Positions 1 through 38,116 of a stretch of 38,116 bases of DNA are shown here, piece by piece. Numbering within the stretch: position 1 is the first letter of the stretch; every line of letters begins with the position of its first letter. The notes beneath the pieces were generated by a model that saw nothing but the letters and a program-made list of their open reading frames with translations, had not been told where the DNA came from and did not search any database. Both the position numbers and the translations under genes were made by a program. The DNA comes from a virus (taxonomy: Duplodnaviria; Heunggongvirae; Uroviricota; Caudoviricetes). The DNA lies in IMG/VR virus record IMGVR_UViG_2802429226_000004, positions 1 to 38,116 of that record, one strand, 5' to 3'.

Positions 1-1251
1 GTGCTTACCGATACAAAATTAAAAAACCTCAAGCCGCAGGACAAACTATACAAAGTCTCCGATCGTGACGGGCTGTATGTAGCTGTGCTTACGTCAGGTA
101 CGGTCTCGTTTCGCTATGACTACCGTATCAACGGTCGCCGCGAAACACTGGTAATCGGGCAGTATGGGCGTGACGGTATCAGCCTGGCAGAAGCGCGGGA
201 AGAACTGATTGCTGCAAAGAAGCTGCTTAAAGCAGGCCAGTCGCCGGCTGCGGCTAAACGTGACGGTATCAAAAAGATTCGTGGTGCCGAGACGTTTGCG
301 GTACATACCGACAGTTATATGAAACACGTCATCCTGGCTGACAGTACCCGCGCAATGAAGCAGGCGGTGATCGACCGTGACATACTTCCGGTTCTTGGCA
401 ACAAAATGATGGCTGAAATTACCACATCGATGGTTCGTGATTTGTGTGACCGGATTGTCGAACGCGGTGGTCGGGCAACAGCAGTACAGGCCAGGGAGAT
501 CATCAGCAGCGTATACCGTCACGCTAATGACCGTGGTCATGGTTTGTTTAATCCTGCGGCTGACATTAAACCTTCGTCTATCGCCATATTTAAACCAAGA
601 GAGCGAACACTGACACCAGAAGAAATTGGCCTGTTCTTCCGCACGCTGGATGCCATTGGTGCTATGGGCACTATGAAAATGGCTTTAAAGTTGGTGCTTA
701 TCACTATGGTTCGTAAAGGCGAATTCACCAATGCAACGTGGGATGAAATAGATTTTAAAAAATGGACATGGACAATTCCTTCAGACCGCATGAAAGGAAG
801 CCGGGCGCACGTTATTTACCTGCCTAAACAGGCACAGGATATATTGGTCGGGTTGCAGATGTGCGCTGGTGGAAGTGAATACCTGGTTCCTGGTCGTTAC
901 AATTTCCGGAAGCCATTATCTAATGCCGCACTGAACTCTCTGATCGACAGAACGGTGAAAATAATAAATGAAGATGGTGAGCATATTCAGGACTTCACCG
1001 TACACGATATGCGCCGTACAGCCAGTACGTTGTTGCATGAGGCTGGTTATCCTTCAGACTGGATTGAAAAGGCTCTGGCACATGAGCAGAAAGGTGTGCG
1101 CGCCGTATATAACAAAGCGGAATACGCCAGACAGCGCGCCTACATGTTGCAGCAGTGGGCCGATATGATTGATTCTTGGATTGACGGGGAGCATACGGAT
1201 CTGATTCCGTTCTCCCCGTCGAAGTTTGAGAAGTGGATGGCGGGGGAATAA
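1..1251 (+). CDS. int: tyrosine integrase (P4-type, N-terminal arm-binding domain); begins at the window edge with GTG, may be 5'-truncated by a codon or two
   Basis: 416-aa ORF; N-terminus LTDTKLKNLKPQDKLYKVSDRDGLYVAV...FRYDYRINGRRETLVIG matches the conserved N-domain of P4-family integrases; C-terminal HDMRRTASTLL...AHEQKGVRAVYNKAEY fits the R..H..R..Y catalytic region. Confidence 0.9.
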   Translation: MLTDTKLKNLKPQDKLYKVSDRDGLYVAVLTSGTVSFRYDYRINGRRETLVIGQYGRDGISLAEAREELIAAKKLLKAGQSPAAAKRDGIKKIRGAETFAVHTDSYMKHVILADSTRAMKQAVIDRDILPVLGNKMMAEITTSMVRDLCDRIVERGGRATAVQAREIISSVYRHANDRGHGLFNPAADIKPSSIAIFKPRERTLTPEEIGLFFRTLDAIGAMGTMKMALKLVLITMVRKGEFTNATWDEIDFKKWTWTIPSDRMKGSRAHVIYLPKQAQDILVGLQMCAGGSEYLVPGRYNFRKPLSNAALNSLIDRTVKIINEDGEHIQDFTVHDMRRTASTLLHEAGYPSDWIEKALAHEQKGVRAVYNKAEYARQRAYMLQQWADMIDSWIDGEHTDLIPFSPSKFEKWMAGE

Positions 1252-1254
1252 CGT

Positions 1255-1449
1255 TTAATTATTCTGCTGATTTTCTTCCATCTCTGCTTCTGCTGCCAGT
1301 GATTCAATTTTGTTTTCGAATATTGCTGACAGTGTTGCAAATTCAGCATCAGTGACAGCGGGAATTGGAACAAACCTGATCCCGCTGTGTGCAAGCATGT
1401 TTGCAGTTTCAAGGCATTTTCTTAAATCTGCTGGTGATGCCCTGTTCAT
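1255..1449 (-). CDS. hypothetical small acidic protein (64 aa from internal ATG)
   Basis: Minus-strand ORF; ATG at 1449 overlaps the stop of the upstream methyltransferase gene (ATGA overlap), suggesting translational coupling; no family recognised. Confidence 0.4.
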   Translation of the reverse strand: MNRASPADLRKCLETANMLAHSGIRFVPIPAVTDAEFATLSAIFENKIESLAAEAEMEENQQNN

Positions 1450-2096
1450 ACAGCACGCTCCCGCCCCTGGATGTCTGTTGGTGACAGCGGAGCATTGCTG
1501 AATGCATTTGTTAATCCGCCAATATCCAACGCGTATCCAGGGTGTAGTTGCACTGCCGGGTCTTCGCACTGATTACCCCAAACATCGAAGCCATGAGACG
1601 TCTGGCGGGCGAACAGTTCAATGCGAGAAACATCGCCTAATAATTGCACAAGTTTTTCACGAACGATATCTGGCTTTCTTGAATGCTCAAGCCGCGGTGC
1701 GGTAAATGACTGAACGATCCCTGCATTAATGCGCGTAGGTAGTTTTCCCTTTACCGCAAACAGGCAATCTTCACTATTGGCGCGAGTCATGTGTCCCATA
1801 CCCATAACCAGTTTATCTGGTTGTCGACTACCACATTTTATCCACGTGAAGCCCTTCATCGTCATCAGACGGAATCCCCAGGCTTCAACAACTTTTAGTG
1901 CTTCGAGTGGTTGTGTTGGCACCCACCACATGGCCAACAGACAGTTTTCATCGGCCAAATCCCACACAGGAAGGCGGCAGATATCCAGCACACTCATAAC
2001 CGGATATTTAAAACCGGCACCGCGATTACCATCTGCGGCTTTGTCCCGGTATACCCAGGGTGGATCTGCATAGATTAGTGTGTATTTCTTAGTCAT
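1446..2096 (-). CDS. MT-A70-like N6-adenine DNA methyltransferase (orphan, no cognate nuclease seen)
   Basis: 216-aa ORF with N-terminal YTLIYADPPWVY (DPPW catalytic motif of MT-A70/Dam-type adenine methyltransferases). Confidence 0.75.
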   Translation of the reverse strand: MTKKYTLIYADPPWVYRDKAADGNRGAGFKYPVMSVLDICRLPVWDLADENCLLAMWWVPTQPLEALKVVEAWGFRLMTMKGFTWIKCGSRQPDKLVMGMGHMTRANSEDCLFAVKGKLPTRINAGIVQSFTAPRLEHSRKPDIVREKLVQLLGDVSRIELFARQTSHGFDVWGNQCEDPAVQLHPGYALDIGGLTNAFSNAPLSPTDIQGRERAV

Positions 2097-2388
2097 AAAC
2101 CACCCCGCAACATCCTATACCGCTATAGTCTCCACGGCGAAGGCCGTTACCTTTTGTGATACATTGGTCCCTGCGAACCGCGATCCTTGCACGCTCAACA
2201 TCACCAGAAGCAACATCCATACACTGAAGCCAAAGGTGAGCGGCAATGCGGAACTGCCCTTTTTTCTCTCTTTCAATCGCGCGTTTTTCGATCTCTATCG
2301 CCGCAGGAGTAACGGCGACAATCTTTGACGGACTGCGCATTGAAACCTTGTTCATGTGATATTTTTCAAGTCGGCTTAACTTTCTCAC
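2089..2388 (-). CDS. hypothetical protein
   Basis: 99-aa minus-strand ORF; GTG start preceded by GAGGG; 3' end overlaps the methyltransferase start. Confidence 0.45.
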   Translation of the reverse strand: MRKLSRLEKYHMNKVSMRSPSKIVAVTPAAIEIEKRAIEREKKGQFRIAAHLWLQCMDVASGDVERARIAVRRDQCITKGNGLRRGDYSGIGCCGVVYD

Positions 2389-2497
2389 TTAATCCAACCC
2401 TCTCTGAAAATTAATGCCAGCAGATAAAGCCATGCTGAAACAGAGGCCAGGAATAAGTACCATCCTGACCATTTGCTCCAGTGACTTAGCAGCACAC

Positions 2498-2746
2498 TCA
2501 TGCAGCGTTGCTCACAGGACGATATACACGTTGCTGAACAGGAGGCTTTTTACCCTGGAACTCTGCCGGGCTTGCTGCCTGACGTTCATCAAGCCAACGC
2601 TCAACTTCGTCACGGTTCCATGCGCAGCGTTTGTCAGTGATATACCAGCGTTTAGGAAATTCCCCTGCGCGCTCCATACGGTCGATAGTGCTCCATGACA
2701 GTGGCACCACCGCCAGGAGTTCCTTCTTACCTAATGCACCTTTCAT
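2498..2746 (-). CDS. AlpA-family / excisionase-like HTH DNA-binding protein
   Basis: 82 aa; KKELLAVVPLSWSTIDRMERAGEFPKRWYI...WNRDEVERWL resembles the AlpA/Xis winged-helix signature; GAGG Shine-Dalgarno 6 nt upstream of ATG; sits between integrase and recombination genes. Confidence 0.7.
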   Translation of the reverse strand: MKGALGKKELLAVVPLSWSTIDRMERAGEFPKRWYITDKRCAWNRDEVERWLDERQAASPAEFQGKKPPVQQRVYRPVSNAA

Positions 2747-2795
2747 AAATACCTCTCTTGGTTGCAGTGCGGCGCGTGTGGCACCGCGGTGGTGG

Positions 2796-3818
2796 TTACT
2801 CGAATTCTGGACGCATATCGTTAAGCGTCATCATGAATTTTTGGTGATATTCATCACCGAGCTTTTCAGCCATGGTGTTAATCTCATTTTCAGCGCGCTT
2901 GAACATCGTTTTTGCATCTTCAGCAGATGGATCCAGGCTATTAAGTATCGCGATGATATATTCTCGAGCTTCTTCTCGTTCTGAATCTGAAATTGGCGAC
3001 AGGTGTTGACGCTCATCGTCAACTACGGAATATTCACCAGTGATAACAGCTGCGTTATCTTGGCTAAGTCCAGCTTCAGCGCGCTCATCCATAACAACAG
3101 CCTTCTGCATTTCAATAGAAACAGGAAGATATTTGAATAGTCGGCGAATTACTGTTTTTTTAGCCATCTCATCGAAGTGATCAACCCATGGGCCGCTGCT
3201 ACCGGCTTTGCTCAGTGCACGAACTTTCTCAATGTCTGCCCGGCTCATAACTTCAAATTGGACTCCGCCATCTTTCAGTCGTGCAACGGCGTAAACGTGC
3301 GTTAATTCTCCGCGGTCACCTGTTTCGCAAGGTAAATGCTCGAGCGTTTCTTCCAGGCCGTATGAGTAGCTGAATTTGTCGTTTGTATGTACGGTACGAG
3401 CCGAGATACTCAGGATCTGCCCAGAGCGGCGGGCAAGGTCAATCATTCCGCGATAGCCGATAATCAGCTGTGCTTCTGTAGATACGGTTTCCCATCTTCC
3501 ATTTACTTTCTGGCGTTTGTCGAACGGTATCAGGTAAGCGTGTCCAAGAGCTCCGCCTGGTTCAAGACCCAATTGGGCACATTGCATAATTGCCCCCAGG
3601 AAGCTGGCTTGGTCGCATGATGCAAGTTTTGGAACCTTTCGGATCTCTGTGGTTGCTATGCGCGCCAGACGGTCTGCTGTCATGTGCTTTGGAAGTGCCA
3701 AAGCCATCTGAGCTTTAATTTTTGGGTCTGCCAGAAGTCCGGCCAGAGTTGTTGGTTTCTCATTATGATGTGCAACTTGGTTACCGGTAGCCGCTGCCTT
3801 AAGTGCATTGATAGACAT
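2796..3818 (-). CDS. recT: RecT-family single-strand annealing protein
   Basis: 340 aa; central ...QCAQLGLEPGG..GHAYLIPF... region typical of RecT/Bet annealing proteins; immediately downstream of a YqaJ-type exonuclease gene. Confidence 0.8.
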   Translation of the reverse strand: MSINALKAAATGNQVAHHNEKPTTLAGLLADPKIKAQMALALPKHMTADRLARIATTEIRKVPKLASCDQASFLGAIMQCAQLGLEPGGALGHAYLIPFDKRQKVNGRWETVSTEAQLIIGYRGMIDLARRSGQILSISARTVHTNDKFSYSYGLEETLEHLPCETGDRGELTHVYAVARLKDGGVQFEVMSRADIEKVRALSKAGSSGPWVDHFDEMAKKTVIRRLFKYLPVSIEMQKAVVMDERAEAGLSQDNAAVITGEYSVVDDERQHLSPISDSEREEAREYIIAILNSLDPSAEDAKTMFKRAENEINTMAEKLGDEYHQKFMMTLNDMRPEFE

Positions 3819-3827
3819 TTTTTCTCC

Positions 3828-4727
3828 TTACTTCATTCTGAAGACGCGTTGTGTCGTTGTTGTTTTGAATTTTTCGAATAACTCAGGGTGTACTGACTGG
3901 AATAGCTTCTGGTCGAATCTGTTGCTGATCTGAGATTTCCATGTGCAGAGCGGCTTTCCGTCCAGGGTCAGGACTGAGTGCTCTTGCATGTACATCTTCA
4001 GCTTCTCTTCTGATATAGCTATTTCTTCTTCCAGTGATTTTCTGCGTGACTTCATGTCTCGTAGATCGTTGAATAGTGCGAGTGCCTTTCCGTCAGCCTC
4101 GATACTTGTCCCGGCATCTTTCTCAAACATCAGCGATACATCGCTTACGCTGGTAGCTTCCGGCGGGTTAAGATTTTTCACTCGGTCCCAGAAAGCGATT
4201 TCTTTTTCTAAGATCGCCTGGATAGTTTCTTCATCACGCTCAACCCGATAGATTCGGAAGTCGTCGCCACCGATAAGCACACCGAAAACGCATACCTGTT
4301 TGTTTGTAACCATCAACCCGTGCATGGCCTGGGCCGTGTAATGCACAGGAATTGCATCTGTCTGGATTTCTCCCCATTCTTTGGCTTTGAACGGACTAAC
4401 TGTTTTGATCTCAATGTTCTCGCCTGACGCTGCTTCTGCATCGATCTCAGCTGCAATAAAATCGTAATCACGGTGGATATAGCGGTTTCCGCGATGAACG
4501 ATTTCCATCCCTGTTTCCTCAGAAAGCAGGTCTATTACGTATGGCTCCATACGCTGGCCACGCGTGAAAACTTTCTGCTTGCTTGGGTCTACTGGTTTGA
4601 CACGTGGCTGGACCTTATCCAGATAAACCTCAAGCGGGGTGCGCCATGGGCTAATTCCAAGAATCCCTGCAACATCGCTTCCTCCGATGTATTTTGTTCT
4701 ATCCATGATTCCAGCGTTCTGCATCAT
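3828..4727 (-). CDS. YqaJ-like viral recombinase-domain exonuclease (lambda Exo functional analogue)
   Basis: 299 aa; N-terminus DRTKYIGGSDVAGILGISPWRTPLEVYLDK is the hallmark of YqaJ/lambda-exonuclease family proteins. Confidence 0.85.
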   Translation of the reverse strand: MMQNAGIMDRTKYIGGSDVAGILGISPWRTPLEVYLDKVQPRVKPVDPSKQKVFTRGQRMEPYVIDLLSEETGMEIVHRGNRYIHRDYDFIAAEIDAEAASGENIEIKTVSPFKAKEWGEIQTDAIPVHYTAQAMHGLMVTNKQVCVFGVLIGGDDFRIYRVERDEETIQAILEKEIAFWDRVKNLNPPEATSVSDVSLMFEKDAGTSIEADGKALALFNDLRDMKSRRKSLEEEIAISEEKLKMYMQEHSVLTLDGKPLCTWKSQISNRFDQKLFQSVHPELFEKFKTTTTQRVFRMK

Positions 4728-5038
4728 GCCGCTTCCCTCTGCCCATCAATCCGATCCGCCAGATCCCAGCGGGCGATAATTGCCATTGCCTCGCGCCGGT
4801 AGGAATCCATCAGTTCTTCGAACTCAGGGCTGTCTTTAGCAGCCTCCAGCACTTCCTGACGAACGCCTTTGCCTGTTACAACGTCGAAAGTTGAGGACAG
4901 TTGATGAAGTCGGATGCTCTCAATCAGTTCAACTTGTCGGTCATATAGCTGTTCTGACAGGCGGTAGTCCTTGTCGAATGCCAGCATGATTTTTTGAAGA
5001 TTTTTCTGCTGATTAACGTTCATTATCAGCCCTCCCAT
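4724..5038 (-). CDS. hypothetical protein
   Basis: 104-aa ORF, 4-nt overlap with the downstream exonuclease gene; RBS GGAGGG provided by the 3' end of the upstream small ORF. Confidence 0.55.
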   Translation of the reverse strand: MGGLIMNVNQQKNLQKIMLAFDKDYRLSEQLYDRQVELIESIRLHQLSSTFDVVTGKGVRQEVLEAAKDSPEFEELMDSYRREAMAIIARWDLADRIDGQREAA

Positions 5039-5178
5039 ATCTCGTTATCGTTGGCTACATCGCGAGCTTCTTTGCTGACGAAAGCCCACTTAATGCCTTC
5101 CTGTAAGGTGCGGAACTTCCAGCTCATGAATCCGCATGCAGTAACGCAGTACCAACCGTTGATGATTTTCCACTGCAT
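5026..5178 (-). CDS. small protein (50 aa), first gene of the leftward early operon; Kil-like position
   Basis: Hand-translated minus-strand ORF MQWKIINGWYCVTACGFMSWKFRTLQEGIKWAFVSKEARDVANDNEIWEG; GAGGT 7 nt upstream of ATG; not in the supplied ORF track (below length cutoff). Confidence 0.35.
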   Translation of the reverse strand: MQWKIINGWYCVTACGFMSWKFRTLQEGIKWAFVSKEARDVANDNEIWEG

Positions 5179-5196
5179 AACTTGTTACCTCGGTCT

Positions 5197-5275
5197 GTTA
5201 CCGTTGAGGTAATAATTATGCTTATTTGGTTTGGTGTCAATAGATATGAGTTAAAAAAATTACCCGTAAGGTAAT
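5197..5275 (-). promoter_or_regulatory. OL/PL-like region: two 17-bp inverted-repeat operators (5197-5213, 5259-5275) flanking a leftward promoter-like element
   Basis: GTTACCGTTGAGGTAAT and ATTACCCGTAAGGTAAT; the minus strand between them reads TTGACA-N17-AATTAT; directly upstream of the leftward operon. Confidence 0.5.
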
Positions 5276-5284
5276 CTATCTGGC

Positions 5285-5309
5285 AATAAAAAAGCCGCCA
5301 TGAGGCGGC
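5285..5309 (-). terminator. rho-independent terminator downstream of the repressor gene
   Basis: GCCGCC-ATGA-GGCGGC hairpin; on the minus strand it is followed by a T-run (plus strand AATAAAAAA precedes it). Confidence 0.6.
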
Positions 5310-5331
5310 TTACTTACTGAAAACTATAGTT

Positions 5332-5916
5332 TTATTGTTTGCTTTTTTCGTTCTGGTTGATGACAAATTCAATGTAACTTTCGATCTTTGCTTTCTCGGT
5401 TTCGGGTAACAATGCGTAGCGTGAGCGGTCATAGTTGATAGTCGCAGGGTCGTGCGGGTGAATCAGTAGTTCATATCCGTGACGCCCGAATGCGGATGCA
5501 ACATTCTCCAGGGTGGAAATGGAAACGCTGACCTCATTGTTTAACAGGCGGCTGATTGTCACCTGGGCGACGCCGGATGCGCGGTGAAGTTTTCCCTGTG
5601 TTGAAAGGTCGCGGCTTTCGCTCATCCAGCGTTCCAGGTTGTGAGCCGCCAGCTGACCTATATCGCTCGGGCCGACAGGCTGAAAACCCTCCTGAGAAAG
5701 CGAACGATCAATATCAAGCCAGTTACGGGGTTTATTGGCGGCAGCTTCAATTTTTCGTGCAACCTGGTCGCCGATAACCTTCTTGCCAAGAGCCCAGCGG
5801 TTTACCAGATTTGCCTGAGTTCCAAGTTTTTCTGCCATCCGCGTCTGAACACCATTGAATTCACGGTCGATCAAGTCGTTGAGATTTTGCCTGCGGACGT
5901 CCTGGATACTTTTCAT
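5332..5916 (-). CDS. phage repressor (CI functional analogue) with two XRE-type HTH regions and no S24 peptidase domain
   Basis: 194 aa; N-terminal ...QTRMAEKLGTQANLVNRWALGKK... and a second ...SGVAQVTISRLLNNEVSVSISTLENVASAFG... HTH-like segment; divergent from a Cro-like gene across an operator-rich intergenic region. Confidence 0.75.
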   Translation of the reverse strand: MKSIQDVRRQNLNDLIDREFNGVQTRMAEKLGTQANLVNRWALGKKVIGDQVARKIEAAANKPRNWLDIDRSLSQEGFQPVGPSDIGQLAAHNLERWMSESRDLSTQGKLHRASGVAQVTISRLLNNEVSVSISTLENVASAFGRHGYELLIHPHDPATINYDRSRYALLPETEKAKIESYIEFVINQNEKSKQ

Positions 5917-5970
5917 TTTCTGGAAAATCGCCTCATATATGAATCAGTAGATGATTCAATTTAAAGCAAT

Positions 5971-6035
5971 ATTACCCAACAGGTAAATGCACCTCATAGG
6001 TAACTATCCTTGATTTTTGTTACCTTATGGGTGAA
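5971..6035. promoter_or_regulatory. OR-like operator/promoter region between repressor and Cro-like gene (three 17-bp sites)
   Basis: ATTACCCAACAGGTAAA (5971-5987), TGCACCTCATAGGTAAC (5988-6004), GTTACCTTATGGGTGAA (6019-6035); TTGATT-N17-GAATAT promoter-like element overlaps the third site and faces the Cro-like gene. Confidence 0.5.
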
Positions 6036-6070
6036 TATTTATTATCTGAAATAAATATCAGGCAATAGCT

Positions 6071-6301
6071 ATGAGCGATAACGGACATTTCGATTTCAAA
6101 AAGCACTGGCTTGCACTTACTCCGGATGAGCGTGAAGCCTTCGCACAGGAAGCCGGAACGACGAGTCACTATATCCAGACTCACTTAACAGGTAAGCGCA
6201 AAATGCCAGGTAAAGTATTGATGAATGGGCTTTTTAAAGCCTGTAAAACAAGACAATGGCTGCGCTCAAAAGCAGAACTGGCATACTTCTTCTACTCATG
6301 A
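6071..6301 (+). CDS. Cro-like / YdaS-like small HTH regulator
   Basis: 76-aa ORF divergent from the repressor and followed by a terminator; LTPDEREAFAQEAGTTSHYIQTHLTGKR looks HTH-like. Confidence 0.55.
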   Translation: MSDNGHFDFKKHWLALTPDEREAFAQEAGTTSHYIQTHLTGKRKMPGKVLMNGLFKACKTRQWLRSKAELAYFFYS

Positions 6302-6322
6302 TATCCAGCCACAACCCTCTGT

Positions 6323-6348
6323 AGACCGCCATCCGGCGGTCTTTTCAT
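6323..6348 (+). terminator. rho-independent terminator after the Cro-like gene (tR1-like position)
   Basis: AGACCGCC-ATCC-GGCGGTCT hairpin followed by TTTTCAT. Confidence 0.6.
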
Positions 6349-6449
6349 ATCTATTCGCACCTTAAAGGTAATAAAAAACCAAATCTGGTTGATCAAATTT
6401 TCCAATTGTGCAAAATAGCCAATATCAATAACAAAAAGGGGCGGAAAAA

Positions 6450-6662
6450 TTGAAGATAGTAACCAGAATGGAGGCCGCAAAAGCCGGGTTAAATCGCTAT
6501 TTCACAGGAAAGCGGTGCCGTCACGGCCATCTCTCTGAAAGGTATGTTCTGAACGGAACATGTGTTGAATGTGCAATGAATAGCGCCAACCGCCATCGTA
6601 ATGAATTTGCTTGTGCACTAAAGAGTGCAAGAGGGGAAACCTATGGCAAGCAGCTGGATTAA
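6450..6662 (+). CDS. small zinc-ribbon protein (CII position); TTG start inferred
   Basis: 70 aa with C..H...C..C cluster (RCRHGH...CVECAM); AAGGGG 8 nt upstream of TTG at 6450. Confidence 0.4.
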   Translation: MKIVTRMEAAKAGLNRYFTGKRCRHGHLSERYVLNGTCVECAMNSANRHRNEFACALKSARGETYGKQLD

Positions 6663-7473
6663 GGTTGAAGTTATCACTCCTGATAAACCTGAAATTTTTC
6701 AGATAGCAGAAATTCTGGGTATTGATCCAGATGCTGTTCTTGGAAAGCTGGTTCGTATATGGGCATGGGCTGACCAGCAAACAATAGACGGTAACGCTGG
6801 CAGCGTTACAAAAGGAGTACTTGATAGACTCGCTTTTATTACAGGATTTGCTGACGCCCTCATTAGCGTCGGATGGCTTGCTTATCATGACGGCAAACTA
6901 ATTCTTCCAAACTTTGAGCGACACAATGGAGAATCATCGAAAAAACGTGCACTTACGAATAGAAGAGTGGCAGAGCATCGAAAACGAGTAACGCAAAAAG
7001 TAACGCCAACAGCGTTACAAAAGGAGTTACCAGAGGAAGAGGAAGAGGAAGATATATATAAAACCCCACACATAGCGCACGTGCGCGAGGGTGCTCCGAC
7101 CAGTGAAGCGAACAGTACGCCGTTGCAGGTGGCAGAACCTGAATTTCTGGATGGCCTGAGTGAACCCATCGGGAAATTTCCGATGACAGATGGCTGGCTA
7201 CCGTCGCCAGATTTTCGGCGGCGTGCTGCGCTGTGGGGAACGGCCCTGCCGGAACCGGAATTTACACCTGCTGAACTTGCTGCATTCCGGGATTACTGGA
7301 TGGCTGAGGGCAAAGTGTTCACGCAGGTTCAGTGGGAACAAAAATTCGCCAGGCACGTAAATCATATCAGGGGAAAATCAAAAAATGCCGGGAAAAGCGA
7401 TGAGCTTGACTGGAATAACACTGACTGGATAGAAGGGGTGTGGGATGAAATCAACTCCAGAACTTCTCAATGA
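6643..7473 (+). CDS. replication initiation protein (lambda O functional analogue), contains the putative origin
   Basis: ATG at 6643 with GAGGGGA RBS; position directly upstream of a P-like gene; internal iteron-like DNA repeats and a Glu-run linker. Confidence 0.6.
   Translation: MASSWIKVEVITPDKPEIFQIAEILGIDPDAVLGKLVRIWAWADQQTIDGNAGSVTKGVLDRLAFITGFADALISVGWLAYHDGKLILPNFERHNGESSKKRALTNRRVAEHRKRVTQKVTPTALQKELPEEEEEEDIYKTPHIAHVREGAPTSEANSTPLQVAEPEFLDGLSEPIGKFPMTDGWLPSPDFRRRAALWGTALPEPEFTPAELAAFRDYWMAEGKVFTQVQWEQKFARHVNHIRGKSKNAGKSDELDWNNTDWIEGVWDEINSRTSQ
6790..7063. repeat. putative replication origin: iteron-like repeats plus AT-rich tract inside the O-like gene
   Basis: 18-bp direct repeat CAGCGTTACAAAAGGAGT at 6802-6819 and 7010-7027, read in different codon frames; GTAACGC at 6792, 6988 and 7000; GAGGAA x3; then GATATATATAAAA at 7051-7063. 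Confidence 0.4.
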
Positions 7474-8221
7474 GTACGATCGCTTACGTGAGCATGGTGT
7501 TGCTGTGCATGAAGAGCGGCGTGACAGCAATGGCAAAAAGGAGCAGGTTGCTAGAATTTTCAATGAACTATTTGTCCAGTTACAGGCTGCATTTCCTGCA
7601 AGCGTTTCGACCATAAGGGAGCAGAACAAACTTAATGAATTCCGTAAGCAATGGATGCTTGCGTTTCTGGAGAATGGGATCACTACAATGGAACAGGTTA
7701 ACGCTGGTATGCGCCACGCCCGCGCCAGTGAATCTCCGTTCTGGCCGTCGCCAGGGCAATTCATCAAGTGGTGCAAAGACAGCAAGATGGTTCTTGGCGT
7801 CACCATTGACGATGTGATGGCGGAGTTTCACCGGTACAGCAAGGAAAAAAGTTTATATCCTGGTGGTCCAGAAAGATTCCCGTGGCGGCATCCGGTTATG
7901 TACTGGGTCGTATGTGATACCCGCCGTGCAATGTATCAGCGCCAGCTTAGCGAGATTGAAGTTGAGAAACACGCGCGCAGGCTGCTCGATGATTGGGCGA
8001 AAAAGGTGGCTTCCGGACAGCAGATACCCGATCCGGTGATCAGCATACAGGCAAAGCCAGAGCCCATGAGTACACCTCCGGACACAGGGAGAGACGTTTA
8101 CCACCCACCAGGGCGAAGTTTCGGGTGCATGCCTAACGCCGCCACCCTTGGGGGAATAACACCGGCTCAGTGGCTGATGGAGGAATACAGGCGGGGAAAG
8201 GCGGCAGGATTTATCAAGTAA
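7445..8221 (+). CDS. replication protein P-like helicase loader
   Basis: 258 aa; follows the O-like gene with overlap; contains ...SPFWPSPGQFIKWCK..., which I recall as a lambda-P-family signature. Confidence 0.7.
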   Translation: MKSTPELLNEYDRLREHGVAVHEERRDSNGKKEQVARIFNELFVQLQAAFPASVSTIREQNKLNEFRKQWMLAFLENGITTMEQVNAGMRHARASESPFWPSPGQFIKWCKDSKMVLGVTIDDVMAEFHRYSKEKSLYPGGPERFPWRHPVMYWVVCDTRRAMYQRQLSEIEVEKHARRLLDDWAKKVASGQQIPDPVISIQAKPEPMSTPPDTGRDVYHPPGRSFGCMPNAATLGGITPAQWLMEEYRRGKAAGFIK

Positions 8222-8225
8222 TACC

Positions 8226-8247
8226 AGCGCGATAGCGCATTTTTTTA
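8226..8247 (+). terminator. weak rho-independent terminator after the replication genes
   Basis: GCGC-GATA-GCGC short stem followed by ATTTTTTT. Confidence 0.35.
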
Positions 8248-8292
8248 CGTCTCAACAATTACCTATCAGGTAATAAAATATTCTAAACTCTA

Positions 8293-8682
8293 TTGATTTC
8301 GTGTCTTATGTGGTTTTTAATTACCTTAGAGGTAAATCATGAGAAAACAGATACAGGCTCTTGGTCGACTCAAAACAGGCCAGATGAACAAAACAGAATC
8401 TGCGTATTGCCAGCACCTTGGCTGCGTAAACGTGCAGGGGAAATCGCCTGGTATCGATTCGAGGGTATCAAGCTGCGGTTAGCTAATAACACGTTCTATA
8501 CGCCAGATTTCGCTGTGATGCTCGCCACCGGCGAGATGGAACTGCACGAAGTGAAAGGTTTCTGGACCGACGACGCCAGGGTGAAAACCAAAGTCGCCGC
8601 AGATCAGTATCCGTTCCGAATCATCGGGGTAACGGTTAAGCCAAAGAAAGCAGGTGGTGGCTGGAACATCGAAGAGTTCTGA
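8293..8682 (+). CDS. DUF1064-like phage protein; probable true start at ATG 8339 in a different frame (apparent frameshift)
   Basis: C-terminal LRKRAGEIAWYRFEGIKLRLANNTFYTPDFAVMLATGEMELHEVKG is DUF1064-like; the GAGG-ATG at 8339 opens MRKQIQALGRLKTGQMNKTESAY in the +1 frame relative to the rest of the gene. Confidence 0.5.
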   Translation: MISCLMWFLITLEVNHEKTDTGSWSTQNRPDEQNRICVLPAPWLRKRAGEIAWYRFEGIKLRLANNTFYTPDFAVMLATGEMELHEVKGFWTDDARVKTKVAADQYPFRIIGVTVKPKKAGGGWNIEEF

Positions 8683-8743
8683 ATCGACGATCTTTTTAGT
8701 TATCAATGTAATCAATAAGTTATGTGGATAAGCGAGGGTAAAG

Positions 8744-9223
8744 ATGGAAAGTAATATCAAAGGGTTAGTTGCCGCCGGGCATGAGATGGCTTCGGAACTG
8801 AAAGCAGAATGTGGTGCCGTTGATATGCGCAGTGTGGCAAAGCTGATCAGCGATTTGGCAACGCAACTGGAAGTGCAACTGGTGCGTGCTAATGCGCTGG
8901 CAGCGGAGAATGCGGGGATGAAGTCTGGCGCAATGGACGAAATCAAGGTTATCAACCGTGGAGGTCAGGCATATTGCGTAAAAGATGGAGTGCAAGTTAA
9001 TCCCATGTATGCAAGAGGGTGGAATGACTATCGCGCAAAGTCTCTGCAATCAGACACCCCAGCCACCGATGCTTTTCTGGCTGAAATTGAACGCAAAGCA
9101 ATCCGAAAGTTCATTAACAGCATTGAACACATCCTGTGTGACAAGCTGTCTCCGTATGACACCGAAGAGATGCTTGAGGCTATGCGTATTTTTCTGGAAG
9201 AACAGGGAGGTGAGCAAAAATGA
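8744..9223 (+). CDS. hypothetical phage protein
   Basis: 159-aa ORF with GAGGG RBS; 4-nt overlap with the next gene. Confidence 0.55.
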   Translation: MESNIKGLVAAGHEMASELKAECGAVDMRSVAKLISDLATQLEVQLVRANALAAENAGMKSGAMDEIKVINRGGQAYCVKDGVQVNPMYARGWNDYRAKSLQSDTPATDAFLAEIERKAIRKFINSIEHILCDKLSPYDTEEMLEAMRIFLEEQGGEQK

Positions 9224-9537
9224 CGATCACAAAACAACGGGTAGAAGAAATCATATTCCGCATTGAAATGTATGGGCATGGTGCAGGGTATACCGCCGAA
9301 GAGGTTTATGACCTGGCTGTACTGGCGCTGAATTTATCAAATATCGCAAACCTGAAGCGATACGAGCTTGATATGGATGGTTGTGACTCGTTCGGTCAGG
9401 ATTGTGGCGCTGACATGACTGAAGATTCTGATGGCGATTATGTCCTGTTTGATGACGTGGTTAAGTTGTTTGAGTTTGATACAACCACTCAGAAGCTAGA
9501 AAGCCCAGCAAAGGAGTCAACCAGTGAGCAAAATTAA
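9220..9537 (+). CDS. hypothetical acidic phage protein
   Basis: 105-aa ORF, ATGA-coupled to the upstream gene, GGGAGGTGA RBS. Confidence 0.5.
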   Translation: MTITKQRVEEIIFRIEMYGHGAGYTAEEVYDLAVLALNLSNIANLKRYELDMDGCDSFGQDCGADMTEDSDGDYVLFDDVVKLFEFDTTTQKLESPAKESTSEQN

Positions 9538-10183
9538 TTACCAGGCACTGCGTGAGGCGGCGGAACGTGCAATTCCAGCAATGGAACGCCTGTTAATGTT
9601 GCCAGCTGATGATGATTTGTTAAGTGAACAGGAACTTAAAGATTATGGTGTGGATATTGATGCGCTCAACGCCTTCAAATTTCTGACCGGACCAGAAACC
9701 GTGCTGACGCTGCTGGATGAACGGGAAAGGAACCAGCAATACATCAAATCCCGCGACCAGGAGAACGAGGATATTGCGCTAACGGTAGGGAAACTGCGTG
9801 TTGAGCTTGAGGAAGCAAAATCAAAACTCAACGAGCAACGCGAGTATTACGAAGGTGTTATCTCGGATGGGAGTAAGCGTATTGCTGAACTGGAAGCACG
9901 GGAAATAAAACCAGCCAAAGGTGAAGTTCTTGTCGTTGTTTCTGGTTTTACTGGTTGCGGAAAAAGCGCCATTGCCGGGGAAATAGAAATCGCGATGAAG
10001 GCTATTGGTGTACCGGTTAAGTGGACTACTGGCGATGCAGAAAAGCGCATGACTGGCGCTGACTGGCTGACAGCAATTGAGATGTACAAACCAACTGTGC
10101 GCATTGTGGAAGTTAATGTGCCGCGCGTCGCTGGCATTCGCATCAAAGGAGACGCAGGAGAACAAAACGATGAAAAACCGTAA
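9524..10183 (+). CDS. Ead/Ea22-like protein
   Basis: 219 aa; coiled-coil middle and C-terminal VVVSGFTGCGKSAIAGEIEIAMKAIGVPVKW resemble Ead/Ea22-like prophage proteins; GTG start with AAGGAG. Confidence 0.6.
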   Translation: MSKINYQALREAAERAIPAMERLLMLPADDDLLSEQELKDYGVDIDALNAFKFLTGPETVLTLLDERERNQQYIKSRDQENEDIALTVGKLRVELEEAKSKLNEQREYYEGVISDGSKRIAELEAREIKPAKGEVLVVVSGFTGCGKSAIAGEIEIAMKAIGVPVKWTTGDAEKRMTGADWLTAIEMYKPTVRIVEVNVPRVAGIRIKGDAGEQNDEKP

Positions 10184-10346
10184 AGCAAAATTACTTCTTT
10201 TATCGCGTTCGACGGGGTACGAGAAGCTACCAATCAGCAATCACAAACGGGCGGTGATCGGCATGTTTGGTAGGGTGGTATTCGCATTTAACTATAAACC
10301 CACCGCGTCGCGGAACAGACGAGAGAAGGGGGACGCAGTGCGATGA
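10169..10346 (+). CDS. small basic protein, first of a tandem pair sharing the N-terminus MKNRKAK
   Basis: 59-aa ORF from ATG 10169 (AGGAG upstream); ATGA-coupled to the next ORF; speculative. Confidence 0.3.
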
Positions 10347-10534
10347 AAAACCGTAAAGCTAAGATGCTTATCTCCCGTGTATACAGACTTTGCTATCCCA
10401 GCCAGTGGTTGAGAGTTAGCAATCGTCGTGTGGTGTTGTTTTCATTTTCTGGAATTGCCAGAGAGGGAGTTCGAGATAAGGGCAGCACGGCGCAAAACCG
10501 CTGGAAAAACCACTTGCGCACTAAAGGAGACTGA
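10343..10534 (+). CDS. small basic protein, second of the tandem pair (MKNRKAKM...)
   Basis: 63-aa ORF; AAGGGGGA upstream; shares a 19-bp identical start region with the preceding ORF. Confidence 0.3.
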   Translation: MKNRKAKMLISRVYRLCYPSQWLRVSNRRVVLFSFSGIAREGVRDKGSTAQNRWKNHLRTKGD

Positions 10535-10535
10535 T

Positions 10536-10745
10536 ATGGCTATTGCCGCAAGTTACACCATGCATCTCTACTGTGATTGTCGCCAGTGTACAAATGGTAA
10601 ATATCAAACGCCAGACTTCGGTGAGTATATCGGTACGTCATGGGCTGGCTGTGCAAAAGAGGCACGTAAGGATGGCTGGCGAATAAGCAAAGACAAAACA
10701 CGTGCTTTTGCGCCAGGGCATAAAGTTTTAAGGATTAACAAATGA
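10536..10745 (+). CDS. small Cys-rich hypothetical protein
   Basis: 69 aa from ATG 10536, preceded by AAGGAG; MAIAASYTMHLYCDCRQCTNGK... Confidence 0.45.
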   Translation: MAIAASYTMHLYCDCRQCTNGKYQTPDFGEYIGTSWAGCAKEARKDGWRISKDKTRAFAPGHKVLRINK

Positions 10746-11482
10746 CCACTATTACCAGAGAAAACGCGGAAATTAAATCATTCATCGCTGGTTTCCTGAG
10801 CGACCCGGCGCACGATAACCAATCTACAGACAGCCTGCTTGCCAATGTGTTTCGTATCGCACAGGCATCGCTGGAAGCAGAACCAGTTGCTTATATTTTC
10901 AAGCATCCGGCCGGGAAATTATTCTGGGCTTTAACGGATGAAAGCAATAAAGAGCAAGCGGACGTTATTCCTGTTTATGCTGCCGCGCCTGCGTCGGTTG
11001 TGCCGGATAATGCATCAGAGCCTCTTGCTTATGCTTACAAAGAGCTTACGCCTGAGATTATGCGCAACCATTTAGCTGTATTCGAGCGATATGGAATAGC
11101 CCCAAACGATAGCTCTACCACAATTCAGGCACTGCGAATCGCGCTGGATGGCAATCATACAGAGCAAAACCTCGATATGGTAGACCATTTCGGTGACGCC
11201 ACCAAAAAGGCCATGCTTCATGGTGCCGAACCTGTAAGCCAAACTTACAAGTTGAACGAGCTATCTGGCAACTCTCCGGTAACTCCGGATGGTTGGATAA
11301 GCTGTAGTGAGCGAATGCCGGATGACGGGCAGTGGTGCGTAGTGAACACAGAATACGGGTATTACGTGCAATGCTGGTCTGAAGGTCAAGGATGGCTTGG
11401 TGATGATATCAGCATCCCTGAATGCGATGTAATCAATTGGATGCCGCTACCAGAACCGCCACAGGAGGTTAACCGTGGCTAA
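10742..11482 (+). CDS. hypothetical protein with C-terminal DUF551-like domain
   Basis: 246 aa; C-terminus WISCSERMPDDGQWCVVNTEYGYYVQCWSEGQGWLGDD...WMPLPEPP resembles DUF551. Confidence 0.6.
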   Translation: MTTITRENAEIKSFIAGFLSDPAHDNQSTDSLLANVFRIAQASLEAEPVAYIFKHPAGKLFWALTDESNKEQADVIPVYAAAPASVVPDNASEPLAYAYKELTPEIMRNHLAVFERYGIAPNDSSTTIQALRIALDGNHTEQNLDMVDHFGDATKKAMLHGAEPVSQTYKLNELSGNSPVTPDGWISCSERMPDDGQWCVVNTEYGYYVQCWSEGQGWLGDDISIPECDVINWMPLPEPPQEVNRG

Positions 11483-11756
11483 CCTGCAACTTGCCGTCAA
11501 AGGTGAATACTTCGATGCCATGATTCGCGGAGAGAAAACGGAAGAGTATCGCTTGTGTAATGACTACTGGAATAAGCGAATTATGTTACGCGAGTATGAC
11601 CGCCTGATTATCACAAAGGGATATCCGAAGCGCGACGACTCCAGTCGCAGAATTGATGTTCCGTATGGAGGATATGAAGTGAAAACAATCACACACCCCC
11701 ACTTCGGTGATAAACCGATAAAGGTTTACGCGATAAAGGTGAATATTGATGGCTAA
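11475..11756 (+). CDS. ASCH/DUF3850-like small protein
   Basis: 93 aa, GTG start after AGGAGG; LAVKGEYFDAMIRGEKTEEYR...RLIITKGYPK pattern resembles the ASCH-like fold. Confidence 0.5.
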   Translation: MANLQLAVKGEYFDAMIRGEKTEEYRLCNDYWNKRIMLREYDRLIITKGYPKRDDSSRRIDVPYGGYEVKTITHPHFGDKPIKVYAIKVNIDG

Positions 11757-12087
11757 ATCAGCAGCAGAGCGCAAAGCCGCTCAGAGAGCCAGACAAGCTG
11801 CATCTGGTGTGCGTAAGCTGGAGATTGTGCTTGATGCTCAGGAAATTGAAATGCTTGAGCGTAACTGTGCCGCGCGTCGCCCCGGGCGTGCGCCTTACGA
11901 ATTTGGTGAGTATATAGCGTTACTTATCCGCCAGGATGATGCACGCGTGCGCGGGCGTATAAAATCGATCAGCAGAAAACGTTGCGGTAAGTGCGGCGAG
12001 AGAGTTCCAGTTAATTCATGCCCGTGTAATGGTGACTCGCAATGCTGGGTGACTAAAGGCTGGCATGAAACGAAATTAATAGTGTGA
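11749..12087 (+). CDS. zinc-finger protein, candidate late-gene regulator
   Basis: 112 aa; C-terminal CGKCGERVPVNSCPCNGDSQC Cys4 cluster; last gene before a strong terminator and the terminase operon. Confidence 0.5.
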   Translation: MAKSAAERKAAQRARQAASGVRKLEIVLDAQEIEMLERNCAARRPGRAPYEFGEYIALLIRQDDARVRGRIKSISRKRCGKCGERVPVNSCPCNGDSQCWVTKGWHETKLIV

Positions 12088-12135
12088 CATGTCACGAGTA
12101 GATTATGCATGATGAATTTGATGTGTTTTGAATAC

Positions 12136-12162
12136 TGCCGCCAACTATGGCGGCTTTATTTT
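12136..12162 (+). terminator. rho-independent terminator between early/accessory genes and the late operon
   Basis: CTGCCGCC-AACTAT-GGCGGC hairpin followed by TTTATTTT. Confidence 0.7.
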
Positions 12163-12172
12163 GCATGGTACT

Positions 12173-12207
12173 ATTACCACAACGGTAACTATTACCACGG
12201 TGGTTAT
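12173..12207. promoter_or_regulatory. two tandem 17-bp inverted repeats abutting the terminase small subunit start
   Basis: ATTACCACAACGGTAAC (12173-12189) and ATTACCACGGTGGTTAT (12191-12207), same family as the OL/OR operators. Confidence 0.45.
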
Positions 12208-12802
12208 GATGCCTGCTGAACCTAAAACCTATAAACGCAAATCAACGCAATTTAAGCCACTAACAGCAATGCAGGAGGCTTATTGCCAGTCATACATCAA
12301 AACGCCTGAAAACCAGACTCAGGCAGCGATTAACGCAGGATTCTCCCCAAATACAGCGGCAGTTAAAGCCAGCGTCATGATGCGCGATGAACGCATTCAA
12401 AAACGGATTGCCGAGTTGATGGAAGAGCGCAACAAACGAATGCGCGTCAGTGCTGATTACGTTCTCATGCGCCTGGTGGAGATCGACCAGATGGACGTGA
12501 TCGATATCCTCAACGACGATGGGAGCCTTAAACCAATCCGTGAGTGGCCGAAAATCTGGCGCACTACGCTTAGTGGCTTTGATCTGTCATCGACCATCAT
12601 GAACATGAACGAGGATTCGATAGAGACAATCCTCAAAAAAATTAAATGGCCTGACAAGGTGAAGAACCTTGAGCTTATTGGTAAGCATGTTGATGTCAAC
12701 GCGTTCAAAGAACGTCTGGATGTTAATGTGAATGTGACAATTGCTGATCGCATAGCAGCAGCTAGGAAGCGACTCAAAGAACGTCAGGATGGTAATCAGT
12801 GA
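12208..12802 (+). CDS. terminase small subunit
   Basis: 198 aa from ATG 12208; directly precedes and overlaps the large subunit gene; the upstream TTG extension was rejected because it runs through the terminator hairpin. Confidence 0.65.
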
Positions 12803-14274
12803 CAGATACAGCGTTATCTCCTGAAGAGCAGTTAATCGAGGATATTGCAGGGTTCACTCACGATCCGCTTGGCTATGCCCTCTATGCGTTCCCTTGGGGG
12901 GAAGAGGGGACTGAACTGGCACATGCCACCGGTCCACGTCAGTGGCAGGCCGATGCGTTCCGAGAGATACGTGATCACCTGCAGAATCCAGAGACGCGCT
13001 ATCAGCCGCTTATGCTGGCACGCGCTTCTGGTCACGGTATTGGTAAATCCGCATTCATCTCAATGCTGATCAACTGGGGCATGTCCACTTGCGAGGATTG
13101 TAAGGTCGTGGTGACCGCCAACACCGACAACCAGCTACGAACGAAGACCTGGCCGGAAATTATCAAGTGGTCGAACCTTGCTATCACGAAAGACTGGTTT
13201 ACCTGTACCGCTACCGCGATGTACAGCAATGATCCTGGGCACGACAAGCGGTGGCGAGCTGACGCAATCCCCTGGTCTGAGCACAACACTGAGGCATTCG
13301 CCGGACTACACAACGAGCGCAAACGCATCATCGTGGTATTCGATGAAGCGTCGAACATTGCGGATCTGGTGTGGGAAGTTGCTGAGGGTGCGCTTACGGA
13401 CGAAGACACTGAGATTATCTGGGTGGCGTTCGGAAACCCTACACGTAATACCGGGCGTTTTCGCGAATGTTTCCGCAAATACAAACACCGCTGGAAAACT
13501 GCGCAGATTGACAGCCGGACGGTGGAAGGTACTAACAAACAGCAGTTGCAGAAATGGGTTGATGACTACGGGGAAGACAGCGACTTCGTTAAAATCCGTG
13601 TGCGCGGCATATTCCCTGATGCATCTGAATTGCAGTTTATCCCTACCGGTCTTACTGATGAGGCAATGAAACGGGTGGTAACCGCTGCGCAGGTGGCACA
13701 TGCTCCGGTGATAATCGGTGTTGACCCGGCATATTCAGGCGTTGATGACGCGGTGATATACCTGCGGCAGGGGCTGCATAGTAAGGTGCTATGGACTGGC
13801 AACAAGACCACCGACGATCTGATTATGGCGAAGCGCATCGCTGACTTTGAAGACCAGTATCAGGCTGACGCGGTATTCATCGACTTCGGTTACGGAACCG
13901 GTTTGAAGTCAATCGGTGATGGCTGGGGACGTACATGGCAACTTGTTCCGTTCGGTGGTGCGTCAACTGACCCTCAGATGCTCAACAAGCGCGGGGAGAT
14001 GTTCAACTCATGCAAGACATGGCTGAGGTTGGGCGGGATGCTGGATGACCAGGAAACAGCGGACGATCTGTCTGCGGCAGAGTACAAAGTTCGCGTGGAC
14101 GGTAAAATCGTTATCGAACCGAAGGAAGATATCAAAGAACGACTTGGGCGTTCACCTGGTAAAGGCGATGCGCTACTGCTGACGTTTGCGTTCCCTGTGT
14201 CAAAGCGTCTGCTAATTCCCGGGCAGCAGAACCAGCAAGGCAAGGCCATTACAGATTACGATCCCTATGCTTAA
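12799..14274 (+). CDS. terminase large subunit
   Basis: 491 aa; Walker-A-like GHGIGKS near the N-terminus, ...IVVFDEASNI... and C-terminal nuclease-like region typical of terminase large subunits; GTG start overlapping the small subunit stop. Confidence 0.9.
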   Translation: MTDTALSPEEQLIEDIAGFTHDPLGYALYAFPWGEEGTELAHATGPRQWQADAFREIRDHLQNPETRYQPLMLARASGHGIGKSAFISMLINWGMSTCEDCKVVVTANTDNQLRTKTWPEIIKWSNLAITKDWFTCTATAMYSNDPGHDKRWRADAIPWSEHNTEAFAGLHNERKRIIVVFDEASNIADLVWEVAEGALTDEDTEIIWVAFGNPTRNTGRFRECFRKYKHRWKTAQIDSRTVEGTNKQQLQKWVDDYGEDSDFVKIRVRGIFPDASELQFIPTGLTDEAMKRVVTAAQVAHAPVIIGVDPAYSGVDDAVIYLRQGLHSKVLWTGNKTTDDLIMAKRIADFEDQYQADAVFIDFGYGTGLKSIGDGWGRTWQLVPFGGASTDPQMLNKRGEMFNSCKTWLRLGGMLDDQETADDLSAAEYKVRVDGKIVIEPKEDIKERLGRSPGKGDALLLTFAFPVSKRLLIPGQQNQQGKAITDYDPYA

Positions 14275-14316
14275 TCCGCTGGTGGGGATAATGTCGTTGA
14301 TATCCTCTGGTGAGGA

Positions 14317-14350
14317 TAAAACAAAGCCAGCTCGTAGGCTGGCTGTTTGT
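14317..14350. terminator. bidirectional rho-independent terminator between the terminase gene and the reverse-strand moron
   Basis: AGCCAGC-TCGTAG-GCTGGCT hairpin with T-rich tracts on both strands. Confidence 0.6.
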
Positions 14351-14364
14351 GACATGTCACGGTG

Positions 14365-14736
14365 TTATTGCTCGCTTAACTTCTGCTTCAGCAAGTAACC
14401 TTCAAGCATCCAGATTTTGTTTACAGCATTCTGCCGGGCAATCTTCCGACCAATTTCTGCATCAAAGTTTTCCGGGCTTGCACAGGCGCTCTCTCCGGTG
14501 ACGGTGAAGCCGTTGCGCAGCACCAGGACGCAGAACGTCAGCAGAGAAAGTGATTCGTGCGGCTGGTAGTTTACCTCTCCGCCAGTATGTTTCGCTTTTA
14601 TGGCTTTGCCAAAGGCACCATCCTCTGCTGTGAAATATGCCTCCTGAGCAATAATGCTTTCGATATGGTCTGGCGTAACGCGCGGAGCAGTTTTGCCTTT
14701 CTCAACGATTTCTTTTTCGATTTGCTGGTCGTTCAT
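14365..14736 (-). CDS. Gp49-like (N4 gp49 / Sf6 gp66 family) protein; moron
   Basis: 123-aa minus-strand ORF embedded in a plus-strand late operon; family assignment is tentative, from memory. Confidence 0.5.
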   Translation of the reverse strand: MNDQQIEKEIVEKGKTAPRVTPDHIESIIAQEAYFTAEDGAFGKAIKAKHTGGEVNYQPHESLSLLTFCVLVLRNGFTVTGESACASPENFDAEIGRKIARQNAVNKIWMLEGYLLKQKLSEQ

Positions 14737-14934
14737 AATCTCACCTTAAAAAAATGCCCGGCGAACCGGGCGAACTGGAAGCAATGAGTTATGCCTTCCG
14801 TGGCTGTACTGGTTTACAGCATGAAGTCATCGCAATGGCGTCCTGCTGTAAAAAGGGCGGTGATAGTCCTTCAAGGGAAACCATCACCGCCAAGCCCCTG
14901 GAACTTCTGGCATCACGGTCCTTAGGCGTGATTC

Positions 14935-15011
14935 TGGCGTGGCATGCAGGATTCGAACCTGCGACCAACCGCTTAGAAGGCGGTTGCTCTGTCCAGCTGA
15001 GCTAATGCCAC
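14935..15011 (-). tRNA. tRNA-Arg (anticodon UCU)
   Basis: Hand-folded 77-nt cloverleaf on the minus strand: acceptor GUGGCAU/AUGCCAC, D-arm GCUC/GAGC, anticodon stem ACCGC/GCGGU with loop CUUCUAA, T-arm GCAGG-UUCGAAU-CCUGC, discriminator G and encoded CCA. Confidence 0.85.
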
Positions 15012-15332
15012 AACGCTGAGAGCACTTAGCCTGTTAAGGCGCCACACTTTGTCGCGGCTCCATAAATGCTCTCATCGTTGTACCCTCGTCTCTTCCGAGG
15101 CGTTACACCGAATCGCCGGGATGGTGAATCCCCGTGCGCGGAATAAAACCGCTCGACTTGCACATTCCGGCTACCTGGTTCGTTTGCCCGAGCAAGGGAG
15201 GGTGCCCCTTAAACGTATCCAGACCGCTATCGGCGCATGTGCCATACGCCGTACTGCTCAAAATAAAAGCTCACTCCACCTGTTCAATTTAACGACAAGC
15301 CAGTCAGGTTAATAACCGGAATGAACTCTTTG

Positions 15333-15411
15333 CTTACCTGAAAGGTAATAATTAGTGCGTTAAATGTCAAGTATCTACGATAAATAAATCACATGTGGTT
15401 AAATTGGTAAT
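15333..15411 (+). promoter_or_regulatory. late-operon control region: operator-like 17-mer plus ACATGTGGTT-N5-GGTAAT element upstream of the portal operon
   Basis: CTTACCTGAAAGGTAAT at 15333-15349; ACATGTGGTT at 15391-15400; GGTAATAAT at 15406-15414. Confidence 0.4.
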
Positions 15412-15438
15412 AATTTAATTGCGTACGGAGTCATTGAT

Positions 15439-15645
15439 ATGTGCATGGGTAGCTCACCATCAGTGCCTGCAACACCAGAAGTTCAGGCAGCACCACAGGA
15501 GCAGGATGCCGCCGTTGTTGATGCCCGCGACGAAGAAACACGTCGCCGTCGCGCTGCTGCTGGTCGTAGTTCTACGCTGCTTACCGGTTCTCAGGGCGAC
15601 ACATCAACCGCTAATACCAGCGGTAAAACGCTGCTTGGTCAGTAA
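15439..15645 (+). CDS. small hypothetical protein (68 aa)
   Basis: GGAG RBS; Ala/Arg-rich low-complexity sequence; shares an identical 11-nt translation-initiation context with the portal gene. Confidence 0.4.
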   Translation: MCMGSSPSVPATPEVQAAPQEQDAAVVDARDEETRRRRAAAGRSSTLLTGSQGDTSTANTSGKTLLGQ

Positions 15646-15659
15646 CCGGAGTCATTGAA

Positions 15660-17339
15660 ATGGCGGAAACAACTAAAGAGCGATTGAACAAACAGTTCGC
15701 ACAACTTGAAAGCGAGCGTCAGTCGTTCGAGCCGCACTGGCGCGAGTTGAGTGATTACATCAACCCGCGTGGTTCCCGCTTTCTGACTTCTGAGGTCAAC
15801 CGTAACGATCGACGCAATACACGCATTATTGATTCGACCGGGACTATGGCGGCGCGCACTCTCGCCAGCGGCATGATGTCAGGCATCACAAGCCCCGCGC
15901 GTCCGTGGTTTCGCCTGGCTACGCCAGATCCTGAAATGATGGATTATGGCCCTGTTAAGTTGTGGCTTGAGGCGGTGCAGAACCGCATGAACGATATGTT
16001 CAATAAGTCGAATCTCTACCAGTCTCTTCCGCAGTTATACGGAAGCCTCGGCACATACAGCACTGGTGCAATGGCGGTGCTGGAGGATGACGAGGACATC
16101 ATTCGCACAATGCCATTCCCGATAGGCAGTTACTACCTGGCTAACTCACCTCGTGGCAGTGTGGACACCTGTTTTCGCAAGTTCTCTATGACTGTTCGTC
16201 AGCTTGTTCAGGAGTTCGGGCTAAATAACGTCAGCAAATCCGTAAAAAGCATGTGGGAAAGCGGCACCTACGAGAAGTGGATTGAAGTGATGCATTCGGT
16301 TTACCCGAACATTGACCGCGATACATCGAAGCTGGATAGCAAGAACAAGCCATTCAAATCGGTTTATTACGAGGTCGGTGGCGATAACGACAAGTTGTTG
16401 CGTGAGTCCGGATTCGATGAGTTTCCAATTATGGCTCCGCGCTGGGAAGTTAACGGCGAAGATGTTTATGGATCATCATGCCCGGGTATGCTGGCGCTTG
16501 GACCTGTTAAGGCATTGCAGCTTCTCCAGAAGCGCAAGTCGCAGTTGATTGATAAAGCCACCAATCCTCCGATGGTTGCTCCGACTTCCCTCAAGAATCA
16601 GCGCGCCTCCCTTCTTCCTGGCGACATCACGTATATCGATCAGATTACTGGTCAGGATGGCTTCAGGCCTGCTTATCTGGTTAACCCCAGTACAGCAGAT
16701 TTGGTGGCAGACATTCAGGACACTCGTCAAATCATTAACAGCGCCTACTTTGTCGATCTGTTCATGATGTTGCAGAACATCAATACCCGCTCGATGCCTG
16801 TTGAAGCGGTGATCGAAATGAAAGAAGAAAAACTTCTGATGTTGGGGCCGGTTCTGGAGCGTCTGAACGACGAATGTCTTAATCCTCTCATTGACCGCGC
16901 TTTCTCGATGATGGTGCGTAAAAACATGCTGCCGCCACCGCCTGACGCGATGGAAGGCATGCCACTGAAGGTCGAATACATTTCCGTCATGGCTCAGGCG
17001 CAGAAGTCTATCGGCCTGTCCAGTCTGGCGTCCACGGTTAACTTCATTGGTCAACTTGCACAAGCGAAACCAGAAGCTCTCGACAAACTCAACGTTGATC
17101 AGGCGATCGATGCATTCGCTGATATGTCTGGAGTGTCTCCAACCGTCATTGTTCCGCAGGAACAGGTTGAGCAGGCTCGCCAGCAACGGGCACAGCAGCA
17201 ACAGCAGCAACAAATGATGGCGATGGGGATGGCGGCGGCACAGGGTGCCAAGACGCTAAGCGAAGCTAAAACTTCGGATCCGAGTGTTTTGTCAGCTATG
17301 GCGAATGCAGTTAGTGGTCAGGGTGGGCAATCACAATGA
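15660..17339 (+). CDS. portal (head-to-tail connector) protein, T7 gp8-like
   Basis: 559 aa; C-terminal Gln/Ala/Met-rich tail ...QQQQQQQMMAMGMAAAQGAKT... resembles the T7 gp8 C-terminus; gene order portal-scaffold-capsid. Confidence 0.8.
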   Translation: MAETTKERLNKQFAQLESERQSFEPHWRELSDYINPRGSRFLTSEVNRNDRRNTRIIDSTGTMAARTLASGMMSGITSPARPWFRLATPDPEMMDYGPVKLWLEAVQNRMNDMFNKSNLYQSLPQLYGSLGTYSTGAMAVLEDDEDIIRTMPFPIGSYYLANSPRGSVDTCFRKFSMTVRQLVQEFGLNNVSKSVKSMWESGTYEKWIEVMHSVYPNIDRDTSKLDSKNKPFKSVYYEVGGDNDKLLRESGFDEFPIMAPRWEVNGEDVYGSSCPGMLALGPVKALQLLQKRKSQLIDKATNPPMVAPTSLKNQRASLLPGDITYIDQITGQDGFRPAYLVNPSTADLVADIQDTRQIINSAYFVDLFMMLQNINTRSMPVEAVIEMKEEKLLMLGPVLERLNDECLNPLIDRAFSMMVRKNMLPPPPDAMEGMPLKVEYISVMAQAQKSIGLSSLASTVNFIGQLAQAKPEALDKLNVDQAIDAFADMSGVSPTVIVPQEQVEQARQQRAQQQQQQQMMAMGMAAAQGAKTLSEAKTSDPSVLSAMANAVSGQGGQSQ

Positions 17340-17632
17340 CAGATTACGAAGACGATCAACTGAAAGAAGAAAACGCCCGTAAGCAACGTGACATGGCACA
17401 GCGTGAAATTGATGACATTCGCTTTGTCATGAGCAGTGAACAGGGGCGTCGCGTTGTCTGGTCTGTGCTGGAGAAAGGCCGTGTGTTTTCCGCTATCTCA
17501 CCGATGGACGCTATGGCAATGGCATTTAATGAGGGGCAGCGCAATCTGGCGCTGGAACTGTTTCAGCGCGTTATGGCGCATTGCCCTGAACAGTATTTGA
17601 AGATGGCCAAAGAGGCCAGTGAACAGGAGTGA
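17336..17632 (+). CDS. hypothetical virion-module protein
   Basis: 98-aa ORF, ATGA-coupled to the portal gene. Confidence 0.5.
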   Translation: MTDYEDDQLKEENARKQRDMAQREIDDIRFVMSSEQGRRVVWSVLEKGRVFSAISPMDAMAMAFNEGQRNLALELFQRVMAHCPEQYLKMAKEASEQE

Positions 17633-17634
17633 TC

Positions 17635-18330
17635 ATGAATTTATTTGAGCGTTTGCTGTATCGCCGTCTTTGCAATGAGCAACCAGTCGATGGTGGAGCA
17701 GCTCCGGCTGCGTCAGAACCGTCAGCGCCTGCAGGTGATAACCCTGCTCCAGCTGGTGATCCATCACAACAAGAAGGTGATAAGCCGCAACCTGTTGCTG
17801 ATGGCGATAAACCTGCTGATGACAAAAAGCCTGAAAGCGATAAGCAGGGTGAAAAAAAGGACGGCGATAAACCGGATGGTGCGCCGGAGAAGTACGAGTT
17901 TCAGGCTGCCGAAGGCGTAGAGCTGGATACAGAAGCGTTAAAGGAATTCGAGCCGGTGGCGCGAGAACTTAACCTGACCAACGAGCAAGCGCAAAAGCTG
18001 GTTGATGCTTATCCGAAGATTCTGGCAGGTGTTCAGCAGCGCCAGGCAGAAGCCTGGCAGAAAACAACCGAGCAGTGGGCTGCGGATGTAAAAGCTGACA
18101 AAGAAATCGGTGGCGACAAGTTGATTTCTAACCTTAGCGCCGCACAGCGTGCGCTTGACCAGTTCGGGACACCTGAACTCAAAGAATATCTGAACACCAC
18201 CGGGCTGGGTAATCACCCTGATCTGGTCAAAACGTTTGTGAAAATCGGAAAGGCTATGTCTGAAGATGGCATGGTCACCGGTGGTAATGAAGGCCAGCGT
18301 AGTGCGGCCGAAGTGCTCTATGGCAAATAA
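17635..18330 (+). CDS. scaffolding protein (putative)
   Basis: About 232 aa from ATG 17635 (AGGAG upstream); acidic, Pro/Ala/Asp-rich low-complexity N-half followed by helical region; located between portal and major capsid genes. Confidence 0.55.
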   Translation: MNLFERLLYRRLCNEQPVDGGAAPAASEPSAPAGDNPAPAGDPSQQEGDKPQPVADGDKPADDKKPESDKQGEKKDGDKPDGAPEKYEFQAAEGVELDTEALKEFEPVARELNLTNEQAQKLVDAYPKILAGVQQRQAEAWQKTTEQWAADVKADKEIGGDKLISNLSAAQRALDQFGTPELKEYLNTTGLGNHPDLVKTFVKIGKAMSEDGMVTGGNEGQRSAAEVLYGK

Positions 18331-18344
18331 GAGAGGAAATAACA

Positions 18345-19331
18345 ATGACTGTTAAAGGCTTAACTGCGCTAACGCTGGCTGACTGGGGTAAGCGCGTCGA
18401 TCCAAACGGGAAAGTCGATAAGATTATCGAGCTTCTCGGTCAAACTAACCCGATCCTTCAGGATATGCCTTTTGTCGAAGGGAACCTTCCTACCGGACAC
18501 CGAACCACCATTCGTTCTGGTTTACCTTCAGCTACCTGGCGTTTGCTGAACTATGGCGTACAGCCAAGCAAATCAACCACAGTGCAGGTAACCGATTCCG
18601 TTGGCATGCTGGAAACCTATGCTGAAGTCGATAAGTCACTGGCTGATCTGAACGGCAATACCGCCGAATTCCGCCTGTCTGAAGACCGCGCATTTATTGA
18701 AGCGATGAATCAGCAGATGGCGCAGACGCTGTTTTATGGTGATTCCAGCGTTAACCCTCAGCAGTTTATGGGACTGTCCTCCCGCTATTCCAGCCTGTCT
18801 GCAGGTAATGCTCAGAACATCATTGATGCTGGTGGCACGGGTACAGATAACACCTCAATCTGGTTAGTGGTGTGGGGCGAAAACACCGTGCATGGCATCT
18901 TCCCGAAAGGGCAGAAGGCTGGCATTCAGATGGAAGATAAAGGCCAGGTGACACTTGAAGATGCTAATGGCGGCAAGTACGAAGGCTACCGTACCCATTA
19001 CAAATGGGACAACGGACTTGCTCTGCGTGACTGGCGTTATGTTGTTCGCATTGCAAACATCGATGTCAGCAATCTTTCAGAACCTTCCTCTGCCGCAAAT
19101 ATTGCGAAGTTGATGGTTAAAGCACTGCATCGCATTCCAAACCGTGGCATGGGTCGCCCGGTGTTCTACATGAACCGCACTGTAGGCCAGGCTCTTGATT
19201 TGCAGTCTCTGGAGAAAACATCTCTGGCGATTAGCGTAAAAGAGACTGAAGGCGAGTGGTGGACGTCATTCCGTGGTGTACCAATCCGTGAAACTGATGC
19301 GCTTCTGGAAACAGAAGCCCGCGTGGTGTAA
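18345..19331 (+). CDS. major capsid protein
   Basis: 328 aa; GAGAGGA RBS; position after the scaffold gene, followed by a terminator a few genes later. Confidence 0.75.
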   Translation: MTVKGLTALTLADWGKRVDPNGKVDKIIELLGQTNPILQDMPFVEGNLPTGHRTTIRSGLPSATWRLLNYGVQPSKSTTVQVTDSVGMLETYAEVDKSLADLNGNTAEFRLSEDRAFIEAMNQQMAQTLFYGDSSVNPQQFMGLSSRYSSLSAGNAQNIIDAGGTGTDNTSIWLVVWGENTVHGIFPKGQKAGIQMEDKGQVTLEDANGGKYEGYRTHYKWDNGLALRDWRYVVRIANIDVSNLSEPSSAANIAKLMVKALHRIPNRGMGRPVFYMNRTVGQALDLQSLEKTSLAISVKETEGEWWTSFRGVPIRETDALLETEARVV

Positions 19332-19382
19332 CGCCTGTTATTAACCTGTGGGTCGTAACAGACCCACTAATGGAGAAAGAAG

Positions 19383-19820
19383 ATGATCACCGACAAACTG
19401 TTGATGTTCTCCGAAGCACAGGCGGTAACTGATACCGCGGCTTCTACTGACGTAATCGATCTCGGTCCAATTGACGGAAAACGTCGTGATATCGGCGTGG
19501 GTTACCCGCTTGAGTTTTGGGCGCTGGTTAACACAGCCGCCGCAGCAAGCGGTGATGCAACTGTAAACATCCAGTTGCAGACGAGTGAGGATAACAGCTC
19601 ATGGACCACTATTTATGATAGTGGTGCACTGGCAAAGACCACCCTGACAGCAGGTAAACGAGTTGTTTCTGCAAAGGTGCCTGCCGGTGTTCAGCGATAT
19701 CTGCGTGTTAACTACTCCGTCGCAACTGGCCCACTAACGGCTGGCGAATTCACTGCTGGTATCAGTCTTGATGTTGATGCCAATACGCCGTATCCGACCC
19801 GCTCAAAAGTAACTGGTTAA
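19383..19820 (+). CDS. head decoration / capsid-stabilising protein (putative)
   Basis: 145 aa, Thr/Ala/Gly-rich, immediately after the major capsid gene. Confidence 0.5.
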   Translation: MITDKLLMFSEAQAVTDTAASTDVIDLGPIDGKRRDIGVGYPLEFWALVNTAAAASGDATVNIQLQTSEDNSSWTTIYDSGALAKTTLTAGKRVVSAKVPAGVQRYLRVNYSVATGPLTAGEFTAGISLDVDANTPYPTRSKVTG

Positions 19821-19830
19821 GGTGATATCG

Positions 19831-20166
19831 ATGTCAGGTGAGAAACCAAGATACCGCGTTCTGCGCCTCTCTCATATCCATAACACTCTGTGGCCGGAGG
19901 GGGCAGAAATCGAATACGAAGGTGAGCCTGGTAGCGCACTGGAACCTGTTAACGATGCAGCCAGACAGGCAAAAGCAAAGGTTGCAGGAAAGGTGACTAT
20001 GGCAGCAACCAGCACCAAAATCATCAACGATGTGTCAGATGATGGTGAACTGGATAAGCTCCGTGAAGAGTACGAATTGCTCTTTAACGAGAAGCCACAC
20101 CATAACGCCAAAGCCGAAACGCTCCGCGAGAAGATCGCAGATAAGCGTAAAGAACTGGGCGTGTAA
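19831..20166 (+). CDS. hypothetical virion-module protein
   Basis: 112 aa from ATG 19831 with AAGGTG RBS. Confidence 0.45.
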   Translation: MSGEKPRYRVLRLSHIHNTLWPEGAEIEYEGEPGSALEPVNDAARQAKAKVAGKVTMAATSTKIINDVSDDGELDKLREEYELLFNEKPHHNAKAETLREKIADKRKELGV

Positions 20167-20184
20167 GCCTCGCGAATCAGACAA

Positions 20185-20204
20185 GGGGCTTCGGCCCCTT
20201 TATT
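20185..20204 (+). terminator. rho-independent terminator after the capsid gene block
   Basis: GGGGC-TTCG-GCCCC hairpin followed by TTTATT. Confidence 0.7.
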
Positions 20205-20216
20205 GCAGGAGTGTAT

Positions 20217-20540
20217 ATGGAACTCGTAAACCTCAAAACCGGCACTGACAGCTACCAGGATGAGAGCGGAGAAACCAGAACTCGCGATGAATACCCGTGG
20301 GGGCTGTGCATCACTCTTAATAACGACACATTGAATAAGCTGAAGGCGCAACCTCAGGGCGTCGGAACAGAAGTGATGATAACTGCAAAGGCTGTTATTC
20401 GAGGCCTGTCTGCCAGAGAAACTGACGATGGTGTTAATCGCAGCGCCGATCTGCAGATCACTGATATGGCGATCGCTCCTGTTTCCGGGGATGTAGAAAA
20501 ATCAGCGGCTGAAACACTGTACGGCAATGGGGGTGAGTAA
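20217..20540 (+). CDS. hypothetical virion protein
   Basis: 108 aa; AGGAG RBS; ATGA-type overlap with the next gene. Confidence 0.45.
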   Translation: MELVNLKTGTDSYQDESGETRTRDEYPWGLCITLNNDTLNKLKAQPQGVGTEVMITAKAVIRGLSARETDDGVNRSADLQITDMAIAPVSGDVEKSAAETLYGNGGE

Positions 20541-21145
20541 TGGCCTCTGTAGTAGAGATCTGCAATCGTGCGCTGTCCAATATTGGCAATAGCCGCAGCA
20601 TTAACAGCCTGACGGAAGCCAGCAAGGAAGCGGGGGAATGTTCACTGCACTTTGAGGCCTGCCGTGATGCTGTGCTTTCTGATTTTGACTGGAACTTTGC
20701 TACCAAACGCGTGGTGCTTGCAGATACGAACAATCCACCGCCTGACTGGGAATATGCGTACCAGTACCCGTCCGATTGTCTGCGCATTACTGAAATTATG
20801 CTTCCTGGTGTACGCAATCCAACAACAGCAATGCGCGTTCAGTACGAAGTTGGTGCAGACACCAACGGAACAGGAAAATTGATCTACACAGACCAGCCGC
20901 AGGCATGGCTCAAGTATGTCTCTCGCGTTTCAGATGTGAACATGTTTGATGCCATTTTTATGGAGGCGTTGGCCTGGCGTCTTGCGGCAGCTATTAACAT
21001 GGCGCTGACTGGGAATGCAGACCTCGGTACGTTTGCCCTCAATATGTACAATCGCGTGATTCTTAGTGCTGGCTCGCATAGCCAGAATGAATCACAGGAA
21101 CCTCAGCCACCGGTTGATGAGTTTACCATTGCGAGGTTGTCCTGA
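20540..21145 (+). CDS. tail tubular protein A-like adaptor (T7 gp11-like)
   Basis: 201 aa; N-terminal ICNRALSNIGNSRSINSLTE...RDAVLSDFDWNF parallels the T7 gp11 N-terminal pattern (ILASIG...VSTLEG...SRGWTF) as I recall it. Confidence 0.6.
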   Translation: MASVVEICNRALSNIGNSRSINSLTEASKEAGECSLHFEACRDAVLSDFDWNFATKRVVLADTNNPPPDWEYAYQYPSDCLRITEIMLPGVRNPTTAMRVQYEVGADTNGTGKLIYTDQPQAWLKYVSRVSDVNMFDAIFMEALAWRLAAAINMALTGNADLGTFALNMYNRVILSAGSHSQNESQEPQPPVDEFTIARLS

Positions 21146-23616
21146 TGGCTATCAGTTGGATCCAGCCCAGCTTTGCTGGTGGTGAGATTGGACCGTCGTT
21201 GTACGGACGTATCGACATGGCGAAGTACCAGGTGGCATTGCGCAAGTGCGATAACTTTATCGTGCGGCAGTATGGCGGCGTTGAGAATCGACCTGGTACG
21301 CATTTTGTCGGTGCCGCCAAATACCCAAATCGGAAATGCCGCCTGATCCCGTTCCAGTTCTCGACGGTTCAGACTTATGCTCTGGAGTTCGGACACCAGT
21401 ACATGCGCGTTATCAAAGATGGTGCGTTGGTGCTGAACAGCAGCAATGTTATTTATGAAATTGCCACGCCATATACTGAAGCCGATCTGTTCAGAATTAA
21501 ATTCACGCAAAGCGCAGACGTGCTTACGCTGGTTCATCCGGCATACCCGCCGAAAGAGTTGCGCCGCTATGCGCATGACAACTGGCAACTGGTTGATGTG
21601 GTAACGAAGAACGGGCCATTTGAAGATATCAATATTGACGAGTCAGTGACGGTTTATGCCAGCGCCAGCACCGGGACAATTACGTTAACGGCAAGCGCCT
21701 CTATTTTTGGCGCGGAGCAGGTAGGCAAATTGTTCTATCTGGAACAGCCAGCAGTGGATTCAGTACCGGTATGGGAAACCAGTAAGAGTACGTCGATTGG
21801 CGATATTCGCCGTGCAGACAGTAACTACTATCGCGCCGTTACAGCAGGCAAAACAGGCACTTTGCGCCCTTCGCATACAGAAGGCACATCATGGGATGGC
21901 TGGGGCGGCTCCGGTGATGATGATACTGGCATTGAGTGGGAGTATCTGCACAGTGGTTTTGGCATTGCCCGTATAACTGCTGTAAATGGCACTACTGCAA
22001 CTGCTGAGGTGATTTCCTATATCCCTTCGCAGGTCGTTGGCGAGGATAATGCCAGCTATAAATGGGCTAAATATGCCTGGAACAGTGTTAATGGTTATCC
22101 TGGCACTGTTGTTTATTATCAACAGCGTCTTTACTTCGCCGCATCGACTGCGTTCCCTCAGACTATCTGGGCCAGCCGTACTGGGGATTATAAGGATTTT
22201 GGCAAAAGCAATCCTACGCAGGATGACGATAGAATTATCTACACCTATGCCGGGCGTCAGGTTAATGAGATCCGCCACCTGATTGATGTTGGTTCGCTGG
22301 TGGCGCTGACTTCCGGAGGTGAGTACGTCATCACCGGCGACCAGAACAAAGTGTTAACCCCATCATCATTTGCATTCAGCTCTCAGGGATCAAATGGCTC
22401 AAGCAACGTCCCACCAATTGCCGTGGCGAATATTGCTCTGTTCGTCCAGGAGAAAGGCAGTGTTGTCCGTGATCTGGCCTATTCATTCGATGTTGACGGC
22501 TATCAGGGGAACGACCTTACTATCCTTGCCAATCATCTTTTTCAGAAGCACAGCATTGTTGACTGGTGCTTCTCGATTGTCCCTTACTCCAGTGCCTTCT
22601 GCATTCGTGATGACGGTAAATTACTGGTGATGACCTATTTGCGTGATCAGCAGGTTTTTGCATGGGCACCACAATCCAGTACCGGAAAATATGAAAGCAC
22701 ATGCAGTATCAGCGAAGGCAATGAAGATGCGGTGTATTTCGTCGTTAACAGAACCGTTAACGGGCAAACAGTGAGATACATCGAGAGACTGTCCAGCCGT
22801 TTATTTACCAGCGATGAAGATGCTTTCTTTGTTGATTCTGGCCTTAGCTATGATGGAAGAAATACGTCTGACAGAACGATGACCATCACTGGTGGTTCTG
22901 GTGAATGGGATTACCACGCGGAATATACAATCAGTGTTTCTGGTGGTGCGTACTTCACCAGTAGTGATGTTGGTGCGCAACTACAGTTCCCTTATACCGG
23001 AGCTGATCCTGATACTGGCGATGAAGTGTCAAAAGAATTACGTTGCGACATTATTTCTGTAACCAGCAATACCGCAGTAGTGGTTCGTGCTAACAGGAAC
23101 GTCCCGCCATCCCTCAGGAATGTGGCCACCACGAACTGGCAGATGGCGCGCCGGACATTTGGCGGCTTGTCTCATCTTGAAGGCCAGACCGTAAACATCC
23201 TCTCTGATGCGAACGTGGAACCACAAAAAGTGGTTTCCGGAGGTGCCGTCACGCTGGAATCACCGGGGGCTGTTGTGCACATCGGCCTGCCAATAACTGC
23301 TGAATTCGAAACACTGGATATCAACATTAACGGACAGGAAACGCTGCTGGACAAAAAACAGGTGATCCCGTCCGTTACTCTGGTTGTGAATGCCAGTCGC
23401 GGCATCTGGGCGACTACGCCCGGCGGTAAATGGTACGAATATCCACAGCGTGAATTCGAGTTCTACGATGATCCTGTTGATGATGCTACCGGAAAAGTAG
23501 AAGTGAAACTGGACAGTAACTGGGGCAAAAACGGGCGTGTAAAAATCCGTCAGCTTGACCCGTTGCCGCTGTCTGTTCTTGCCGTTATTCCTCGCCTTAC
23601 TGTTGGGGGATTCTGA
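21145..23616 (+). CDS. tail tubular protein B-like (nozzle) protein
   Basis: 823-aa ORF directly after the gp11-like gene, matching the conserved podovirus order gp11-gp12; assignment by size and synteny. Confidence 0.55.
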   Translation: MAISWIQPSFAGGEIGPSLYGRIDMAKYQVALRKCDNFIVRQYGGVENRPGTHFVGAAKYPNRKCRLIPFQFSTVQTYALEFGHQYMRVIKDGALVLNSSNVIYEIATPYTEADLFRIKFTQSADVLTLVHPAYPPKELRRYAHDNWQLVDVVTKNGPFEDINIDESVTVYASASTGTITLTASASIFGAEQVGKLFYLEQPAVDSVPVWETSKSTSIGDIRRADSNYYRAVTAGKTGTLRPSHTEGTSWDGWGGSGDDDTGIEWEYLHSGFGIARITAVNGTTATAEVISYIPSQVVGEDNASYKWAKYAWNSVNGYPGTVVYYQQRLYFAASTAFPQTIWASRTGDYKDFGKSNPTQDDDRIIYTYAGRQVNEIRHLIDVGSLVALTSGGEYVITGDQNKVLTPSSFAFSSQGSNGSSNVPPIAVANIALFVQEKGSVVRDLAYSFDVDGYQGNDLTILANHLFQKHSIVDWCFSIVPYSSAFCIRDDGKLLVMTYLRDQQVFAWAPQSSTGKYESTCSISEGNEDAVYFVVNRTVNGQTVRYIERLSSRLFTSDEDAFFVDSGLSYDGRNTSDRTMTITGGSGEWDYHAEYTISVSGGAYFTSSDVGAQLQFPYTGADPDTGDEVSKELRCDIISVTSNTAVVVRANRNVPPSLRNVATTNWQMARRTFGGLSHLEGQTVNILSDANVEPQKVVSGGAVTLESPGAVVHIGLPITAEFETLDININGQETLLDKKQVIPSVTLVVNASRGIWATTPGGKWYEYPQREFEFYDDPVDDATGKVEVKLDSNWGKNGRVKIRQLDPLPLSVLAVIPRLTVGGF

Positions 23617-24080
23617 TGATTGATGTTCAAATTATTCCCGCTACCGAAGAGCATCTTCAGATGATTTTGCCGGATGTTCGTCAGGCTGATATTGACGAAC
23701 TGTATGCGGTATCGCTGATGACTACCGAAGATGCGCTGCGCGTTGGTCTTCGCACTGCGACTATGGCCTGGTCAGGGTTCGCGAACGGAGAACTGGTAAC
23801 CATGTTTGGTGTATCTCCGGCGTCAATGATCGGTGGCAATGGTACGCCCTGGCTGGTAGGAACCAGCCGTATTGAAAAATATCAGAAGACATTTCTGCGC
23901 CACTGCCGCCCTGTATTGCAGCAGATGCTGGCAGTTTATCCGCGCCTGGAAAACTACGTCGACGAGCGAAACCATGTTGCCAAAGCATGGCTGCACTGGC
24001 TTGGATTCAGGCTTGAAGAAGCCGCGCCTTATGGTGCTCTTGGTCTTAATTTCCACAGATTTCACATGGAGAGAAAATAA
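23616..24080 (+). CDS. internal virion protein (gp13 position), hypothetical
   Basis: 154 aa; overlaps the upstream stop; synteny only. Confidence 0.45.
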   Translation: MIDVQIIPATEEHLQMILPDVRQADIDELYAVSLMTTEDALRVGLRTATMAWSGFANGELVTMFGVSPASMIGGNGTPWLVGTSRIEKYQKTFLRHCRPVLQQMLAVYPRLENYVDERNHVAKAWLHWLGFRLEEAAPYGALGLNFHRFHMERK

Positions 24081-24625
24081 TGTGCGATCCGGTTATTGCT
24101 GGTGGCGCAATGCTCGCCATGAGTGGCATTCAGGCATACACCCAGTACCAACAGGGAAAGTATGCCTCGAAGGTTGCAGAAGCGAACGCAGATATAGCCA
24201 CAGCTCAGGCAAATGATGCAATAAACAGAGGTAACGCTGAAGCTGAGCAACGACGCAGAGAGACCCGACAGCGGCTTGGTACACAGGCGGCGACAATGGG
24301 GGCTACCGGCGCTGATTTATCTACAGGTAACGCGCTGGATATATTTGGCGACACTGCCAAGTTTGGCGCTCTTGATTCGCTGACGACGGTGAATAACGCG
24401 CAACGCGAGGCTTACGGTTATCAGGTTCAGGCTGCCAACTATAAAGCAGAAGCCAGTTCAGCCCGTAAACAGGGGAATGTGGGAGCAGCAACAACATTGC
24501 TCACTGCGCCTCTGAAGGCATACGGTGCGTACCAGATGTTTGGTGGGACGTGGAGTCCGTTTACTCAAAGCACTCCTGCGCCAATCGGGGCAGCAGCAGG
24601 AACCAGATTACCCGGAGGATTATAA
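24080..24625 (+). CDS. internal virion protein B-like (T7 gp14-like)
   Basis: 181 aa; N-terminus MCDPVIAGGAMLAMSGIQAYTQYQQGKY resembles the T7 gp14 N-terminus (MC...AISGAQA...) as recalled; Ala/Gly-rich. Confidence 0.55.
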   Translation: MCDPVIAGGAMLAMSGIQAYTQYQQGKYASKVAEANADIATAQANDAINRGNAEAEQRRRETRQRLGTQAATMGATGADLSTGNALDIFGDTAKFGALDSLTTVNNAQREAYGYQVQAANYKAEASSARKQGNVGAATTLLTAPLKAYGAYQMFGGTWSPFTQSTPAPIGAAAGTRLPGGL

Positions 24626-27138
24626 TGCCAGTCGTACCAACAGTATCCGGACGTCAGGTTGAGAGCCGTGGAGTTCAGTCAGCAGGCTTGCAGACGTTTT
24701 CTCAGCCAGGTATTGGTGATGCTTTTGTTCTGGCAGGGGAAGAGGCAATTGATGTTTTTGGGCAGGCAAAACAGCGTGCCAATATTGCCTTGGCTCAGGA
24801 GGCATCTCTTAACCTCAGTCAGATAAGCAGTGATTTGCTGAATAATCCTGAAACAGGATTGCTTAACCTGAAAGGGAAAAATGCTATTGGAAAAGGCCAT
24901 GAGTATACGCAGCAGTTTGATGCTCAGGTCGAACAATTGGCTATGTCGCTGCCGGATGAACAGGCTCGTAATGCTTTCATGCAGCAGGCGCAGCAGCAGC
25001 GCATTCAGTTCACTACGCAGGCCGGGCGGCACGAGATAGGGCAAATAAATGCCTACGAAGAAGGCCAGTTTCAGGCGACGCTGCTGAACAATGGTAAAAA
25101 TGCCGCAGCATTGTATGGCGACAACGCCGCATACGTATTGGCTAATAAGCAAACTTTCCAGCAAATTGAGGATTACGGTGTTGCACATGGCTGGAGCAAC
25201 GAGCAAATCCATGCCAAGAAAATCGAGTTTAAAGAGAAGGTTGCTGATGCTGCATTGTCCCAGTGGTCGGCAAACAATGCGACCGCATTCATCCAAAGTA
25301 ATGGCGAGTTAAGTGATACTGCTGCTGGAGCTCGCCGTGCTGTAGCAGATAGTGACTCTTCCGAGCGTGCCCGTGGCATACGCAACAATAACCCAGGAAA
25401 TCTCGAATACAGCAAAACTAATCCGTGGGTAGGCCAGACCGGTGATGATGGTCGATTTGCTAAATTCGAAACACCTGAACACGGGATTCGTGCATTAGGG
25501 CGGAACCTGATGTCGTATCAGAGGCAGGGTATTGATACCGTCAGCGAGATAATTAATCGCTGGGCACCGCCTGCTGATAAAAATGACACTATGTCGTATA
25601 TCAAAGCAGTGTGCGAACAACTTGGCGTTTCTGCTGATGAGCCTCTCGATGCATCTAATCCTGATACCCTGAAGGCGCTTTGTGCAGCCATTATCCATCA
25701 TGAGAACGGTAGCCAGCCATACAGTGATCAGCAGTTAACTGCTGGTGTCAGTGCAGCACTTGGTTTATCAACAATTCCAACCAACACCAAACGCTATACC
25801 GGTAATGCAGCATTCGATGCGGCATCTCCTGAGGCGCAGGCAAGTTTTATGCGACAGGCGGATCAACTGCGTCGGCAGCAGCAGGCTGAATATAAAACGA
25901 TGATTGACAGCCAGGTTCGCGATGCGACAGCTGCGTATATGCGTGGCGTTGAATTTCCTAACCCACCTGGTGAGGCTGATTTTATTGCAGCTTATGGAGT
26001 AAGAGAAGGAAACCTGCGATATACCGAGTTCAGAAATACGCAAATCGCCGGACAGTATATAGGCTCTTTCCGCAACATGCCGACAAGCAGCATTACAGCA
26101 TATGTTGAGCAATTACGCCCGGATACTGGTGAGACAGGGGAGGGTTATGCGGCACGAGCCGCTCTTTATGACAACGTTGTGTCGGCTGCAAGTCAGGTGA
26201 TAAAGCAGCGACAGGCTGATCCTGTACAGTTCTCTCTTGCCGCCGGACAGGCAAAGCCTATCGACATGAGCAATAAGGATAACTTTGGACAGAGCGTTGC
26301 CTTGCGTGCTGCTCAGGTCAGTGACCTTGCTAAGTCATATGGCACTCCACTGACGTTCTTTTCCAAAGACGAGGCCAATCAGATCGGTGTTTTCTTTCGT
26401 GATGCGCCCGTTTCCCAACAGGCAGCATATCTCGATACCATCAGGCAGAGCACTGGTGGTGGGCAGGTGTATATGTCAGCACTACAGCAGATCAGTGCCA
26501 ACGCTCCATCTGCTGCCGTTGCCGGGATACTGATGGATAAGCCAGGTGGTATTTTGGCAGAAAAAAACTGGTTTAATCCGGATGTTTCCGTGTCTCCAGA
26601 AACCGCTGCGCAGACAATTCTTGCTGGCGCGGCGGCTCGTAAAGGTACTGATGACGCGAAAGGTATTCCGATGCCTAAAGATGCTGATCTTCGCCTTGAG
26701 TTTTCTGACATGGTGAAGAATGCATTTGCTGGTGATGCTCAGGGGGCATCAATGGCATACGAGATCGCAAAGGACTATTACGCTGGTGTGATGGCGAAAA
26801 AAGGCGTGGTATCAGGCGAAATTGACAATGATATCTGGAAACAGGCTGTTAACGTAGCTACAGGTGGCGTGCATGACTATAACGGAATGGGGAATGTTCT
26901 TTTGCCGTGGGGAATGTCTGCAGAGCAATTCGATAAGCAGGTTAATCAGGCTTGGAATGAACAAGTTGTTGGCACAGGGATAAAAACACCGCCTGGTCAG
27001 TATGGTTTGCAAAGTTACGGCGATAGTCAGTACCTGGTGAAACTTGGTACTGGTTATCTGCTAAAAGATGATGGTTCTCCCGTTGTTCTTGATCTGACAC
27101 AGAAGCGTCAGAGATTCTCCGGAGATATTCCGCAATGA
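24625..27138 (+). CDS. internal virion / ejection protein (gp15 position) with a conserved NNPGN...WAPP segment
   Basis: 837 aa from ATG 24625 (GGAGG RBS, TAATG overlap); contains RNNNPGNLEY...GIRALGRNL...IINRWAPP. Confidence 0.6.
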   Translation: MPVVPTVSGRQVESRGVQSAGLQTFSQPGIGDAFVLAGEEAIDVFGQAKQRANIALAQEASLNLSQISSDLLNNPETGLLNLKGKNAIGKGHEYTQQFDAQVEQLAMSLPDEQARNAFMQQAQQQRIQFTTQAGRHEIGQINAYEEGQFQATLLNNGKNAAALYGDNAAYVLANKQTFQQIEDYGVAHGWSNEQIHAKKIEFKEKVADAALSQWSANNATAFIQSNGELSDTAAGARRAVADSDSSERARGIRNNNPGNLEYSKTNPWVGQTGDDGRFAKFETPEHGIRALGRNLMSYQRQGIDTVSEIINRWAPPADKNDTMSYIKAVCEQLGVSADEPLDASNPDTLKALCAAIIHHENGSQPYSDQQLTAGVSAALGLSTIPTNTKRYTGNAAFDAASPEAQASFMRQADQLRRQQQAEYKTMIDSQVRDATAAYMRGVEFPNPPGEADFIAAYGVREGNLRYTEFRNTQIAGQYIGSFRNMPTSSITAYVEQLRPDTGETGEGYAARAALYDNVVSAASQVIKQRQADPVQFSLAAGQAKPIDMSNKDNFGQSVALRAAQVSDLAKSYGTPLTFFSKDEANQIGVFFRDAPVSQQAAYLDTIRQSTGGGQVYMSALQQISANAPSAAVAGILMDKPGGILAEKNWFNPDVSVSPETAAQTILAGAAARKGTDDAKGIPMPKDADLRLEFSDMVKNAFAGDAQGASMAYEIAKDYYAGVMAKKGVVSGEIDNDIWKQAVNVATGGVHDYNGMGNVLLPWGMSAEQFDKQVNQAWNEQVVGTGIKTPPGQYGLQSYGDSQYLVKLGTGYLLKDDGSPVVLDLTQKRQRFSGDIPQ

Positions 27139-28937
27139 GTTACTTTGGCCTTAATCCAGTAAACCAGAATCAGCAGCTTGACGAAGCAGCATCAAATCCA
27201 GTTGGCTTTAACAGCGATGTTGGTTTTTTCGACAATGCTGTAGGAGCGGCATTGTCTGGTTTGTACTCCGGGCTGGTGGCAAAGCCAGATCAGTTGCTAT
27301 GGGCAGGGATGGATAAAATCGTATCCCCGATTGCTCAGCTTGTTAACGAAAACACCTCGCTCAATGACACTTCAGTTTCATACATTGCTGAGCAGAGAAA
27401 ACTAGCAGAGCAGCAGGTTAAGCGGCTGACGCCTGATGCCGCGACAACCGGAACCGCCGGGCAGGTCCTTTATGGGTTGTTCGATATGGGCGGGCAGGCT
27501 GTTGTCGGTACAACGCTCGGTGGTCCGGTCGGAGGTGCTGCGGCGGTAACTTCTCTACAGGGTTTTTCTGAGTTTGAACGGTTGACAGCACAGGGTGTTG
27601 ATTTCAGGACGGCGCAGGAAGCGGGATTAGTGCAGGGTATTACTGCTGGTGCCGGAACACTGATCCCTATGAGCCTCGGGTTACGTGCTGGTGGTGCGCT
27701 GGCGGAAGGTGTGGCGGCTCAGCTTGCGCGGACGGGTGAAAGTTCAGTGCGACGCGCCGCAGCAACAGCAGTACGTGCAACGCCAGATATTGCCTATGCC
27801 GCAGGTACAAATATTGCGTTCGGTATGGCACAGCGTGGGCTTACTGCAAAAACGCTTCGTGATGGTGGCTATAGCGAAATGGCTAACCAGTATGATGTGT
27901 TGGATCGACAGGCAATTGCTATTGATGCTGTTCTTGGGGTGGCGTTTGGTGGTGTCGGCAGATTTATTAACTCTCGCGGCGAGTCTACAAGCGCACCAAA
28001 TTTTTCACCAGTTGATATTGATGCTGCACTGGCGGCGAATGCCGCTCATCATGCTGAAATTGATATTGCTCCCGGCGTTCCGATCAACGTGCTTTCGCGT
28101 AATTCGCACATTCAGGCTCTGCGAAAAGCCATGTCTGATGTTAGCCAGGGGAGACCTGTAGACGTTGCCAGCATTGTTGAGTCTGCATCTTTCAGTGAAA
28201 TTCCTGGGCGCAAGAGTCTGCTGTCTCAGGCAGTTAATGAGGCTCTGTCATCTGTAGATGATGGAGTAACGGCGCGCGCTATAGAAAATCGGTTGCTTGA
28301 AGAACAGGCCGCGCAGCTTTTGTCGCGTGGCGATAGAAAGGTTTACCAGTCTGAAATCGCTAATAGCCAACGAATTATTGAAAATCTCACTGAACAGCGC
28401 GCACAAATTCTTGCAGAAGAGCCAACCGGTAGCGGTAAGGCTTTATCTCGTGCTAGATCAGATAAACAGGCCAGACTTCGCGATATTGACCAACGAATCC
28501 GGCAGGCACAAGAACGCCTGGAATTTTCTCGTAACGCGTTGGCGCCGCACGAGCCTGGAGGTCAGTTTTTTGAAGCTCGAGCAGAACTGGCACGACGACA
28601 GCAGGCAGAAAGTGAACTTAATGCTCAGGCTGTTTCATTCTATAAAACAGCAGAGGTCAGGACGCCAGAAGAAGTAGCTCCTTTTGAGCCCGGTAAGATA
28701 TTGCAACAGACAGAACAAAAAATGATGGCAGATCCGGCAGGAGATATTGATCTGCGTATAGCTGAAGACTCGCTGCTTGAATCACCTGACATGATAATCA
28801 CCGTGCTGGATGATGATGGTAATCCACAATCGCGCAGTGCGCGTGAAGTACTGGATGAAGCGAACAGGGAAAGTGAGCAGGCAATACAGGATTCCAGCCT
28901 GTTTGATGTTGCTGTGGCGTGTTTCTTGAGAGGTTAA
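27135..28937 (+). CDS. internal virion / ejection protein
   Basis: 600 aa, Ala/Gly-rich with long helical C-half; ATGA overlap with the upstream gene. Confidence 0.6.
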   Translation: MSYFGLNPVNQNQQLDEAASNPVGFNSDVGFFDNAVGAALSGLYSGLVAKPDQLLWAGMDKIVSPIAQLVNENTSLNDTSVSYIAEQRKLAEQQVKRLTPDAATTGTAGQVLYGLFDMGGQAVVGTTLGGPVGGAAAVTSLQGFSEFERLTAQGVDFRTAQEAGLVQGITAGAGTLIPMSLGLRAGGALAEGVAAQLARTGESSVRRAAATAVRATPDIAYAAGTNIAFGMAQRGLTAKTLRDGGYSEMANQYDVLDRQAIAIDAVLGVAFGGVGRFINSRGESTSAPNFSPVDIDAALAANAAHHAEIDIAPGVPINVLSRNSHIQALRKAMSDVSQGRPVDVASIVESASFSEIPGRKSLLSQAVNEALSSVDDGVTARAIENRLLEEQAAQLLSRGDRKVYQSEIANSQRIIENLTEQRAQILAEEPTGSGKALSRARSDKQARLRDIDQRIRQAQERLEFSRNALAPHEPGGQFFEARAELARRQQAESELNAQAVSFYKTAEVRTPEEVAPFEPGKILQQTEQKMMADPAGDIDLRIAEDSLLESPDMIITVLDDDGNPQSRSAREVLDEANRESEQAIQDSSLFDVAVACFLRG

Positions 28938-28942
28938 ATTAA

Positions 28943-31417
28943 ATGAGACAGGAATGTATACAAGCGGTCCAGCAGGCGGCGCAGCGCACGTTAACGGCGC
29001 GAGAAATACAGAACATTGAAGACCGCATTTATCGAAATATGCGCTCCATTGCTCGTGATGACCCGATGTCGTGGCGACAACTTTCCGAATCAGAGCGGCT
29101 GTATCGTGCAGCACAATTGGCATCTGAAGAATTACAGCGAGAAGCGGCATTAAAGAAACGTCGTGTGGCCCTCACTATAGCCGCACGTCAGAGATTGGAT
29201 AAATTTATCAATAGCTATCAAGGGGCTGATGGGAAACTTGGCGCTCTTAACCGTACTATTGCTTTTAATGCAGACGGTAAATCGAATTTCCTCTCTGTTG
29301 AATCCAGAACAAAAGCCACCCGTGATTATGCATTGAGTCAATTGCAGGAGGCATTCGAAGCAGTTGATCCTCGCTTTTTTGGTCTGTTTGAAGATGAAGC
29401 GGGCGTACGTGACCTGGTATATGAAATGCGGGGGCAAAATACTGGCAATGCTAAAGCAAGAAAAGGTGCTAAGGCGTGGAGAGAAGTGACAGAGCTACTG
29501 CGCCGCCGGTTTAATGATGCTGGTGGGGACATTGGCTATCTCGAAAACTGGGGGATCCCTCAACATCATTCTATGGAAAAGGTTGGGGCGGTATCAAAAG
29601 ATAAATGGGTTAGCGATGTTATAGGTAAGCTGGATCGCAAATATTATACCCGAGCCGATGGACAACTGATGAACGATGCCGAGTTGTCTGCATTTCTTGG
29701 AGAGGCTTATAACACGATCGCTACTGGTGGGCTGAATAAGCTTACTGATACCGGAATGCGAATTTCCGGCGCACGTGCTAACCGTGGTAATGCATCACGA
29801 CAGATACATTTCAAAGATGCAGATTCCTATCTGCAATATCAGCAACTTTATGGCGATCGCTCTCTATGGGAAATCATGGTCGGTCACCTGGAAGGTATCA
29901 GTAAAGATATTGCACTGGTGGAAACATATGGTCCAAACCCCGATCATGTTTTCCGCTCTCTTCTTGATCAGGTGAAGGCAGAAACGGCAACAGCTAACCC
30001 GAGTAAAACCGGTAAAGTCGAGCGGCTGGCGAACAACACAGAGAATCTGTACAACTTTATTTCCGGAAAGACACAGCCTGTAGCGAATCCGCACATCGCG
30101 CGATGGTCTGACAATATCCGCAACTGGCTGGTTGCCAGCAGACTCGGATCCGCGTTGCTGTCATCGTTCTCTGATCTTGGAACCATGTATCTGTCTGCGA
30201 AGGTTACCAACCTTCCAATGAACCAGTTATTCCGCAACCAGCTTGAAGCTATGGACCCAACGAACCGTACAGAACTTGCGCGGGCGCGCCGCGCTGGTCT
30301 GGCGATGGAATCTCTACTTGGCAGCGTTAACCGCTGGGCGATGGATAATATGGGGCCGTCTGTGTCTCGTTGGGCTGCAACGGCGGTAATGCGTGCCAGT
30401 GGGCTTACAGCATGGTCAGATGCGCACAAGCGCGCCTATGGCGTAACCATGATGGGAAGCCTGGGAGAAGTAGTGTCACGGACACCAGACCTTCGTCGCC
30501 TCGATGACTCTGATTTTCGTATCCTGAAAAGCAAAGGGATTACTGACACAGACTGGAGCGTATGGAAGTTGGCGCAACAGGAGGACTGGGGGAACGGTAA
30601 TAATACGATGCTGACACCGGAAAGCATTATGCGTATCCCTGATTCAGCAGTTAAACATCTTGGTGAGCCTGAACGCGTGAAATTTGAGGCAATGCGTAAA
30701 CTGCTCGGTGCCGTAACTGAAGAAGTTGATATGGCTGTTATTACACCGGGAGCACGTGAGCAACTGATAACCGGTTCTGGTATTCAGCGTGGAACATGGA
30801 AAGGTGAATTAACGAGAAGTGTTTTCCTGTTTAAATCGTTCCCTATCTCGGTTGTTATGCGTCACTGGTCACGCGCTATGGGTATGCCGTCTGCTGGTGG
30901 GCGTGCGGCATATATTGCGACGTTTATTGCCAGTACGACCATTCTTGGCGCTTTGTCGCAACAACTTAACGACCTTGCGTCTGGTCGTAATCCTCGAGAG
31001 ATGACAGGAGAAGATGCCGCAAAATTCTGGCTTGGTGCTCTACTGAAAGGTGGTGGTCTTGGCCTTTACGGTGACTTTTTATTGTCAGATCACACTAGGT
31101 ACGGAAGCGGCGCGCTGGCGTCGATGCTTGGCCCGGTAGCTGGTCTAGTTGATGACGTAGTGAAGATTGCTCAGGGCATACCGTTAAATGCTGTGGAAGG
31201 GAAGAGTGAGCAGACTGGTGGTGATCTGGTGAAGCTGGGGAAAGGTTTGATGCCTGGTGCGAATCTCTGGTACTTGAAGGCGGCTCTCGATCACATGATC
31301 TTTAACCAGATGCAGGAGTATTTTTCACCAGGCTATTTGCGTAAAATGGAGCAACGTTCGAAGAAAGAGTTTAACCAGACATACTGGTGGCGACCTCAGG
31401 ATGTCACTCCGCAATAA
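28943..31417 (+). CDS. large internal virion / ejection protein (gp16 position)
   Basis: 824-aa ORF, last of the large ejection-protein series before the tailspike region. Confidence 0.6.
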   Translation: MRQECIQAVQQAAQRTLTAREIQNIEDRIYRNMRSIARDDPMSWRQLSESERLYRAAQLASEELQREAALKKRRVALTIAARQRLDKFINSYQGADGKLGALNRTIAFNADGKSNFLSVESRTKATRDYALSQLQEAFEAVDPRFFGLFEDEAGVRDLVYEMRGQNTGNAKARKGAKAWREVTELLRRRFNDAGGDIGYLENWGIPQHHSMEKVGAVSKDKWVSDVIGKLDRKYYTRADGQLMNDAELSAFLGEAYNTIATGGLNKLTDTGMRISGARANRGNASRQIHFKDADSYLQYQQLYGDRSLWEIMVGHLEGISKDIALVETYGPNPDHVFRSLLDQVKAETATANPSKTGKVERLANNTENLYNFISGKTQPVANPHIARWSDNIRNWLVASRLGSALLSSFSDLGTMYLSAKVTNLPMNQLFRNQLEAMDPTNRTELARARRAGLAMESLLGSVNRWAMDNMGPSVSRWAATAVMRASGLTAWSDAHKRAYGVTMMGSLGEVVSRTPDLRRLDDSDFRILKSKGITDTDWSVWKLAQQEDWGNGNNTMLTPESIMRIPDSAVKHLGEPERVKFEAMRKLLGAVTEEVDMAVITPGAREQLITGSGIQRGTWKGELTRSVFLFKSFPISVVMRHWSRAMGMPSAGGRAAYIATFIASTTILGALSQQLNDLASGRNPREMTGEDAAKFWLGALLKGGGLGLYGDFLLSDHTRYGSGALASMLGPVAGLVDDVVKIAQGIPLNAVEGKSEQTGGDLVKLGKGLMPGANLWYLKAALDHMIFNQMQEYFSPGYLRKMEQRSKKEFNQTYWWRPQDVTPQ

Positions 31418-31426
31418 GGAAGTGTT

Positions 31427-31600
31427 GTGTTTTTAATTATTTTGAGTGTGATAATTTCTGGTGTATTGTTATTTATTGACCGCTACAAATATTTTCTTAA
31501 CCCTCAGACTCAAGCTATTTGCTGGTTCATCTTTGTTGTGCAGGGAGTAGTTCTTGTTGCAAGCCTTATTGAGGGGAGGCCTCTTATTTTTACTGGGTAA
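31427..31600 (+). CDS. small hydrophobic membrane peptide (57 aa, GTG start)
   Basis: Hand-translated VFLIILSVIISGVLLFIDRYKYFLNPQTQAICWFIFVVQGVVLVASLIEGRPLIFTG with two predicted TM segments; AAGGA 6 nt upstream; AT-rich; not in the ORF track. Confidence 0.4.
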   Translation: MFLIILSVIISGVLLFIDRYKYFLNPQTQAICWFIFVVQGVVLVASLIEGRPLIFTG

Positions 31601-31612
31601 ATAGGTGACTAC

Positions 31613-31909
31613 ATGCAAGCTATAGGATTCATTGTTTATATCGTCGTTGGTCTTTTTCAGTTGGCAGCAATTATGGCTGGGCTTGAATCATGGTGGGGAT
31701 TGCACTGGATAATTGCAGCCCCCATTGCTTTCATCGTGAGCTATATTCCATTTGTTGGAGCGATTGTTGGTATGGTTGGCGCTGTGGATGTATGGCGGTG
31801 GGAGTGGTGGCAGGCTGGCCTTCTCTTCTTTGGTGGGATCATCTTTGCTATTGTCTGCGGTGGAATGTCATCATTTTTCGAATGGCTATCATTCAGAAAA
31901 GGTACGTGA
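31613..31909 (+). CDS. small integral membrane protein (98 aa, Trp-rich)
   Basis: AGGTGA RBS; three hydrophobic segments (..IVYIVVGLFQLAAIMAGL.., ..IIAAPIAFIVSYIPFVGAIVGMVGAV.., ..LLFFGGIIFAIVCGG..); followed by palindrome and terminator. Confidence 0.55.
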   Translation: MQAIGFIVYIVVGLFQLAAIMAGLESWWGLHWIIAAPIAFIVSYIPFVGAIVGMVGAVDVWRWEWWQAGLLFFGGIIFAIVCGGMSSFFEWLSFRKGT

Positions 31910-31917
31910 CATGTCAC

Positions 31918-31944
31918 AGGCCGCTTTCGCGGCCTTTTCTTTAT
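31918..31944 (+). terminator. rho-independent terminator after the membrane protein genes
   Basis: AGGCCGC-TTTC-GCGGCCT hairpin followed by TTTCTTTAT. Confidence 0.65.
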
Positions 31945-32213
31945 GTGGTTTGTTTTCGTAATTGTTCGGCACAATAGTCGAGATGTGTTTGCAGATCCTG
32001 CATAGACATCTGTGAGCTGGTGACGTAGTTAATCAGTGCAGTCAGTTCGGCAAGTGGGCCATCGACATTAAATCCATCCTTATCGAGATCCCGGAGTAAT
32101 TTCATCAAGTGCGATCCCTCCACCAGTGACCTGACGCCTCCCGGCGTGTGAATCCTTTCGGTAAATCCGTCTTCCAGTGGATAGTGATACTGCTGCATCT
32201 TAATCTTCTCCAT
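31941..32213 (-). CDS. hypothetical protein (90 aa), reverse-strand moron
   Basis: Minus-strand ORF with its own upstream intergenic region; no family recognised. Confidence 0.5.
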   Translation of the reverse strand: MEKIKMQQYHYPLEDGFTERIHTPGGVRSLVEGSHLMKLLRDLDKDGFNVDGPLAELTALINYVTSSQMSMQDLQTHLDYCAEQLRKQTT

Positions 32214-32274
32214 GCAATAACTGTATATTTATACAGTAGCAAATAATTTGTTTGCTATCCAGCACGTTTTGCAA

Positions 32275-32341
32275 ATTACCTGAAAGGTAATATCTATTCA
32301 TATTCACAGTCTTTCTATCCATATGTGGTTTTTCAGGTAAT
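32275..32341 (+). promoter_or_regulatory. tailspike control region: operator-like 17-mer plus ATATGTGGTT-N5-GGTAAT element
   Basis: ATTACCTGAAAGGTAAT at 32275-32291; ATATGTGGTT at 32321-32330; GGTAAT at 32336-32341. Confidence 0.4.
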
Positions 32342-32394
32342 AGAATAACCAGATATGCGGCGCAACGGGTGCTGCGACTATCTGGAGATTTAAC

Positions 32395-34740
32395 ATGACG
32401 GTCTCAACCGAAGTTGACCACAACGAATACACCGGTAACGGCGTTACGACATCGTTTCCGTATACTTTTCGAATTTTCAGAAAATCAGACCTGGTTGTTC
32501 AGGTGTCTGACCTGAACGGGAACGTAACAGAATTGGTTCTGGATACCGGTTATACGGTAACTGGGGCGGGCACTTATAGTGGCGGTTCAGTGGTTCTGCC
32601 GTCTCCGCTTGCTGCTGGCTGGCGAATTACGATAGATCGTGTGCTTGATGTAGTGCAGGAGACAGATCTTCGCAATCAGGGAAAATTTTTCCCCGAAGTG
32701 CATGAAGATGCTTTGGACTACCTGACGATGCTGATCCAGCAATGTTTTGGGTGGTTCAGACGTGCATTGATGAAACCATCTTTGCTTGCAAAATATTACG
32801 ATGCAAAGCAAAACAGAATTTCTAACCTTGCAGATCCATCACTTGAGCAGGACGCTGTAAATAATCGCTCAATGCGTAATTATGTCGATGCTGCAATCGC
32901 CGGGGTTGTTGGTGGTTTTGGTTGGTTTATTCAGTATGGTTCTGGGGCAGTATACAGAACGTTCCAGGATAAAATGCGAGATAATTTTAGTGTTAAAGAT
33001 TTTGGGGCGAAAGGGGATGGGGTATATTCAGACTCTGATGCCATTAATGCCGCAGCATTAGCTGCTTTTAATAATGGTGGCGGGGGAATATTTTACCCTC
33101 CAGGTGTTTATTTAATAGATTCTCCTATCATTCTTTATACAGGCGTTCATCATAAAGGCTCTGGAAAGAGAGCAACATTTCTGTATGTTAAAAAAGGTAG
33201 TAATACAGATGTATTTAAAACACATGGCTTTGGCGTTGTGGAAAATCTGTCTGATGCGCCATATGGATTTAGCATAAAAGATATGACCATTGATGGTAAT
33301 TATCTTGACTTGCAAAGAGATACAAACTCATGGAGAACTTGCGACACTGTTAACAATGACTATGGAACTGCCATTAAAATATTCGGCAGCATGTACCACA
33401 TTGATGTTGAGATTAATAATGTTGCAGAACATGCTCTCTATTCAGAGGGGTATGGATCATTTCATGATAATCAGGAACACGCCTCTGAAGTGAGGATAAC
33501 GGGAAGAATTTCAGGGAGAGAGGGGGTTGTGTTCAGGGGGCCAGGTGATATTAACCTGGATTATATTGTTTTTGGCCTGTGTGGACTTCCTCCTTACAGC
33601 GCAAGATTAACAGCAACAAGCCAACAAAGCCTTCTTTATCCCGGAGAACCATGTCATGGAATTGTTCTTGATAATCAGTCTCCTTATACAGGACATGTCG
33701 ATATAAATTACATCCATGTATATGCCGTGTATTATGGCTATGGATTTAAGACGCTGGGTGTTAACCGATTCAATGCGAGGCACGTGTGTGTTGATAATAG
33801 TTTAGGTGGTTACTGGTTTACCAACGGGGCACATGGTGTTGTTGCCATCGCAGAAGCCAGGGCATGCGGAAGAATGCCAGATAACTACACTGGCGATTCA
33901 ATATCTCCTCTCCGCGACATGCTTCTGGATAACGGTACAATCTGGACACTTAACATCAATATAAAAGCACAAAGATATTCACCTTCAATTGATGATGATG
34001 GGTATCAGATAGCTATATCAGGCAACAACAATGTAGTTACAATAAACCAAATAGGTCAGTTACAGAGTGATAATACCCCTATTAAAGCCTCGTTTCTTTC
34101 TGTTACTGGTGACAATAACAATGTTACTTTTACATCCAAGAGGATAAAAGGAAATTTATGTTACTTATCTGGTGGCGGTAATAACATAAGAGGTACGTGT
34201 GATAATTTGTTCTCAGGTGCTGCTTTTATTCGCGACGCAACAAATTCAACAACAATTTGTTTTGCGAACAGTGTAGATATAACTGCGAAGGGGCTTTCTT
34301 CTGATTGTACTGGATTTAATAGTATTGGTACATGTGCATCAGAGAATATAAGGTTAATGATTTCTGGTGCTGTTGGATATACGAAGTTTACTGGCGATCG
34401 TATGGCTGCAATAAATCGAACTTGTGTTTGGATGGTAATGGCAACAATAGGAAATTCAATTAATGGTAAATCGACAGAGGATTATCTTGAGTGGGCTATG
34501 CCTACACCAACCGATGGTGATTTTCATGAGGTAGATATAGAACATAACTTCCTTTATGCTCCAACTTTAAATCAAATTTCATGGGCTTTCAGACAACCCG
34601 GTACTGAAGTTGTTGGTGCAACTATTGATTATATAAGACTCATTGGTGTTCCAACAGATACAACATTTAAAATCAGATATAAGTGGTCTGGTGCAGCCGC
34701 TTCTGGAAGCGCACCTATAGTAACGTTTCATATAAAATAA
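32395..34740 (+). CDS. tailspike protein with pectate-lyase-like beta-helix (probable polysaccharide depolymerase)
   Basis: 781 aa; N-terminal MTVSTEVDHNEYTGNGVTTSFPYTFRIF attachment domain; FSVKDFGAKGDGVYSDSDAINAAAL and repeated beta-helix-like segments; C-terminal two-thirds strongly AT-rich. Confidence 0.8.
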   Translation: MTVSTEVDHNEYTGNGVTTSFPYTFRIFRKSDLVVQVSDLNGNVTELVLDTGYTVTGAGTYSGGSVVLPSPLAAGWRITIDRVLDVVQETDLRNQGKFFPEVHEDALDYLTMLIQQCFGWFRRALMKPSLLAKYYDAKQNRISNLADPSLEQDAVNNRSMRNYVDAAIAGVVGGFGWFIQYGSGAVYRTFQDKMRDNFSVKDFGAKGDGVYSDSDAINAAALAAFNNGGGGIFYPPGVYLIDSPIILYTGVHHKGSGKRATFLYVKKGSNTDVFKTHGFGVVENLSDAPYGFSIKDMTIDGNYLDLQRDTNSWRTCDTVNNDYGTAIKIFGSMYHIDVEINNVAEHALYSEGYGSFHDNQEHASEVRITGRISGREGVVFRGPGDINLDYIVFGLCGLPPYSARLTATSQQSLLYPGEPCHGIVLDNQSPYTGHVDINYIHVYAVYYGYGFKTLGVNRFNARHVCVDNSLGGYWFTNGAHGVVAIAEARACGRMPDNYTGDSISPLRDMLLDNGTIWTLNINIKAQRYSPSIDDDGYQIAISGNNNVVTINQIGQLQSDNTPIKASFLSVTGDNNNVTFTSKRIKGNLCYLSGGGNNIRGTCDNLFSGAAFIRDATNSTTICFANSVDITAKGLSSDCTGFNSIGTCASENIRLMISGAVGYTKFTGDRMAAINRTCVWMVMATIGNSINGKSTEDYLEWAMPTPTDGDFHEVDIEHNFLYAPTLNQISWAFRQPGTEVVGATIDYIRLIGVPTDTTFKIRYKWSGAAASGSAPIVTFHIK

Positions 34741-34776
34741 ACAATTTATTAATTAGTTTTTAATTATATAGAAGGC

Positions 34777-34815
34777 ATCAGTCCCAATAAAATGGGGCTG
34801 ATTACTTTTCATTGT
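34777..34815 (+). terminator. putative rho-independent terminator after the tailspike gene
   Basis: CAGTCCC-AATAAAAT-GGGGCTG imperfect hairpin followed by a T-rich tract. Confidence 0.4.
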
Positions 34816-34957
34816 TTTCATAAAAAGGTAAAAAAATTAAATATTATTATTTGTTTGAACCTGGTTATAGAAGTAATTATTTTAAGGTAACATTAAACCT
34901 TATGTGGTTTGTTGTGTATGATAGTCTGTAAGTGAAGAGGTTCGATATGTACAGAAA

Positions 34958-35371
34958 ATGGTGTGTGCTATGTCAGTTCAAATAACATCAGAGTCTTTAA
35001 ATCAATGGCTTAGTGCTAGTTCTCTGGTTGCAGTGATAGCAGGAGTTCCTCCTGAGGTTGCTTTAGGTGCCTTAGCTGGTGCGGTAATCTTTGTTACCTC
35101 TGCTGTCGAGTATCCGATCCGCCGCCGAGTGCTCCTCTCTATGCTCAGCTTTCTTTGCGGCCTTCTCTTTTACAAACCTGCAGCATCAATTCTTATCGGA
35201 ATAGCCAGTCTGATCCCTACCATCACGAAGGAGTCTTTTGAGAAAGGGATTGTTTTCTCTGCTGGCGCATTCGTGTCAGCAATTGTCGCTGTGCGTATTG
35301 GTATATGGCTCTATCACCGTTCCGATAATCCACGCGAGTTAATTCCGGGGAGAAAAGGCGATGGTAACTAA
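34958..35371 (+). CDS. holin-like membrane protein (start uncertain; 34970 is an alternative)
   Basis: 137 aa with several hydrophobic helices; first gene of the cassette ending in endolysin and spanins. Confidence 0.5.
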   Translation: MVCAMSVQITSESLNQWLSASSLVAVIAGVPPEVALGALAGAVIFVTSAVEYPIRRRVLLSMLSFLCGLLFYKPAASILIGIASLIPTITKESFEKGIVFSAGAFVSAIVAVRIGIWLYHRSDNPRELIPGRKGDGN

Positions 35372-35669
35372 TGAGCTTGTTTTGCTTATCACCAATGCAC
35401 TTATTTGTACTGGCATAGCAATTCGTGTTGTCACATTCCGGCGTAACGGTTCACAACACCGAAGATGGGGAGGGTGGCTTGCTTATTTCCTTATTGTTGC
35501 TGCGGCCAGTATTCCTGTTCGTGTCGTCTATGCAATCTGGTTACGCACGCCAATGGCTGTGGATTTATCAGAGGTCATTATCAACGCTGTCATGCTTGCT
35601 GCGGTTCTTAAAACTCGCGGTAACGTCGTTCAGATTTTCAAAATAACGAGGTCTAAACATGGAGATTAA
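35361..35669 (+). CDS. second holin/antiholin-like membrane protein
   Basis: 102 aa, three hydrophobic segments, overlaps both neighbours; directly upstream of the endolysin gene. Confidence 0.5.
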
Positions 35670-36288
35670 ACAATTCCAGCGAGCTGCTGGTATTAGCGAT
35701 GCGCTGGCCGCACGCTGGTTCTCGCATATAACTTCTGCGATGAAAGAGTTTGGTATCAGCAAACCAGAAGATCAGGCAATGTTTATTGCTCAGGTCGGGC
35801 ATGAGTCTGGAGGCTTCACCCGGTTGCAGGAAAATTTCAACTACAGCGTCAGCGGACTGGCTAATTTCGTTCGGGCTGGGCGTCTCACTCAGGGACAGGC
35901 CAACGCATTGGGGCGCCGTGCTGGTGAACCACCATTGCCACTTGAGCGCCAGAGAGCGATCGCCAATCTGGTGTACAGCAAACGCATGGGTAACAATGCC
36001 CCAGGTGATGGCTGGAATTACCGTGGGCGCGGGCTTATCCAGATTACCGGTTTGAATAACTATCGTGACTGTGGAAACGGTCTGAAAGTTGACCTGCTGG
36101 ATAGTCCTGAACTGCTGGCGCAGGACGAATACGCGGCTCGTAGCGCGGCGTGGTTTTTTGCCAGCAAAGGCTGCATGAAGTATACCGGTGATATTGCACG
36201 TGTAACTCTGATTATCAATGGTGGCCGGAACGGCATCGACGACCGGCGCGCGCGGTACGTTACTGCCAGTAAGGTGCTGGTCGTATGA
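35659..36288 (+). CDS. endolysin, glycoside hydrolase family 19 (chitinase-like) type
   Basis: 209 aa; ...[12 protein letters not shown]... and ...[16 protein letters not shown]... match GH19-type phage endolysin signatures as recalled. Confidence 0.85.
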
Positions 36289-36767
36289 TCTGGGCATTCG
36301 TAAAAGCATACTGGAAACAGTTGATTATCATGGCGGTGCTTGCTGTTCTGGTCATATCAGGAGTTGTTGCCTGGAATGTGCACGGCAGTCGTCAGTACGA
36401 CGCCGGGTATGCACAGGCGAAAGAAGACCGCAAAACCGAAGATGAGAGAGTTCGTCAGCACTACGAACAGGAGAAATCGATCAATGAACGTGAAGCGCAG
36501 CAGAGGATCGACCAGGCGCGCAATGATGCTCTTGATGCTGCCGCTCGCGCTGGCCGGTTGCAGCAACAGCTCGTTGCCATCCGTGAGCAGCTCAGGCAGT
36601 ATAACGCCATTGTCGGCGCTGGGACGTCAGCCGCAGACACCGGAGTTTTGCTTGCCGACGTGCTCAGTAAATCTCTCGAGAGAAACAGACAACTGGCAGA
36701 GTATGCTGACCGGGCAGCCGAAGCCGGAAGAGTCTGTGAAAAACAGTACGACACCCTGACCAGATAG
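36285..36767 (+). CDS. i-spanin (Rz-like)
   Basis: 160 aa; N-terminal TM helix ([18 protein letters not shown]) followed by charged coiled-coil periplasmic domain; ATGA overlap with the endolysin gene. Confidence 0.7.
36484..36759 (+). CDS. o-spanin (Rz1-like lipoprotein) embedded in the +1 frame of the i-spanin gene
   Basis: 91 aa from ATG 36484: [26 protein letters not shown], a lipoprotein signal with LAGC lipobox, then Ser/Pro-rich mature region; AGGAG 10 nt upstream. Confidence 0.6.
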   Translation: MNVKRSRGSTRRAMMLLMLPLALAGCSNSSLPSVSSSGSITPLSALGRQPQTPEFCLPTCSVNLSRETDNWQSMLTGQPKPEESVKNSTTP

Positions 36768-36877
36768 CATGGCATTTTTCATGGTACTGATTTCCGGTGA
36801 CGGTATATAAAACGGTACGAGGAAAATTGAGCTTTGGAAAAACGTTATCACTCAATTGGTTATGGTGCCAGTAAATA

Positions 36878-36892
36878 ATTGAGTGGGAATAA
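36878..36892 (+). other. putative attR core / guaA 3'-end remnant (ATT GAG TGG GAA TAA = IEWE-stop)
   Basis: ATTGAGTGGGAATAA read in frame gives IEWE-stop, which I recall as the C-terminus of GMP synthase GuaA; phage genes end just left, host-like genes and a terminator lie to the right. Confidence 0.35.
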
Positions 36893-36953
36893 ACCCGAAC
36901 ACTAAATGCTGAGGTTTGCTATTCGTACGAGGCTTCAGCATATTTTGGTAACA

Positions 36954-36987
36954 AAACCCTCTGTTCATCCACTGGAGGGTTTTTTAT
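36954..36987 (+). terminator. rho-independent terminator (host-side, possibly the gua operon terminator)
   Basis: CCCTC-N13-GAGGG hairpin followed by TTTTTTAT. Confidence 0.55.
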
Positions 36988-37042
36988 GCAATTAAAAAGC
37001 CCATAATCCTCACGAATTACAGGCCTGGTAGTGGAAAGACGA

Positions 37043-37585
37043 TTAATTAAACCAACTGTCTGATTTATTCTCTTCTGCTTTACCCACGCTTTTCATCAAA
37101 TCACGACCACCTTCAGTCATATTCCTGTTAGCGTCAGCTTCAGATTGTACAACATCGGTTTGCGCTGCTTTGTGTTTCAGTTCCTGATCGATAAATTCGT
37201 TCTCACGCTTAACGCGCGCTTCTTCTTTTGCCAGCGCCAGTTTTTGCTTCTGAATCTCTAAGTTGCGCAGCTCATCTTCATAACTTTGATCGCGCTTTTT
37301 ATCCGCAGTGAATTCGGCGTCCCGTTTATCCTGGCGAGCTTTTTTATCCGCTGCTGCTGCTGCCGCTCTTTTATTCGCTGCGGCCTGAGCGTTTGCGCGC
37401 CGTTGCTTCTCTTGCTGGATTTCCCTGTTGCGCTCCGCAACCCATTCGTCATGCTGCCTTTGTTCTTCATTTTTGCCTTGCTGTTCAGCTTCTGCGACCG
37501 CAGAGAGTTGATCCTGTAATGAAGAGGCGAAAGCCGGGCTACTAACAGCAGCTAATATGGCGGCGCAAAGAAAAACTTTCTTCAT
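37043..37585 (-). CDS. secreted coiled-coil periplasmic protein, host-like (possibly YfgI-like)
   Basis: 180 aa; signal peptide MKKVFLCAAILAAVSSPAFA; highly charged Lys/Glu/Ala/Gln-rich helical body; GGAGGA RBS. Confidence 0.55.
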   Translation of the reverse strand: MKKVFLCAAILAAVSSPAFASSLQDQLSAVAEAEQQGKNEEQRQHDEWVAERNREIQQEKQRRANAQAAANKRAAAAAADKKARQDKRDAEFTADKKRDQSYEDELRNLEIQKQKLALAKEEARVKRENEFIDQELKHKAAQTDVVQSEADANRNMTEGGRDLMKSVGKAEENKSDSWFN

Positions 37586-37600
37586 GAGTCCTCCTGATAG

Positions 37601-38116
37601 TTAGCTCTTTTCAGGACATTTTGTATTTGGCTGAATACGCGTTTCGTTATAAGTGGTGGTAATAACAACGGCTAAACCCGTTGTGAACTGGCATTCTTTA
37701 CCCACCTGGGTGGAGGTGTACACTTTGGTGCCTTCCTTATAAGTTAAAGAGACACCTTCCACTAAGGTTTTATCATTCACCATAGTACCCGCTGCCGCGC
37801 CTACAGCTCCGCCACCAACTGCACCAGCCGTTGTTCCGGAGTTACTACCAGATCCAACGTTATGGCCGATAACGCCGCCTGCGACAGCGCCAATAAGTGC
37901 GCCAAAGGCTTGCGCATTCCGTTTATTTTGTGAGTTATCTACGGCAACTTTTGCGGGAAGAATGGAGATAATATTAACGGTTTTAGTTTCTTGCTTTGTA
38001 TTCAGTTGATCGGTTTGATAGACATCGGCGGCATGGTCGTCAGCATTTGACTGGCATCCTGCCAGGGTGAATGACGCTAAAATTGCCACAGGCAGAAAAC
38101 ATTTTTTAAATTTCAT
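37601..38116 (-). CDS. glycine-zipper outer-membrane lipoprotein, host-like (possibly YfgH-like); start codon at window edge
   Basis: 171 aa; lipoprotein signal with LAGC lipobox; Gly-zipper GALIGAVAGGVIGHNVGSG...GAVGGGAVGAAAG. Confidence 0.55.
   Translation of the reverse strand: MKFKKCFLPVAILASFTLAGCQSNADDHAADVYQTDQLNTKQETKTVNIISILPAKVAVDNSQNKRNAQAFGALIGAVAGGVIGHNVGSGSNSGTTAGAVGGGAVGAAAGTMVNDKTLVEGVSLTYKEGTKVYTSTQVGKECQFTTGLAVVITTTYNETRIQPNTKCPEKS

Follow-up and report, generated by a model that had tools for sequence, protein, structure and literature searches.

A PerC-family gene, an orphan MT-A70 methyltransferase gene and a lambda Orf63 homologue at the end of the predicted early-left operon of a phiV10-like prophage

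Do the three small overlapping genes beside the integrase of this phage act together around a DNA methyltransferase, or do they share the end of a longer operon and little else? The window, i.e., the whole stretch of 38,116 nucleotides analyzed here, was described in a first-pass annotation as carrying an integrase-proximal triplet of overlapping minus-strand genes, in which a DPPW-motif MT-A70 methyltransferase without a restriction partner is coupled to two small proteins of no recognizable family. All three open reading frames (ORFs) are present as described. Taken as a whole, we consider it probable that the window represents a prophage of the phiV10 type (Uetakevirus), in which positions 1255 to 2388 hold the last three genes of the early-left operon.

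Prophage identity and relatives

From the integrase to the AlpA-like gene, the window is 98.3% identical to phage phiV10 at the nucleotide level over 2.8 kb, with the same gene order, overlaps, and annotations. PhiV10p32, p33, and p34, like their epsilon15 equivalents, are annotated as DUF1382, DNA methyltransferase, and PerC-type transcriptional activator, respectively, which is the order seen in the window. The two differ in that the window is an integrated copy with separate exonuclease and RecT genes, whereas a fused RecE/RecT gene is annotated in phiV10. The three-gene region was found in 539 of 5,426 complete Escherichia coli genomes under identical RefSeq names, and the prophage of a 99%-identical relative sits between guaA and yfgI in E. 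coli. All three genes are already annotated, common prophage genes, and there is little new in them themselves.

Organization of the predicted early-left operon

The integrase gene is convergent with the operon, its stop codon lying 3 bp from that of the 64-aa gene (Table 1). The translational coupling noted in the first-pass annotation is borne out by a 4-nt and an 8-nt overlap: the ATG of the 64-aa gene overlaps the methyltransferase TGA (tcat on the plus strand at 1446-1449, i.e., ATGA on the minus strand), and the GTG-initiated 99-aa gene overlaps the methyltransferase start by 8 nt (ATGACTAA). The placement of the three genes between the integrase and an Xis-like gene stands as well, except that a 38-aa ORF had been missed, which separates the 99-aa gene from the AlpA/Xis-like gene. 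This ORF is coupled on both sides, by ATGA at its upstream junction and GTGA at its downstream junction.

TABLE 1 Predicted features between the integrase gene and the candidate early-left promoter region of the window
Feature	Position	Strand	Evidence
Tyrosine integrase, P4-type	1..1251	+	Pfam Arm-DNA-bind_3, Phage_int_M, Phage_integrase; annotated integrase in phiV10 and E. coli A33, beside guaA
64-aa acidic protein, lambda Orf63 homologue (DUF1382), final gene of the operon	1255..1449	-	PF07131, phrog_292, PDB 8DSB
216-aa MT-A70-family (beta-class) orphan DNA N6-adenine methyltransferase (predicted)	1446..2096	-	PF05063, phrog_359, PADLOC MTase_II
99-aa PerC-family small regulator (predicted), GTG start	2089..2388	-	PF06069, phrog_868
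38-aa predicted membrane protein	2385..2501	-	phrog_17484 (E value 1.1e-25); phiV10p35 membrane protein in phiV10 annotation
82-aa AlpA-family HTH protein, likely excisionase/regulator	2498..2746	-	PF05930 (24.2 bits); phrog_66, excisionase and transcriptional regulator
RecT recombinase	2796..3818	-	PF03837 (E value 2.6e-57)
YqaJ-type exonuclease	3828..4727	-	PF09588 (E value 2.8e-23)
Two small promoter-proximal ORFs (104 aa and 50 aa)	4724..5178	-	ORF list; hypothetical in phiV10 and A33
Sigma-70-like promoter TTGACA-17-AATTAT, candidate early-left promoter	5212..5240	-	Consensus scan, 10/12 positions
Intrinsic-terminator-like hairpin after repressor-like gene, just upstream of promoter	5292..5311	-	8-bp stem, 6 GC pairs, T-run

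Overlapping junctions and Shine-Dalgarno-like motifs are found along the operon, and because the overlaps carry on upstream, the three genes make up the tail of a longer coupled operon rather than a closed triplet. We infer a single nine-gene, translationally coupled early-left operon that would run from the candidate promoter near 5212-5240 to position 1255. Consensus scans returned a single promoter-like site and no terminator-like sites on the minus strand from 5212 to 1255, and the phiV10 annotation has a terminator at the position equivalent to the hairpin at 5292..5311. No family was found for either promoter-proximal ORF, the Pfam scan of the 104-aa ORF giving no match. The operon would be silent (repressed) in a lysogen and switched on early upon induction or infection, with ribosomes moving from gene to gene across the 4- to 8-nt overlaps.

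The order exo, RecT, AlpA, orf38, PerC-like gene, methyltransferase, Orf63-like gene, and int is that of a lambda-type exo-xis accessory region, taken here as small nonessential early-left genes between the recombination genes and xis/int, with Orf60a/Orf63-type genes included. Homologues of Orf60a (DUF1317) and Orf63 (DUF1382) recur beside the MT-A70 methyltransferase in related phages.

An orphan MT-A70 methyltransferase

The 216-aa protein is, as predicted from its sequence, a beta-class MT-A70 adenine methyltransferase with an intact DPPW motif (residues 11 to 14). Its residues 5 to 176 match PF05063 over profile positions 1 to 172 of 172 (80 bits, versus a cutoff of 23.9), and it matches phrog_359 and PADLOC MTase_II with E values of 3e-120 and 2.7e-77. 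In agreement with the first-pass annotation, no restriction partner was recognized. Pfam recognized no restriction endonuclease among the neighbors or in the window regions that differ from the relative's prophage, none is annotated in the prophage of the 99%-identical relative, and the methyltransferase was the sole match in a PADLOC scan of the neighborhood. Since no cognate endonuclease is recognized beside it, the enzyme is classed as an orphan and not as part of a type II restriction-modification system.

Some sources label relatives of this protein "N6-adenosine-specific RNA methylase IME4," and METTL3 structures are matched at E values of about 6e-6, as would be expected if the protein acted on RNA instead of DNA in the manner of eukaryotic METTL3/IME4. 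However, the best solved structures, 7f4r and 7f4l (ciliate MT-A70; E value, 4e-13), are what we take to be the MTA1 DNA 6mA methyltransferase complex, and PADLOC groups the protein with type II DNA methylases. In addition, DNA is the substrate of two relatives from bacteria or phages, which methylate GATC (PMC7556043), and we regard an RNA substrate as very improbable.

Predicted sequence specificity of the methyltransferase

The specificity of the DNA methyltransferase can be approached through two relatives: PhiBZS1_p32 of Serratia phage BZS1 (40% identity) and an enterococcal MT-A70 protein of pMG2200 (45% identity; E value, 2e-50; catalytic residues kept). GATC methylation by BZS1 p32 was shown experimentally from a plasmid with only its own gene, and the Tn1549 enzyme M.EfaBMDam, 41% identical to p32, is reported to be GATC-specific (PMC7556043). 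We take the pMG2200 protein to be Tn1549-type M.EfaBMDam, as its 40.9% identity to p32 fits the published 41%. Both M.EfaBMDam and p32 belong to the Pfam family of the window enzyme, align with it over the whole catalytic core, and have DPPW. An alignment of the window enzyme with the BZS1 and enterococcal proteins has 57 invariant columns, among them TRxN, HSxKP, and ELFxR..G.D.WGN. Because both characterized relatives are GATC-specific although diverged, GATC is the parsimonious assignment for the clade, and the window methyltransferase is likely GATC-specific like Dam.

The likeness has its limits. BZS1 p32, the enterococcal protein, and the window enzyme differ from one another in the loop that joins the FTWxK and GxGxxTRAN motifs, so the specificity of the window enzyme could differ. 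The BZS1 and HK639 enzymes have an insertion of ~24 aa in the presumed recognition loop, and the C terminus of the window enzyme carries a phiV10-specific tail of ~25 aa. A relaxed or otherwise different specificity, with broad anti-restriction protection as for the prophage enzyme M.EcoGII, would accord with this divergent putative target-recognition loop, with an identity of just 40 to 45% to the GATC-specific relatives, and with the apparent redundancy of a Dam-like enzyme in a Dam+ host; moreover, methylases carried by prophages and plasmids are in many cases promiscuous and stay silent in a lysogen (PMC4659465, PMC7736820). We nevertheless hold it to be unlikely, given that both characterized MT-A70 relatives are GATC-specific at 41% mutual identity in very different hosts (PMC7556043) and that M.EcoGII belongs to another methylase family. 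The ST131 and M.EcoGIX papers (PMC7736820, PMC4659465) do not cover the window methyltransferase.

With the preferred GATC specificity, the enzyme would hold fast-replicating phage DNA fully methylated, which would guard against m6A-sensitive GATC restriction and avoid hemimethylated states. An anti-restriction role is plausible, and a Dam-like specificity would weaken the case for it, since GATC is already methylated by Dam of the host. The window contains 134 GATC sites, which are mildly underrepresented (observed/expected ratio of 0.71), a figure that favors neither side; counts of other palindromes were equally neutral. Whether these widespread integrase-proximal MT-A70 enzymes are Dam-like bears on the interpretation of methylomes and on phage escape from restriction.

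The 64-aa protein is a homologue of lambda Orf63

The acidic 64-aa protein (10 D/E versus 5 K/R) matches PF07131 over profile positions 1 to 60 of 60 (105 bits; cutoff, 27; E value, 1.8e-30), and its residues 2 to 62 match the structure of lambda Orf63 (PDB 8DSB) with an E value of 8.3e-13. Lambda orf63 itself carries the DUF1382 annotation. In the 8DSB alignment, E36 and K47 are kept at the aligned positions; E36 is reported to be important for the Orf63 fold, together with K47 across the dimer interface (PMC10869804). Lambda Orf63 forms an intertwined dimer and is a nonessential protein of the exo-xis region that is reported to push development toward lysis (PMC10869804).

The position of DUF1382 varies across phages, upstream of the methyltransferase in some and downstream in others. 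Close relatives have a phosphatase or other genes in its place, just 1 of the 80 species-level methyltransferase loci contains it, and lambda has it without any methylase. In Stx2a phages (loci L041-L044), DUF1382 lies directly downstream of an 83%-identical methyltransferase. We infer that the Orf63 homologue, a gene of the exo-xis type, acts independently of the methyltransferase.

The 99-aa protein is a predicted PerC-family protein

The PerC-like gene is called at 88 aa in phiV10 and at 83 aa in the RefSeq annotation of the relative. A start giving 99 aa is supported here, since the N-terminal MxKLxRLEKYH is kept in diverged homologues and the GTG alone has an upstream Shine-Dalgarno-like GAGAGGG. 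The protein matches PF06069 (PerC) with 30.1 bits (cutoff, 22.6) over 46 residues, corresponding to profile positions 5 to 50 of 90, and phrog_868 ("transcriptional activator") over its full length (E value, 5.7e-62). Its helical core reads A..E..G.FRIAA..WL, and there is a YSGI tail at the C terminus. The protein aligns with YfdN-like PerC proteins; YfdN has been called the K-12 PerC homologue (PMC5931665). Against the ANR model (NF033650), it scores 23.6 bits, below the cutoff of 32, and the BZS1 neighbor p33 scores 50.9 bits. Iterated profiles seeded with either the window protein or the BZS1 ANR protein converge on nearly identical protein sets. Judged by these profiles, it is a small, predicted helical protein of the PerC family, related to ANR and not a member by the NCBI cutoff. 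BLASTP gave no alignment of the 99-aa protein with BZS1 p33 (ANR) or HK639_36, so that the relation is seen with profiles only, and a PerC/ANR-like identity could not be confirmed for HK639_36, HK639_37, and the gene upstream of the methyltransferase in locus L066.

Both small proteins fall into known families, DUF1382/lambda Orf63 and PerC, and RefSeq names all three genes. The main yield on the three genes is thus a correction, since the first-pass annotation had left the two small proteins without a family.

The proposal of a single anti-restriction unit

The first-pass annotation proposed, in essence, that the three genes form one anti-restriction unit in which the small proteins may serve as specificity or anti-defense subunits. 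The tight translational coupling, the orphan methyltransferase with no endonuclease recognized, and the Stx2a phage arrangement described above are in its favor, but the wider comparison makes such a unit improbable. Overlaps of 4 nt occur at nearly every junction of the operon and of related loci; as they are the rule throughout, coupling is not specific to these genes. The neighbors of the methyltransferase vary widely across 80 viral and 80 species-level loci, with 49 dereplicated kinds of gene directly upstream of it in 78 loci, and DUF1382 varies in position and presence as set out above. Furthermore, of the two methyltransferase relatives reported to be GATC-specific, BZS1 p32 was assayed from a single-gene plasmid (PMC7556043).

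Recurrent adjacency of PerC-like and methyltransferase genes

The more general suggestion that the small proteins are uncharacterized partners of the methyltransferase survives in part. It fails for DUF1382, given its occurrence on either side and in methylase-free lambda, and holds up better for the PerC-like gene, since PerC-like genes are followed by a methyltransferase far more often than expected by chance. Among 80 loci anchored on MT-A70, one per bacterial species, a PerC/ANR-like gene lies upstream on the same strand in 25, directly adjacent in 12 of these, and the reverse order was seen in only one locus. When 93 viral loci were anchored on PerC, a methyltransferase started between -60 and +300 nt from the PerC stop codon in 79 (53 MT-A70; 26 Dam PF05869, D12 PF02086, or C5 PF00145 fusion), in samples that were seeded from methylase-adjacent PerC genes and are therefore biased toward the association and phylogenetically nonindependent. 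Nine diverse PerC-profile matches in public assemblies had a methyltransferase as the next gene (7/9) or after one intervening gene (2/9), all of them in an early-right operon after the replication genes, unlike the context in the window. The PerC-like proteins beside methyltransferases range from 60 to 174 aa.

Individual phages and prophages show the same layout. BZS1 p32 is integrase-proximal with an ANR/PerC-like small gene immediately before it, and the K-12 pair yfdN-yfdM has the PerC-then-methylase order, as in locus L344, which is presumably CPS-53; yfdM has been called a putative Dam methylase (bioRxiv 10.1101/413146). The methyltransferase can do without a PerC-like gene, which is absent from about two-thirds of MT-A70 loci and from 76 of 80 SEN34-type D12 methylase loci; epsilon15-like phages have both, but with one to three genes in between. 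A megablast search of a PerC-Dam pair (locus L172) against isolated phages returned no match, and the literature collection that was searched has no paper combining PerC, methyltransferase, bacteriophage, and Dam. Two fusion proteins, P0003 (297 aa) and P0001 (263 aa), are 97 to 100% identical to the window genes and were set aside as evidence of a functional link, because they appear to be recent indel fusions across the 8-nt overlap; PerC+Dam, RusA+PerC, and O-like+PerC fusions are likewise apparent mergers of neighboring genes.

This pattern suggests a recurrent two-gene module made of a PerC-like gene and a DNA methyltransferase gene. In such a module, the PerC-like protein would control or assist the methyltransferase. 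The adjacency is the one lead beyond existing annotation. Its explanation may equally well be positional, with both genes occupying phage accessory slots and their products having no functional interaction. Phage mosaicism puts analogous genes at equivalent positions, and methyltransferase genes are swapped there; methylases of the same families often stand without a PerC-like gene, DUF1317 (the family of lambda Orf60a) is about as common upstream of them, and the sampling bias noted above weighs on the same side. Chance of position accounts less readily for an order of PerC first and methyltransferase next, usually overlapping, that is found in both early-left contexts near int and early-right contexts, that holds with four methylase domain families and with PerC-like proteins of such different lengths, and that is so rarely reversed.

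A stronger version, which we offer tentatively and consider somewhat doubtful, is that phage PerC-family proteins (the 99-aa protein, YfdN-like proteins, and some ANR-like proteins) are dedicated partners of DNA methyltransferases, with PerC and Pch as their domesticated descendants. If so, the methyltransferase would be swappable among MT-A70, Dam, D12, and C5 types with the small protein constant, and the PerC-like protein would set the timing or level of the methyltransferase or tie methylation to remodeling of the nucleoid or transcription factors. In the biased samples at hand, temperate phages of Enterobacterales almost always follow a PerC-family gene with a DNA methyltransferase of whatever family. 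A functional link would provide a testable idea of what PerC regulators do in their native phages and of how orphan methylases are controlled.

Comparison with known systems

The window differs from the exo-xis region of lambda in its convergent int and in the place of its Xis-like gene, upstream of the accessory genes. Homology to lambda Orf63 is full length, and the place in the early-left operon is similar, with the recombination genes on one side and int on the other. However, the window homologue is the last gene and abuts the methyltransferase, whereas lambda orf63 lies between orf60a and orf61, and a pro-lytic effect has been described for lambda and Stx phages only.

Known members of the PerC family regulate virulence in EPEC and EHEC; the K-12 member, yfdN, is uncharacterized. 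The PerC/Pch/YfdN (PF06069) and ANR (Aar; NF033650) proteins have the core A..LE..G.[WY]RRAA..WL in common with the window protein. YfdN-like proteins carry an N-terminal winged-helix domain that the 99-aa protein lacks, and activation of ler/LEE1 is a feature of PerC and Pch, whereas the putative regulator role of the window protein comes from the annotation of its relatives. The canonical perC is part of the perABC operon, which to our knowledge includes no methylase.

For the PerC-methyltransferase pair, the closest functional analogies are com-mom of phage Mu and the C proteins of restriction-modification systems. There, too, a small gene overlaps a downstream DNA-modification gene whose untimely expression can harm. 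The sequences are unrelated: Com is a zinc-finger protein that activates translation, and C proteins, which are of the Xre HTH type, mostly control the gene for the endonuclease.

Layout of the integrase-proximal genes and their inferred operon

The three minus-strand genes between the integrase and the AlpA/Xis-like gene were located where the first-pass annotation had placed them, according to both the ORF list and the sequence. Their proposed coupling was also evident: the methylase stop codon overlaps the start of the 64-aa gene as ATGA, and the 3' end of the 99-aa gene reaches 8 nt into the methylase gene. Further upstream, the TGA of the 38-aa ORF is overlapped by the GTG of the 99-aa gene, and the TGA of the AlpA-family gene by the ATG of the 38-aa ORF.

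Features of the leftward gene run, with the evidence for each
Feature	Position	Strand	Basis
64-aa gene (DUF1382)	1255-1449	-	ORF list and sequence
216-aa gene (MT-A70), YADPPWVY near N terminus	1446-2096	-	ORF list and sequence
99-aa gene (PerC-like), GTG start	2089-2388	-	ORF list and sequence
38-aa ORF, membrane protein	2385-2501	-	phrog_17484
AlpA-family gene	2498-2746	-	ORF list and family search
RecT	2796-3818	-	upstream part of the same gene run
YqaJ exonuclease	3828-4727	-	upstream part of the same gene run
Two small ORFs	upstream of YqaJ exonuclease	-	ORF list
Promoter-like site (strong, single)	5240-5212	-	consensus scan

A consensus scan detected a terminator-like hairpin 3' of a repressor-like gene, with the promoter-like site just beyond it, and no terminator-like site on the minus strand from there down to position 1255. 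From this single promoter-like site and the terminator-free strand, we infer that the triplet comprises the last three genes of a nine-gene early-left operon. At the putative operon end, only 3 bp separate the stop codons of the convergent DUF1382 and integrase genes (window 1249-1257). No terminator-like hairpin lies between these two genes, and read-through past DUF1382 would yield RNA antisense to int.

The PerC-like gene is called at 83 aa in E. coli A33 and 88 aa in phage phiV10 by RefSeq. The longer, 99-aa reading of the first-pass annotation is favored here, with support from an N-terminal segment (M-x-K-L-x-R-L-E-K-Y-H) that is kept in diverged homologues and from a Shine-Dalgarno-like GAGAGGG, which among the candidate starts precedes only the GTG at 2388.

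Protein families and composition of the triplet

The 216-aa protein is an MT-A70 methylase (PF05063, 80 bits; phrog_359; PADLOC MTase_II). Both small proteins, previously described as lacking a recognizable family, could in fact be assigned to one. The 64-aa protein matches DUF1382 over its full length (PF07131, E value of 1.8e-30) and aligns with the lambda Orf63 structure 8DSB (E value of 8.3e-13), retaining E36 and K47. In lambda, orf63 is annotated as DUF1382 and the adjoining orf60a as DUF1317; Orf63 itself is dimeric and non-essential, belongs to the exo-xis region, and is reported to be pro-lytic (PMC10869804). The 99-aa protein scores above the PerC model cut-off (PF06069, 30.1 versus 22.6 bits) over a 46-residue core only and below the cut-off of the ANR model, and a match to phrog_868 ("transcriptional activator") covers its entire length.

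Flanking ORFs were inspected in 80 viral contigs and 80 genomes (one per species) encoding relatives of the methylase. In the viral set, 49 dereplicated kinds of gene lie directly 5' of the methylase, the commonest Pfam families being DUF1317 (7), DUF1382 (3), and PerC (2). DUF1382 is found directly 3' of the methylase in the phiV10 group and Stx2a phages, directly 5' in four epsilon15-like loci, and in only 1 of the 80 species-level loci, and close relatives carry a phosphatase or other genes in its place. These variable neighbors contradict the idea that the triplet is one unit. Moreover, four-nucleotide overlaps occur at nearly all junctions of the examined loci, and coupling is therefore not specific to the triplet genes. 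Our preferred reading of the Orf63 homologue is a stand-alone exo-xis-type gene, not a methylase subunit. Thus, of the original interpretation, an orphan MT-A70 methylase with coupled genes stands, while the family-less small genes and the unitary triplet do not.

Other arrangements were seen among the fetched loci. In four of them (L018, L022, L023, and L072) and in phages PAS61 and BP9, a 219-aa serine/threonine phosphatase gene occupies the ATGA-coupled slot of DUF1382; the phages with this swap are otherwise 96 to 98% identical and phiV10-like. Four distant relatives carry a second DNA methyltransferase directly 3' of the MT-A70 gene, by eye another MT-A70-like enzyme in L074 and, from N-terminal motifs, C5 cytosine methylase-like enzymes in L080, L081, and L084. 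No endonuclease is visible in these four methylase clusters.

Prophage relatives and mosaic segments

The first 2.8 kb of the window share 98.3% identity with phage phiV10 (Uetakevirus), in which the triplet carries the annotations DUF1382 protein, DNA methyltransferase, and PerC-type activator. The 1.1-kb triplet region is present in 539 of 5,426 complete E. coli genomes, where RefSeq names an MT-A70 family methyltransferase, a PerC family transcriptional regulator, and a DUF1382 family protein; the triplet is thus a known and widespread feature. Most of the window is alignable to a prophage of E. coli A33 flanked by guaA on one side and yfgI on the other. Consistent with an orphan methylase, there is no restriction endonuclease in the annotation of that prophage or, by Pfam, in the differing parts of the window.

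Two segments (8902-11437 and 33008-34969) have no alignable counterpart in the closest E. coli prophage. Typical mosaic replacement modules, they carry genes for an Ead/Ea22-like protein and a DUF551 protein, several family-less ORFs, and the region encoding the C terminus of a 781-aa pectate-lyase-fold tailspike. A class I SAM methyltransferase of the related prophage is absent from the window. The window carries a tRNA-Arg gene (anticodon TCT; 14935-15011, minus strand), which is also annotated in the E. coli A33 prophage. Identity to E. coli prophages is about 99% across the left part of the prophage, whereas the host flank (yfgI/yfgH; 36900-38116) shows only approximately 89 to 95% identity to each of the 5,419 matching complete E. 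coli genomes. A 50-mer from this flank had no exact match among species-representative genomes. The host may belong to a cryptic clade or to an Escherichia species other than E. coli.

Predicted specificity of the methylase

The integrase-proximal MT-A70 enzyme p32 of Serratia phage BZS1 methylates GATC, as determined by DpnI/MboI digestion with a Dam- host, and the Tn1549 enzyme M.EfaBMDam is cited as GATC-specific (PMC7556043). Identity of the window enzyme is 40% to p32 and 45% (E value of 2e-50) to an MT-A70 protein of enterococcal plasmid pMG2200. We regard this plasmid protein as the Tn1549-type enzyme, given that it shares 40.9% identity with p32 and that paper gives 41%. Motif residues are common to all three proteins, and the presumed DNA-reading loops are unlike one another. 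In addition, an Enterobacter hormaechei MT-A70 protein (P0085) has an HK639/BZS1-type N-terminal half with a 24-aa insertion and a phiV10-type C-terminal half, tail included. This natural hybrid indicates recombination between the two subclades inside the methylase gene and suggests that they are interchangeable. Given the GATC-specific relatives, the conserved motif residues, and the hybrid, Dam-like GATC specificity is the parsimonious prediction, which we favor by a modest degree. The 134 GATC sites in the window (observed/expected ratio of 0.71) are uninformative on specificity.

If the enzyme is Dam-like, its anti-restriction benefit in a Dam+ host would be limited. It would come down to full methylation while replication is rapid and to protection in hosts with little Dam. 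Packaging or lysogeny-control roles, of the kind considered for phage Dam enzymes elsewhere, are equally possible.

PerC-like genes accompany phage DNA methylases

In BZS1, an ANR-family gene lies directly 5' of the methylase. Iterated profiles built from this protein and from the window PerC-like protein retrieve nearly the same set, with the shared core A..LE..G.[WY]RRAA..WL.A.D...R...R..C; in many members this core is joined by an N-terminal winged-helix domain and a YSGI or GRFVG C-terminal tail. Among 80 MT-A70-anchored loci (one genome per species), a PerC/ANR-like gene lies 5' on the same strand within 1.55 kb in 25, is directly adjacent in 12, and lies 3' in only 1. When viral loci were anchored on PerC-like genes, a methyltransferase began at -60 to +300 nt from the PerC-like stop codon in 79 of 93, although the seeds for the PerC-anchored samples were genes next to a methylase, and large clonal groups are present in them. 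The methyltransferase is MT-A70 in 53 of these and Dam (PF05869), D12 (PF02086), or C5 (PF00145) fused to Dam/D12 in 26. Nine diverse matches from a PerC-family profile search of a large protein collection were examined in their own contigs: a methyltransferase is directly next in seven (Dam in five, MT-A70 in one, C5+D12 in one) and follows after one gene in two. Each of the nine sits 3' of the replication genes in the early-right operon, whereas the window pair is early-left. Around D12-type (SEN34-type) methylases, a PerC-like gene is 5' in only 4 of 80 loci. Across these four samples, the dependence is therefore one-sided: PerC-like genes of this type nearly always accompany a methylase, and methylases often occur without a PerC-like gene.

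Many lambdoid prophages (L342 to L363) share an early-right order of O-like replication gene, PerC-family gene, DNA methyltransferase (Dam, MT-A70, or C5+D12), LexA_DNA_bind protein, RusA, and KilA-N. One such locus, L344, probably the K-12 cryptic prophage CPS-53, contains PerC, a truncated Dam gene, and YfdP/YfdI-type genes. There, yfdN has been called a PerC homologue (PMC5931665) and yfdM a putative Dam methylase (bioRxiv 10.1101/413146), and the pair appears to be a decayed copy of the PerC-methylase layout.

The adjacency pattern resembles that of a functional module in which non-orthologous genes have replaced one of the partners. A purely positional origin, in which a methylase "slot" adjoins a conserved small gene, has at least the same probability, and the seeding and clonality of the PerC-anchored samples speak for it. 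A real functional link, judged from gene order, is a tentative reading that we hold to be somewhat improbable. PerC/Pch and ANR proteins are reported to act on H-NS-silenced genes or via protein contacts with AraC-type activators and H-NS (PMC4764244, PMC5570504). It is conceivable that the PerC-like protein controls methylase expression or links methylation to nucleoid remodeling. Our literature search, incomplete in coverage, found no paper tying PerC-like genes to methyltransferases, and the putative module is a modest, testable lead beyond existing annotation. Possible analogies are Mu com-mom and the controller proteins of restriction-modification systems.

What the first reader, a model, noticed from the sequence alone, without database searches (positions are those of the whole stretch)
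5197..32291. One 17-bp inverted repeat (ATTACC-N5-GGTAAT) at 12 or more intergenic sites, in the immunity region and at late-operon starts
The same dyad with ACC-N5-GGT core occurs at 5197-5213 and 5259-5275 (OL), 5971-5987, 5988-6004 and 6019-6035 (OR), 6356-6372 (after the Cro terminator), 8258-8274 and 8320-8336 (before the DUF1064-like gene), 12173-12189 and 12191-12207 (abutting the terminase small subunit start), 15333-15349 (before the portal operon) and 32275-32291 (before the tailspike gene). The last two share the full 16-mer TTACCTGAAAGGTAAT. Operators of lambdoid repressors are normally confined to OL/OR; a genome-wide set of cognate sites at operon starts is what mycobacteriophage stoperators and P1 C1 sites look like. 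This suggests the two-HTH repressor (5332-5916), or another factor, controls late and accessory operons directly.
Basis: seen in the sequence. Interest (0 to 1): 0.7.

Follow-up and report, generated by a model that had tools for sequence, protein, structure and literature searches.

The report
Dispersed repressor operators of epsilon15-like prophage
The repeated 17-bp palindrome is real and is most likely the binding site of the prophage's master repressor, placed at the start of most lytic gene blocks rather than only beside the repressor gene; the same sites are already marked in the reference record of the related phage epsilon15.

Summary
ATTACC-N5-GGTAAT occurs 9 times with at most 1 mismatch, against 0.04 expected, and all 9 lie in the 6.5% of the window that is intergenic.

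The window is a phiV10/epsilon15-like (Uetakevirus) prophage, not a lambdoid one. Its repressor is a full-length homologue of the solved SPC32H Rep (PDB 5D50). An Ant antirepressor gene with a LexA box lies next to the 32275 site.

The same dyad sits at the same syntenic places in 13 further relatives from six enterobacterial genera. The epsilon15 GenBank record already labels seven of these sites 'protein_bind: repressor'.

At PL, at the promoter after the replication genes, and at terS, the dyad starts inside the -10 hexamer and covers the predicted transcription start. Partner dyads lie 62 bp or 17-18 bp away. The portal and tailspike dyads instead lie about 70-80 bp upstream of a separate conserved promoter-like box.

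Direct control by the repressor is therefore well supported by sequence, but binding was not shown here. The arrangement resembles P1 C1 operators more than stoperators. Novelty is low.

The parts
5197..5213 (.). OL promoter-proximal dyad GTTACCGTTGAGGTAAT. It spans about -8 to +9 of PL.
   Evidence: PL is called on the minus strand as TTGACA/17/AATTAT, 5240 to 5212. The last two bases of the -10 are the first two of the dyad.
5212..5240 (-). PL, the leftward early promoter (-35 TTGACA, 17-bp spacer, -10 AATTAT).
   Evidence: 10 of 12 matches. It lies between the two OL dyads.
5259..5275 (.). OL distal dyad ATTACCCGTAAGGTAAT, 62 bp from 5197.
   Evidence: The 62-bp spacing recurs 18 times in 11 genomes.
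5332..5916 (-). rep, an SPC32H-type repressor of 194 aa: N-terminal DNA-binding domain, middle HTH-like domain and C-terminal tetramerisation region.
   Evidence: PDB 5D50, E=3.5e-42 over residues 1-190. Pfam finds HTH_3 and no peptidase domain. NLVNRW is invariant in 7 relatives.
5971..5987 (.). OR dyad ATTACCCAACAGGTAAA. It overlaps the -35 and spacer of the predicted leftward rep promoter.
   Evidence: The rep promoter was read by eye (TTTACC/17/TTAAAT on the minus strand) and is an inference.
5988..6004 (.). Weak OR dyad TGCACCTCATAGGTAAC, 17 bp from 5971.
   Evidence: Core only, weight-matrix score 8.9. The syntenic epsilon15 site GTTACCATAACGGTAAT has 1 mismatch.
6019..6035 (.). Weak OR dyad GTTACCTTATGGGTGAA inside the PR spacer.
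   Evidence: PR candidates are TTGATT/17/GAATAT (by eye) or TTGTTA/17/TATTAT.
6071..6301 (+). Cro-like gene (76 aa), the other candidate binder of the dyad.
   Evidence: PHROG 35, transcriptional repressor. AGTTSHYIQ.HLT is invariant in 7 relatives.
6356..6372 (.). Weak dyad CGCACCTTAAAGGTAAT just after the cro terminator (6323-6342).
   Evidence: Syntenic copies with 2 mismatches occur in phiV10, Tyrion and epsilon15.
8258..8274 (.). Distal dyad of the promoter that follows the replication genes; it lies just after a terminator.
8293..8321 (+). Predicted promoter 'P_nin' (-35 TTGATT, 17-bp spacer, -10 TTTAAT).
   Evidence: The blocks TATTGA and T.TGG.T.T.AATTACC are conserved in 8 genomes.
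8320..8336 (.). Proximal dyad ATTACCTTAGAGGTAAA, spanning about -8 to +9 of P_nin. Its right arm (GAGG) serves as the ribosome-binding site of the next gene.
   Evidence: It is 62 bp from 8258.
12137..12154 (+). Intrinsic terminator that ends the early-right operon.
12166..12174 (+). Predicted extended -10 promoter of the terminase operon (TGgTACTAT).
   Evidence: TG.TA.TAT directly abutting the dyad is conserved in window, TL-2011b, PAT1, BUCT554, the Klebsiella prophage, epsilon15 and SPC32H.
12173..12189 (.). terS dyad 1, ATTACCACAACGGTAAC, spanning about -8 to +9.
12191..12207 (.). terS dyad 2, ATTACCACGGTGGTTAT. It covers the ribosome-binding site (GGTGG) and ends 1 nt before the ATG at 12209.
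15333..15349 (.). Single dyad upstream of the portal operon.
   Evidence: It is the only conserved island in an upstream flank that has otherwise diverged.
15390..15413 (+). Conserved promoter-like block CACATGTGGTT-N7-TAATAA, 49 bp from the dyad centre.
31941..32198 (-). ant, a small antirepressor gene.
   Evidence: 88% identical to SPC32H Ant.
32221..32236 (.). LexA box CTGTATATTTATACAG, overlapping the predicted ant promoter.
   Evidence: CTGTAT...TACA is invariant in 7 genomes.
32275..32291 (.). Perfect dyad between the divergent ant and tailspike promoters.
32320..32346 (+). Conserved promoter-like block CATATGTGGTT-N7-TAATAGAAT upstream of the tailspike gene.

Best explanation
The dyads are most likely the operators of the prophage's SPC32H-type repressor Rep (5332-5916). 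They are probably shared with the Cro-like protein.

The operators are not confined to the immunity region. One or two copies sit at the head of each rightward lytic transcription unit in this window except the lysis cassette, whose dyad is missing here although relatives have one. Each unit begins after a terminator.

Proposed action (inferred from sequence):
- At PL, at the promoter after the replication genes and at the terminase promoter, the proximal dyad begins inside the -10 hexamer and covers the start site. Bound Rep would therefore exclude RNA polymerase.
- A partner dyad lies 62 bp upstream (about 6 helical turns, with the promoter in between) or 17-18 bp downstream.
- Published work describes Rep as a tetramer with two separate DNA-binding pairs. 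One tetramer could therefore clamp a pair of dyads.
- The single dyads upstream of the portal and tailspike operons would act from a distance, by looping or by blocking upstream elements. The tailspike dyad may also affect the neighbouring ant promoter.
- Induction would go through LexA, then Ant, then release of Rep, which would free all units at once.

Shown here: the sites, their statistics, their conservation, and their overlap with predicted promoters.

Inferred: which protein binds, where transcription actually starts, and any looping.
For: 1. Enrichment and exclusive intergenic placement.
2. The motif at OL/OR beside rep and cro is identical to the motif at the other sites.
3. The same motif sits at the same syntenic places in phiV10, TL-2011b, epsilon15, SPC32H, Tyrion, BUCT554, PAT1, a Klebsiella prophage, BUCT711 and prophages of Superficieibacter, Erwinia, Klebsiella, Citrobacter and Scandinavium. 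The four complete genomes scanned with shuffle controls gave 15-22 hits against about 1 expected; the rest are.
4. In the alignments the dyad arms are invariant while the central 5 bp and the flanks vary. Information content is concentrated in TTACC/GGTAA.
5. Departures from consensus break the symmetry 128 times and keep it 5 times. This indicates half-site recognition by a protein rather than hairpin selection.
6. Promoter overlap at PL, P_nin and P_terS.
7. Spacings between neighbouring dyads are quantised: 62 bp 18 times, 17-18 bp 13 times.
8. Rep matches PDB 5D50 over its full length. Its N-terminal motif NLVNRW is invariant even though overall identity falls to 42%.
9. Published descriptions: Rep binds palindromic sites as a tetramer whose DNA-binding pairs come from different dimers (PMC9638917). 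It has a tetramerisation domain of a type linked to DNA looping, with domain pairs about 100 A apart (PMC9986798).
10. The epsilon15 records label seven homologous sites 'protein_bind, repressor'.
11. Overexpressing the phage ZX5 repressor, which is 99.5% identical to this window's Rep, cut endolysin and holin transcripts by 99.99% and 99.97% (PMC9782041). This is consistent with the model but does not show direct control.
12. Rep-type loci always carry the dyads. Five loci with only a distant N-terminal-domain homologue, and phiSG1 (epsilon15-like portal, no Rep), carry none.
Against: - No binding or transcript data were available. The primary SPC32H and epsilon15 papers could not be read.
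- The Cro-like protein is conserved as strongly as the Rep N-terminal domain, so comparison cannot say which of the two uses the distant sites.
- The motif never changes across the group, so there is no true covariation test. Co-occurrence is confounded with shared ancestry.
- The portal and tailspike dyads do not overlap the predicted core promoters.
- This window lacks the lysis-operon dyad that relatives have, so that site is dispensable.
- All promoters are predictions.
Confidence: 0.75

Rival explanations
1. The sites outside the immunity region are used mainly by the Cro-like protein (6071-6301), or by Cro and Rep in competition. They would tune early, middle and late expression during lytic growth rather than keep the prophage silent.
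For: The Cro-like protein is 58-84% identical across the group and has an invariant HTH-like stretch, AGTTSHYIQ.HLT. It falls in a PHROG annotated as transcriptional repressor. In classical switches Cro and the repressor share operators (established knowledge of lambda and P22).
Against: No data support this. It does not exclude Rep binding. The paired spacing of 62 and 17-18 bp fits a tetramer with two binding units, as published for Rep; nothing is known of the oligomeric state of this Cro-like protein.
Confidence: 0.1
2. The dyads act as roadblocks, like stoperators. Bound repressor would stop polymerases that read through from upstream units, rather than block initiation.
For: Several dyads lie immediately downstream of terminators: 6356, 8258, 12173 and 5259. 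terS dyad 2 lies in the predicted 5' untranslated region, and so does the third OL dyad of epsilon15.
Against: The sites are symmetric and have no orientation. The proximal dyads keep a fixed register with the -10 hexamers in all genomes. That register is expected for control of initiation and is unnecessary for a roadblock.
Confidence: 0.07
3. A different phage regulator, for example the 113-aa 'transcriptional regulator' at 11746-12087, binds the late-region dyads as an activator. The resemblance to OL/OR would then reflect shared half-sites only.
For: The portal and tailspike dyads sit at about -70 to -80, a typical activator position. They lie next to a separate conserved promoter-like box that has no good -35.
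Against: Late and immunity sites share one indistinguishable consensus over all 12 arm positions. The terS and nin dyads overlap the start site, which is a repressor position.
Confidence: 0.05
4. The repeat is not a protein site. It could be chance, an RNA hairpin, or a recombination or packaging signal.
For: It is a short palindrome that could in principle form a 6-bp hairpin.
Against: Enrichment is more than 200-fold over expectation. There are no compensatory changes, with symmetry broken 128 times against 5. The central bases vary freely, and many copies lie upstream of the predicted starts.
Confidence: 0.02

Closest known systems
Predicted repressor-binding sites annotated in Salmonella phage epsilon15 (AY150271.2 / NC_004775.2)
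   Same: Same consensus, ATTACC-N5-GGTAAT. Same syntenic places: before terS, before the portal operon, between gp19 (ant) and the tail fibre gene, at OL, and after the replication genes.
   Different: The record marks 7 sites. It omits OR, the second members of the terS and nin pairs, and the sites upstream of the lysis genes and of int. The closer relative phiV10 has no such annotation. I could not confirm whether any of the sites was tested experimentally.
SPC32H Rep-Ant-LexA switch (PDB 5D50 and 5D4Z; Kim and Ryu 2013, Kim et al. 2016, cited from secondary sources and from my own knowledge)
   Same: Full-length Rep homologue. Ant is 88% identical. A LexA box lies at the ant promoter. The same dyads occur in SPC32H itself.
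   Different: Overall Rep identity is only about 43%. PMC9986798 states that the structural mechanism of repression has not been extensively characterised. I could not check whether the dispersed operators have been described in print.
Phage P1 C1 repressor and its dispersed operators (own knowledge)
   Same: One repressor with many operators spread around the genome, many of them overlapping promoters of separate operons.
   Different: P1 operators are asymmetric 17-bp sites bound by a monomer of an unrelated protein. Here the sites are symmetric dyads, and the published tetramer could bridge pairs.
Mycobacteriophage L5/Bxb1 stoperators (own knowledge)
   Same: Many copies of the repressor's site lie outside the immunity region, in short intergenic gaps.
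   Different: Stoperators are asymmetric 13-bp sites oriented with transcription, and they block elongation. These sites are symmetric and keep a fixed register with -10 hexamers.
Streptomyces phage phiC31 conserved inverted repeats bound by the c repressor (own knowledge)
   Same: A 17-bp conserved inverted repeat at many promoter-associated sites around the genome, bound by the immunity repressor.
   Different: Unrelated repressor and host. In phiC31 the sites accompany a special class of early promoters.

Membership tests
SPC32H-type Rep/Ant/LexA lysogeny switch of Uetakevirus | Repressor homologous over its full length to SPC32H Rep | tested here: met
   phmmer against PDB: 5D50_A, E=3.5e-42, query residues 1-190.
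SPC32H-type Rep/Ant/LexA lysogeny switch of Uetakevirus | Repressor lacks a LexA/CI-type self-cleavage (S24 peptidase) domain | tested here: met
   Pfam reports only HTH families for the 194-aa protein.
SPC32H-type Rep/Ant/LexA lysogeny switch of Uetakevirus | Small Ant antirepressor encoded divergently from the tailspike gene | tested here: met
   Window 31941-32198 (minus strand) is 88% identical to SPC32H Ant. The gene order is the same.
SPC32H-type Rep/Ant/LexA lysogeny switch of Uetakevirus | LexA box overlapping the ant promoter | tested here: met
   CTGTATATTTATACAG at 32221-32236, conserved in 7 genomes. The promoter overlap is a prediction.
SPC32H-type Rep/Ant/LexA lysogeny switch of Uetakevirus | Rep tetramer binds the palindromic operator | not testable with these tools
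   Known only from secondary descriptions.
Dispersed repressor sites as annotated in epsilon15 | Same consensus sequence | tested here: met
   Epsilon15 has 18 hits at up to 2 mismatches against 1.15 expected. The annotated sites are perfect ATTACC-N5-GGTAAT.
Dispersed repressor sites as annotated in epsilon15 | Same positions relative to homologous genes | tested here: met
   Alignments of the terS, nin, portal and ant-tailspike regions.
Mycobacteriophage stoperators | Asymmetric site oriented with the direction of transcription | tested here: not met
   The sites are symmetric dyads. The logo is palindromic and both arms are conserved.
Mycobacteriophage stoperators | Sites lie inside transcribed regions and act on elongation | tested here: inconclusive
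   Most proximal dyads overlap predicted start sites. Only terS dyad 2 is clearly downstream. There are no transcript data.
P1 C1-type dispersed operators | Asymmetric 17-bp operator bound by a monomeric C1-family protein | tested here: not met
   The sites are symmetric dyads. The repressor is an HTH_3/SPC32H Rep-type protein. The P1 features are from my own knowledge.
Lambda-type OL/OR immunity region | Operators confined to the two sides of the repressor gene | tested here: not met
   Six of the nine strong sites lie 2.3-26 kb from rep.

The most novel reading that the evidence does not exclude
Uetakeviruses may run a flat, single-repressor regulon. One invariant operator specificity would be kept across all enterobacterial members because 15-20 dispersed copies cannot change together. 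A Rep tetramer would clamp dyad pairs 62 bp apart around sigma-70 promoters.

On top of this there may be a second, undescribed regulatory layer with two parts:
- the CATAT(G/A)NGGTT promoter box upstream of the portal, tailspike and lysis operons;
- the perfect palindrome GTGACATGTCAC at the 3' ends of three rightward operons.

Neither element is annotated in the records I inspected, and I ran no literature search for either.
Probability: 0.3. Interest if true: 0.55.

Novelty: already known. Interest (0 to 1): 0.3.

Why it matters
The sites indicate that this group of temperate podophages is not organised like lambda. A single repressor probably holds most of the separate lytic units directly, and one SOS-controlled antirepressor would release them together.

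This matters for predicting induction and gene leakage from phiV10/epsilon15-type prophages of E. coli O157, Salmonella and Klebsiella. It also matters for using their promoter and operator parts.

The idea itself is already in the epsilon15 record. What this analysis adds is detail that can be tested:
- the fixed register between the dyads and the -10 hexamers;
- the 62-bp pairing;
- the overlap with ribosome-binding sites;
- the genus-wide invariance of the site.

Tried and rejected
- **Primary papers.** I tried to read the epsilon15 genome paper and the two SPC32H papers by DOI, PMC id and PubMed id. None is held. Claims about Rep biochemistry therefore rest on secondary papers and on my own memory.
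- **Literature searches.** Full-text searches for the motif and for Uetakevirus operators found nothing relevant.
- **Covariation test.** I looked for relatives with a changed recognition helix. The genome-collection scan gave six more enterobacterial prophages with the same dyad. It also gave five distant homologues of the N-terminal domain only (Paraburkholderia, Hydrogenovibrio, Thiomicrospira). These have no such dyad and no obvious repeated palindrome of their own. They are too distant to be informative.
- **Mosaic test.** In the phage collection Rep occurs only in Uetakevirus-type genomes. The only relative with an epsilon15-like portal and no Rep is the decayed Sodalis element phiSG1, which has no dyads. 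That is one weak data point.
- **Hairpin or terminator reading.** Rejected, because there are no compensatory changes.
- **A fixed dyad-to-box distance at the late operons.** Rejected. The distances are 49, 37 and 40 bp.
- **A 62-bp partner half-site for the single dyads.** Present at the portal site (GGTAAT at 15406-15411) but not at the tailspike site, so it may be chance.
- **Technical limit.** Only the first locus fetched between two scripts reached the script folder, so L003 and L006-L008 were analysed with the pattern tool only.
Full report
**1. What the window is**

The window is a prophage about 96-98% identical in DNA to the Escherichia phages phiV10, vB_EcoP_ZX5, HEMP4, phiv142-3 and TL-2011b. 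These belong to the genus Uetakevirus, the epsilon15-like podophages.

The integrase gene starts at base 1, and the lysis genes end at 36767. DNA beyond that point looks like host flank.

- 5332-5916 (minus strand) is a repressor with two HTH-like regions;
- 6625-8221 encodes DnaT-like and lambda-P-like replication proteins;
- 12209-12802 is the small terminase subunit;
- 15660-17339 is the portal gene;
- 32395-34740 is the tailspike gene.

**2. The observation**

Nine sites have at most one mismatch to ATTACC-N5-GGTAAT. Simulated sequence gives a mean of 0.04 and never more than 1. All nine lie in the 6.5% of the window that I map as intergenic.

A weight matrix built from those nine scores them 15.4-24.9. 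The next best positions score 12.0 or lower. The weak sites 6356, 6019 and 5988 score 12.0, 11.6 and 8.9, which is within the range of coding-region hits. I accept them only because relatives have 1-2-mismatch copies at the same positions.

**3. Conservation**

The same dyad sits at the same places in 13 further genomes:
- phiV10 and TL-2011b;
- epsilon15 and SPC32H;
- Enterobacter phages Tyrion and BUCT554;
- Salmonella phage PAT1;
- a Klebsiella prophage;
- the deeper-branching Klebsiella phage BUCT711, whose portal is only 60% identical;
- prophages of Superficieibacter, Erwinia, Klebsiella, Citrobacter and Scandinavium.

The four complete genomes scanned with shuffle controls have 15-22 hits at up to two mismatches, against about one expected.

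The recurring places are:
- OL (2-3 sites) and OR (3 sites);
- just after the cro terminator;
- a pair after the replication genes;
- a pair abutting terS;
- one site upstream of the portal operon;
- one site between ant and the tailspike gene;
- one site upstream of the lysis genes;
- a 2-mismatch copy upstream of int;
- where a second, Bro-type antirepressor gene is present, one site upstream of it.

This window lacks the lysis-operon copy, because the DNA between the tailspike and lysis genes has been replaced. The int copy would lie just left of base 1.

In alignments of the intergenic regions, the arms TTACC/GGTAA are invariant. The central five bases are A/T-rich but free to vary, and the flanks diverge. 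Departures from consensus break the symmetry 128 times and preserve it 5 times. Selection therefore acts on each half-site, as expected for protein recognition, and not on base pairing.

**4. This is already annotated**

Both epsilon15 records carry seven 'protein_bind' features with bound moiety 'repressor':
- 12-27, before terS;
- 2931-2947, before the portal operon;
- 19895-19911, before the tail fibre gene;
- 32479-32494, 32554-32570 and 32616-32632, at OL;
- 35906-35922, after the replication genes.

These are the homologues of window sites 12173, 15333, 32275, 5197/5259 and 8258. The phiV10 record has no such features. I could not obtain the paper, so I cannot say whether the sites were tested.

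**5. Who binds**

The window's repressor matches the solved SPC32H Rep (PDB 5D50) over residues 1-190 with E=3.5e-42. It has no self-cleavage domain.

The gene at 31941-32198 (minus strand) is 88% identical to SPC32H Ant. A LexA box at 32221-32236 overlaps its predicted promoter. The window therefore carries the published Rep/Ant/LexA switch.

Secondary sources describe Rep as follows:
- It binds palindromic sites as a tetramer whose two DNA-binding pairs come from different dimers (PMC9638917).
- It has an N-terminal DNA-binding domain, a middle dimerisation domain and a C-terminal tetramerisation domain of a type linked to DNA looping, with domain pairs about 100 A apart (PMC9986798).
- The same paper says the structural mechanism of repression 'has not been extensively characterized'.

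Across seven Rep proteins that are only 42-78% identical, the N-terminal motif NLVNRW is invariant. This fits the invariant dyad arms. However, the Cro-like protein is conserved just as strongly (AGTTSHYIQ.HLT), so comparison cannot separate the two.

In the phage collection, Rep occurs only in Uetakevirus-type genomes. Loci with only a distant N-terminal-domain homologue have no dyads, and neither does phiSG1, which has an epsilon15-like portal and no Rep. This co-occurrence is consistent with Rep as the binder, but it is confounded with shared descent.

In phage ZX5, whose repressor is 99.5% identical to this one, repressor overexpression cut endolysin and holin transcripts by more than 99.9% (PMC9782041). 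That result is compatible with either direct or indirect control.

**6. How the sites sit on promoters (predictions)**

- **PL.** It is called as TTGACA/17/AATTAT on the minus strand, 5240 to 5212. The last two bases of the -10 are the first two of dyad 5197-5213, so the dyad covers about -8 to +9. Its partner, 5259, is 62 bp upstream.
- **P_nin.** After a terminator come dyad 8258, then TTGATT/17/TTTAAT, then dyad 8320 in the same register. This is again 62 bp, and all blocks are conserved in eight genomes. The right arm of the proximal dyad (GAGG) is the ribosome-binding site of the next gene.
- **P_terS.** After terminator 12137-12154 comes an extended -10, TGgTACTAT. It is conserved as TG.TA.TAT in seven genomes. 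Its final AT opens dyad 12173. Dyad 12191 follows 18 bp later, covers the ribosome-binding site GGTGG, and ends one base before the ATG.
- **OR.** The three sites overlap the predicted PR and rep promoters.
- **Spacing.** Across 11 genomes, distances between neighbouring dyads cluster at 62 bp (18 cases, plus three at 61 or 63), at 17-18 bp (13 cases), at 30-31 bp (5) and at 76 bp (4). The two 45-bp inter-dyad segments in this window are 76% A+T.

These features fit exclusion of RNA polymerase by a protein that engages two dyads at once.

**7. The portal and tailspike sites differ**

Dyads 15333 and 32275 lie 49 and 37 bp (centre to box start) upstream of a separately conserved block: CATAT(G/A)NGGTT, then 7 nt, then TAATAA or TAATAG. 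The dyad centre is therefore near -80 and -67 relative to the likely start.

Dyad 32275 also lies about 56 bp upstream of the predicted ant start, on the other strand.

At these two sites the mode of action (looping, interference with upstream elements, or something else) remains open. An activator role cannot be excluded.

**8. Comparison with known systems**

In function, this resembles the dispersed C1 operators of P1 and the conserved inverted repeats of phiC31: one immunity repressor with many promoter-associated sites (own knowledge).

It does not meet the defining features of stoperators, which are asymmetric and oriented. It does not meet those of a lambda-type OL/OR system either.

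It does meet every sequence-testable feature of the SPC32H-type switch and of the epsilon15 site set.

**9. Verdict**

The feature is real, strongly non-random and functionally meaningful. However, the feature is a known property of this phage genus and is annotated in its type member. I rate novelty as 'already known' and interest as low to moderate.

The testable additions are the dyad/-10 register, the 62-bp pairing, the overlap with ribosome-binding sites, the genus-wide invariance, and the two side motifs listed under 'noticed in passing'.

Noticed in passing
window 12084-12095, 14349-14360, 31906-31917: The perfect 12-bp palindrome GTGACATGTCAC occurs exactly three times, against 0.09 expected. 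Each copy lies at the 3' end of a rightward operon. Two copies overlap the TGA stop codon of the last gene (11746-12087 and 31613-31909). The third lies after terL. The same 2-3 syntenic copies are present in epsilon15, SPC32H, Tyrion, BUCT554, PAT1, the Klebsiella prophage and BUCT711. It is not annotated in the records I inspected, and its function is unknown.
   Followed up: partly
window 15390-15413, 32320-32346, 34899-34922, 8305-8315: A conserved box, CATAT(G/A)NGGTT followed 7 nt later by a -10-like hexamer, lies upstream of the portal, tailspike and lysis operons. A variant, CTTATGTGGTT, lies inside the P_nin spacer. Relatives have only 1-4 copies per complete genome, upstream of the portal, tailspike or lysis operons or just after cro. 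It looks like a distinct promoter class without a good -35.
   Followed up: partly
window 8339-8682: The DUF1064-like gene downstream of dyad 8320 is frameshifted relative to phiV10 gp45. The N-terminal 27 residues are in one frame and the rest in another, so it is probably a pseudogene or a sequencing indel.
   Followed up: yes
window 14935-15011 (minus strand): A tRNA-Arg (anticodon TCT) lies between the terminase and portal operons. It overlaps the ORF 14754-15005, which the phiV10 record annotates as a hypothetical protein, so that ORF is doubtful. SPC32H has a tRNA-Arg at the same place.
   Followed up: no
window 34741-34957: The region between the tailspike and lysis genes lacks the dyad present in phiV10 (24691), epsilon15 (24703), SPC32H (24781), Tyrion, PAT1 and BUCT554. 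It also lacks any O-antigen-modification gene on the minus strand. The segment appears to have been replaced together with the tailspike.
   Followed up: partly
L001 134-150, L002 26869-26885, L005 26881-26897 (just left of window base 1): A conserved 2-mismatch dyad, ATTACC(T/C)TAAAGGTATA, lies about 58 bp upstream of the integrase gene in the relatives where that region was seen. This suggests that the repressor also touches int expression. The window starts at the int start codon, so it does not include this site.
   Followed up: no
L002 20496-20512, L006 21392-21408, L009 8257-8273, L022 17376-17392: In relatives that carry an extra gene next to ant, a further dyad precedes that gene. The gene is a Bro-N or other antirepressor-type gene in phiV10, Tyrion and the Klebsiella prophage, and a DUF2335 gene in BUCT711. 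The window has no such gene and no such site.
   Followed up: no
window 5332-5916, compared with relatives: Rep proteins fall to 42% identity while the operator arms stay invariant across six enterobacterial genera. In the phage collection the Rep gene is never found outside this phage type. This contrasts with the freely exchanged immunity modules of lambdoid phages.
   Followed up: partly

Follow-up and report, generated by a model that had tools for sequence, protein, structure and literature searches.

Initiators of the winged-helix type bind repeats beside an unwinding element in the Rep/ori systems of iteron plasmids and in the G38P/oriL system of SPP1, in which oriL, too, is situated inside the initiator gene. 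The iterons of plasmids, 17–22 bp long and arrayed as tandem direct repeats, are bound by monomers, and dimers of plasmid Rep proteins bind inverted repeats. The lambda origin lies in the middle of gene O and consists of iterons and an AT-rich tract; unwinding needs no more than two iterons and the AT tract, O binds single-stranded DNA (ssDNA), and extra iterons add residues to O (PMC7466680). An active origin, oriJ, has been reported (PMC3945230) for the Rac prophage, which carries a YdaU/YdaV replication module; its position is not given in the papers found to mention it. Literature on ydaU, DnaT-plus-iteron arrangements, phiV10/epsilon15 and vB_EcoP_ZX5 yielded no origin description.

Here we analysed a 38,116-nt stretch of phage DNA (the window), in which the segment 6791–7063, inside an initiator gene, is probably a replication origin—candidate initiator-binding sites and an unwinding tract arranged on the lambda plan, in a different initiator family. 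As in lambda, the initiator gene itself contains the repeats, here with one of two clusters in the part that codes for the inter-domain linker, and a P-type loader gene comes next; on the coding strand the repeats are followed by a purine-biased AT-rich tract (in lambda, ACAAAAGAAAAAAGAAAAGATTA), which is short in the window. The analogy with lambda drawn in the initial annotation holds for this architecture (sites in the initiator gene and its linker-coding region, beside a low-stability purine/AT tract and upstream of a P-like gene) but not for homology to O. Each lambda iteron is likewise symmetrical (approximately 18–19 bp with internal dyad symmetry), and in lambda O and its Stx-phage variants, too, a change in repeat number alters protein length (PMC7466680). 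The locus differs from lambda, whose four iterons are contiguous, in having two clusters separated by 209 bp, half-sites in convergent arrays with an 11–12-nt period, one cluster within the coding sequence of the folded N-domain, an N-domain without sequence similarity to lambda O and a DnaT-like C-domain. It also differs from plasmid Rep systems: tandem direct repeats of about 17–22 bp are absent, and convergent 7-bp half-sites with an 11–12-nt period and a palindromic core stand in their place. No homology to the plasmid or SPP1 systems was detected.

Initiator gene and its neighbours

The product of the gene that contains the repeats (Table 1) matched the PHROG 2509 'replication initiation protein' profile over residues 1–268 of 276 (E = 9e-130). 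Its C-domain matched Pfam DnaT (PF17948; E = 1.6e-18) and is predicted to have the DnaT ssDNA-binding fold, given the similarity of the AF2 model to the DnaT structures 4OU6 and 6AEQ (Foldseek E of approximately 6e-6; TM to target, 0.86–0.94; 55–58% identity). Likeness to Escherichia coli DnaT (primosomal protein I) was confined to C-domain residues 179–249 and does not amount to full-length equivalence—the NCBIfam DnaT equivalog NF002770 scored 92 bits against a cut-off of 201, over profile positions 81–161 only. Because only the C-terminal domain matches DnaT, the names 'primosomal protein I' and 'DnaT' describe one domain of the phage gene. The N-domain had no homologues in Pfam (to E = 10), NCBIfam or a PDB profile search; its secondary structure is H–H–loop–H–H–β-hairpin, and winged-helix matches were weak. 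The gene had initially been described as O-like, and this homology was not borne out: there was no match to PF04492 (Phage_rep_O) at E = 10, and hhalign of the N-domain profile against lambda O gave a probability of 0.2% (lambda O itself matched PF04492 at 6e-36). Judging from these profile comparisons, gene 6643–7473 encodes a replication initiator of a family unrelated to lambda O. The family comprises 5,457 clusters at 90% identity (E ≤ 1e-8), whose members are annotated only as 'DnaT-like', 'primosomal protein I' or 'hypothetical'.

Table 1. Coordinates of the initiator locus in the window
Feature	Position	Strand	Description
Putative replication initiator gene	6643–7473	+	276 aa; N-domain, approximately aa 1–115; charged linker; C-terminal DnaT-like ssDNA-binding domain, aa 179–249
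Site 1	6791–6809		Perfect 19-bp palindrome GTAACGC-TGGCA-GCGTTAC, within the N-domain coding region
Extra left-orientation half-site GTAACGC	6988–6994	+	12 nt upstream of site 2
Site 2	7000–7018		Perfect 19-bp palindrome GTAACGC-CAACA-GCGTTAC, linker-coding region
Right-orientation half-site GAGTTAC	7024–7030	−	6/7, one mismatch; 12 nt past the right arm of site 2
Homopurine tract AGAGGAAGAGGAAGAGGAAGA	7032–7052	+	21 nt; encodes acidic linker EEEEEE; proposed part of the unwinding element
AT tract TATATATAAAA	7053–7063		Shares the gene's least stable 20-mer with the end of the purine tract
Predicted lambda-P-like helicase loader gene	7445–8221	+	Overlaps the initiator stop; Pfam Phage_lambda_P PF06992, E = 1.7e-55; PHROG 109 'P-like helicase loader'

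The P-like loader appears, from its sequence, to be the functional partner of the initiator. Across 87 loci, the gene after the initiator was P-like in 41, DnaC/IstB-like in 16, a DnaB-like helicase in 10 and Toprim in 3, and neighbouring genes other than the initiator differ between loci. Just upstream of the initiator gene lies a 70-aa Cys-rich open reading frame without an assigned function. The GC-skew minimum near 5–6 kb coincides with a switch in gene orientation and is therefore uninformative as an origin marker.

Repeats, adjoining tract and conservation

The initial annotation had singled out an 18-mer, CAGCGTTACAAAAGGAGT, as occurring twice. Exactly two copies are present in the window, at 6801–6818 (the first had been placed 1 nt too high, at 6802) and 7010–7027; shuffled sequence gave a mean of 0.06 matches to this 18-mer with up to 3 mismatches allowed, and a rough analytic estimate for any exact 18-mer pair at most 300 nt apart in 38 kb is approximately 2e-4. 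Counted from the gene start at 6643, the copies are indeed read in two frames, as AGC GTT ACA AAA GGA GTA (SVTKGV) and GCG TTA CAA AAG GAG TTA (ALQKEL). The reported GTAACGC copies at 6988 and 7000 on the plus strand were also found, the one given as 6792 starts at 6791, and inverted copies at 6803–6809 and 7012–7018 had been overlooked. The unit is not a simple direct 18-mer but a palindrome with half-sites at a 12-nt period: a 28-nt unit, present twice at a distance of 209 nt, with the 19-bp core GTAACGC-N5-GCGTTAC. GTAACGC occurs 14 times in the window against 3.6 expected, a count reached in 0 of 100 shuffles, and five of these copies fall inside 228 nt.

Around site 2, four half-sites stand in an exact 12-nt register (6988>, 7000>, 7012<, 7024<; that is, > > < <), and the GTTACC core of the last adjoins the purine tract. 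We interpret the flank of site 2 as another half-site because relatives have AAAAAGCGTTACC at that place; an SD-like AAGGAG in the shared 9-nt flank was considered and rejected, as no in-frame start follows it. A span of 240 nt accommodates two perfect palindromes and six half-sites. Elsewhere in the 38 kb there were no further sites with at least 12 of 14 arm matches, and no palindrome copy precedes the initiator gene in the window. Site 1 codes for G50-N-A-G-S-V-T56, a predicted loop, and site 2 is read in the other frame (V-T-P-T-A-L-Q).

Cluster 2 adjoins the homopurine run and the AT tract (11–13 bp), whereas cluster 1 lies inside the N-domain coding region. The run at 7032–7052 is the longest of purines or pyrimidines in the window and contains the three GAGGAA repeats recorded initially (7033–7050); the AT-rich stretch recorded with them is present (GATATATATAAAA at 7051–7063) but short. 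The 20-mer from 7043 has a dG of −20.4 against a window mean of −28.1 and belongs to the least stable 0.2% (82 of 38,096 positions are as unstable), and over spans of 40 or 100 bp the gene is least stable at its 5′ end rather than at this tract. Family-wide, the purine fraction is 0.78–0.86 at +30 to +60 from site 2, and the tract is translated as EEEEEE, REEKRRE or EKRREE by lineage—peptides of differing charge. Most of the 82 loci listed have GCGTTACC or GTTACC immediately 5′ of the purine tract, and many relatives, mostly enterobacterial, share a GATATAAA(A)GAT-type tract. A mosaic junction lies just past the tract (approximately 7054–7067).

Homologous loci were retrieved with N-domain peptides as the sole queries, so that retrieval was independent of the palindromes. 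Among 91 non-redundant homologues—from Enterobacterales, Pseudomonas, Burkholderiales, Verrucomicrobiota and Planctomycetota—82 carry at least two full GTAACGC-N5-GCGTTAC sites at the same gene positions (nt 149–161 and 338–413). In the 3.4-kb loci, palindromes outside the gene amounted to about three chance-level matches, besides upstream copies in some lineages: Rac-like, Serratia, Pantoea and Yersinia loci have a third full palindrome 31–43 nt (or 98 nt) 5′ of the start codon. Half-site density in the homologues is 0.9–1.5 per 50 nt in the two clusters against approximately 0.05–0.1 elsewhere. Many homologues likewise have a left half-site 11–12 nt upstream of site 2 (the one at 6988 reads GAAACGC in BUCT554 and a Klebsiella phage). 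The Rac-type insertion of 4 aa in the loop corresponds to one additional 12-nt half-site unit.

The arms are far more constant than the spacers. In relatives of 79–98% identity, the arms of site 2 are unchanged and the spacer varies. Across the family, left-arm positions 1, 2, 4 and 5 and right-arm positions 14, 15, 16 and 18 of site 1 are 100% invariant, as are the same positions of site 2 save 1 and 2 (81/82 each), and spacer positions 8–11 vary. Codon choice in site 1 is frozen (GGT 82/87, AAC 85/86, AGC 76/76, GTT 81/86): the Gly codon GGT holds even in GC-rich Pseudomonas, the six-fold-degenerate Ser is always AGC, and codon entropy is 0–0.4 bit at G50, N51, S54 and V55 against 1.8–1.95 bit at other conserved Gly, Val, Pro and Ala residues. 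Site 2 is read in frame f1 (GNAxSVT) in 58 of the 82 loci and in f0 (VTxxALx) in the other 24, the window among them, and the last half-site is read A-L-P in the loci inspected. Given the retention of both sites in 82/91 homologues, invariant arms, free spacers, frozen synonymous positions and a lineage-dependent frame of site 2, selection at the DNA level, as initially proposed, is strongly supported across the family. The accompanying claim that protein repeats do not explain the sequence needs qualification for site 1, which encodes the conserved peptide GNAxSVT and is therefore not free of protein constraint. Variants that occur in concert at the two sites of a genome number 23, where 9.4 would be expected, an excess that would fit co-evolution with one binder but that shared ancestry inflates. 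The family-wide site can be defined as GTAACGC-NNNNA-GCGTTAC with half-sites at 11–12 nt, followed by GTTACC and the purine tract.

Repeat types and alternative roles of the palindromes

The type of repeat co-varies with the N-domain: GTAACGC palindromes go with the window type, ATCCCAAAAACGGGAT with HTH_36 (phiV10), ATGTTCAAACA with DUF1376 (K-12 Rac) and ATCCCTCAAAACGAGGGA with PF04492 (lambda), so that phiV10, K-12 Rac and lambda each have their own, different repeats at the corresponding place. The initiator gp43 of phiV10 can be read as a natural module-swap control. This phage belongs to the same genus, and gp43 occupies the same genomic slot, with flanks 96% identical, a P-like loader, a C-domain of the DnaT-like class (46% identity to that of the window) and repeats in the linker-coding region; its N-domain, by contrast, is HTH_36, and its repeats are lambda-like ATCCCAAAAACGGGAT at a 24-nt period with three copies of AACCAGTCATAT. 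phiV10 has no GTAACGC site. The converse combination is seen in Rac-like prophages of other E. coli strains (L004, L080–L087 and L095–L096), which have the N-domain type and palindromes of the window with a C-domain and DnaC-like loader of the Rac type, whereas in YdaU of K-12 Rac a DUF1376 N-domain goes with ATGTTCAAACA repeats in the linker region, and GTAACGC sites are absent. Across these comparisons, the palindromes travel with the N-domain and are independent of the type of C-domain, of the loader and of the phage backbone. The window-type recognition sequence is near-invariant across phyla, whereas the other N-domain classes compared each have different repeats.

The strongest competing account, although an unlikely one, is that the palindromes are autoregulatory operators, at which the initiator or another phage regulator represses or roadblocks transcription and sets the initiator dose, with replication starting elsewhere. 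Plasmid Rep proteins autorepress through inverted repeats, a palindrome with a free spacer is typical operator architecture, and the third palindrome of the Rac-like, Serratia, Pantoea and Yersinia loci sits at the place of a promoter or ribosome-binding site; this third site suits autoregulation as well as an origin role. However, the window has no such upstream copy, the sites always accompany the purine/AT tract of the linker region, and where the initiator has another N-domain, repeats of its own occupy the same position. Operators of the immunity region use a different motif, on which ground the repressor–operator reading was rejected. An operator role is in any case compatible with origin function.

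A role as hairpins seems very improbable. The palindromes would then be signals for mRNA stability, translation or processing, or for ssDNA priming or primosome assembly, the latter matching the DnaT-like domain; complementarity holds for about 91% of arm pairs, which would allow a 7-bp stem and a 5-nt loop, and a terminator scan detected stems on the minus strand, where TTTTTG follows site 2. Yet 97 of the arm changes disrupt pairing, against 1 compensated and 2 wobble changes, and the core never varies, which argues that the sequence and not the pairing is selected. Unpaired extra half-sites in the 11–12-nt register have no hairpin role. The hairpin or RNA reading was rejected on these non-compensatory changes and on the lack of any Rfam match up to E = 1 in 6300–7600; an invariant pair is neutral evidence, which leaves a small probability for a sequence-specific hairpin reader.

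We give just as little credence to binding of the sites by some other host or phage factor (for partition, packaging or recombination) or to their being homology patches for module exchange. Compatible with these ideas are the position of the mosaic junction directly after the tract and the presence of the Cys-rich open reading frame upstream. Against a host factor stands the retention of the motif across hosts of different phyla, against any other factor the observation that the N-domain is the only component that always co-occurs with the sites while other neighbouring genes vary, and against homology patches that these would not freeze synonymous sites for so long without selection. Least credible is a chance repeat, or a duplicated GNAxSVT without DNA function: both full sites do encode a GNAxSVT-like peptide in the same frame in 58/82 loci, but the frozen codons (Ser AGC 76/76, Gly GGT 82/87), the switch of frame in the remaining 24 (and the A-L-P reading of the last half-site) and the freely varying spacer codon already contradict it.

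Candidate origin and its implications

Among the readings of 6791–7063, a replication origin within the initiator gene is the one that we favour. Several features of a lambda-type in-gene origin were found together: repeats in the initiator gene, a repeat type that co-varies with the N-domain, and a loader or helicase gene next to it. Counting against a lambda-like origin are the presence of only two full sites, 209 bp apart, one of them in the coding region of a folded domain, and the shortness of the AT tract, together with the lower stability of the 5′ end of the gene over wider spans.

We infer that initiator binding, unwinding of the tract and the start of replication take place at 6791–7063. 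A dimer of the N-domain, apparently winged-helix-like, would recognize the 7-bp GTAACGC half-sites as inverted repeats spaced 12 bp centre to centre, and the origin-proximal cluster at 6988–7030 (> > < <) could hold two dimers beside 7032–7063 (the 21-nt homopurine tract and TATATATAAAA), which would be the easiest place to melt. The distal palindrome at 6791–6809, 209 bp upstream, may join the same nucleoprotein complex by looping or wrapping; the inter-cluster distance showed no clear helical period, and the looping idea is no more than plausible. Once the tract is open, the DnaT-like C-domain—tethered by a linker encoded in the very DNA of the candidate origin—might hold the single strand and/or pass the P-like loader and host DnaB onto it.

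A broader reading, which we put forward tentatively and consider rather doubtful, is that the recognition sequence is written in the gene of its own DNA-binding domain, locking protein and site together, with the 7-bp code GTAACGC frozen from Enterobacterales to Planctomycetota in thousands of prophages. Under such a frozen code, site 1 would encode the GNAxSVT loop, and iteron units would be gained or lost as 4-codon blocks. If true, unrelated phages and prophages of the family would share origin specificity and could activate one another's replication in trans, compete with it or exclude it, and the other initiator classes compared would avoid such cross-talk through their different repeats.

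The locus offers a concrete candidate origin for the epsilon15/phiV10-like (Uetakevirus) phage of the window and for a very large initiator family, and the site definition could serve the annotation of origins in thousands of prophages. It also provides a clean overlap of protein and DNA codes—a motif in two frames, frozen synonymous sites and 12-nt indels—and such overlapping codes are relevant to codon-based evolutionary analyses, recoding and the synthetic refactoring of phage genomes. Near-invariance of the motif across phyla, in contrast to the different repeats of the other initiator classes compared, prompts the question of whether co-resident prophages engage in replication cross-talk.

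Initiator gene and its palindromic sites

The 276-aa product of the gene at 6643–7473 is covered along its whole length by PHROG 2509 ('replication initiation protein') and belongs to a family of 5,457 clusters at 90% identity. Its residues 179–249 correspond to the DnaT single-stranded-DNA-binding domain (Pfam), a fold recovered by AF2 (pLDDT ~90) and by Foldseek matches to 4OU6 and 6AEQ (55–58% identity); the annotation 'DnaT' is valid for this C-terminal domain only. The phage is epsilon15/phiV10-like (Uetakevirus), with 99% and 98% identity over the replication region to vB_EcoP_ZX5 and TL-2011b, respectively.

The window holds exactly two copies of the 18-mer CAGCGTTACAAAAGGAGT (6801–6818 and 7010–7027), which confirms those of the initial annotation and shifts the first by 1 nt; as it had stated, they are translated differently (SVTKGV versus ALQKEL). 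A repeat finder showed that the repeat unit is longer than the 18-mer and palindromic, giving two sites spaced by 209 nt, each with two 7-bp arms around a 5-nt spacer; no further full site (≥12/14 arm matches) was found in the window. The half-site GTAACGC or its complement is present in 14 copies per 38 kb (3.6 expected), five of which, in either orientation, fall within 6791–7018. Around site 2, half-sites at 6988 (>), 7000 (>), 7012 (<) and 7024 (<) keep an exact 12-nt register.

Features of the replication region (window coordinates)
Feature	Position	Sequence or remark	Detection
Operator-like motif, copy 1	5989–6003		
Operator-like motif, copy 2	6019–6036		
Terminator-like hairpin	6323–6342	AGACCGCCATCCGGCGGTCT, then a T-run	
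Operator-like motif, copy 3	6357–6371		
Cys-rich ORF	6450–6662	70 aa; CRHGH...CVEC; PHROG 1081, function unknown	
Site 1	6791–6809	GTAACGC-TGGCA-GCGTTAC, then AAAAGGAGT	repeat finder
Site 2	7000–7018	GTAACGC-CAACA-GCGTTAC, then AAAAGGAGT	repeat finder
Extra half-site	7024	GAGTTAC	one mismatch allowed
Homopurine run	7032–7052	21 nt, longest in the window	
GAGGAA ×3	7033–7050	inside the homopurine run	
Mosaic junction	~7054–7067	directly 3′ of the purine/AT tract	
12-bp palindrome	7075–7086	GCGCACGTGCGC, perfect; just 3′ of the AT tract	
Lambda-P-like helicase loader	7445–8221	next gene after the initiator gene	

Upstream, the operator-like motif CACCT[C/T]A[T/A][A/G]GGTAA, unrelated to GTAACGC, sits between divergent repressor-like (5332–5916, minus strand) and cro/cII-like (6071–6301) genes, with its third copy 5′ of the small Cys-rich ORF, the end of which overlaps the initiator gene start and which is also found in relatives from the same genus. 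The strong terminator-like hairpin separates the early regulator gene from the replication genes, at a position equivalent to an annotated terminator in phiV10; expression of the replication genes may require antitermination or their own promoter.

Conservation of the sites across the family

Using two peptide patterns from the N-domain, both lying outside the sites, we retrieved 160 loci, half of them from viral contigs (80) and half from genomes (80); among the taxa represented are Enterobacterales, Pseudomonas, Ralstonia, Achromobacter, Akkermansia and other Verrucomicrobiota, and Planctomycetota. Nearly all carry two full sites, at gene nt 149–161 and 338–413, and at least two sites are present in 82 of the 91 de-replicated loci; the rest of the 3.4-kb loci contains only about three chance-level matches and, in some lineages, a copy just upstream of the start codon. 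Half-sites (≤1 mismatch) cluster only at gene nt 149–194 and 335–430, in the order > > < < with an 11–12-nt period, and the Rac-type loop insertion GNAECNARGVT amounts to exactly one more 12-nt half-site unit.

The initial annotation had claimed selection at the DNA level, which is borne out by frozen codons at site 1, two reading frames at site 2, and invariant arms with variable spacers. Site 1 codons are nearly fixed (Gly GGT 82/87, Asn AAC 85/86, Ser AGC 76/76 and Val GTT 81/86), and codon entropy at the other conserved Gly, Val, Pro and Ala residues of the N-domain is 1.8–1.95 bits. Site 2 is read as GNAxSVT in 58 loci and VTxxALx in 24. The last right-hand half-site (GCG TTA CC) is translated A-L-P in the loci inspected, so most family members use two frames for the same motif within one gene. 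Arm positions 4, 5, 14, 15, 16 and 18 are invariant (100%) in both sites, and positions 1 and 2 are invariant in site 1 and conserved in 81/82 loci in site 2; the spacer is variable at positions 8–11 and predominantly A at position 12. Two relatives with 79–85% nucleotide identity, one a Klebsiella phage and the other Enterobacter phage BUCT554, show variation at third codon positions throughout; the block GACGGTAACGCTGGCAGCGTTACAAA is invariant, and site 2 has an altered 5-nt spacer between invariant arms.

Four members on very short contigs are assigned to improbable hosts (L154, L117, L106 and L103; Streptomyces, Saccharibacteria, Peregrinibacteria and Ignavibacteriae MAGs); their sequences are close to Pseudomonas or enterobacterial types, and they seem to reflect mis-binned or contaminating phage DNA rather than real host range.

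Purine tract and module exchange

No 20-mer of the gene is less stable than the one formed by the homopurine run with the adjoining TATATATAAAA, which ranks in the top 0.2% of the window for instability. Family-wide, the cluster around site 2 is followed by GTTACC and then by a purine tract (purine fraction 0.78–0.86), the peptide of which differs by lineage (EEEEEE, REEKRRE or EKRREE); conservation thus concerns the purine character and not the encoded peptide. At the mosaic junction, the N-module (6643–7067) matches BUCT554 at 85% and the C-module (7054–7372) matches an Actinobacillus phage at 84%, and the common tract may also act as a recombination linker for the exchange of initiator domains. 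The palindrome GCGCACGTGCGC is not kept in TL-2011b. A CTCTCTGCGCG-like motif recurs at that position in Pseudomonas and Enterobacter relatives, where it may merely encode a conserved peptide.

By sequence comparison, the GTAACGC sites go with the N-domain: phiV10 and K-12 Rac, which have other N-domains, differ, and a Rac-like prophage with the window-type N-domain, a Rac C-domain and a DnaC-like loader keeps the palindromes. phiV10 occupies the same genomic slot (flanks 96% identical) and likewise pairs a DnaT-like C-domain with a P-like loader, but its N-domain is HTH_36 and it has no GTAACGC site. Its linker region instead carries about five copies of ATCCCAAAAACGGGAT with a 24-nt period and three of AACCAGTCATAT (L170, 931–1110), encoding PKNGMLND and NQSY peptide repeats and probably representing its own in-gene origin with lambda-like iterons. 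In E. coli K-12 Rac, the N-domain of YdaU is DUF1376, and the corresponding position in the linker-coding region holds four ATGTTCAAACA-type repeats (three direct, one inverted; L169, 4507–4578). An AT/purine-rich stretch comes next, along with a C-rich repeat; this region is a candidate for the position of oriJ. Downstream partners in 87 loci were P-like (41), DnaC/IstB-like (16), DnaB-like helicase (10) and Toprim (3).

A putative origin within the initiator gene

For lambdoid phages it is textbook knowledge that the origin can lie within the gene of the initiator. In the lambda sequence, which we examined, dyad-symmetric iterons in the middle of O are followed by a purine-biased AT-rich tract, and the arrangement in the window is parallel. 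Lambda unwinding needs only two iterons and the AT tract, and lambda O binds single-stranded DNA and is made longer by additional iterons (PMC7466680). The gene had been called O-like; the protein falls outside the lambda O family when membership is tested, although a lambda-type way of working is proposed.

The interpretation as a lambda-type in-gene origin is upheld as the best explanation and is, in our judgement, likely, the sites and tract paralleling the lambda architecture; binding, melting and initiation are what we infer. On this parallel, initiator dimers would sit on the palindromes and flanking half-sites, and the complex adjoining 7032–7063 would open that tract; the DnaT-like C-domain would then, with the P-like loader, recruit the host helicase. 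Looping may bring the distal site into the complex from 209 bp away; inter-cluster distances (189–264 nt) gave no clear signal of helical phasing.

The main rival, which is compatible with an origin role, is that the sites are mainly autoregulatory. It draws on a third full palindrome 5′ of the initiator start codon, 31–43 nt upstream in many Rac-like, Serratia, Pantoea, Yersinia and Erwinia loci (L004, L071–L075, L077–L087, L089, L092–L102 and L135–L136 of the survey) and 98 nt upstream in L063–L068. Often accompanied by extra half-sites, this palindrome may serve as an operator for autoregulation or extend the origin; the window has no such third copy. A hairpin was rejected, given 97 arm changes that disrupt complementarity against one compensated (two are wobble), the invariant core, unpaired in-register half-sites and the lack of an Rfam match for the palindrome region, which together point to a sequence-specific duplex binder that would read the sequence rather than the pairing. 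Variants common to both sites of one genome (23 versus 9.4 expected, a count inflated by common ancestry) fit one co-evolving binder; examples are GCGTTAG twice in Pseudomonas and CCGTTAC twice in Akkermansia and in CBW1004C.

We found no description of a GTAACGC-type site for this initiator family in the literature reachable. What is new relative to the lambda-type in-gene origin is a palindromic 7-bp half-site code with a 12-nt period in two clusters, one of them within the coding sequence of the DNA-binding domain, and this code is nearly invariant from Enterobacterales to Planctomycetota.

Follow-up and report, generated by a model that had tools for sequence, protein, structure and literature searches.

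Rep of Salmonella phage SPC32H is reported (PMC9638917, citing Kim et al. 2016) to be a tetramer on palindromic DNA. Operators of the Rep type have the consensus ATTACC-N5-GGTAAT with the core ACC-N5-GGT, and such palindromes carry the annotation 'protein_bind repressor' in the epsilon15 record. The DNA analysed here (38,116 nucleotides; the window) is an epsilon15/phiV10-like (Uetakevirus) prophage, whose own Rep matches SPC32H Rep over its full length (PDB 5D50, E 3.5e-42) and contains HTH_3 in a Pfam search. The palindrome TTACC-N5-GGTAA occurs 8 times in the window against 0.02 expected. The repressor gene, the operators, and hybrid sites that mix operator halves with halves of the element described below are as follows:

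5332-5916, minus strand: Rep (repressor gene), homologue of SPC32H Rep (PDB 5D50), Pfam HTH_3
5198-5212 and 5260-5274, no strand: PL operator pair, TTACCGTTGAGGTAA and TTACCCGTAAGGTAA, 62 bp apart
5972-5986, 5989-6003 and 6020-6034, no strand: three operators between the repressor gene and the cro-like gene
8259-8273 and 8321-8335, no strand: 'nin' operator pair, 62 bp apart, flanking the 8306 copy
12174-12188, no strand: operator upstream of terS (small terminase)
12192-12206: hybrid site TTACCACGGTGGTTA, overlapping the RBS of the small terminase gene, with a left half like that of the operator and a right half like that of the element (GGTT)
15334-15348, no strand: portal-module operator
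15396-15410: hybrid site TGGTTAAATTGGTAA, exactly 62 bp downstream of the portal operator
32276-32290: tailspike operator, common to the divergent tailspike (plus) and 31941-32213 (minus) genes

The PL pair with its 62-bp spacing is present in all examined relatives (63 bp in BUCT711), and relatives read GGTAA in place of GGTT at the 12192-12206 hybrid site. Half-sites are combined as TTACC-N5-GGTTA at terS, as TGGTT-N5-GGTAA 62 bp from the portal operator and as TAACC-N5-GGTAA in a Pantoea prophage; from these mixtures the AACC/GGTT and TACC/GGTA halves are seen to be interchangeable at operator positions.

A preliminary description of this prophage had drawn attention to a plus-strand 10-mer, TTATGTGGTT, in six copies mostly upstream of gene starts. 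Our search confirmed the exact copies at 8306-8315, 31941-31950 and 34900-34909, all on the plus strand (3 copies against 0.07 expected on both strands; 0 of 100 shuffles reach 3). Among the copies reported with one mismatch, those at 8720 (TTATGTGGAT) and 32321 (ATATGTGGTT) stand, while that at 15391 (ACATGTGGTT) has two mismatches; it contains the 8-mer ATGTGGTT, found 5 times in the window, always on the plus strand, against 1.5 expected. Matches with at most one mismatch number 11 (2.2 expected) and include several absent from that description, at 1813, 5222, 16673, 19037 and 33802 (plus) and at 23219 (minus). Five copies do lie 24 to 74 nt before an ATG (32, 24, 48, 74 and 58 nt, start to start), and the GGTAAT or GGTAAA said to follow the motif is real; these hexamers are half-sites of the Rep operator palindrome, a point absent from that description. 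As reported, the copies at 31941 and 34900 stand on either side of a block with the minus-strand gene 31941-32213 and the tailspike gene 32395-34740, and both extend to the 14-mer TTATGTGGTTTGTT. This shared 14-mer alone is unremarkable, given the 29 exact 14-mer repeat pairs in the window (2.3 in shuffles). The motif is non-random and tied to transcription-unit starts, as had been proposed. Its membership of a 14-bp pseudo-palindrome in helical phase with the operators had been missed.

Judged by its letters, TTATGTGGTT is the better-kept right part of a pseudo-palindrome of about 14 bp, AACC-n-TAT-n-TGGTT, with the core ACC-N6-GGT. Where 0.65 would be expected, the plus strand of the window has 7 occurrences of TAT.TGGTT, and 8 genomes together have 42 on the plus and 11 on the minus strand. 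The copies in the window are:

5218-5231, plus strand: element ATGCTTATTTGGTT, inside the spacer of the predicted minus-strand PL promoter; new relative to the preliminary description
6377-6390, plus strand: degenerate element AACCAAATCTGGTT, after the cro terminator (6323-6342); also new
8302-8315, plus strand: element TGTCTTATGTGGTT, in the putative 'nin' promoter spacer; contains the exact 10-mer 8306-8315
8720-8729, plus strand: TTATGTGGAT, upstream of an Eae-like gene; doubtful member
15387-15400, plus strand: element AATCACATGTGGTT, portal (head-operon) control region
31941-31950, plus strand: orphan exact 10-mer, directly 3' of the terminator hairpin 31918-31935
32317-32330, plus strand: element ATCCATATGTGGTT, tailspike control region, followed by GGTAAT (32336-32341) and the best -10 candidate, TAGAAT (32341-32346)
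34896-34909, plus strand: element AACCTTATGTGGTT, lysis-cassette control region; contains the exact 10-mer 34900-34909

The 5222 match and the 6377-6390 copy are assigned to the family by position, the latter lying 19.5 bp from a weak operator, GCACCTTAAAGGTAA (6357-6371). In Tyrion (locus position 35389), ATCCATATATGGTT lies 19.5 bp from an operator, and is taken to be the post-cro counterpart as read from the Tyrion annotation. The 8720 copy is a doubtful member because it has no operator nearby and no left half. The 31941 copy in the window likewise has neither left half nor operator, and its reverse complement (..ACC ACA TAA) forms the last codons and stop of the minus-strand gene 31941-32213. 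Its counterpart in the antirepressor region of phiV10, ZX5 and Tyrion reads AACCTTAT(C/G)TGGTT, with an operator 41.5 bp away. The lysis module of the window has no full operator upstream of the 34896-34909 copy, only a Rep-type half-site, GGTAAC, at 34886-34891, with a -10 candidate TATGAT at 34917-34922; at the same position phiV10 and Tyrion have the perfect palindrome AACCATATATGGTT, 43.5 bp from an operator centre. Perfect palindromes (AACCATATATGGTT or AACCACATGTGGTT) occur in phiV10, Tyrion and the related locus L023. No copy was found among the three operators at 5972-6034.

Position in related phages is kept: copies sit at orthologous sites in E. coli, Salmonella, Enterobacter, Klebsiella, Scandinavium, Kluyvera, Pseudocitrobacter, Erwinia, Citrobacter and Pantoea relatives. 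The portal block TAT(G/A)TGGTTAAATTGGTAATAAT is almost invariant across 13 aligned phages and prophages and kept in two further Uetakeviruses. In the alignments the tailspike element is a conserved island amid variable stretches, with one variable position (G/A) in 39 distinct equal-length relatives and variable flanks. Relatives read GTATATGGAT, GTTTGTGGTT or TAATGTGGAT at the 8302-8315 place, and at the PL position BUCT554 has the exact TTATGTGGTT and Tyrion ATCCATATATGGTT.

The distance of the element from the operator was compared among E. coli, Salmonella, Enterobacter, Klebsiella, Erwinia and Pantoea relatives. Centre to centre, this distance is 19.5 bp at the PL and post-cro-terminator sites, 40.5 bp in the tailspike module (21 distinct sequence contexts), 41.5 bp in the antirepressor-region modules, 42.5 bp at 'nin' and from PL to its upstream operator, 43.5 bp in the lysis module, and 52.5 bp in the portal module, in all aligned phages and prophages plus two more Uetakeviruses. 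Two copies lie between paired operators: that at 8302-8315 has operator centres 42.5 bp (8266) and 19.5 bp (8328) away, and that at 5218-5231 has them 19.5 bp (5205) and 42.5 bp (5267) away. All these distances fall within 1.5 bp of a multiple of 10.5 bp (about 2, 4 or 5 helical turns). Within each module the spacing is free of indels (21 tailspike, 8 portal, 9 nin and 5 lysis distinct contexts), with the sole exception of a 1-bp shift in a Scandinavium 'nin' copy, whereas the gap between element and -10 does contain indels in the tailspike module (L084, SPN1S) and in the lysis module (L086). This fixed operator spacing, together with the variable -10 offset, points to coupling with Rep and not with RNA polymerase. 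The element is a standard part of the repressor-controlled modules of epsilon15/phiV10-like phages, and in this prophage it is present in almost all control regions.

The core promoters and +1 positions given here are predictions. The element overlaps the best sigma-70 models at differing registers: it fills spacer positions 4-17 of the putative 'nin' promoter (TTGATT 8293-8298, TTTAAT 8316-8321, 17-nt spacer) and of the predicted minus-strand PL promoter (-35 TTGACA 5240-5235, -10 AATTAT 5217-5212), and it also lies in the lysis spacer and in the -35 region of the tailspike and portal models, both of which have poor -35 hexamers. The phiV10 lysis model is near consensus (TTAACC-17-TATAAT). 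The offset from element to -10 is 0, 4, 7, 9 or 10 nt, and our promoter scan gave no enrichment of canonical promoters. The motif is indeed not itself a sigma-70 hexamer, since its offset to the best -10 candidates varies (0, 7, 10 nt), which fits a regulator site. Its restriction to the plus strand holds for the exact copies; the explanation offered for it, direction of transcription, does not, because one copy lies antisense inside the minus-strand PL promoter.

The element most likely helps the repressor, or a partner regulator, to cover promoters, and our preferred reading, to which we give a probability of roughly 40%, is that it serves tetrameric Rep as an auxiliary operator. The Rep tetramer, with two DNA-binding pairs, would anchor on the strong palindrome; in the late modules this operator lies at about -70 to -83, too far upstream to block RNA polymerase. 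The second Rep pair, or a partner protein, would then contact the element, proposed to be of low affinity, over the -35/spacer region, presumably by looping. If so, the head, tailspike, lysis, 'nin' and PL promoters would be shut in the lysogen. Several observations count against an auxiliary operator. The element has a strict consensus of its own (GGTT never GGTA, a 6-bp centre, a conserved TAT-n-T), which is unexpected for a degenerate Rep operator and would suit a different protein. Its centre is asymmetric and always in plus-strand orientation, even in PL and the antirepressor region, for which a symmetric dimer fails to account. At PL and nin an auxiliary site seems redundant, because two full operators are already there; a 40-bp loop requires sharp bending; and the lysis module of the window keeps the element without an upstream operator.

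The main rival, which we regard as somewhat unlikely, is that the element is the site of a separate dimeric phage regulator, not Rep. A candidate gene is present:

11749-12087, plus strand: 112-aa protein, ribbon-helix-helix (RHH) and Cys-rich, homologue of epsilon15 gp49 and phiV10 p55

It is the last gene of the 'nin' operon and the last before the terminase genes, and its protein, kept in every Uetakevirus inspected, is annotated 'transcriptional regulator'. One RHH dimer usually covers a pseudo-palindrome of about 10-14 bp, which suits the element, whose consensus is distinct from that of the operator. From the PL spacer and from that of its own nin promoter, the latter as expected for RHH autoregulation, the protein would repress early transcription. 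At the weak -35 regions of portal, tailspike and lysis it would have a modulating or activating effect on late transcription, giving an early-to-late switch like those of phi29 p4 or T4 MotA. The poor -35 hexamers at portal and tailspike agree with this, as does the fact that no Q-like antiterminator was noticed in the annotations. However, the position of the element is fixed relative to the Rep operator and not to the -10, the near-consensus phiV10 lysis promoter should need no activator, and the 6377-6390 copy has no evident promoter. That the motif was not found in phages carrying distant homologues of the 11749-12087 protein is uninformative.

The remaining explanations are less probable still, and the plain sigma-70, recombination-boundary and RNA-element readings are poorly supported. 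An intrinsic RNA polymerase element (a -35 substitute, spacer or extended -10-like sequence) descended from one ancestral promoter cassette is improbable: an overlap with the best sigma-70 models is seen for every well-placed copy, the motif is followed by -10-like hexamers (TATGAT/TATAAT at lysis, TAGAAT at tailspike), and a conserved tailspike-leader hairpin starts 3-7 nt past TAGAAT, as for a 5'-terminal stem-loop, but the register differs by module (-22..-13, -29..-20, -32..-23), the PL copy is inverted relative to its transcription, in the antirepressor region the motif stands at about -41 or -58 relative to local promoters, canonical promoters are not enriched in the scan, and to our knowledge the motif resembles no E. 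coli sigma consensus. Slightly less credible is that the similarity is functionless, the product of chance and of hitch-hiking of AT-rich intergenic sequence beside real operators. The truly independent modules are few (about 9), the 8720 and 31941 copies appear orphan, and the one-mismatch matches at 1813, 16673, 19037 and 33802 are plain coding-sequence coincidences; yet the motif is kept across genera despite varying neighbour bases, its spacing is indel-free with all distances in helical phase, and its enrichment over shuffles is about ten-fold. That the copies are mosaic junctions flanking exchangeable cassettes such as the tailspike block, as the preliminary description had suggested, is very improbable. 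Homology with 43 related loci does begin exactly at 31941, 10 alignments end at 31943, a few begin at 34885-34899 and one at 32316 (L069, in which replacement of the upstream sequence extends to 5 nt before the tailspike element). But 31941 is a plain gene end, next to an antirepressor block that is present or absent; most tailspike exchanges fall inside the gene (32930-33020) and in the next gene (34969-34995); the 8306, 15391 and 5222 copies lie in regions collinear across all relatives; and conserved functional modules beginning at the element account better for the junctions. Least probable is a role as RNA in 5' leaders (RNase III site, antitermination signal or translational operator), also raised earlier. 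The RNase III site of the epsilon15 record (24755-24817) begins inside the lysis-module copy, and the epsilon15 lysis leader forms a 22-bp hairpin (-35.8 kcal/mol, z -5.9); the window does not retain this hairpin (z -1.9), its mismatches in SPN1S are uncompensated by eye, and it would be absent from transcripts of the predicted promoter because it would include the -10 hexamer. Folds in the window reach z of only -1.7 to -1.9, those at the other copies are unremarkable and have no Rfam match, the motif lies upstream of the modelled +1, and the fixed spacing to a DNA operator and the antisense PL copy argue for a role as DNA.

It is instructive to compare the element with known systems. A perfect DnaA box (TTATCCACA; 8723-8731, minus strand) is present in reverse complement within the 8720 copy, TTATGTGGATAA, but the remaining copies all have TGTGGTT, which departs from the box at its conserved T4, and the window contains no DnaA box cluster (chance alone predicts about 0.3 perfect boxes per window). 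Stoperators of the mycobacteriophage L5 type are likewise short, one-orientation intergenic sites spread across the genome beyond the true operator, with a proposed link to the immunity repressor; in contrast, the element has only about 7-8 copies, all heading transcription units beside a palindromic operator, is largely palindromic, and has a PL copy antisense to local transcription, and an elongation block is not indicated. Like promoter-switch sites (the T4 MotA box near -30, the lambda CII repeats around -35, phi29 p4), the element overlaps weak late -35 regions, and a conserved gene for a small DNA-binding protein, the putative binder, lies just upstream of the late genes; unlike them, it has no fixed -10 register, occurs also in strong early promoters and off promoters, and shares no sequence similarity with them. 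With Rep operators (SPC32H, PDB 5D50/5D4Z) it shares genomes, regulatory regions, the ACC...GGT core and palindromy, but its centre is 6 bp and not 5 bp, its outer bases are AACC/GGTT and not TTACC/GGTAA, its centre is conserved and asymmetric (TAT-n-T) where operator centres are free, and it carries no annotation in the epsilon15 record, Rep binding being putative. Auxiliary operators and repression loops (lac O2/O3, gal OE/OI, lambda OL-OR, the flanking sites of coliphage 186 CI) resemble it in having a weaker, helically phased second site, an oligomeric repressor with more than one DNA-binding unit, and one site over the promoter. Here the distances are very short (20-52 bp), so that a side-by-side or sharply bent geometry may apply, and the element, a putative auxiliary site, differs from the main operator in spacing and consensus. 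It appears to be previously undescribed, though of a familiar type.

The plus-strand 10-mer TTATGTGGTT singled out in the preliminary description forms the right two-thirds of a 14-bp element of general form AACC-n-TAT-n-TGGTT, in which the right half TGGTT is almost invariant and the left half reads AACC, ATCC, AATC or worse. The three exact copies of the 10-mer were recovered at 8306-8315, 31941-31950 and 34900-34909, all on the plus strand, against 0.07 expected. The copies at 8720 and 32321 each carry a single mismatch, as had been described; the copy at 15391 (ACATGTGGTT), also put at one mismatch, has two. The 8-mer ATGTGGTT, contained in the 15391 copy as well, occurs five times in the window, always on the plus strand (1.5 expected), and TAT.TGGTT occurs seven times on that strand (0.65 expected). 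In eight complete genomes set in uniform orientation, TAT.TGGTT was counted 42 times on the plus strand and 11 times on the minus strand. The 14-mer shared by the 31941 and 34900 copies is real but unexceptional.

At about 98% identity, the window matches Escherichia phages HEMP4, ZX5, TL-2011b and phiV10, which are epsilon15-like podoviruses of the genus Uetakevirus. From the annotation of these phages we assigned the following layout:

1-1251, integrase
leftward, early operon
5332-5916, minus strand, repressor gene (product Rep)
6071-6301, cro-like gene
up to 8221, replication genes
8338-12087, "nin-like" block
about 12209-14274, terminase genes
14935-15011, minus strand, tRNA-Arg, anticodon tct (Rfam 71.7 bits; ARAGORN)
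15439-31417, head and tail genes
31941-32213, minus strand, single gene
32395-34740, tailspike gene
34958-36767, lysis cassette

Several features of this layout deserve mention in their own right. The tRNA-Arg gene lies in the gap that separates the large terminase gene from the portal control region and overlaps a mechanical ORF at 14754-15005. The leftward early operon encodes a homologue of PerC-family transcriptional activators (2089-2388, minus strand; Pfam PF06069, E 6e-07; PHROG 868), which may bear on cross-talk with virulence genes in pathogenic E. coli. Within the first replication gene, an 18-nt direct repeat, CAGCGTTACAAAAGGAGT, is found at 6801-6818 and 7010-7027, 209 bp apart, each copy overlapped by a small inverted repeat, GTAACGCTG...CAGCGTTAC (6791-6809 and 7000-7018); these repeats could be origin iterons. 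A 19-nt direct repeat, CGATGAAAAACCGTAAAGC, marks the starts of two adjacent genes (10168-10186 and 10341-10359), suggesting duplicated gene 5' ends in the nin-like block.

In alignments of orthologous control regions the 10-mer appears as a conserved island. Its position is kept in related phages; a lack of such conservation was one part of what the preliminary description said would refute it. In the portal module, TAT(G/A)TGGTTAAATTGGTAATAAT is present in 13 of 13 aligned phages and prophages from nine bacterial genera, and two further Uetakeviruses retain it. Among 39 distinct equal-length variants of the tailspike module, the element varies at one position (G/A) and the flanks vary freely. 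The lysis module carries AACCATATATGGTT in phiV10 and Tyrion and AACCACATGTGGTT in one IMG/VR phage, both perfect 14-bp palindromes. Throughout, GGTT is invariant apart from a number of nin copies, which have GGAT instead, and no copy reads GGTA. Two extra copies were recognized in the window by position:

5218-5231, ATGCTTATTTGGTT, in the spacer of the leftward early promoter PL
6377-6390, AACCAAATCTGGTT, behind the cro terminator, beside a weak operator

In relatives, the PL copy reads exactly TTATGTGGTT in Enterobacter phage BUCT554 and ATCCATATATGGTT in Tyrion. The 31941 copy overlaps the stop codon of the minus-strand gene and has lost its left half and its operator in the window; its counterpart in phiV10, ZX5 and Tyrion is a full AACC...GGTT site 41.5 bp from an operator beside antirepressor genes. 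The 8720 copy, which has neither operator nor left half and falls on a perfect DnaA box of the opposite strand, is probably unrelated to the element. That box (TTATCCACA, 8723-8731, minus strand), just downstream of the replication and DUF1064 genes, is the only perfect one in the window (about 0.3 expected by chance). Matches at 1813, 16673, 19037 and 33802 lie within genes, away from operators.

The flanks of the motif contain a second, palindromic sequence, TTACC-N5-GGTAA (15-17 bp), with eight copies in the window against 0.02 expected. The GGTAAT previously reported beside the motif is present, but it is half of this palindrome, and the same ATTACC-N5-GGTAAT palindromes are annotated "protein_bind: repressor" in the epsilon15 RefSeq record. 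Rep of the window is a full-length homologue of SPC32H Rep (PDB 5D50, E 3.5e-42), which a later paper (PMC9638917) summarizes as a tetramer on palindromic DNA whose DNA-binding pairs form across dimers. Operators are paired at a spacing of 62 bp at PL (5198/5260) and at the promoter before the nin-like block (8259/8321), and this pairing is kept in every relative examined (63 bp at PL of Klebsiella BUCT711). The two promoters share a common build: operator, 19 nt, -35, 17 nt, and a -10 abutting the second operator. PL (TTGACA-17-AATTAT, minus strand) is the best-scoring match of the promoter scan, and the predicted nin promoter is TTGATT-17-TTTAAT.

Measured centre to centre, the element and a Rep operator are 19.5 bp apart both at PL and at the post-cro site. 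The tailspike module has 40.5 bp, three different antirepressor-region modules of relatives have 41.5 bp, nin has 42.5 bp (as does PL when its upstream operator is taken), the lysis module has 43.5 bp and the portal module 52.5 bp. Every one of these values is within 1.5 bp of a multiple of 10.5, and each is constant for its module across all relatives and genera; only the Scandinavium nin copy departs from this, by 1 bp. The element thus keeps the helically phased, conserved distance to a primary operator that characterizes an auxiliary operator. The register relative to predicted promoters is much less regular, in agreement with the earlier remark that spacing to -35-like hexamers is inconsistent. 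In the best sigma-70 models, which the element overlaps, the 10-mer occupies -22 to -13 at nin, -29 to -20 at lysis and -32 to -23 at tailspike and portal, and the gap between motif and -10 candidate is 0, 4, 7, 9 or 10 nt. Transcription is predicted to start at about 32352-32354 (tailspike), 34928-34930 (lysis), 15422-15424 (portal), 8327-8329 (nin) and, on the minus strand, 5205 (PL). The element fills spacer positions 4-17 of the predicted PL and nin promoters and the first ten spacer bases of the predicted lysis promoter (TTAACC-17-TATAAT in phiV10), overlaps the -35 of the predicted tailspike (TCCATA-17-TAGAAT) and portal promoters, and lies at about -41 or -58 of local promoters in the antirepressor region. 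Indels separate it from the downstream conserved block in the tailspike module (related locus L084, and SPN1S) and in the lysis module (related locus L086). Because the operator spacing is constant and the promoter register varies, with indels downstream, the element is coupled more tightly to the operator than to polymerase contacts.

The control regions contain other features beside the element. A near-consensus LexA (SOS) box, CTGTATATTTATACAG, is found at 32221-32236, a short way upstream of where the minus-strand gene 31941-32213 starts (CTGT-N8-ACAG occurs three times in the window, 0.65 expected). A homologue of this gene heads the antirepressor (Bro-N/Ant) block of relatives; the block is present in ZX5, phiV10 and Tyrion and absent from the window. 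The box suggests SOS control of the gene, even in a prophage that is without the antirepressor gene. As in SPN1S, the terminator of the late operon (31918-31935) sits directly against the end of gene 31941-32213. A strong hairpin in the tailspike leader (32349-32385, z -3.4) begins 3-7 nt after the -10 candidate TAGAAT; the Tyrion, SPN1S and epsilon15 leaders differ in sequence, and by eye a hairpin still looks possible there. The window's hairpin is possibly a stabilizing 5'-terminal stem-loop. In epsilon15 the lysis-cassette leader (24759-24815) forms a 22-bp hairpin (-35.8 kcal/mol, z -5.9) in which the ribosome-binding site is buried; it is annotated as an RNase III site, and the window has not kept it. 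In the stretch from portal operator to element, GTCAA(T) is conserved at 15365-15370 and at orthologous positions in 13 relatives, followed by a conserved CTACG(C/T)TAAATAA. Read on the minus strand it is TTGAC(A), a possible -35 for a leftward promoter serving the minus-strand genes and the tRNA; alternatively, it may be a host-factor site.

What, then, reads the element? We tentatively favor, with a probability of roughly 40%, an auxiliary, low-affinity operator through which the Rep tetramer would gain access to the core promoter; in the late modules its anchor would be a strong palindrome lying 60-80 bp further upstream. An ACC...GGT core is common to the two kinds of site, enclosing N6 in the element and N5 in the operator. 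Hybrids of the two also exist: TTACC-N5-GGTTA precedes terS both in the window and in Tyrion, at a place that reads GGTAA in other phages; TAACC-N5-GGTAA occurs in a Pantoea prophage; and TGGTT-N5-GGTAA is separated by exactly 62 bp from the portal operator and by 50 bp from that of the tailspike. The existence of such hybrids suggests that the protein reading the AACC/GGTT halves is the one that reads the operator or a close partner of it. Unlike the operator, with its TTACC/GGTAA inverted repeat and 5-bp central spacer, the element has AACC/GGTT halves around a conserved asymmetric centre that operators lack; this centre and the absence of drift to GGTA count against the element being simply an operator. 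The main rival, which we hold to be less likely, is that a separate regulator binds the element instead, the candidate being the 112-aa product of 11749-12087 (plus strand), the epsilon15 gp49 homologue. Its gene is conserved and is the last before the terminase genes, and its confident structural model (pLDDT 90.8) matches ribbon-helix-helix DNA-binding domains; its sequence had no match in Pfam, NCBIfam or PDB, and a homologue search gave only entries named "hypothetical protein". An element in the spacer of its own operon's promoter would suit autoregulation, and elements over weak -35 regions would suit a late switch. Operator, element, Rep and this protein are common to all relatives examined, and the same operator and element recur in each relative identified, even where portal identity falls to 65% (Klebsiella BUCT711), and also in the Pantoea prophage. 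Cobetia phage Carin1 lacks all four, and related loci L095-L101, with homologues of the protein 41-45% identical, have neither operator nor element. We consider unlikely the more specific proposal that the element is the site of an uncharacterized family of small regulators with a ribbon-helix-helix domain and a Cys-rich C terminus, governing the early-to-late switch of epsilon15-like podoviruses. Such a regulator would close down PL and its own nin promoter through sites in their spacers, and would activate or license the promoters of the head, tailspike and lysis genes that adjoin Rep operators; directionality would come from the polar centre TAT-n-T, which occurs on the plus strand only.

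Four other readings are less likely still. An intrinsic promoter element would account for the overlap with predicted promoters, but the register varies; consensus scans for a plain sigma-70 hexamer gave no enrichment or match at the motif, and a position-weight search gave inconsistent registers. As to an RNA element, no Rfam match was found at the copies, window folds reach only z -1.7 to -1.9, and the epsilon15 hairpin is not kept. As to a recombination boundary, 43 alignments start at 31941 (the gene end) and a few at 34885-34899; most tailspike junctions fall at 32930-33020 and 34969-34995. Chance is less likely given the counts and the conservation. Other known sites were also set aside: an activator site of fixed register (MotA box, class II site), since the distance to the -10 is not constant; an L5-type stoperator, since the PL copy is antisense to PL and there are only about eight copies, all at regulatory regions; a DnaA box (TTATCCACA or TT(A/T)TNCACA), matched 9/9 in the 8720 copy only, the others failing the relaxed pattern; and integrase arm sites, which in the epsilon15 annotation read GTGACGGTAT, unrelated to the motif. 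To our knowledge, and comparing by eye, none of the sigma-54, CRP, IHF, PhoP and ArcA consensuses fits.

Phages like epsilon15, phiV10 and SPC32H serve as models of serotype conversion and of non-canonical repressor-antirepressor control, and of reporter and biocontrol phages aimed at E. coli O157 and Salmonella. If a second conserved site, in phase with the operator, lies over each of the predicted non-PR promoters, it would help explain how late promoters are silenced by a repressor that binds 60-80 bp upstream of them, and possibly how early and late transcription are separated in this group, among whose annotations we noticed no late regulator. At about 14 bp per promoter, it also offers engineering targets. 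The operators themselves were already known; the element is absent from the richly annotated epsilon15 record, where only the palindromic operators are marked, and no description of it was found in the searchable full-text literature, a search that stopped short of the primary epsilon15 genome and SPC32H papers. The ZX5 paper gives promoters as predictions only. The advance would be incremental rather than conceptual, because the element would join a familiar class, the auxiliary operators and further regulator sites of phage immunity circuits.

Follow-up and report, generated by a model that had tools for sequence, protein, structure and literature searches.

The approximately 460 bp studied here, part of a window of 38,116 nucleotides (the whole stretch of viral DNA that was analysed, IMG/VR record IMGVR_UViG_2802429226_000004), mark the point where, in an epsilon15-like prophage, the early-right operon gives way to the packaging genes, and the two 17-bp inverted repeats that directly precede the gene for the terminase small subunit (terS) are adjacent tandem copies of a genus-wide operator with the consensus ATTACC-N5-GGTAAT. 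The reading that we favor, with a probability of roughly 0.55, is that terS is served by a repressor-gated promoter located behind an insulating terminator, and that the zinc-finger/ribbon-helix-helix (RHH) protein, whose gene is the final one in the early-right operon, regulates separately and operates at palindromes of its own. An initial annotation of this DNA had instead proposed that the zinc-finger protein may act as an activator of late transcription in the manner of Ogr and Delta, with the paired repeats as its target.

The window is that of a temperate podophage of the epsilon15-like type (Uetakevirus), present as a prophage. Its region 11400-12900 exhibits 95-98% identity to the E. 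coli O157 typing phages 9 and 10, and to phages phiV10, TL-2011b, PAS61 and ZX5, with Salmonella phage epsilon15 representing a more distant relative of this region. The paper on ZX5 makes no statement on late control. The genes and sites of relevance are as follows.

1-1251: integrase gene, followed by the leftward early block
5332-5916, minus strand: prophage repressor gene, a homologue of SPC32H Rep, with matches to HTH_3 (Pfam) and PDB 5D50
6071-6301: cro-like gene
11749-12087, plus strand: zinc-finger/RHH gene, the last of the early-right operon, encoding 112 aa (epsilon15 gp49/N15 gp46 family, phrog_536)
12084-12095: palindrome P1, GTGACATGTCAC, perfect over 12 bp and overlapping the TGA stop codon of the zinc-finger gene
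12096-12136, plus strand: what is left of a small ORF, which a sister class of phages retains in full (~70 aa)
12137-12162, plus strand: intrinsic terminator T1 at the end of the early-right operon, made up of GCCGCCAACTATGGCGGC and then TTTATTTT, with the stem at 12137-12154 and TTTATTTT after it
12166-12174, plus strand: predicted extended -10 element, TGgTACTAT, conserved as TGnTAnTAT, with a putative promoter role
12173-12189: operator O1, ATTACCACAACGGTAAC (ATTACC-ACAAC-GGTAAC), a 17-bp inverted repeat
12191-12207: operator O2, ATTACCACGGTGGTTAT (ATTACC-ACGGT-GGTTAT), a 17-bp inverted repeat with one mismatch to the consensus
12209-12802, plus strand: terS, with an alternative start at 12206 (Terminase_2, E 1e-29)

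Replication genes and then a group of small early genes occupy the interval between the cro-like gene and terS, and terS is followed in order by terL, the portal and head genes, the tailspike gene and the lysis genes. A start of terS at TTG 12128, in the style of the PAT1 annotation, was rejected, the longer ORF being an open-frame artefact, because related phages have other sequence upstream of the ATG and conservation sets in only there. The zinc-finger ORF, palindrome, terminator and pair of 17-bp inverted repeats described in the initial annotation are all present, and the repeats do adjoin the terminase start: O2 overlies the terS Shine-Dalgarno sequence GGTGG and extends to the start codons at 12206 and 12209. 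Likewise, the observation that a Q or N homologue could not be recognised was borne out, as Pfam and PHROGs scans of the ORFs turned up neither. An Rfam scan of the whole window at gathering thresholds returned tRNA only, and a scan of positions 10000-12400 by E-value returned only a sub-threshold match to rseX and no RNA-based put-like element.

O1 and O2 were also detected mechanically as a direct repeat of ACTATTACCAC, present twice with a period of 18 bp. The core of the operator, TTACC-N5-GGTAA, occurs in eight exact copies in the window against 0.02 expected, all of which are intergenic and are distributed over the following positions.

5197-5275: operator pair, 62 bp apart, flanking a PL-like promoter (cores starting at 5198 and 5260)
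5971-5987: operator in the divergent promoter region of the repressor and cro genes (core start 5972)
8258-8336: operator pair, 62 bp apart, flanking a TTGATT-17-TTTAAT promoter ahead of a resolvase-like gene (cores starting at 8259 and 8321)
12174: start of the operator core before terS, with O2 as its one-mismatch neighbour
15333-15349: operator before the portal/head gene block (core start 15334; epsilon15 counterpart at 2931-2947)
32275-32291: operator between a LexA-boxed ant-like gene and the tailspike gene (core start 32276; epsilon15 counterpart at 19895-19911)

With the mismatched O2 included, the total for this phage comes to about nine operator sites. In the GenBank record of epsilon15 the equivalent sites are annotated as protein_bind ‘repressor’, including one at 12..27 directly before terS, and this annotation covers the same seven kinds of operator position as are found in the window. 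The tandem second site with its 18-bp period is kept in most of the epsilon15-type lineages that were compared and is unrecognisable in the Klebsiella locus L007, and tandem adjacent operators are also seen at PR of epsilon15-type immunity regions. The description of the repeats as operator-like therefore fits, in that they match the operator found at PL and PR.

The prophage repressor is the presumed binder of O1 and O2, as suggested by the distribution of the sites among related genomes. In a survey of operator and repressor co-occurrence covering 107 related loci, operators (at least two per locus) were present in each of the 54 loci that encode a repressor homologue and in none of the 29 loci that possess the zinc-finger gene but no repressor homologue; the remaining 24 loci, which are of the epsilon15 type and mostly contigs that end before the immunity region, carry operators with no repressor match. 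Among the 107 loci the motif is confined to those of the epsilon15 type, and a Rep homologue is found wherever the contig includes the immunity region. The operator therefore tracks the immunity system and not the zinc-finger gene. The proposal that the repeats constitute a target reserved for the zinc-finger protein is not supported, given both the absence of the repeats from these 29 loci and the occurrence of the same operator at PL, PR and ahead of four other gene blocks, in agreement with the ‘repressor’ sites of epsilon15. The repressors of the genus are 42-73% identical to each other, yet the operator half-sites TTACC and GGTAA are invariant. A Cro-like protein could use the same operator sites.

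The window repressor matches SPC32H Rep (PDB 5D50) with an E-value of 3.5e-42 over residues 1-190. As given in the summary of the SPC32H work in a later paper (PMC9638917), Rep binds to palindromic sites as a tetramer, and one tetramer is enough for repression. A 90-aa gene at 31941-32213 (minus strand) returned a match to phrog_450 and a weak match to an anti-repressor PHROG, and a LexA-type CTGTATATTTATACAG box is located upstream of this ant-like gene. The window shares with the Rep-Ant system of SPC32H and epsilon15 a homologous repressor, palindromic operators that include those before terS, and a small, LexA-boxed ant-like gene, but differs in its E. coli-type immunity region, the repressor being ~43% identical to that of epsilon15. 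As regards the operators, the present finding adds a further, ordinary case of the SPC32H/epsilon15 Rep system, for which the epsilon15 annotation already exists.

The C1 operators of phage P1 and the gp71 stoperators of mycobacteriophage L5 exemplify systems in which one repressor acts at many sites throughout the genome, including sites ahead of late or structural genes. Operators scattered before late genes therefore indicate direct silencing of these genes, and not silencing via a cascade alone. The window operators resemble such scattered operators in principle, and differ in being fewer (about nine) and in being symmetric 17-mers positioned at promoters and ribosome-binding sites, unlike stoperators, which are asymmetric and depend on orientation.

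The stem of T1 comprises seven pairs, six of which are G-C, and the hairpin is present in the MFE and centroid folds alike; furthermore, the homologous stem-loop is annotated as a rho-independent terminator in the epsilon15 record. The strong terminator that the initial annotation had placed before the late operon is thereby supported as the element that closes the early-right operon. Directly after it lies the candidate promoter, which was assessed by aligning the 110 nt before terS from nine loci of several diverged lineages, i.e., the window, epsilon15, PAT1, L094, L095, L096, L097, L099 and the Klebsiella locus L007, the sources of which include Pseudocitrobacter, two Citrobacter, Superficieibacter, Erwinia dacicola and Klebsiella prophages. 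In one more Klebsiella locus, L100, the pre-terS sequence is identical to that of the window. The TGnTAnTAT element is found in a fixed register in all nine loci, its final two bases being the first two of O1, and it is retained even in loci with unrelated upstream sequence that have a umuD-like gene in the place of the terminator. Because the other operators of the window occur without this left flank, the element is not part of the operator. We infer that TGgTACTAT represents an extended -10 promoter without a -35, from which transcription would start at ~12181-12183, inside O1, to give a predicted terS leader of ~25 nt that would contain the ribosome-binding site, under O2. Such a -35-less extended -10 may be too weak alone. 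Given the conserved -10 directly before O1, the terminase operon is most likely a repressor-gated unit of its own, and the suggestion that late transcripts initiate downstream of the terminator is, on the strength of this element, plausible.

In Klebsiella-type relatives a LexA-controlled promoter is directed at terS with no intervening terminator, and read-through may therefore contribute to terS transcription. A promoter-like 9/12 match is present at 12084-12113, with the terminator following at 12137, and such matches occur at chance rate; the interval around this match is the remnant of a deleted ORF and is variable among relatives. The distance from the CATATGTGGTT box to candidate -10 elements differs between sites, which may speak against the box as an activator site in a fixed register.

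The zinc-finger ORF starts at ATG 11749 (alternatively at TTG 11746) and overlaps the stop codon of the preceding gene, which encodes an ASCH-domain protein. The C-terminal sequence CGKCGERVPVNSCPCNGDSQCW contains five Cys at residues 79-99 with the spacing CxxC-N8-CxC-N5-C; an alignment of 55 homologues shows no variation at C79 or C82 and at least 90% conservation of C99, and C91 is also invariant in the ten closest homologues. An AlphaFold (AF2) model obtained from the 55-sequence alignment has a mean pLDDT of 90.8, and its N-terminal strand-helix-helix corresponds to an RHH fold. Weak sequence matches to RHH families were also returned, i.e., the YbfE NCBIfam (E 0.045), RHH_5 in two of the 55 members and RHH_1 in one. 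As modelled, the protein is an RHH fold with a C-terminal Cys cluster. A Pfam scan of the protein itself yielded only a sub-threshold match to DUF4457, and the label of the family in PHROGs is ‘transcriptional regulator’.

The resemblance to Ogr of P2 and Delta of P4 on which the initial annotation drew extends to a small phage protein with a Cys4-type cluster and to a window palindrome with a TGT...ACA outline. In the Ogr/Delta activators the Cys4 finger is located in the N-terminal half of a protein of 70-90 aa, whereas in the window protein the Cys residues occupy positions 79-99 of 112 aa, i.e., they are C-terminal and differently spaced, and the N-terminal half is RHH. Moreover, Ogr_Delta is not among the matches listed for the 55 members (25 of 42 families, with families outside the list matching at most one member each). 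The proposed Ogr/Delta-like architecture is consequently not upheld. A likeness to the zinc-finger proteins of the TraR/DksA type, which bind RNA polymerase, consists of a long helix followed by CxxCG..P......G...C and of a weak profile similarity to TraR and YbiI; in the comparison of the family profile with these proteins the long helix and Cys cluster gave a marginal result (hmmsearch E 0.03; hhalign probability 53%). Compared with the DksA/TraR motif CxxC-N17-19-CxxC, the window protein lacks the second CxxC. Membership of the TraR family is unsupported, as zf-dskA_traR is not among the matches listed (25 of 42 families, 55 members) and a Foldseek search with the protein did not retrieve TraR; the resemblance to TraR and YbiI is thus a lead only.

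Homologues of the zinc-finger protein coexist with a Q-like ‘late transcription activator’, gp40, in N15 and with the Q-like gp25 in ZF40, while a P2-like Yersinia phage carries a family member in addition to a separate small regulator that follows gpD, where Ogr is canonically encoded. Members of the family consequently do not, as a rule, take the place of a late regulator.

The palindrome GTGAC-NN-GTCAC that overlaps the end of the zinc-finger gene is one of three copies in the window, against 0.04 expected. The other two are located as follows.

14349-14360: palindrome P2, in an element at 14325-14360 (minus strand), with the terminator of the gene at 14365-14736 following 4 nt later
31906-31917: palindrome P3, in an element at 31906-31940 (plus strand), overlapping the stop codon of the ORF at 31613-31909, with a terminator directly after it

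Phage epsilon15 carries palindromes at three homologous places. In 97 of 105 loci the zinc-finger gene ends at most 25 nt from such a palindrome; at the species level (50-82% protein identity) it is present in 20 of 27 loci by a strict criterion, and in 23 of 27 when three near-misses, namely one ORF extension and two one-mismatch sites, are counted. The loci derived from the 10-sequence alignment are viral contigs of close relatives only, the diversity having come from a genome collection. The register of the palindrome relative to the stop codon varies, as do its central two bases, while the 5-bp arms are invariant and the downstream neighbours are unrelated. The palindrome follows the homologue in N15 (GTGACTGGTCAC after gp46), ZF40 and Chlobot, and the P2-like Yersinia phage has two such sites in an accessory region. 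In Vibrio phage K308, whose homologue is 31% identical, there are three GTGACRCGTCAC sites, two of which are located exactly 19 nt before start codons, one of these being that of terS; across N15, Chlobot and Vibrio K308 the palindrome is situated 9-19 nt ahead of a start codon. Judged from these sequence patterns, the zinc-finger/RHH protein probably has the palindrome as its cognate site, the invariant arms, free centre and gene linkage having the look of a dimeric DNA-binding protein and its operator.

The arms of the palindrome equal those of the matS site of the E. coli host, GTGAC-RNY-GTCAC, which measures 13 bp (PMC3116907, PMC3603311); the spacer of the phage site is 2 bp as compared to 3 in the MatP-matS system, and the phage protein has a Cys cluster where MatP has a coiled coil. 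Homology to MatP was rejected at the sequence level (hhalign probability 0.5%). A reading of the palindrome as an RNA antiterminator hairpin was also rejected as the main one, the arms being invariant in sequence and not covarying, and there being no overlap with the terminator stems.

All three window palindromes are positioned upstream of an intrinsic terminator, in the direction of that terminator's T-run, with gaps of 41 nt (P1), 4 nt (P2, on the minus strand) and 0 nt (P3). The 4-nt spacing of P2 is common to the window and six other epsilon15-type loci. Among all palindromes examined, 18 of 45 have such a terminator and none has terminators on both sides; palindrome and terminator are thus strongly paired in epsilon15-like phages, but not in all phages beyond that group. 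The 41-nt gap at P1 is explained by the remnant of the ~70-aa ORF, which keeps the shared 3' end, GATGAATTTGATG..TTTGAATACTGCCGCC, of the ORF found in L013-type loci, where the operator lies 276 nt after the palindrome as opposed to 90 nt here. The distance from palindrome to terS start amounts to ~110 nt in the window, ~300 nt in L013-type and ~460 nt in Klebsiella-type loci, and this variation is therefore a poor fit to an activator acting from a fixed position. P2 and P3 are not located upstream of late promoters.

A number of alternative explanations were considered for the repeats and for the zinc-finger protein. The position of the repeats immediately upstream of terS, together with the fact that several public records of related phages begin in or beside this intergenic region, might suggest a packaging recognition site for the small terminase, comparable to the cosB R sites upstream of lambda Nu1; however, the same motif is present at PL, PR and four other intergenic sites, and the start points vary between records and look arbitrary, so that such a function is scarcely credible. 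It is highly unlikely, too, that the zinc-finger protein is an Ogr/Delta-like activator that works on the paired repeats to drive a late promoter downstream of the terminator. Its gene does close the early genes ahead of terS in epsilon15-like phages, and those ahead of the holin/terminase block in Vibrio K308, both lack an annotated Q, and PHROGs calls the family a transcriptional regulator; yet the repeats are the operator shared with PL and PR and are missing from Rep-less loci that have the gene, the protein has an RHH fold with no Ogr_Delta among the listed matches, members of the family coexist with Q-like or Ogr-position regulators, and the palindrome-to-terS distance ranges from ~110 to 460 nt. 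Of the overall proposal of activator-driven late transcription, the missing Q and N, the terminator and the operator-like repeats can be retained, whereas the zinc-finger protein is unlikely to be the activator.

For the zinc-finger protein itself, an antitermination role would entail that the protein, loaded on the palindrome, passes to RNA polymerase via a TraR/DksA-like zinc module and carries the enzyme past the neighbouring terminators, with the late genes expressed as an extension of the early-right transcript. The location of three of three window palindromes 0-41 nt upstream of a terminator, in its working direction, would suit such a role, as would the weak similarity of the C-terminal half to TraR and YbiI and the fact that no other antiterminator was found among the ORFs scanned. 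Nevertheless, this similarity is below significance, with zf-dskA_traR not among the listed member matches, one of the pairs serves a gene on the minus strand, so that reading through its terminator would yield RNA antisense to terL, the operons beyond the terminators have their own operator-associated promoter regions, and in many homologue loci the palindrome has no terminator, all of which renders antitermination rather unlikely. A local repressor or roadblock on an adjacent variable cargo gene, unrelated to the late genes, is a possible though doubtful alternative: the palindrome borders a slot of variable content (occupied by the 70-aa ORF, the LexA-controlled umuD-like gene, N15 gp47 and others), precedes the next start codon by 9-19 nt in several phages, and in Klebsiella-type loci immediately precedes the LexA-boxed promoter at its -35, but this leaves unexplained the two further copies that lie by terminators far from the gene, and the slot is empty in the window even though the site is perfectly conserved. 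More of a long shot is the idea that the gp49/gp46 family constitutes an undescribed site-loaded factor, whose RHH part would park on palindromes and whose TraR-like module would alter termination by RNA polymerase. If true, this would supply the missing switch that joins or separates early and late units in Q-less phages, and the matS-like arms would permit cross-talk with the MatP/Ter system of the host.

The preferred reading, a repressor-gated terS promoter combined with a separate zinc-finger/RHH regulator, builds on what was directly observed, i.e., the motifs with their statistics, the way they co-occur with the two genes, the fold of the protein and the conservation of the -10, and we infer from these which protein binds which site, the activity of the promoter and the direction of the boundary effect. 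T1 (12137-12162) would halt early-right transcription and so make the terminase operon a transcription unit of its own, with terS-terL driven by the weak, -35-less extended -10 promoter (12166-12174) directly after it. O1 would overlie the start region of this promoter, and O2 the terS ribosome-binding site and start codon, such that in the lysogen one tetramer of the SPC32H Rep-type repressor on the O1/O2 pair would silence terS-terL. Removal of Rep by the putative LexA-controlled antirepressor would then open the terS promoter along with the other operator-bearing promoters, for which neither Q, N nor a dedicated late activator would be needed. The zinc-finger/RHH protein, for its part, would recognise GTGAC-NN-GTCAC and not the repeats, at three sites that are each just upstream of an intrinsic terminator, and would probably act at unit boundaries, by modulating read-through or by blocking transcription, rather than by activating the terS promoter.

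For this group of phages, such an arrangement would replace the expected lambda-like Q cascade. The promoter regions for packaging, head, tailspike and middle genes are all apparently occupied by the repressor itself, and would therefore open together on induction. Furthermore, a widespread family of small phage proteins, whose annotation has gone no further than ‘hypothetical’ or ‘transcriptional regulator’, gains a concrete predicted DNA site, and this predicted site, with its matS arms, may provide an entry point to the role of the protein in N15-like, P2-like, lambdoid, epsilon15-like and Vibrio phages.

The sequence (C)AT(A/T)TGTGGTT is a repeated box in the window, occurring at 8308-8315, 15393-15400, 32323-32330 and 34902-34909, and also at 31943-31950. 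Ahead of the resolvase-like, portal and tailspike genes of the window, it lies 47-59 nt 3' of an operator, i.e., an ATTACC-N5-GGTAAT site presumed to bind the prophage repressor, while the lysis genes are also preceded by a copy. Phage epsilon15 and other members of the genus retain the box at the same four places, where it is embedded in invariant blocks, e.g., AAATAAATCATATGTGGTTAAATTGGTAATAATTTAAT. The region upstream of terS, the terminase small subunit gene, is devoid of the box. The spacing between the box and candidate -10 elements varies, and the box could represent a piece of middle/late promoters or of an activator site.

The operator pairs 5198/5260 and 8259/8321, each of which brackets a promoter, are separated by exactly 62 bp start to start. 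The corresponding distance is 18 bp for the pair at terS, and 17 bp for the two operators at PR in immunity regions of the epsilon15 type. These distinct spacings suggest that the tetrameric repressor has two binding geometries.

The DUF1064/Holliday-junction-resolvase-like gene (8293-8682 and 8339-8482) displays an apparent frameshift, its N-terminal part (MRKQIQALGRLKTGQMNKTE...) being located in a different frame to its C-terminal catalytic part. The TL-2011b annotation includes only a 54-aa fragment of this gene. A 29-nt direct repeat (10168-10196 and 10341-10369, 173 bp apart) forms the beginning of each of two small paralogous ORFs (MKNRKAK...), and the ~350-nt stretch that holds them returned no family matches. 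In the Xenorhabdus prophage L116, the 3' end of the zinc-finger gene is present a second time in truncated form, along with the palindrome, at about 10930-10975; this copy is located 3' of the complete gene at a distance of 636 nt.

Additional features of the window, including candidate regulators, are the following:

2089-2388 (-), PerC-family transcriptional activator of 99 aa in the early-left operon
6450-6662 (+), second small Cys-rich protein of 70 aa (phrog_1081, function unknown)
14935-15011 (-), tRNA-Arg(TCT) gene, on the opposite strand to the late genes
31941-32213 (-), 90-aa gene that matches phrog_450 and, weakly, an anti-repressor PHROG
32223-32238, near-perfect LexA box, CTGTATATTTATACAG, upstream of the 90-aa gene

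The first of these, matching Pfam PerC (30.1 bits; cut-off 22.6) and phrog_868 ‘transcriptional activator’, is a further candidate regulator of later genes. The Cys-rich gene is positioned directly 3' of the cro-proximal terminator (6323-6342), while the tRNA gene is located between terL and the portal block, adjoining a Phage_gp49_66 family gene (14365-14736).

The LexA-boxed 90-aa gene, embedded among late genes in the opposite orientation, is the putative SOS-controlled antirepressor expected for an epsilon15-like phage. Relatives from Klebsiella, Pseudocitrobacter and Citrobacter carry, in the variable slot following the zinc-finger gene palindrome, a umuD-like gene that has a LexA-boxed promoter of its own (L007, 3279-3360; L094 and L095, about 10336-10420). 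No terminator separates this gene from terS in these relatives, and SOS-driven transcription would therefore run into operators occupied by the repressor.

Follow-up and report, generated by a model that had tools for sequence, protein, structure and literature searches.

In the 38,116-nucleotide window (the whole stretch of DNA that was analysed), which is an epsilon15/phiV10-like (Uetakevirus) prophage, GTGACATGTCAC was found to be the only perfect 12-bp palindrome that is repeated, with exact matches at 12084-12095, 14349-14360 and 31906-31917. On balance, we favour the reading that the motif GTGAC-N2-GTCAC is a cis-acting double-stranded DNA site at transcription-unit ends and that its ligand is most probably the PHROG 536 protein. 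Candidate protein and site are paired here because they co-occur and because of the predicted fold of the protein.

The original prediction had placed three perfect copies at exactly these positions with none expected by chance, and no copy occurred in any of 100 dinucleotide-preserving shuffles compared to three in the window. A chance origin of the three copies is excluded. When nine whole genomes carrying the PHROG 536 gene were scanned, the motif was the only repeated 12-bp palindrome in seven; the exceptions were Chlobot, with a single copy, and ZF40, with a second, unrelated repeated palindrome. A single-mismatch copy (GTGACATGGCAC) at 17388 lies within a coding region and is probably outside the set. 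The surroundings predicted for each copy (stop overlap and terminator for copy A, a position between a hairpin and a reverse-gene stop for copy B, and stop overlap, adjoining terminator and reverse-gene 3' end for copy C) were confirmed, as listed here in window coordinates.

11749-12087, + strand: gene of the candidate binding protein, 112 aa (ORF 11746-12087; stop TGA, 12085-12087, in copy A)
12084-12095, no strand: palindrome copy A; bases 2-4 form the TGA stop of the candidate RHH-zinc protein gene
12137-12154, + strand: intrinsic terminator at the junction of the early-right operon and terS, 41 nt 3' of copy A (terS start, 12128/12207)
14325-14344, - strand: terminator hairpin adjoining copy B; strong T-tract on the - strand, weak on the + strand
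14349-14360, no strand: palindrome copy B, flanked by the terL-side hairpin and, across a 4-nt spacer, by the reverse cargo gene's stop (order on the - strand: stop, 4 nt, palindrome, 4 nt, terminator)
14365-14736, - strand: reverse cargo gene Phage_gp49_66 (Pfam PF13876), at a slot that takes at least four alternative cargoes
31613-31909, + strand: 98-aa gene (PHROG 3075; a putative membrane protein in the original prediction), stop in copy C
31906-31917, no strand: palindrome copy C, with the TGA that terminates the final gene of the structural operon
31918-31935, + strand: intrinsic terminator, beginning at the base directly after copy C
31941-32213, - strand: reverse gene of 90 aa that runs towards copy C; weakly similar to the C-terminus of anti-repressors
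36764-36775, no strand: decayed fourth copy (ATAGCATGGCAT) at the Rz stop codon

A search of related phage genomes found the palindrome kept at the orthologous junctions, with perfect copies at the same three junctions in 6 of 6 relatives taken whole (epsilon15, SPN1S, Tyrion, HEMP4, Kp4865-1 and phiV10, in which the third copy is split across the record ends). The terL proteins of these relatives were 80-99% identical, and the terminators, stop contexts and neighbouring genes flanking the copies differed. The position orthologous to the Rz stop was GTGACATGTCAT in SPN1S and GTGACATGGCAT in epsilon15. These findings show that, among the genomes compared, the motif is conserved far beyond its flanks. 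Copies were also found inside genes, namely a cII-like gene, N15 repA and a divergent early-left gene in which the codons for Cys-Asp-Met-Ser are always TGTGACATGTCAC. Selection acts on the motif DNA itself. The detailed annotation of the epsilon15 record does not contain this element, and within the library searched there was no earlier description and no paper printing the 12-mer.

In 33 loci of Enterobacterales genomes that were found via the protein (611,697 bp), GTGAC-NN-GTCAC was observed 50 times compared to 0.58 expected. A copy was present within 60 nt of the end of the homologue gene in 23 of the 33 loci, usually giving the gene its TGA, and a gene-end copy was absent from 10 of the 33 homologue genes. 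The myovirus ZF40 had three copies, one of them 3 nt past gp22, the lambdoid phage Chlobot had one copy, 7 nt past the homologue gene, and in N15 the pairing recurred with gp46, all three copies being centred GTGAC-TG/CA-GTCAC. When the search was made with the motif first, the gene was present in 32 of 120 IMG/VR stretches; neither the protein gene nor the Cys-Asp-Met-Ser gene was found in 64 of the 120, stretches that are short and include some chance matches. These findings show that the motif is statistically tied to the PHROG 536 gene across many unrelated temperate phages of enteric bacteria. The motif can also persist without the gene in cis, because a group of phages with a Cro-like gene (stop in the motif, single copy) had no homologue within 10 kb in 46 loci, and a member of this group, Klebsiella phage ST16-OXA48phi5.3, had none across its 29-kb record.

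The 112-aa protein belongs to the family of epsilon15 gp49, phiV10 p55, N15 gp46 and ZF40 gp22 (PHROG 536), which comprises 214 representative clusters among 1.84 billion. Besides a basic helix at the N-terminus and a ribbon-helix-helix (RHH) fold, it has a four-cysteine C-terminal module that presumably binds zinc; these cysteines and R13 are invariant in the family, and R8 nearly so. No significant sequence match to the window protein was found in Pfam, NCBIfam or PDB. None of the curated RHH sequence models reached threshold for the window protein and 54 family members, and sub-threshold Pfam matches to RHH_5, RepB-RCR_reg or RHH_1 were seen in 5 of the 54. An AlphaFold2 model from a diverse alignment (pLDDT 93.9, pTM 0.71) contained the beta-alpha-alpha fold expected of RHH (Arc/MetJ/CopG) regulators and matched RHH DNA-binding proteins, including MatP, ParG-type proteins and TraM. 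The motif centre covaried with the beta-strand of the protein: the TG/CA centre of N15 occurred with the differing gp46 strand TRRDWVLE, GC centres in a Yersinia clade occurred with NEIRARLE, and AT, CT, AC and AG centres occurred with RK[LF]E[LI]xLD. A protein dimer might sit on the dyad, the variable beta-strand reading the variable centre and arginines R8 and R13 reading the invariant GTGAC arms. Since the motif travels with the gene of an RHH-fold protein, a protein-binding site would be the best of the three options that had been offered, the others being a target for a site-specific nuclease or recombinase and a boundary for moron acquisition.

The phages carrying the motif have hosts in Enterobacterales, Vibrio and Aeromonas, which are taxa possessing MatP, and an enteric chromosomal protein (MatP or SlmA) might bind the motif, the phage gene being a mere neighbour. 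Retention of the motif in phages without the gene agrees with this alternative, as do the sites of the two host proteins: matS, GTGAC[AG]N[TC]GTCAC, the site of the E. coli Ter macrodomain system, is 13 bp long with the same arms and a 3-bp spacer (PMC3603311), and the SlmA-binding site, GTGAGTACTCAC, is likewise a perfect palindrome of 12 bp (GTGA....TCAC; PMC3020112). However, identity with either site was rejected. At 12 bp, the window copies have a spacer of 2 bp, which turns the half-sites by about 36 degrees relative to matS, and only 8 of 12 bases match the SlmA site, the outer four on each side being the same and all four central bases different (GTAC in the SlmA site compared to CATG). 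Moreover, the N15 copies share a phage-specific centre, which would not be imposed by a factor common to E. coli, and true matS is absent from prophages. matS is found in the host terminus region and SlmA is a TetR-family host protein on chromosomal sites, whereas the present sites are on phage DNA. We consider a host ligand very unlikely. The phage protein, at 112 aa, has a Cys4 module where MatP has a C-terminal coiled coil, and it does not have the N-terminal four-helix bundle of MatP; its predicted structure is similar to MatP, but hhalign gave a probability below 1% and there was no significant sequence similarity. Possibly, the system descended from or mimics host MatP/matS, linking phage DNA to the chromosome-organising machinery. 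The CRP site, TGTGA-N6-TCACA, was rejected because the spacing here is TGTGA-N4-TCAC(A).

In the classic parB-parS or sopB-sopC layout, a binding-protein gene is directly followed by its own site, and the copies here could be architectural or bridging sites at which the PHROG 536 protein, as a miniature MatP or centromere binder, loops, pairs or positions phage DNA via approximately three copies; the gene-end and terminator placement would then reflect merely where a 12-mer is tolerated. Gene, site and dispersed copies are arranged as in P1 parS, F sopC and the dispersed SopB sites of N15, about three copies were found in each of three unrelated genome types (Uetakevirus, ZF40 and N15), and copies are found within coding regions and at no fixed promoter distance; the MatP, ParG-type and TraM relatives and the arms identical to those of matS are in line with this as well. 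In contrast, the ParA-like partition ATPase partner is absent, most carriers are integrated prophages in which a partition system is unneeded, Chlobot has a single copy, and the Uetakevirus copies mark rightward operon ends specifically and not any intergenic gap. The N15 copies found here are also distinct from the known sites of its sop system. A bridging role is considered rather improbable.

Of 72 copies, 33 supplied a TGA that closes a frame of 60 codons or more, compared to 7% of control TGA triplets, and a terminator hairpin started within 10 nt of the motif in 18 of 67 copies compared to 15 of 1200 random positions. Separate terminators adjoined the motif in approximately 27-40% of cases, and about half of the copies had no terminator nearby. 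The palindrome was itself rejected as an intrinsic terminator, as it has neither a GC-rich hairpin nor a T-tract. In this phage, all three copies mark 3' ends of rightward operons (those of the early-right, terminase and structural genes, respectively), and the decayed copy was located after the lysis operon. Where a terminator adjoined the motif, the strand with the strong T-tract invariably had the order palindrome, 0-4 nt, hairpin, T-tract. Both of the tandem cargo genes in L035 ended in a palindrome and a terminator of their own, the two terminators being different. Adjacency to terminators could be a by-product of where a compact genome has room for a 12-mer, because about half of the copies are terminator-less and some are intragenic.

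As most copies are transcribed and many hold the stop codon, the motif might be an RNA-level element, that is, a transcribed hairpin at the mRNA 3' end or between cistrons that is bound by the arginine-rich N-terminal helix of the protein (AERKAAQRARQ) or that affects the weak UGA-C stop, the stability of the mRNA or the translation of the following gene. A Shine-Dalgarno sequence was found 1-2 nt past the motif in N15, Chlobot and the long variant of site A, and the two natural single-base variants of the motif are C-to-T changes in which G-U pairs would be kept. However, the RNA form gave a hairpin of 4 bp (-1.2 kcal/mol), the consensus Y-GTGAC-AT-GTCAC-R has symmetric flanks (Y...R), and the invariance of C5 and G8 beside a variable centre is a better fit to a DNA spacer than to a recognised loop; the predicted fold of the protein is also that of duplex-DNA binders. 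The probability of an RNA element is accordingly judged to be slim. A nut/boxB-type RNA site was rejected on the weak 4-bp hairpin with invariant would-be loop positions and a variable centre. A pac or cos site was rejected as well, there being three copies per genome and occurrence with unrelated terminases: a lambdoid phage, P2-like phages and N15, a phage with cohesive ends, also carry the motif, and Ab9, whose terL is related, lacks it.

RHH regulators such as P22 Arc and Mnt, CopG, omega of pSM19035 and AmrZ are similar to the candidate in fold, small size and short two-fold target, and the 7-bp halves of the motif, TGTGACA and TGTCACA, resemble inverted omega heptads (WATCACW). In contrast, the operators of those regulators overlap promoters, while the present copies are at 3' ends, at terminators or in ORFs, and the phage protein has the presumed additional zinc module. 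A search for an operator over a promoter gave only weak 9/12 promoter-like matches with the half-site as -35, in inconsistent orientation and in numbers not above those in shuffles. The gene order around copy A is like that of lambda Q, with the regulator gene last in the early-right operon followed by the presumed site, a terminator and the late genes terS and terL, but this is true of copy A only. Furthermore, no Q-family similarity of the protein was found in Pfam or PHROGs, a promoter-proximal pause context is not apparent, convergent genes have further copies between them, and separate Q-like genes coexist with the PHROG 536 gene in ZF40 and Chlobot.

The location of copies at rightward-operon 3' ends and the palindrome-before-hairpin order therefore suggest that the site gates or reinforces termination between modules. 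It is tentatively proposed, at somewhat less than even confidence, that the bound PHROG 536 protein acts on RNA polymerase passing transcription-unit ends. A simple roadblock sits badly with the stop-codon overlap, since a protein held tightly on the stop codon would stall the polymerase before the stop. It is unlikely, though conceivable, that the palindrome and the RHH-zinc protein together make up a novel form of transcription punctuation in phages. A factor tethered to the DNA directly 5' of individual terminators, and also at chosen points inside early operons, would then toggle each boundary between stop and read-through with no N- or Q-type processive antiterminator, and this punctuation would give temporal control and moron insulation.

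Accessory-gene swaps did coincide with the palindrome. In 52 near-identical relatives, four unrelated reverse-strand cargo classes started 0-7 nt from the right side of copy B; the flanks of copies A and C varied too, and homology between two Klebsiella phages, L251 being one of them, began about 10 nt before a copy. The palindrome might thus be a recombination linker or nuclease target that promotes accessory-gene exchange or insertion, the conserved protein having no direct role, and each tandem cassette of L035 does carry a copy. However, a 12-bp stretch is very short for homologous recombination, genes for a recombinase or nuclease did not covary with the motif, and copies within conserved genes are not junctions. 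Any selected non-coding island resembles a junction in a mosaic genome, and the breakpoints fell at the cargo stop codon, as expected from selection for intact genes. The chance that the motif is such a linker is considered very small indeed. With regard to the original prediction, the copies proved to be non-random, conserved and at mosaic boundaries, and its protein-site option was retained. Its nuclease or recombinase option was not retained, as no such gene co-occurs and no nuclease or recombinase fold was found in the candidate binder; nor was the device for moron acquisition, as some copies are in conserved coding regions with no junction. The junction association is more simply accounted for by a selected, conserved island between exchangeable modules, and under the favoured reading the mosaic junctions would be a consequence of an island of identity selected for at the site.

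Epsilon15, phiV10, SPN1S and N15 have been studied extensively as model or applied phages, yet the element is missing from the epsilon15 annotation and its sequence from the papers of the library searched. From co-occurrence and modelling we infer that the motif is the operator of a new RHH-zinc regulator at operon boundaries. If the pairing is true, it would give a function class and an exact DNA target to a family labelled hypothetical, and a 12-bp handle on the separation of early, packaging, structural and accessory transcription in phages with no known late-gene regulator. With arms identical to those of matS, the motif would also allow an easy test of the part that spacer length plays in keeping phage and host chromosome signals apart. 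A true pairing would also account for the swapping of accessory genes at exactly these points.

The 12-mer GTGACATGTCAC was found at positions 12084, 14349 and 31906 of the window and in no other exact copy, as originally predicted, and the stop codons, terminators and neighboring genes described for the three copies were accurate in every case. A chance origin was excluded, as none of 100 dinucleotide-preserving shuffles of the window contained even one copy. Among the 12-bp perfect palindromes of the window it was the sole one repeated; its 14-mer version was TGTGACATGTCACG. Allowing up to two mismatches added a single site, at 17388 within a coding region. Folded as RNA, the palindrome gave a marginal hairpin (-1.2 kcal/mol). 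The sites were as follows.

12084 (copy A): gives the TGA of the ORF 11746-12087; followed by a terminator at 12137-12154
14349 (copy B): between the hairpin 14325-14344 and the stop of the reverse-strand Phage_gp49_66 gene (14365-14736)
31906 (copy C): gives the TGA of the ORF 31613-31909; the terminator 31918-31935 starts at the next base, followed by the 3' end of the reverse-strand 90-aa gene
17388-17399: one-mismatch copy GTGACATGGCAC in a small gene after the portal gene, also in phiV10 (fetched locus L001, 5306); probably coding sequence and not a functional site

The window is the prophage of an epsilon15/phiV10-like podovirus and belongs to the genus Uetakevirus. When related phages were searched, as the original prediction had proposed, the palindrome was found at equivalent junctions in six relatives. 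Perfect copies were present at the same three junctions in epsilon15, SPN1S, Tyrion, HEMP4 and Kp4865-1, and likewise in phiV10, where the third copy is split by the record ends; the element is missing from the annotation of the epsilon15 record. In anchored alignments the 12 bases were invariant, whereas the adjoining terminators, stop contexts and neighbor genes differed or were replaced. A decaying fourth copy was located over the Rz stop codon (window 36764-36775; fetched loci L083, 26722, and L002, 26618). It is almost complete in SPN1S (GTGACATGTCAT) and less well preserved in epsilon15 (GTGACATGGCAT), and in the window only a remnant with a TAG stop is left (ATAGCATGGCAT). In Uetakevirus the copies, intact or decayed, are thus all found at the 3' ends of rightward transcription units (early-right, terminase, structural and lysis). 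No copy was found in Acinetobacter phage Ab9 or phiSG1, two relatives without the gene linked to copy A, and the degraded state of phiSG1 made it uninformative.

Copy A overlaps the stop codon of this linked gene, which encodes a 112-aa protein labeled 'transcriptional regulator' (PHROG 536) with no sequence match in Pfam, NCBIfam or the PDB. Its family is small: among 1.84 billion proteins, 214 representative clusters belong to it. Homologues were detected by tblastn in unrelated phages, and the motif was present there as well. In the myovirus ZF40 there were three perfect copies, of which one lies 3 nt beyond the homologue gp22; the lambdoid phage Chlobot had a single copy, 7 nt beyond its homologue. 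In N15, the gp46 gene terminates in GTGACTGGTCAC over its TGA, and the whole genome contained exactly three copies, all with a TG/CA center. These lie at 28550 (after gene 33), 33237 (inside repA, gene 37) and 39269 (over the gp46 stop), and none is annotated in the record.

When genomes were scanned with the family alignment as query, one genome per species, 33 loci were obtained in which the general form GTGAC-NN-GTCAC occurred 50 times compared to 0.58 expected in 611,697 bp. A copy lay within 60 nt of the gene end in 23 of the 33 loci. Variation was limited to the central two bases, which were mostly AT but also CT, AC, AG, GC or TG, and the flanks were symmetric (Y...R). The center variants tracked the predicted beta-strand of the protein, GC occurring with NEIRARLE (Yersinia clade) and TG with TRRDWVLE (N15). 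In Yersinia phage vB_YenM_42.18, one perfect and one single-mismatch copy were found 33 bp apart (11675 and 11708), 3.4 kb downstream of the homologous gene and not at its stop. These findings show that the palindrome is a cis element under selection and that it is passed on with a single family of proteins of DNA-binding fold; it is therefore read as the putative operator of the 112-aa protein.

With a shallow alignment the protein was modeled poorly (pLDDT 68), and Foldseek found no match; this model was set aside in favor of one from a diverse alignment (pLDDT 93.9, pTM 0.71), for which the top match against the PDB was weak (TTHA0139, probability 0.85). A profile match to a TraR/DksA-like zinc finger (E 0.4) disappeared when another alignment was used and was discarded. 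One protein dimer would bind the dyad, with the variable strand reading the variable center and the invariant arginines reading the invariant arms.

The search was also run from the motif: among 120 IMG/VR stretches with TGTGACATGTCACA, the gene was present in 32. In a group of Klebsiella-type phages only one copy was present, overlapping the stop codon of a Cro-like gene, and no homologue of the 112-aa protein was found within 10 kb in 46 loci of this group or across the 29-kb record of Klebsiella phage ST16-OXA48phi5.3. The motif can thus be present where the gene is absent in cis; the protein might then be supplied in trans, a different factor might bind the site, or the site might be left over from module exchange. 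In ST16-OXA48phi5.3 (7537) and the fetched loci L251-L284 the copy lies over the Val-TGA stop, and homology of the former to its relatives starts about 10 nt before the palindrome.

Besides the stop of the Cro-like gene, the motif was found in the 3' part of cII-like genes, after scaffold-like late genes and inside an early-left gene of about 100 aa upstream of a RecE-like exonuclease (ZF40, 5125; fetched loci L103, 232; L104, 3890; L105, 4164; L109, 2039; L110, 3487; L111, 1353). In the last context the codons for Cys-Asp-Met-Ser were always TGTGACATGTCAC although the proteins were very divergent, indicating a cis site embedded in the coding region.

Over phage and genome loci, a terminator-like hairpin started within 10 nt in 18 of 67 copies compared to 15 of 1200 random positions, and within 45 nt in a further ten. 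At copies with an adjacent terminator, the elements followed in the order palindrome, hairpin, T-tract, read on the strand whose T-tract is strong. Of 72 copies, 33 had a TGA that closed a reading frame of 60 codons or more; among control TGA triplets the share was 7%.

The junctions were surveyed in 80 IMG/VR relatives with terL 99-100% identical. To the left of copy B the sequence was conserved, whereas to the right unrelated alternatives each started at the stop codon of the reverse-strand accessory (cargo) gene, four bases from the palindrome. Four cargo classes, less than 70% identical to each other, were distinguished in the 52 loci with enough sequence. One locus had two tandem cargo genes, each with its stop, 4 nt, the palindrome, 4-5 nt and its own, differing terminator. 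To the right of copy A, about a quarter of the relatives had an ORF of about 70 aa that is internally deleted in the window. The association with module junctions that had suggested a boundary element is real. It is best understood as following from a conserved island flanked by exchangeable modules and not as a dedicated device. Further features of these slots in the window were as follows.

12106-12132: mini-ORF ATGCATGATGAATTTGATGTGTTTTGA, the internally deleted remnant of the ORF of about 70 aa (MPKIRYDLEDM...) that roughly one close relative in four carries after copy A
14756-14771, minus strand: orphan terminator directly upstream of the Phage_gp49_66 cargo gene
14935-15011, minus strand: tRNA-Arg (anticodon TCT) in the variable slot that separates the terminase operon from the structural operon

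The same terminator as at 14756-14771 is found in the relative L035 behind an additional cargo gene and its palindrome, which suggests that the window has lost a cassette of this kind and retained the terminator.

Several other readings were rejected. A packaging site was considered because the phiV10 record starts inside copy A, yet this is only the depositors' cut of the circle after the last gene; the motif is multi-copy and also occurs in phages with cohesive ends. A prophage-repressor operator was rejected because a different motif, TTACC-N5-GGTAA, is annotated in epsilon15 as the predicted repressor operator and occurs at eight other positions in the window (5198, 5260, 5972, 8259, 8321, 12174, 15334 and 32276); the palindrome is therefore a separate element. 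Copies of TTACC-N5-GGTAA just upstream of terS, the structural operon and the tailspike gene suggest that the late operons are directly repressor-controlled. Matches to divergent promoters on the -35-like half-site GTGACA were inconsistent and no better than chance, and read-through or re-initiation at UGA-C-AUG was dismissed on inspection of the sequences, as the downstream frames were not conserved. Literature searches for the sequence or for regulators of such phages returned nothing relevant, and no publication printing the 12-mer was found.

Among known sites, that of SlmA (GTGAGTACTCAC; PMC3020112) has only the outer bases in common with the palindrome, and the spacing of CRP sites is not fitted. 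The matS site, GTGAC[AG]N[TC]GTCAC, shares both arms with the palindrome, but its spacer is longer by one base, and prophages are reported to lack it (PMC3603311). The chief competing explanation of the palindrome is an architectural role like that of MatP; homology of the protein to MatP by sequence was rejected (hhalign probabilities below 1%). The placement in Uetakevirus and the tight spacing to terminators point to control of read-through at transcription-unit boundaries, tentatively the most likely function. The layout of copy A (regulator gene, site, terminator, late genes) mirrors that of lambda Q and its site, although the 112-aa protein is unrelated to Q and coexists with it in ZF40 and Chlobot. 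The pair is classified as a putative ribbon-helix-helix regulator with a palindromic site; it is unusual in its presumed zinc module, in the way gene and site are joined through the stop codon, and in having its sites at operon ends and not at promoters.
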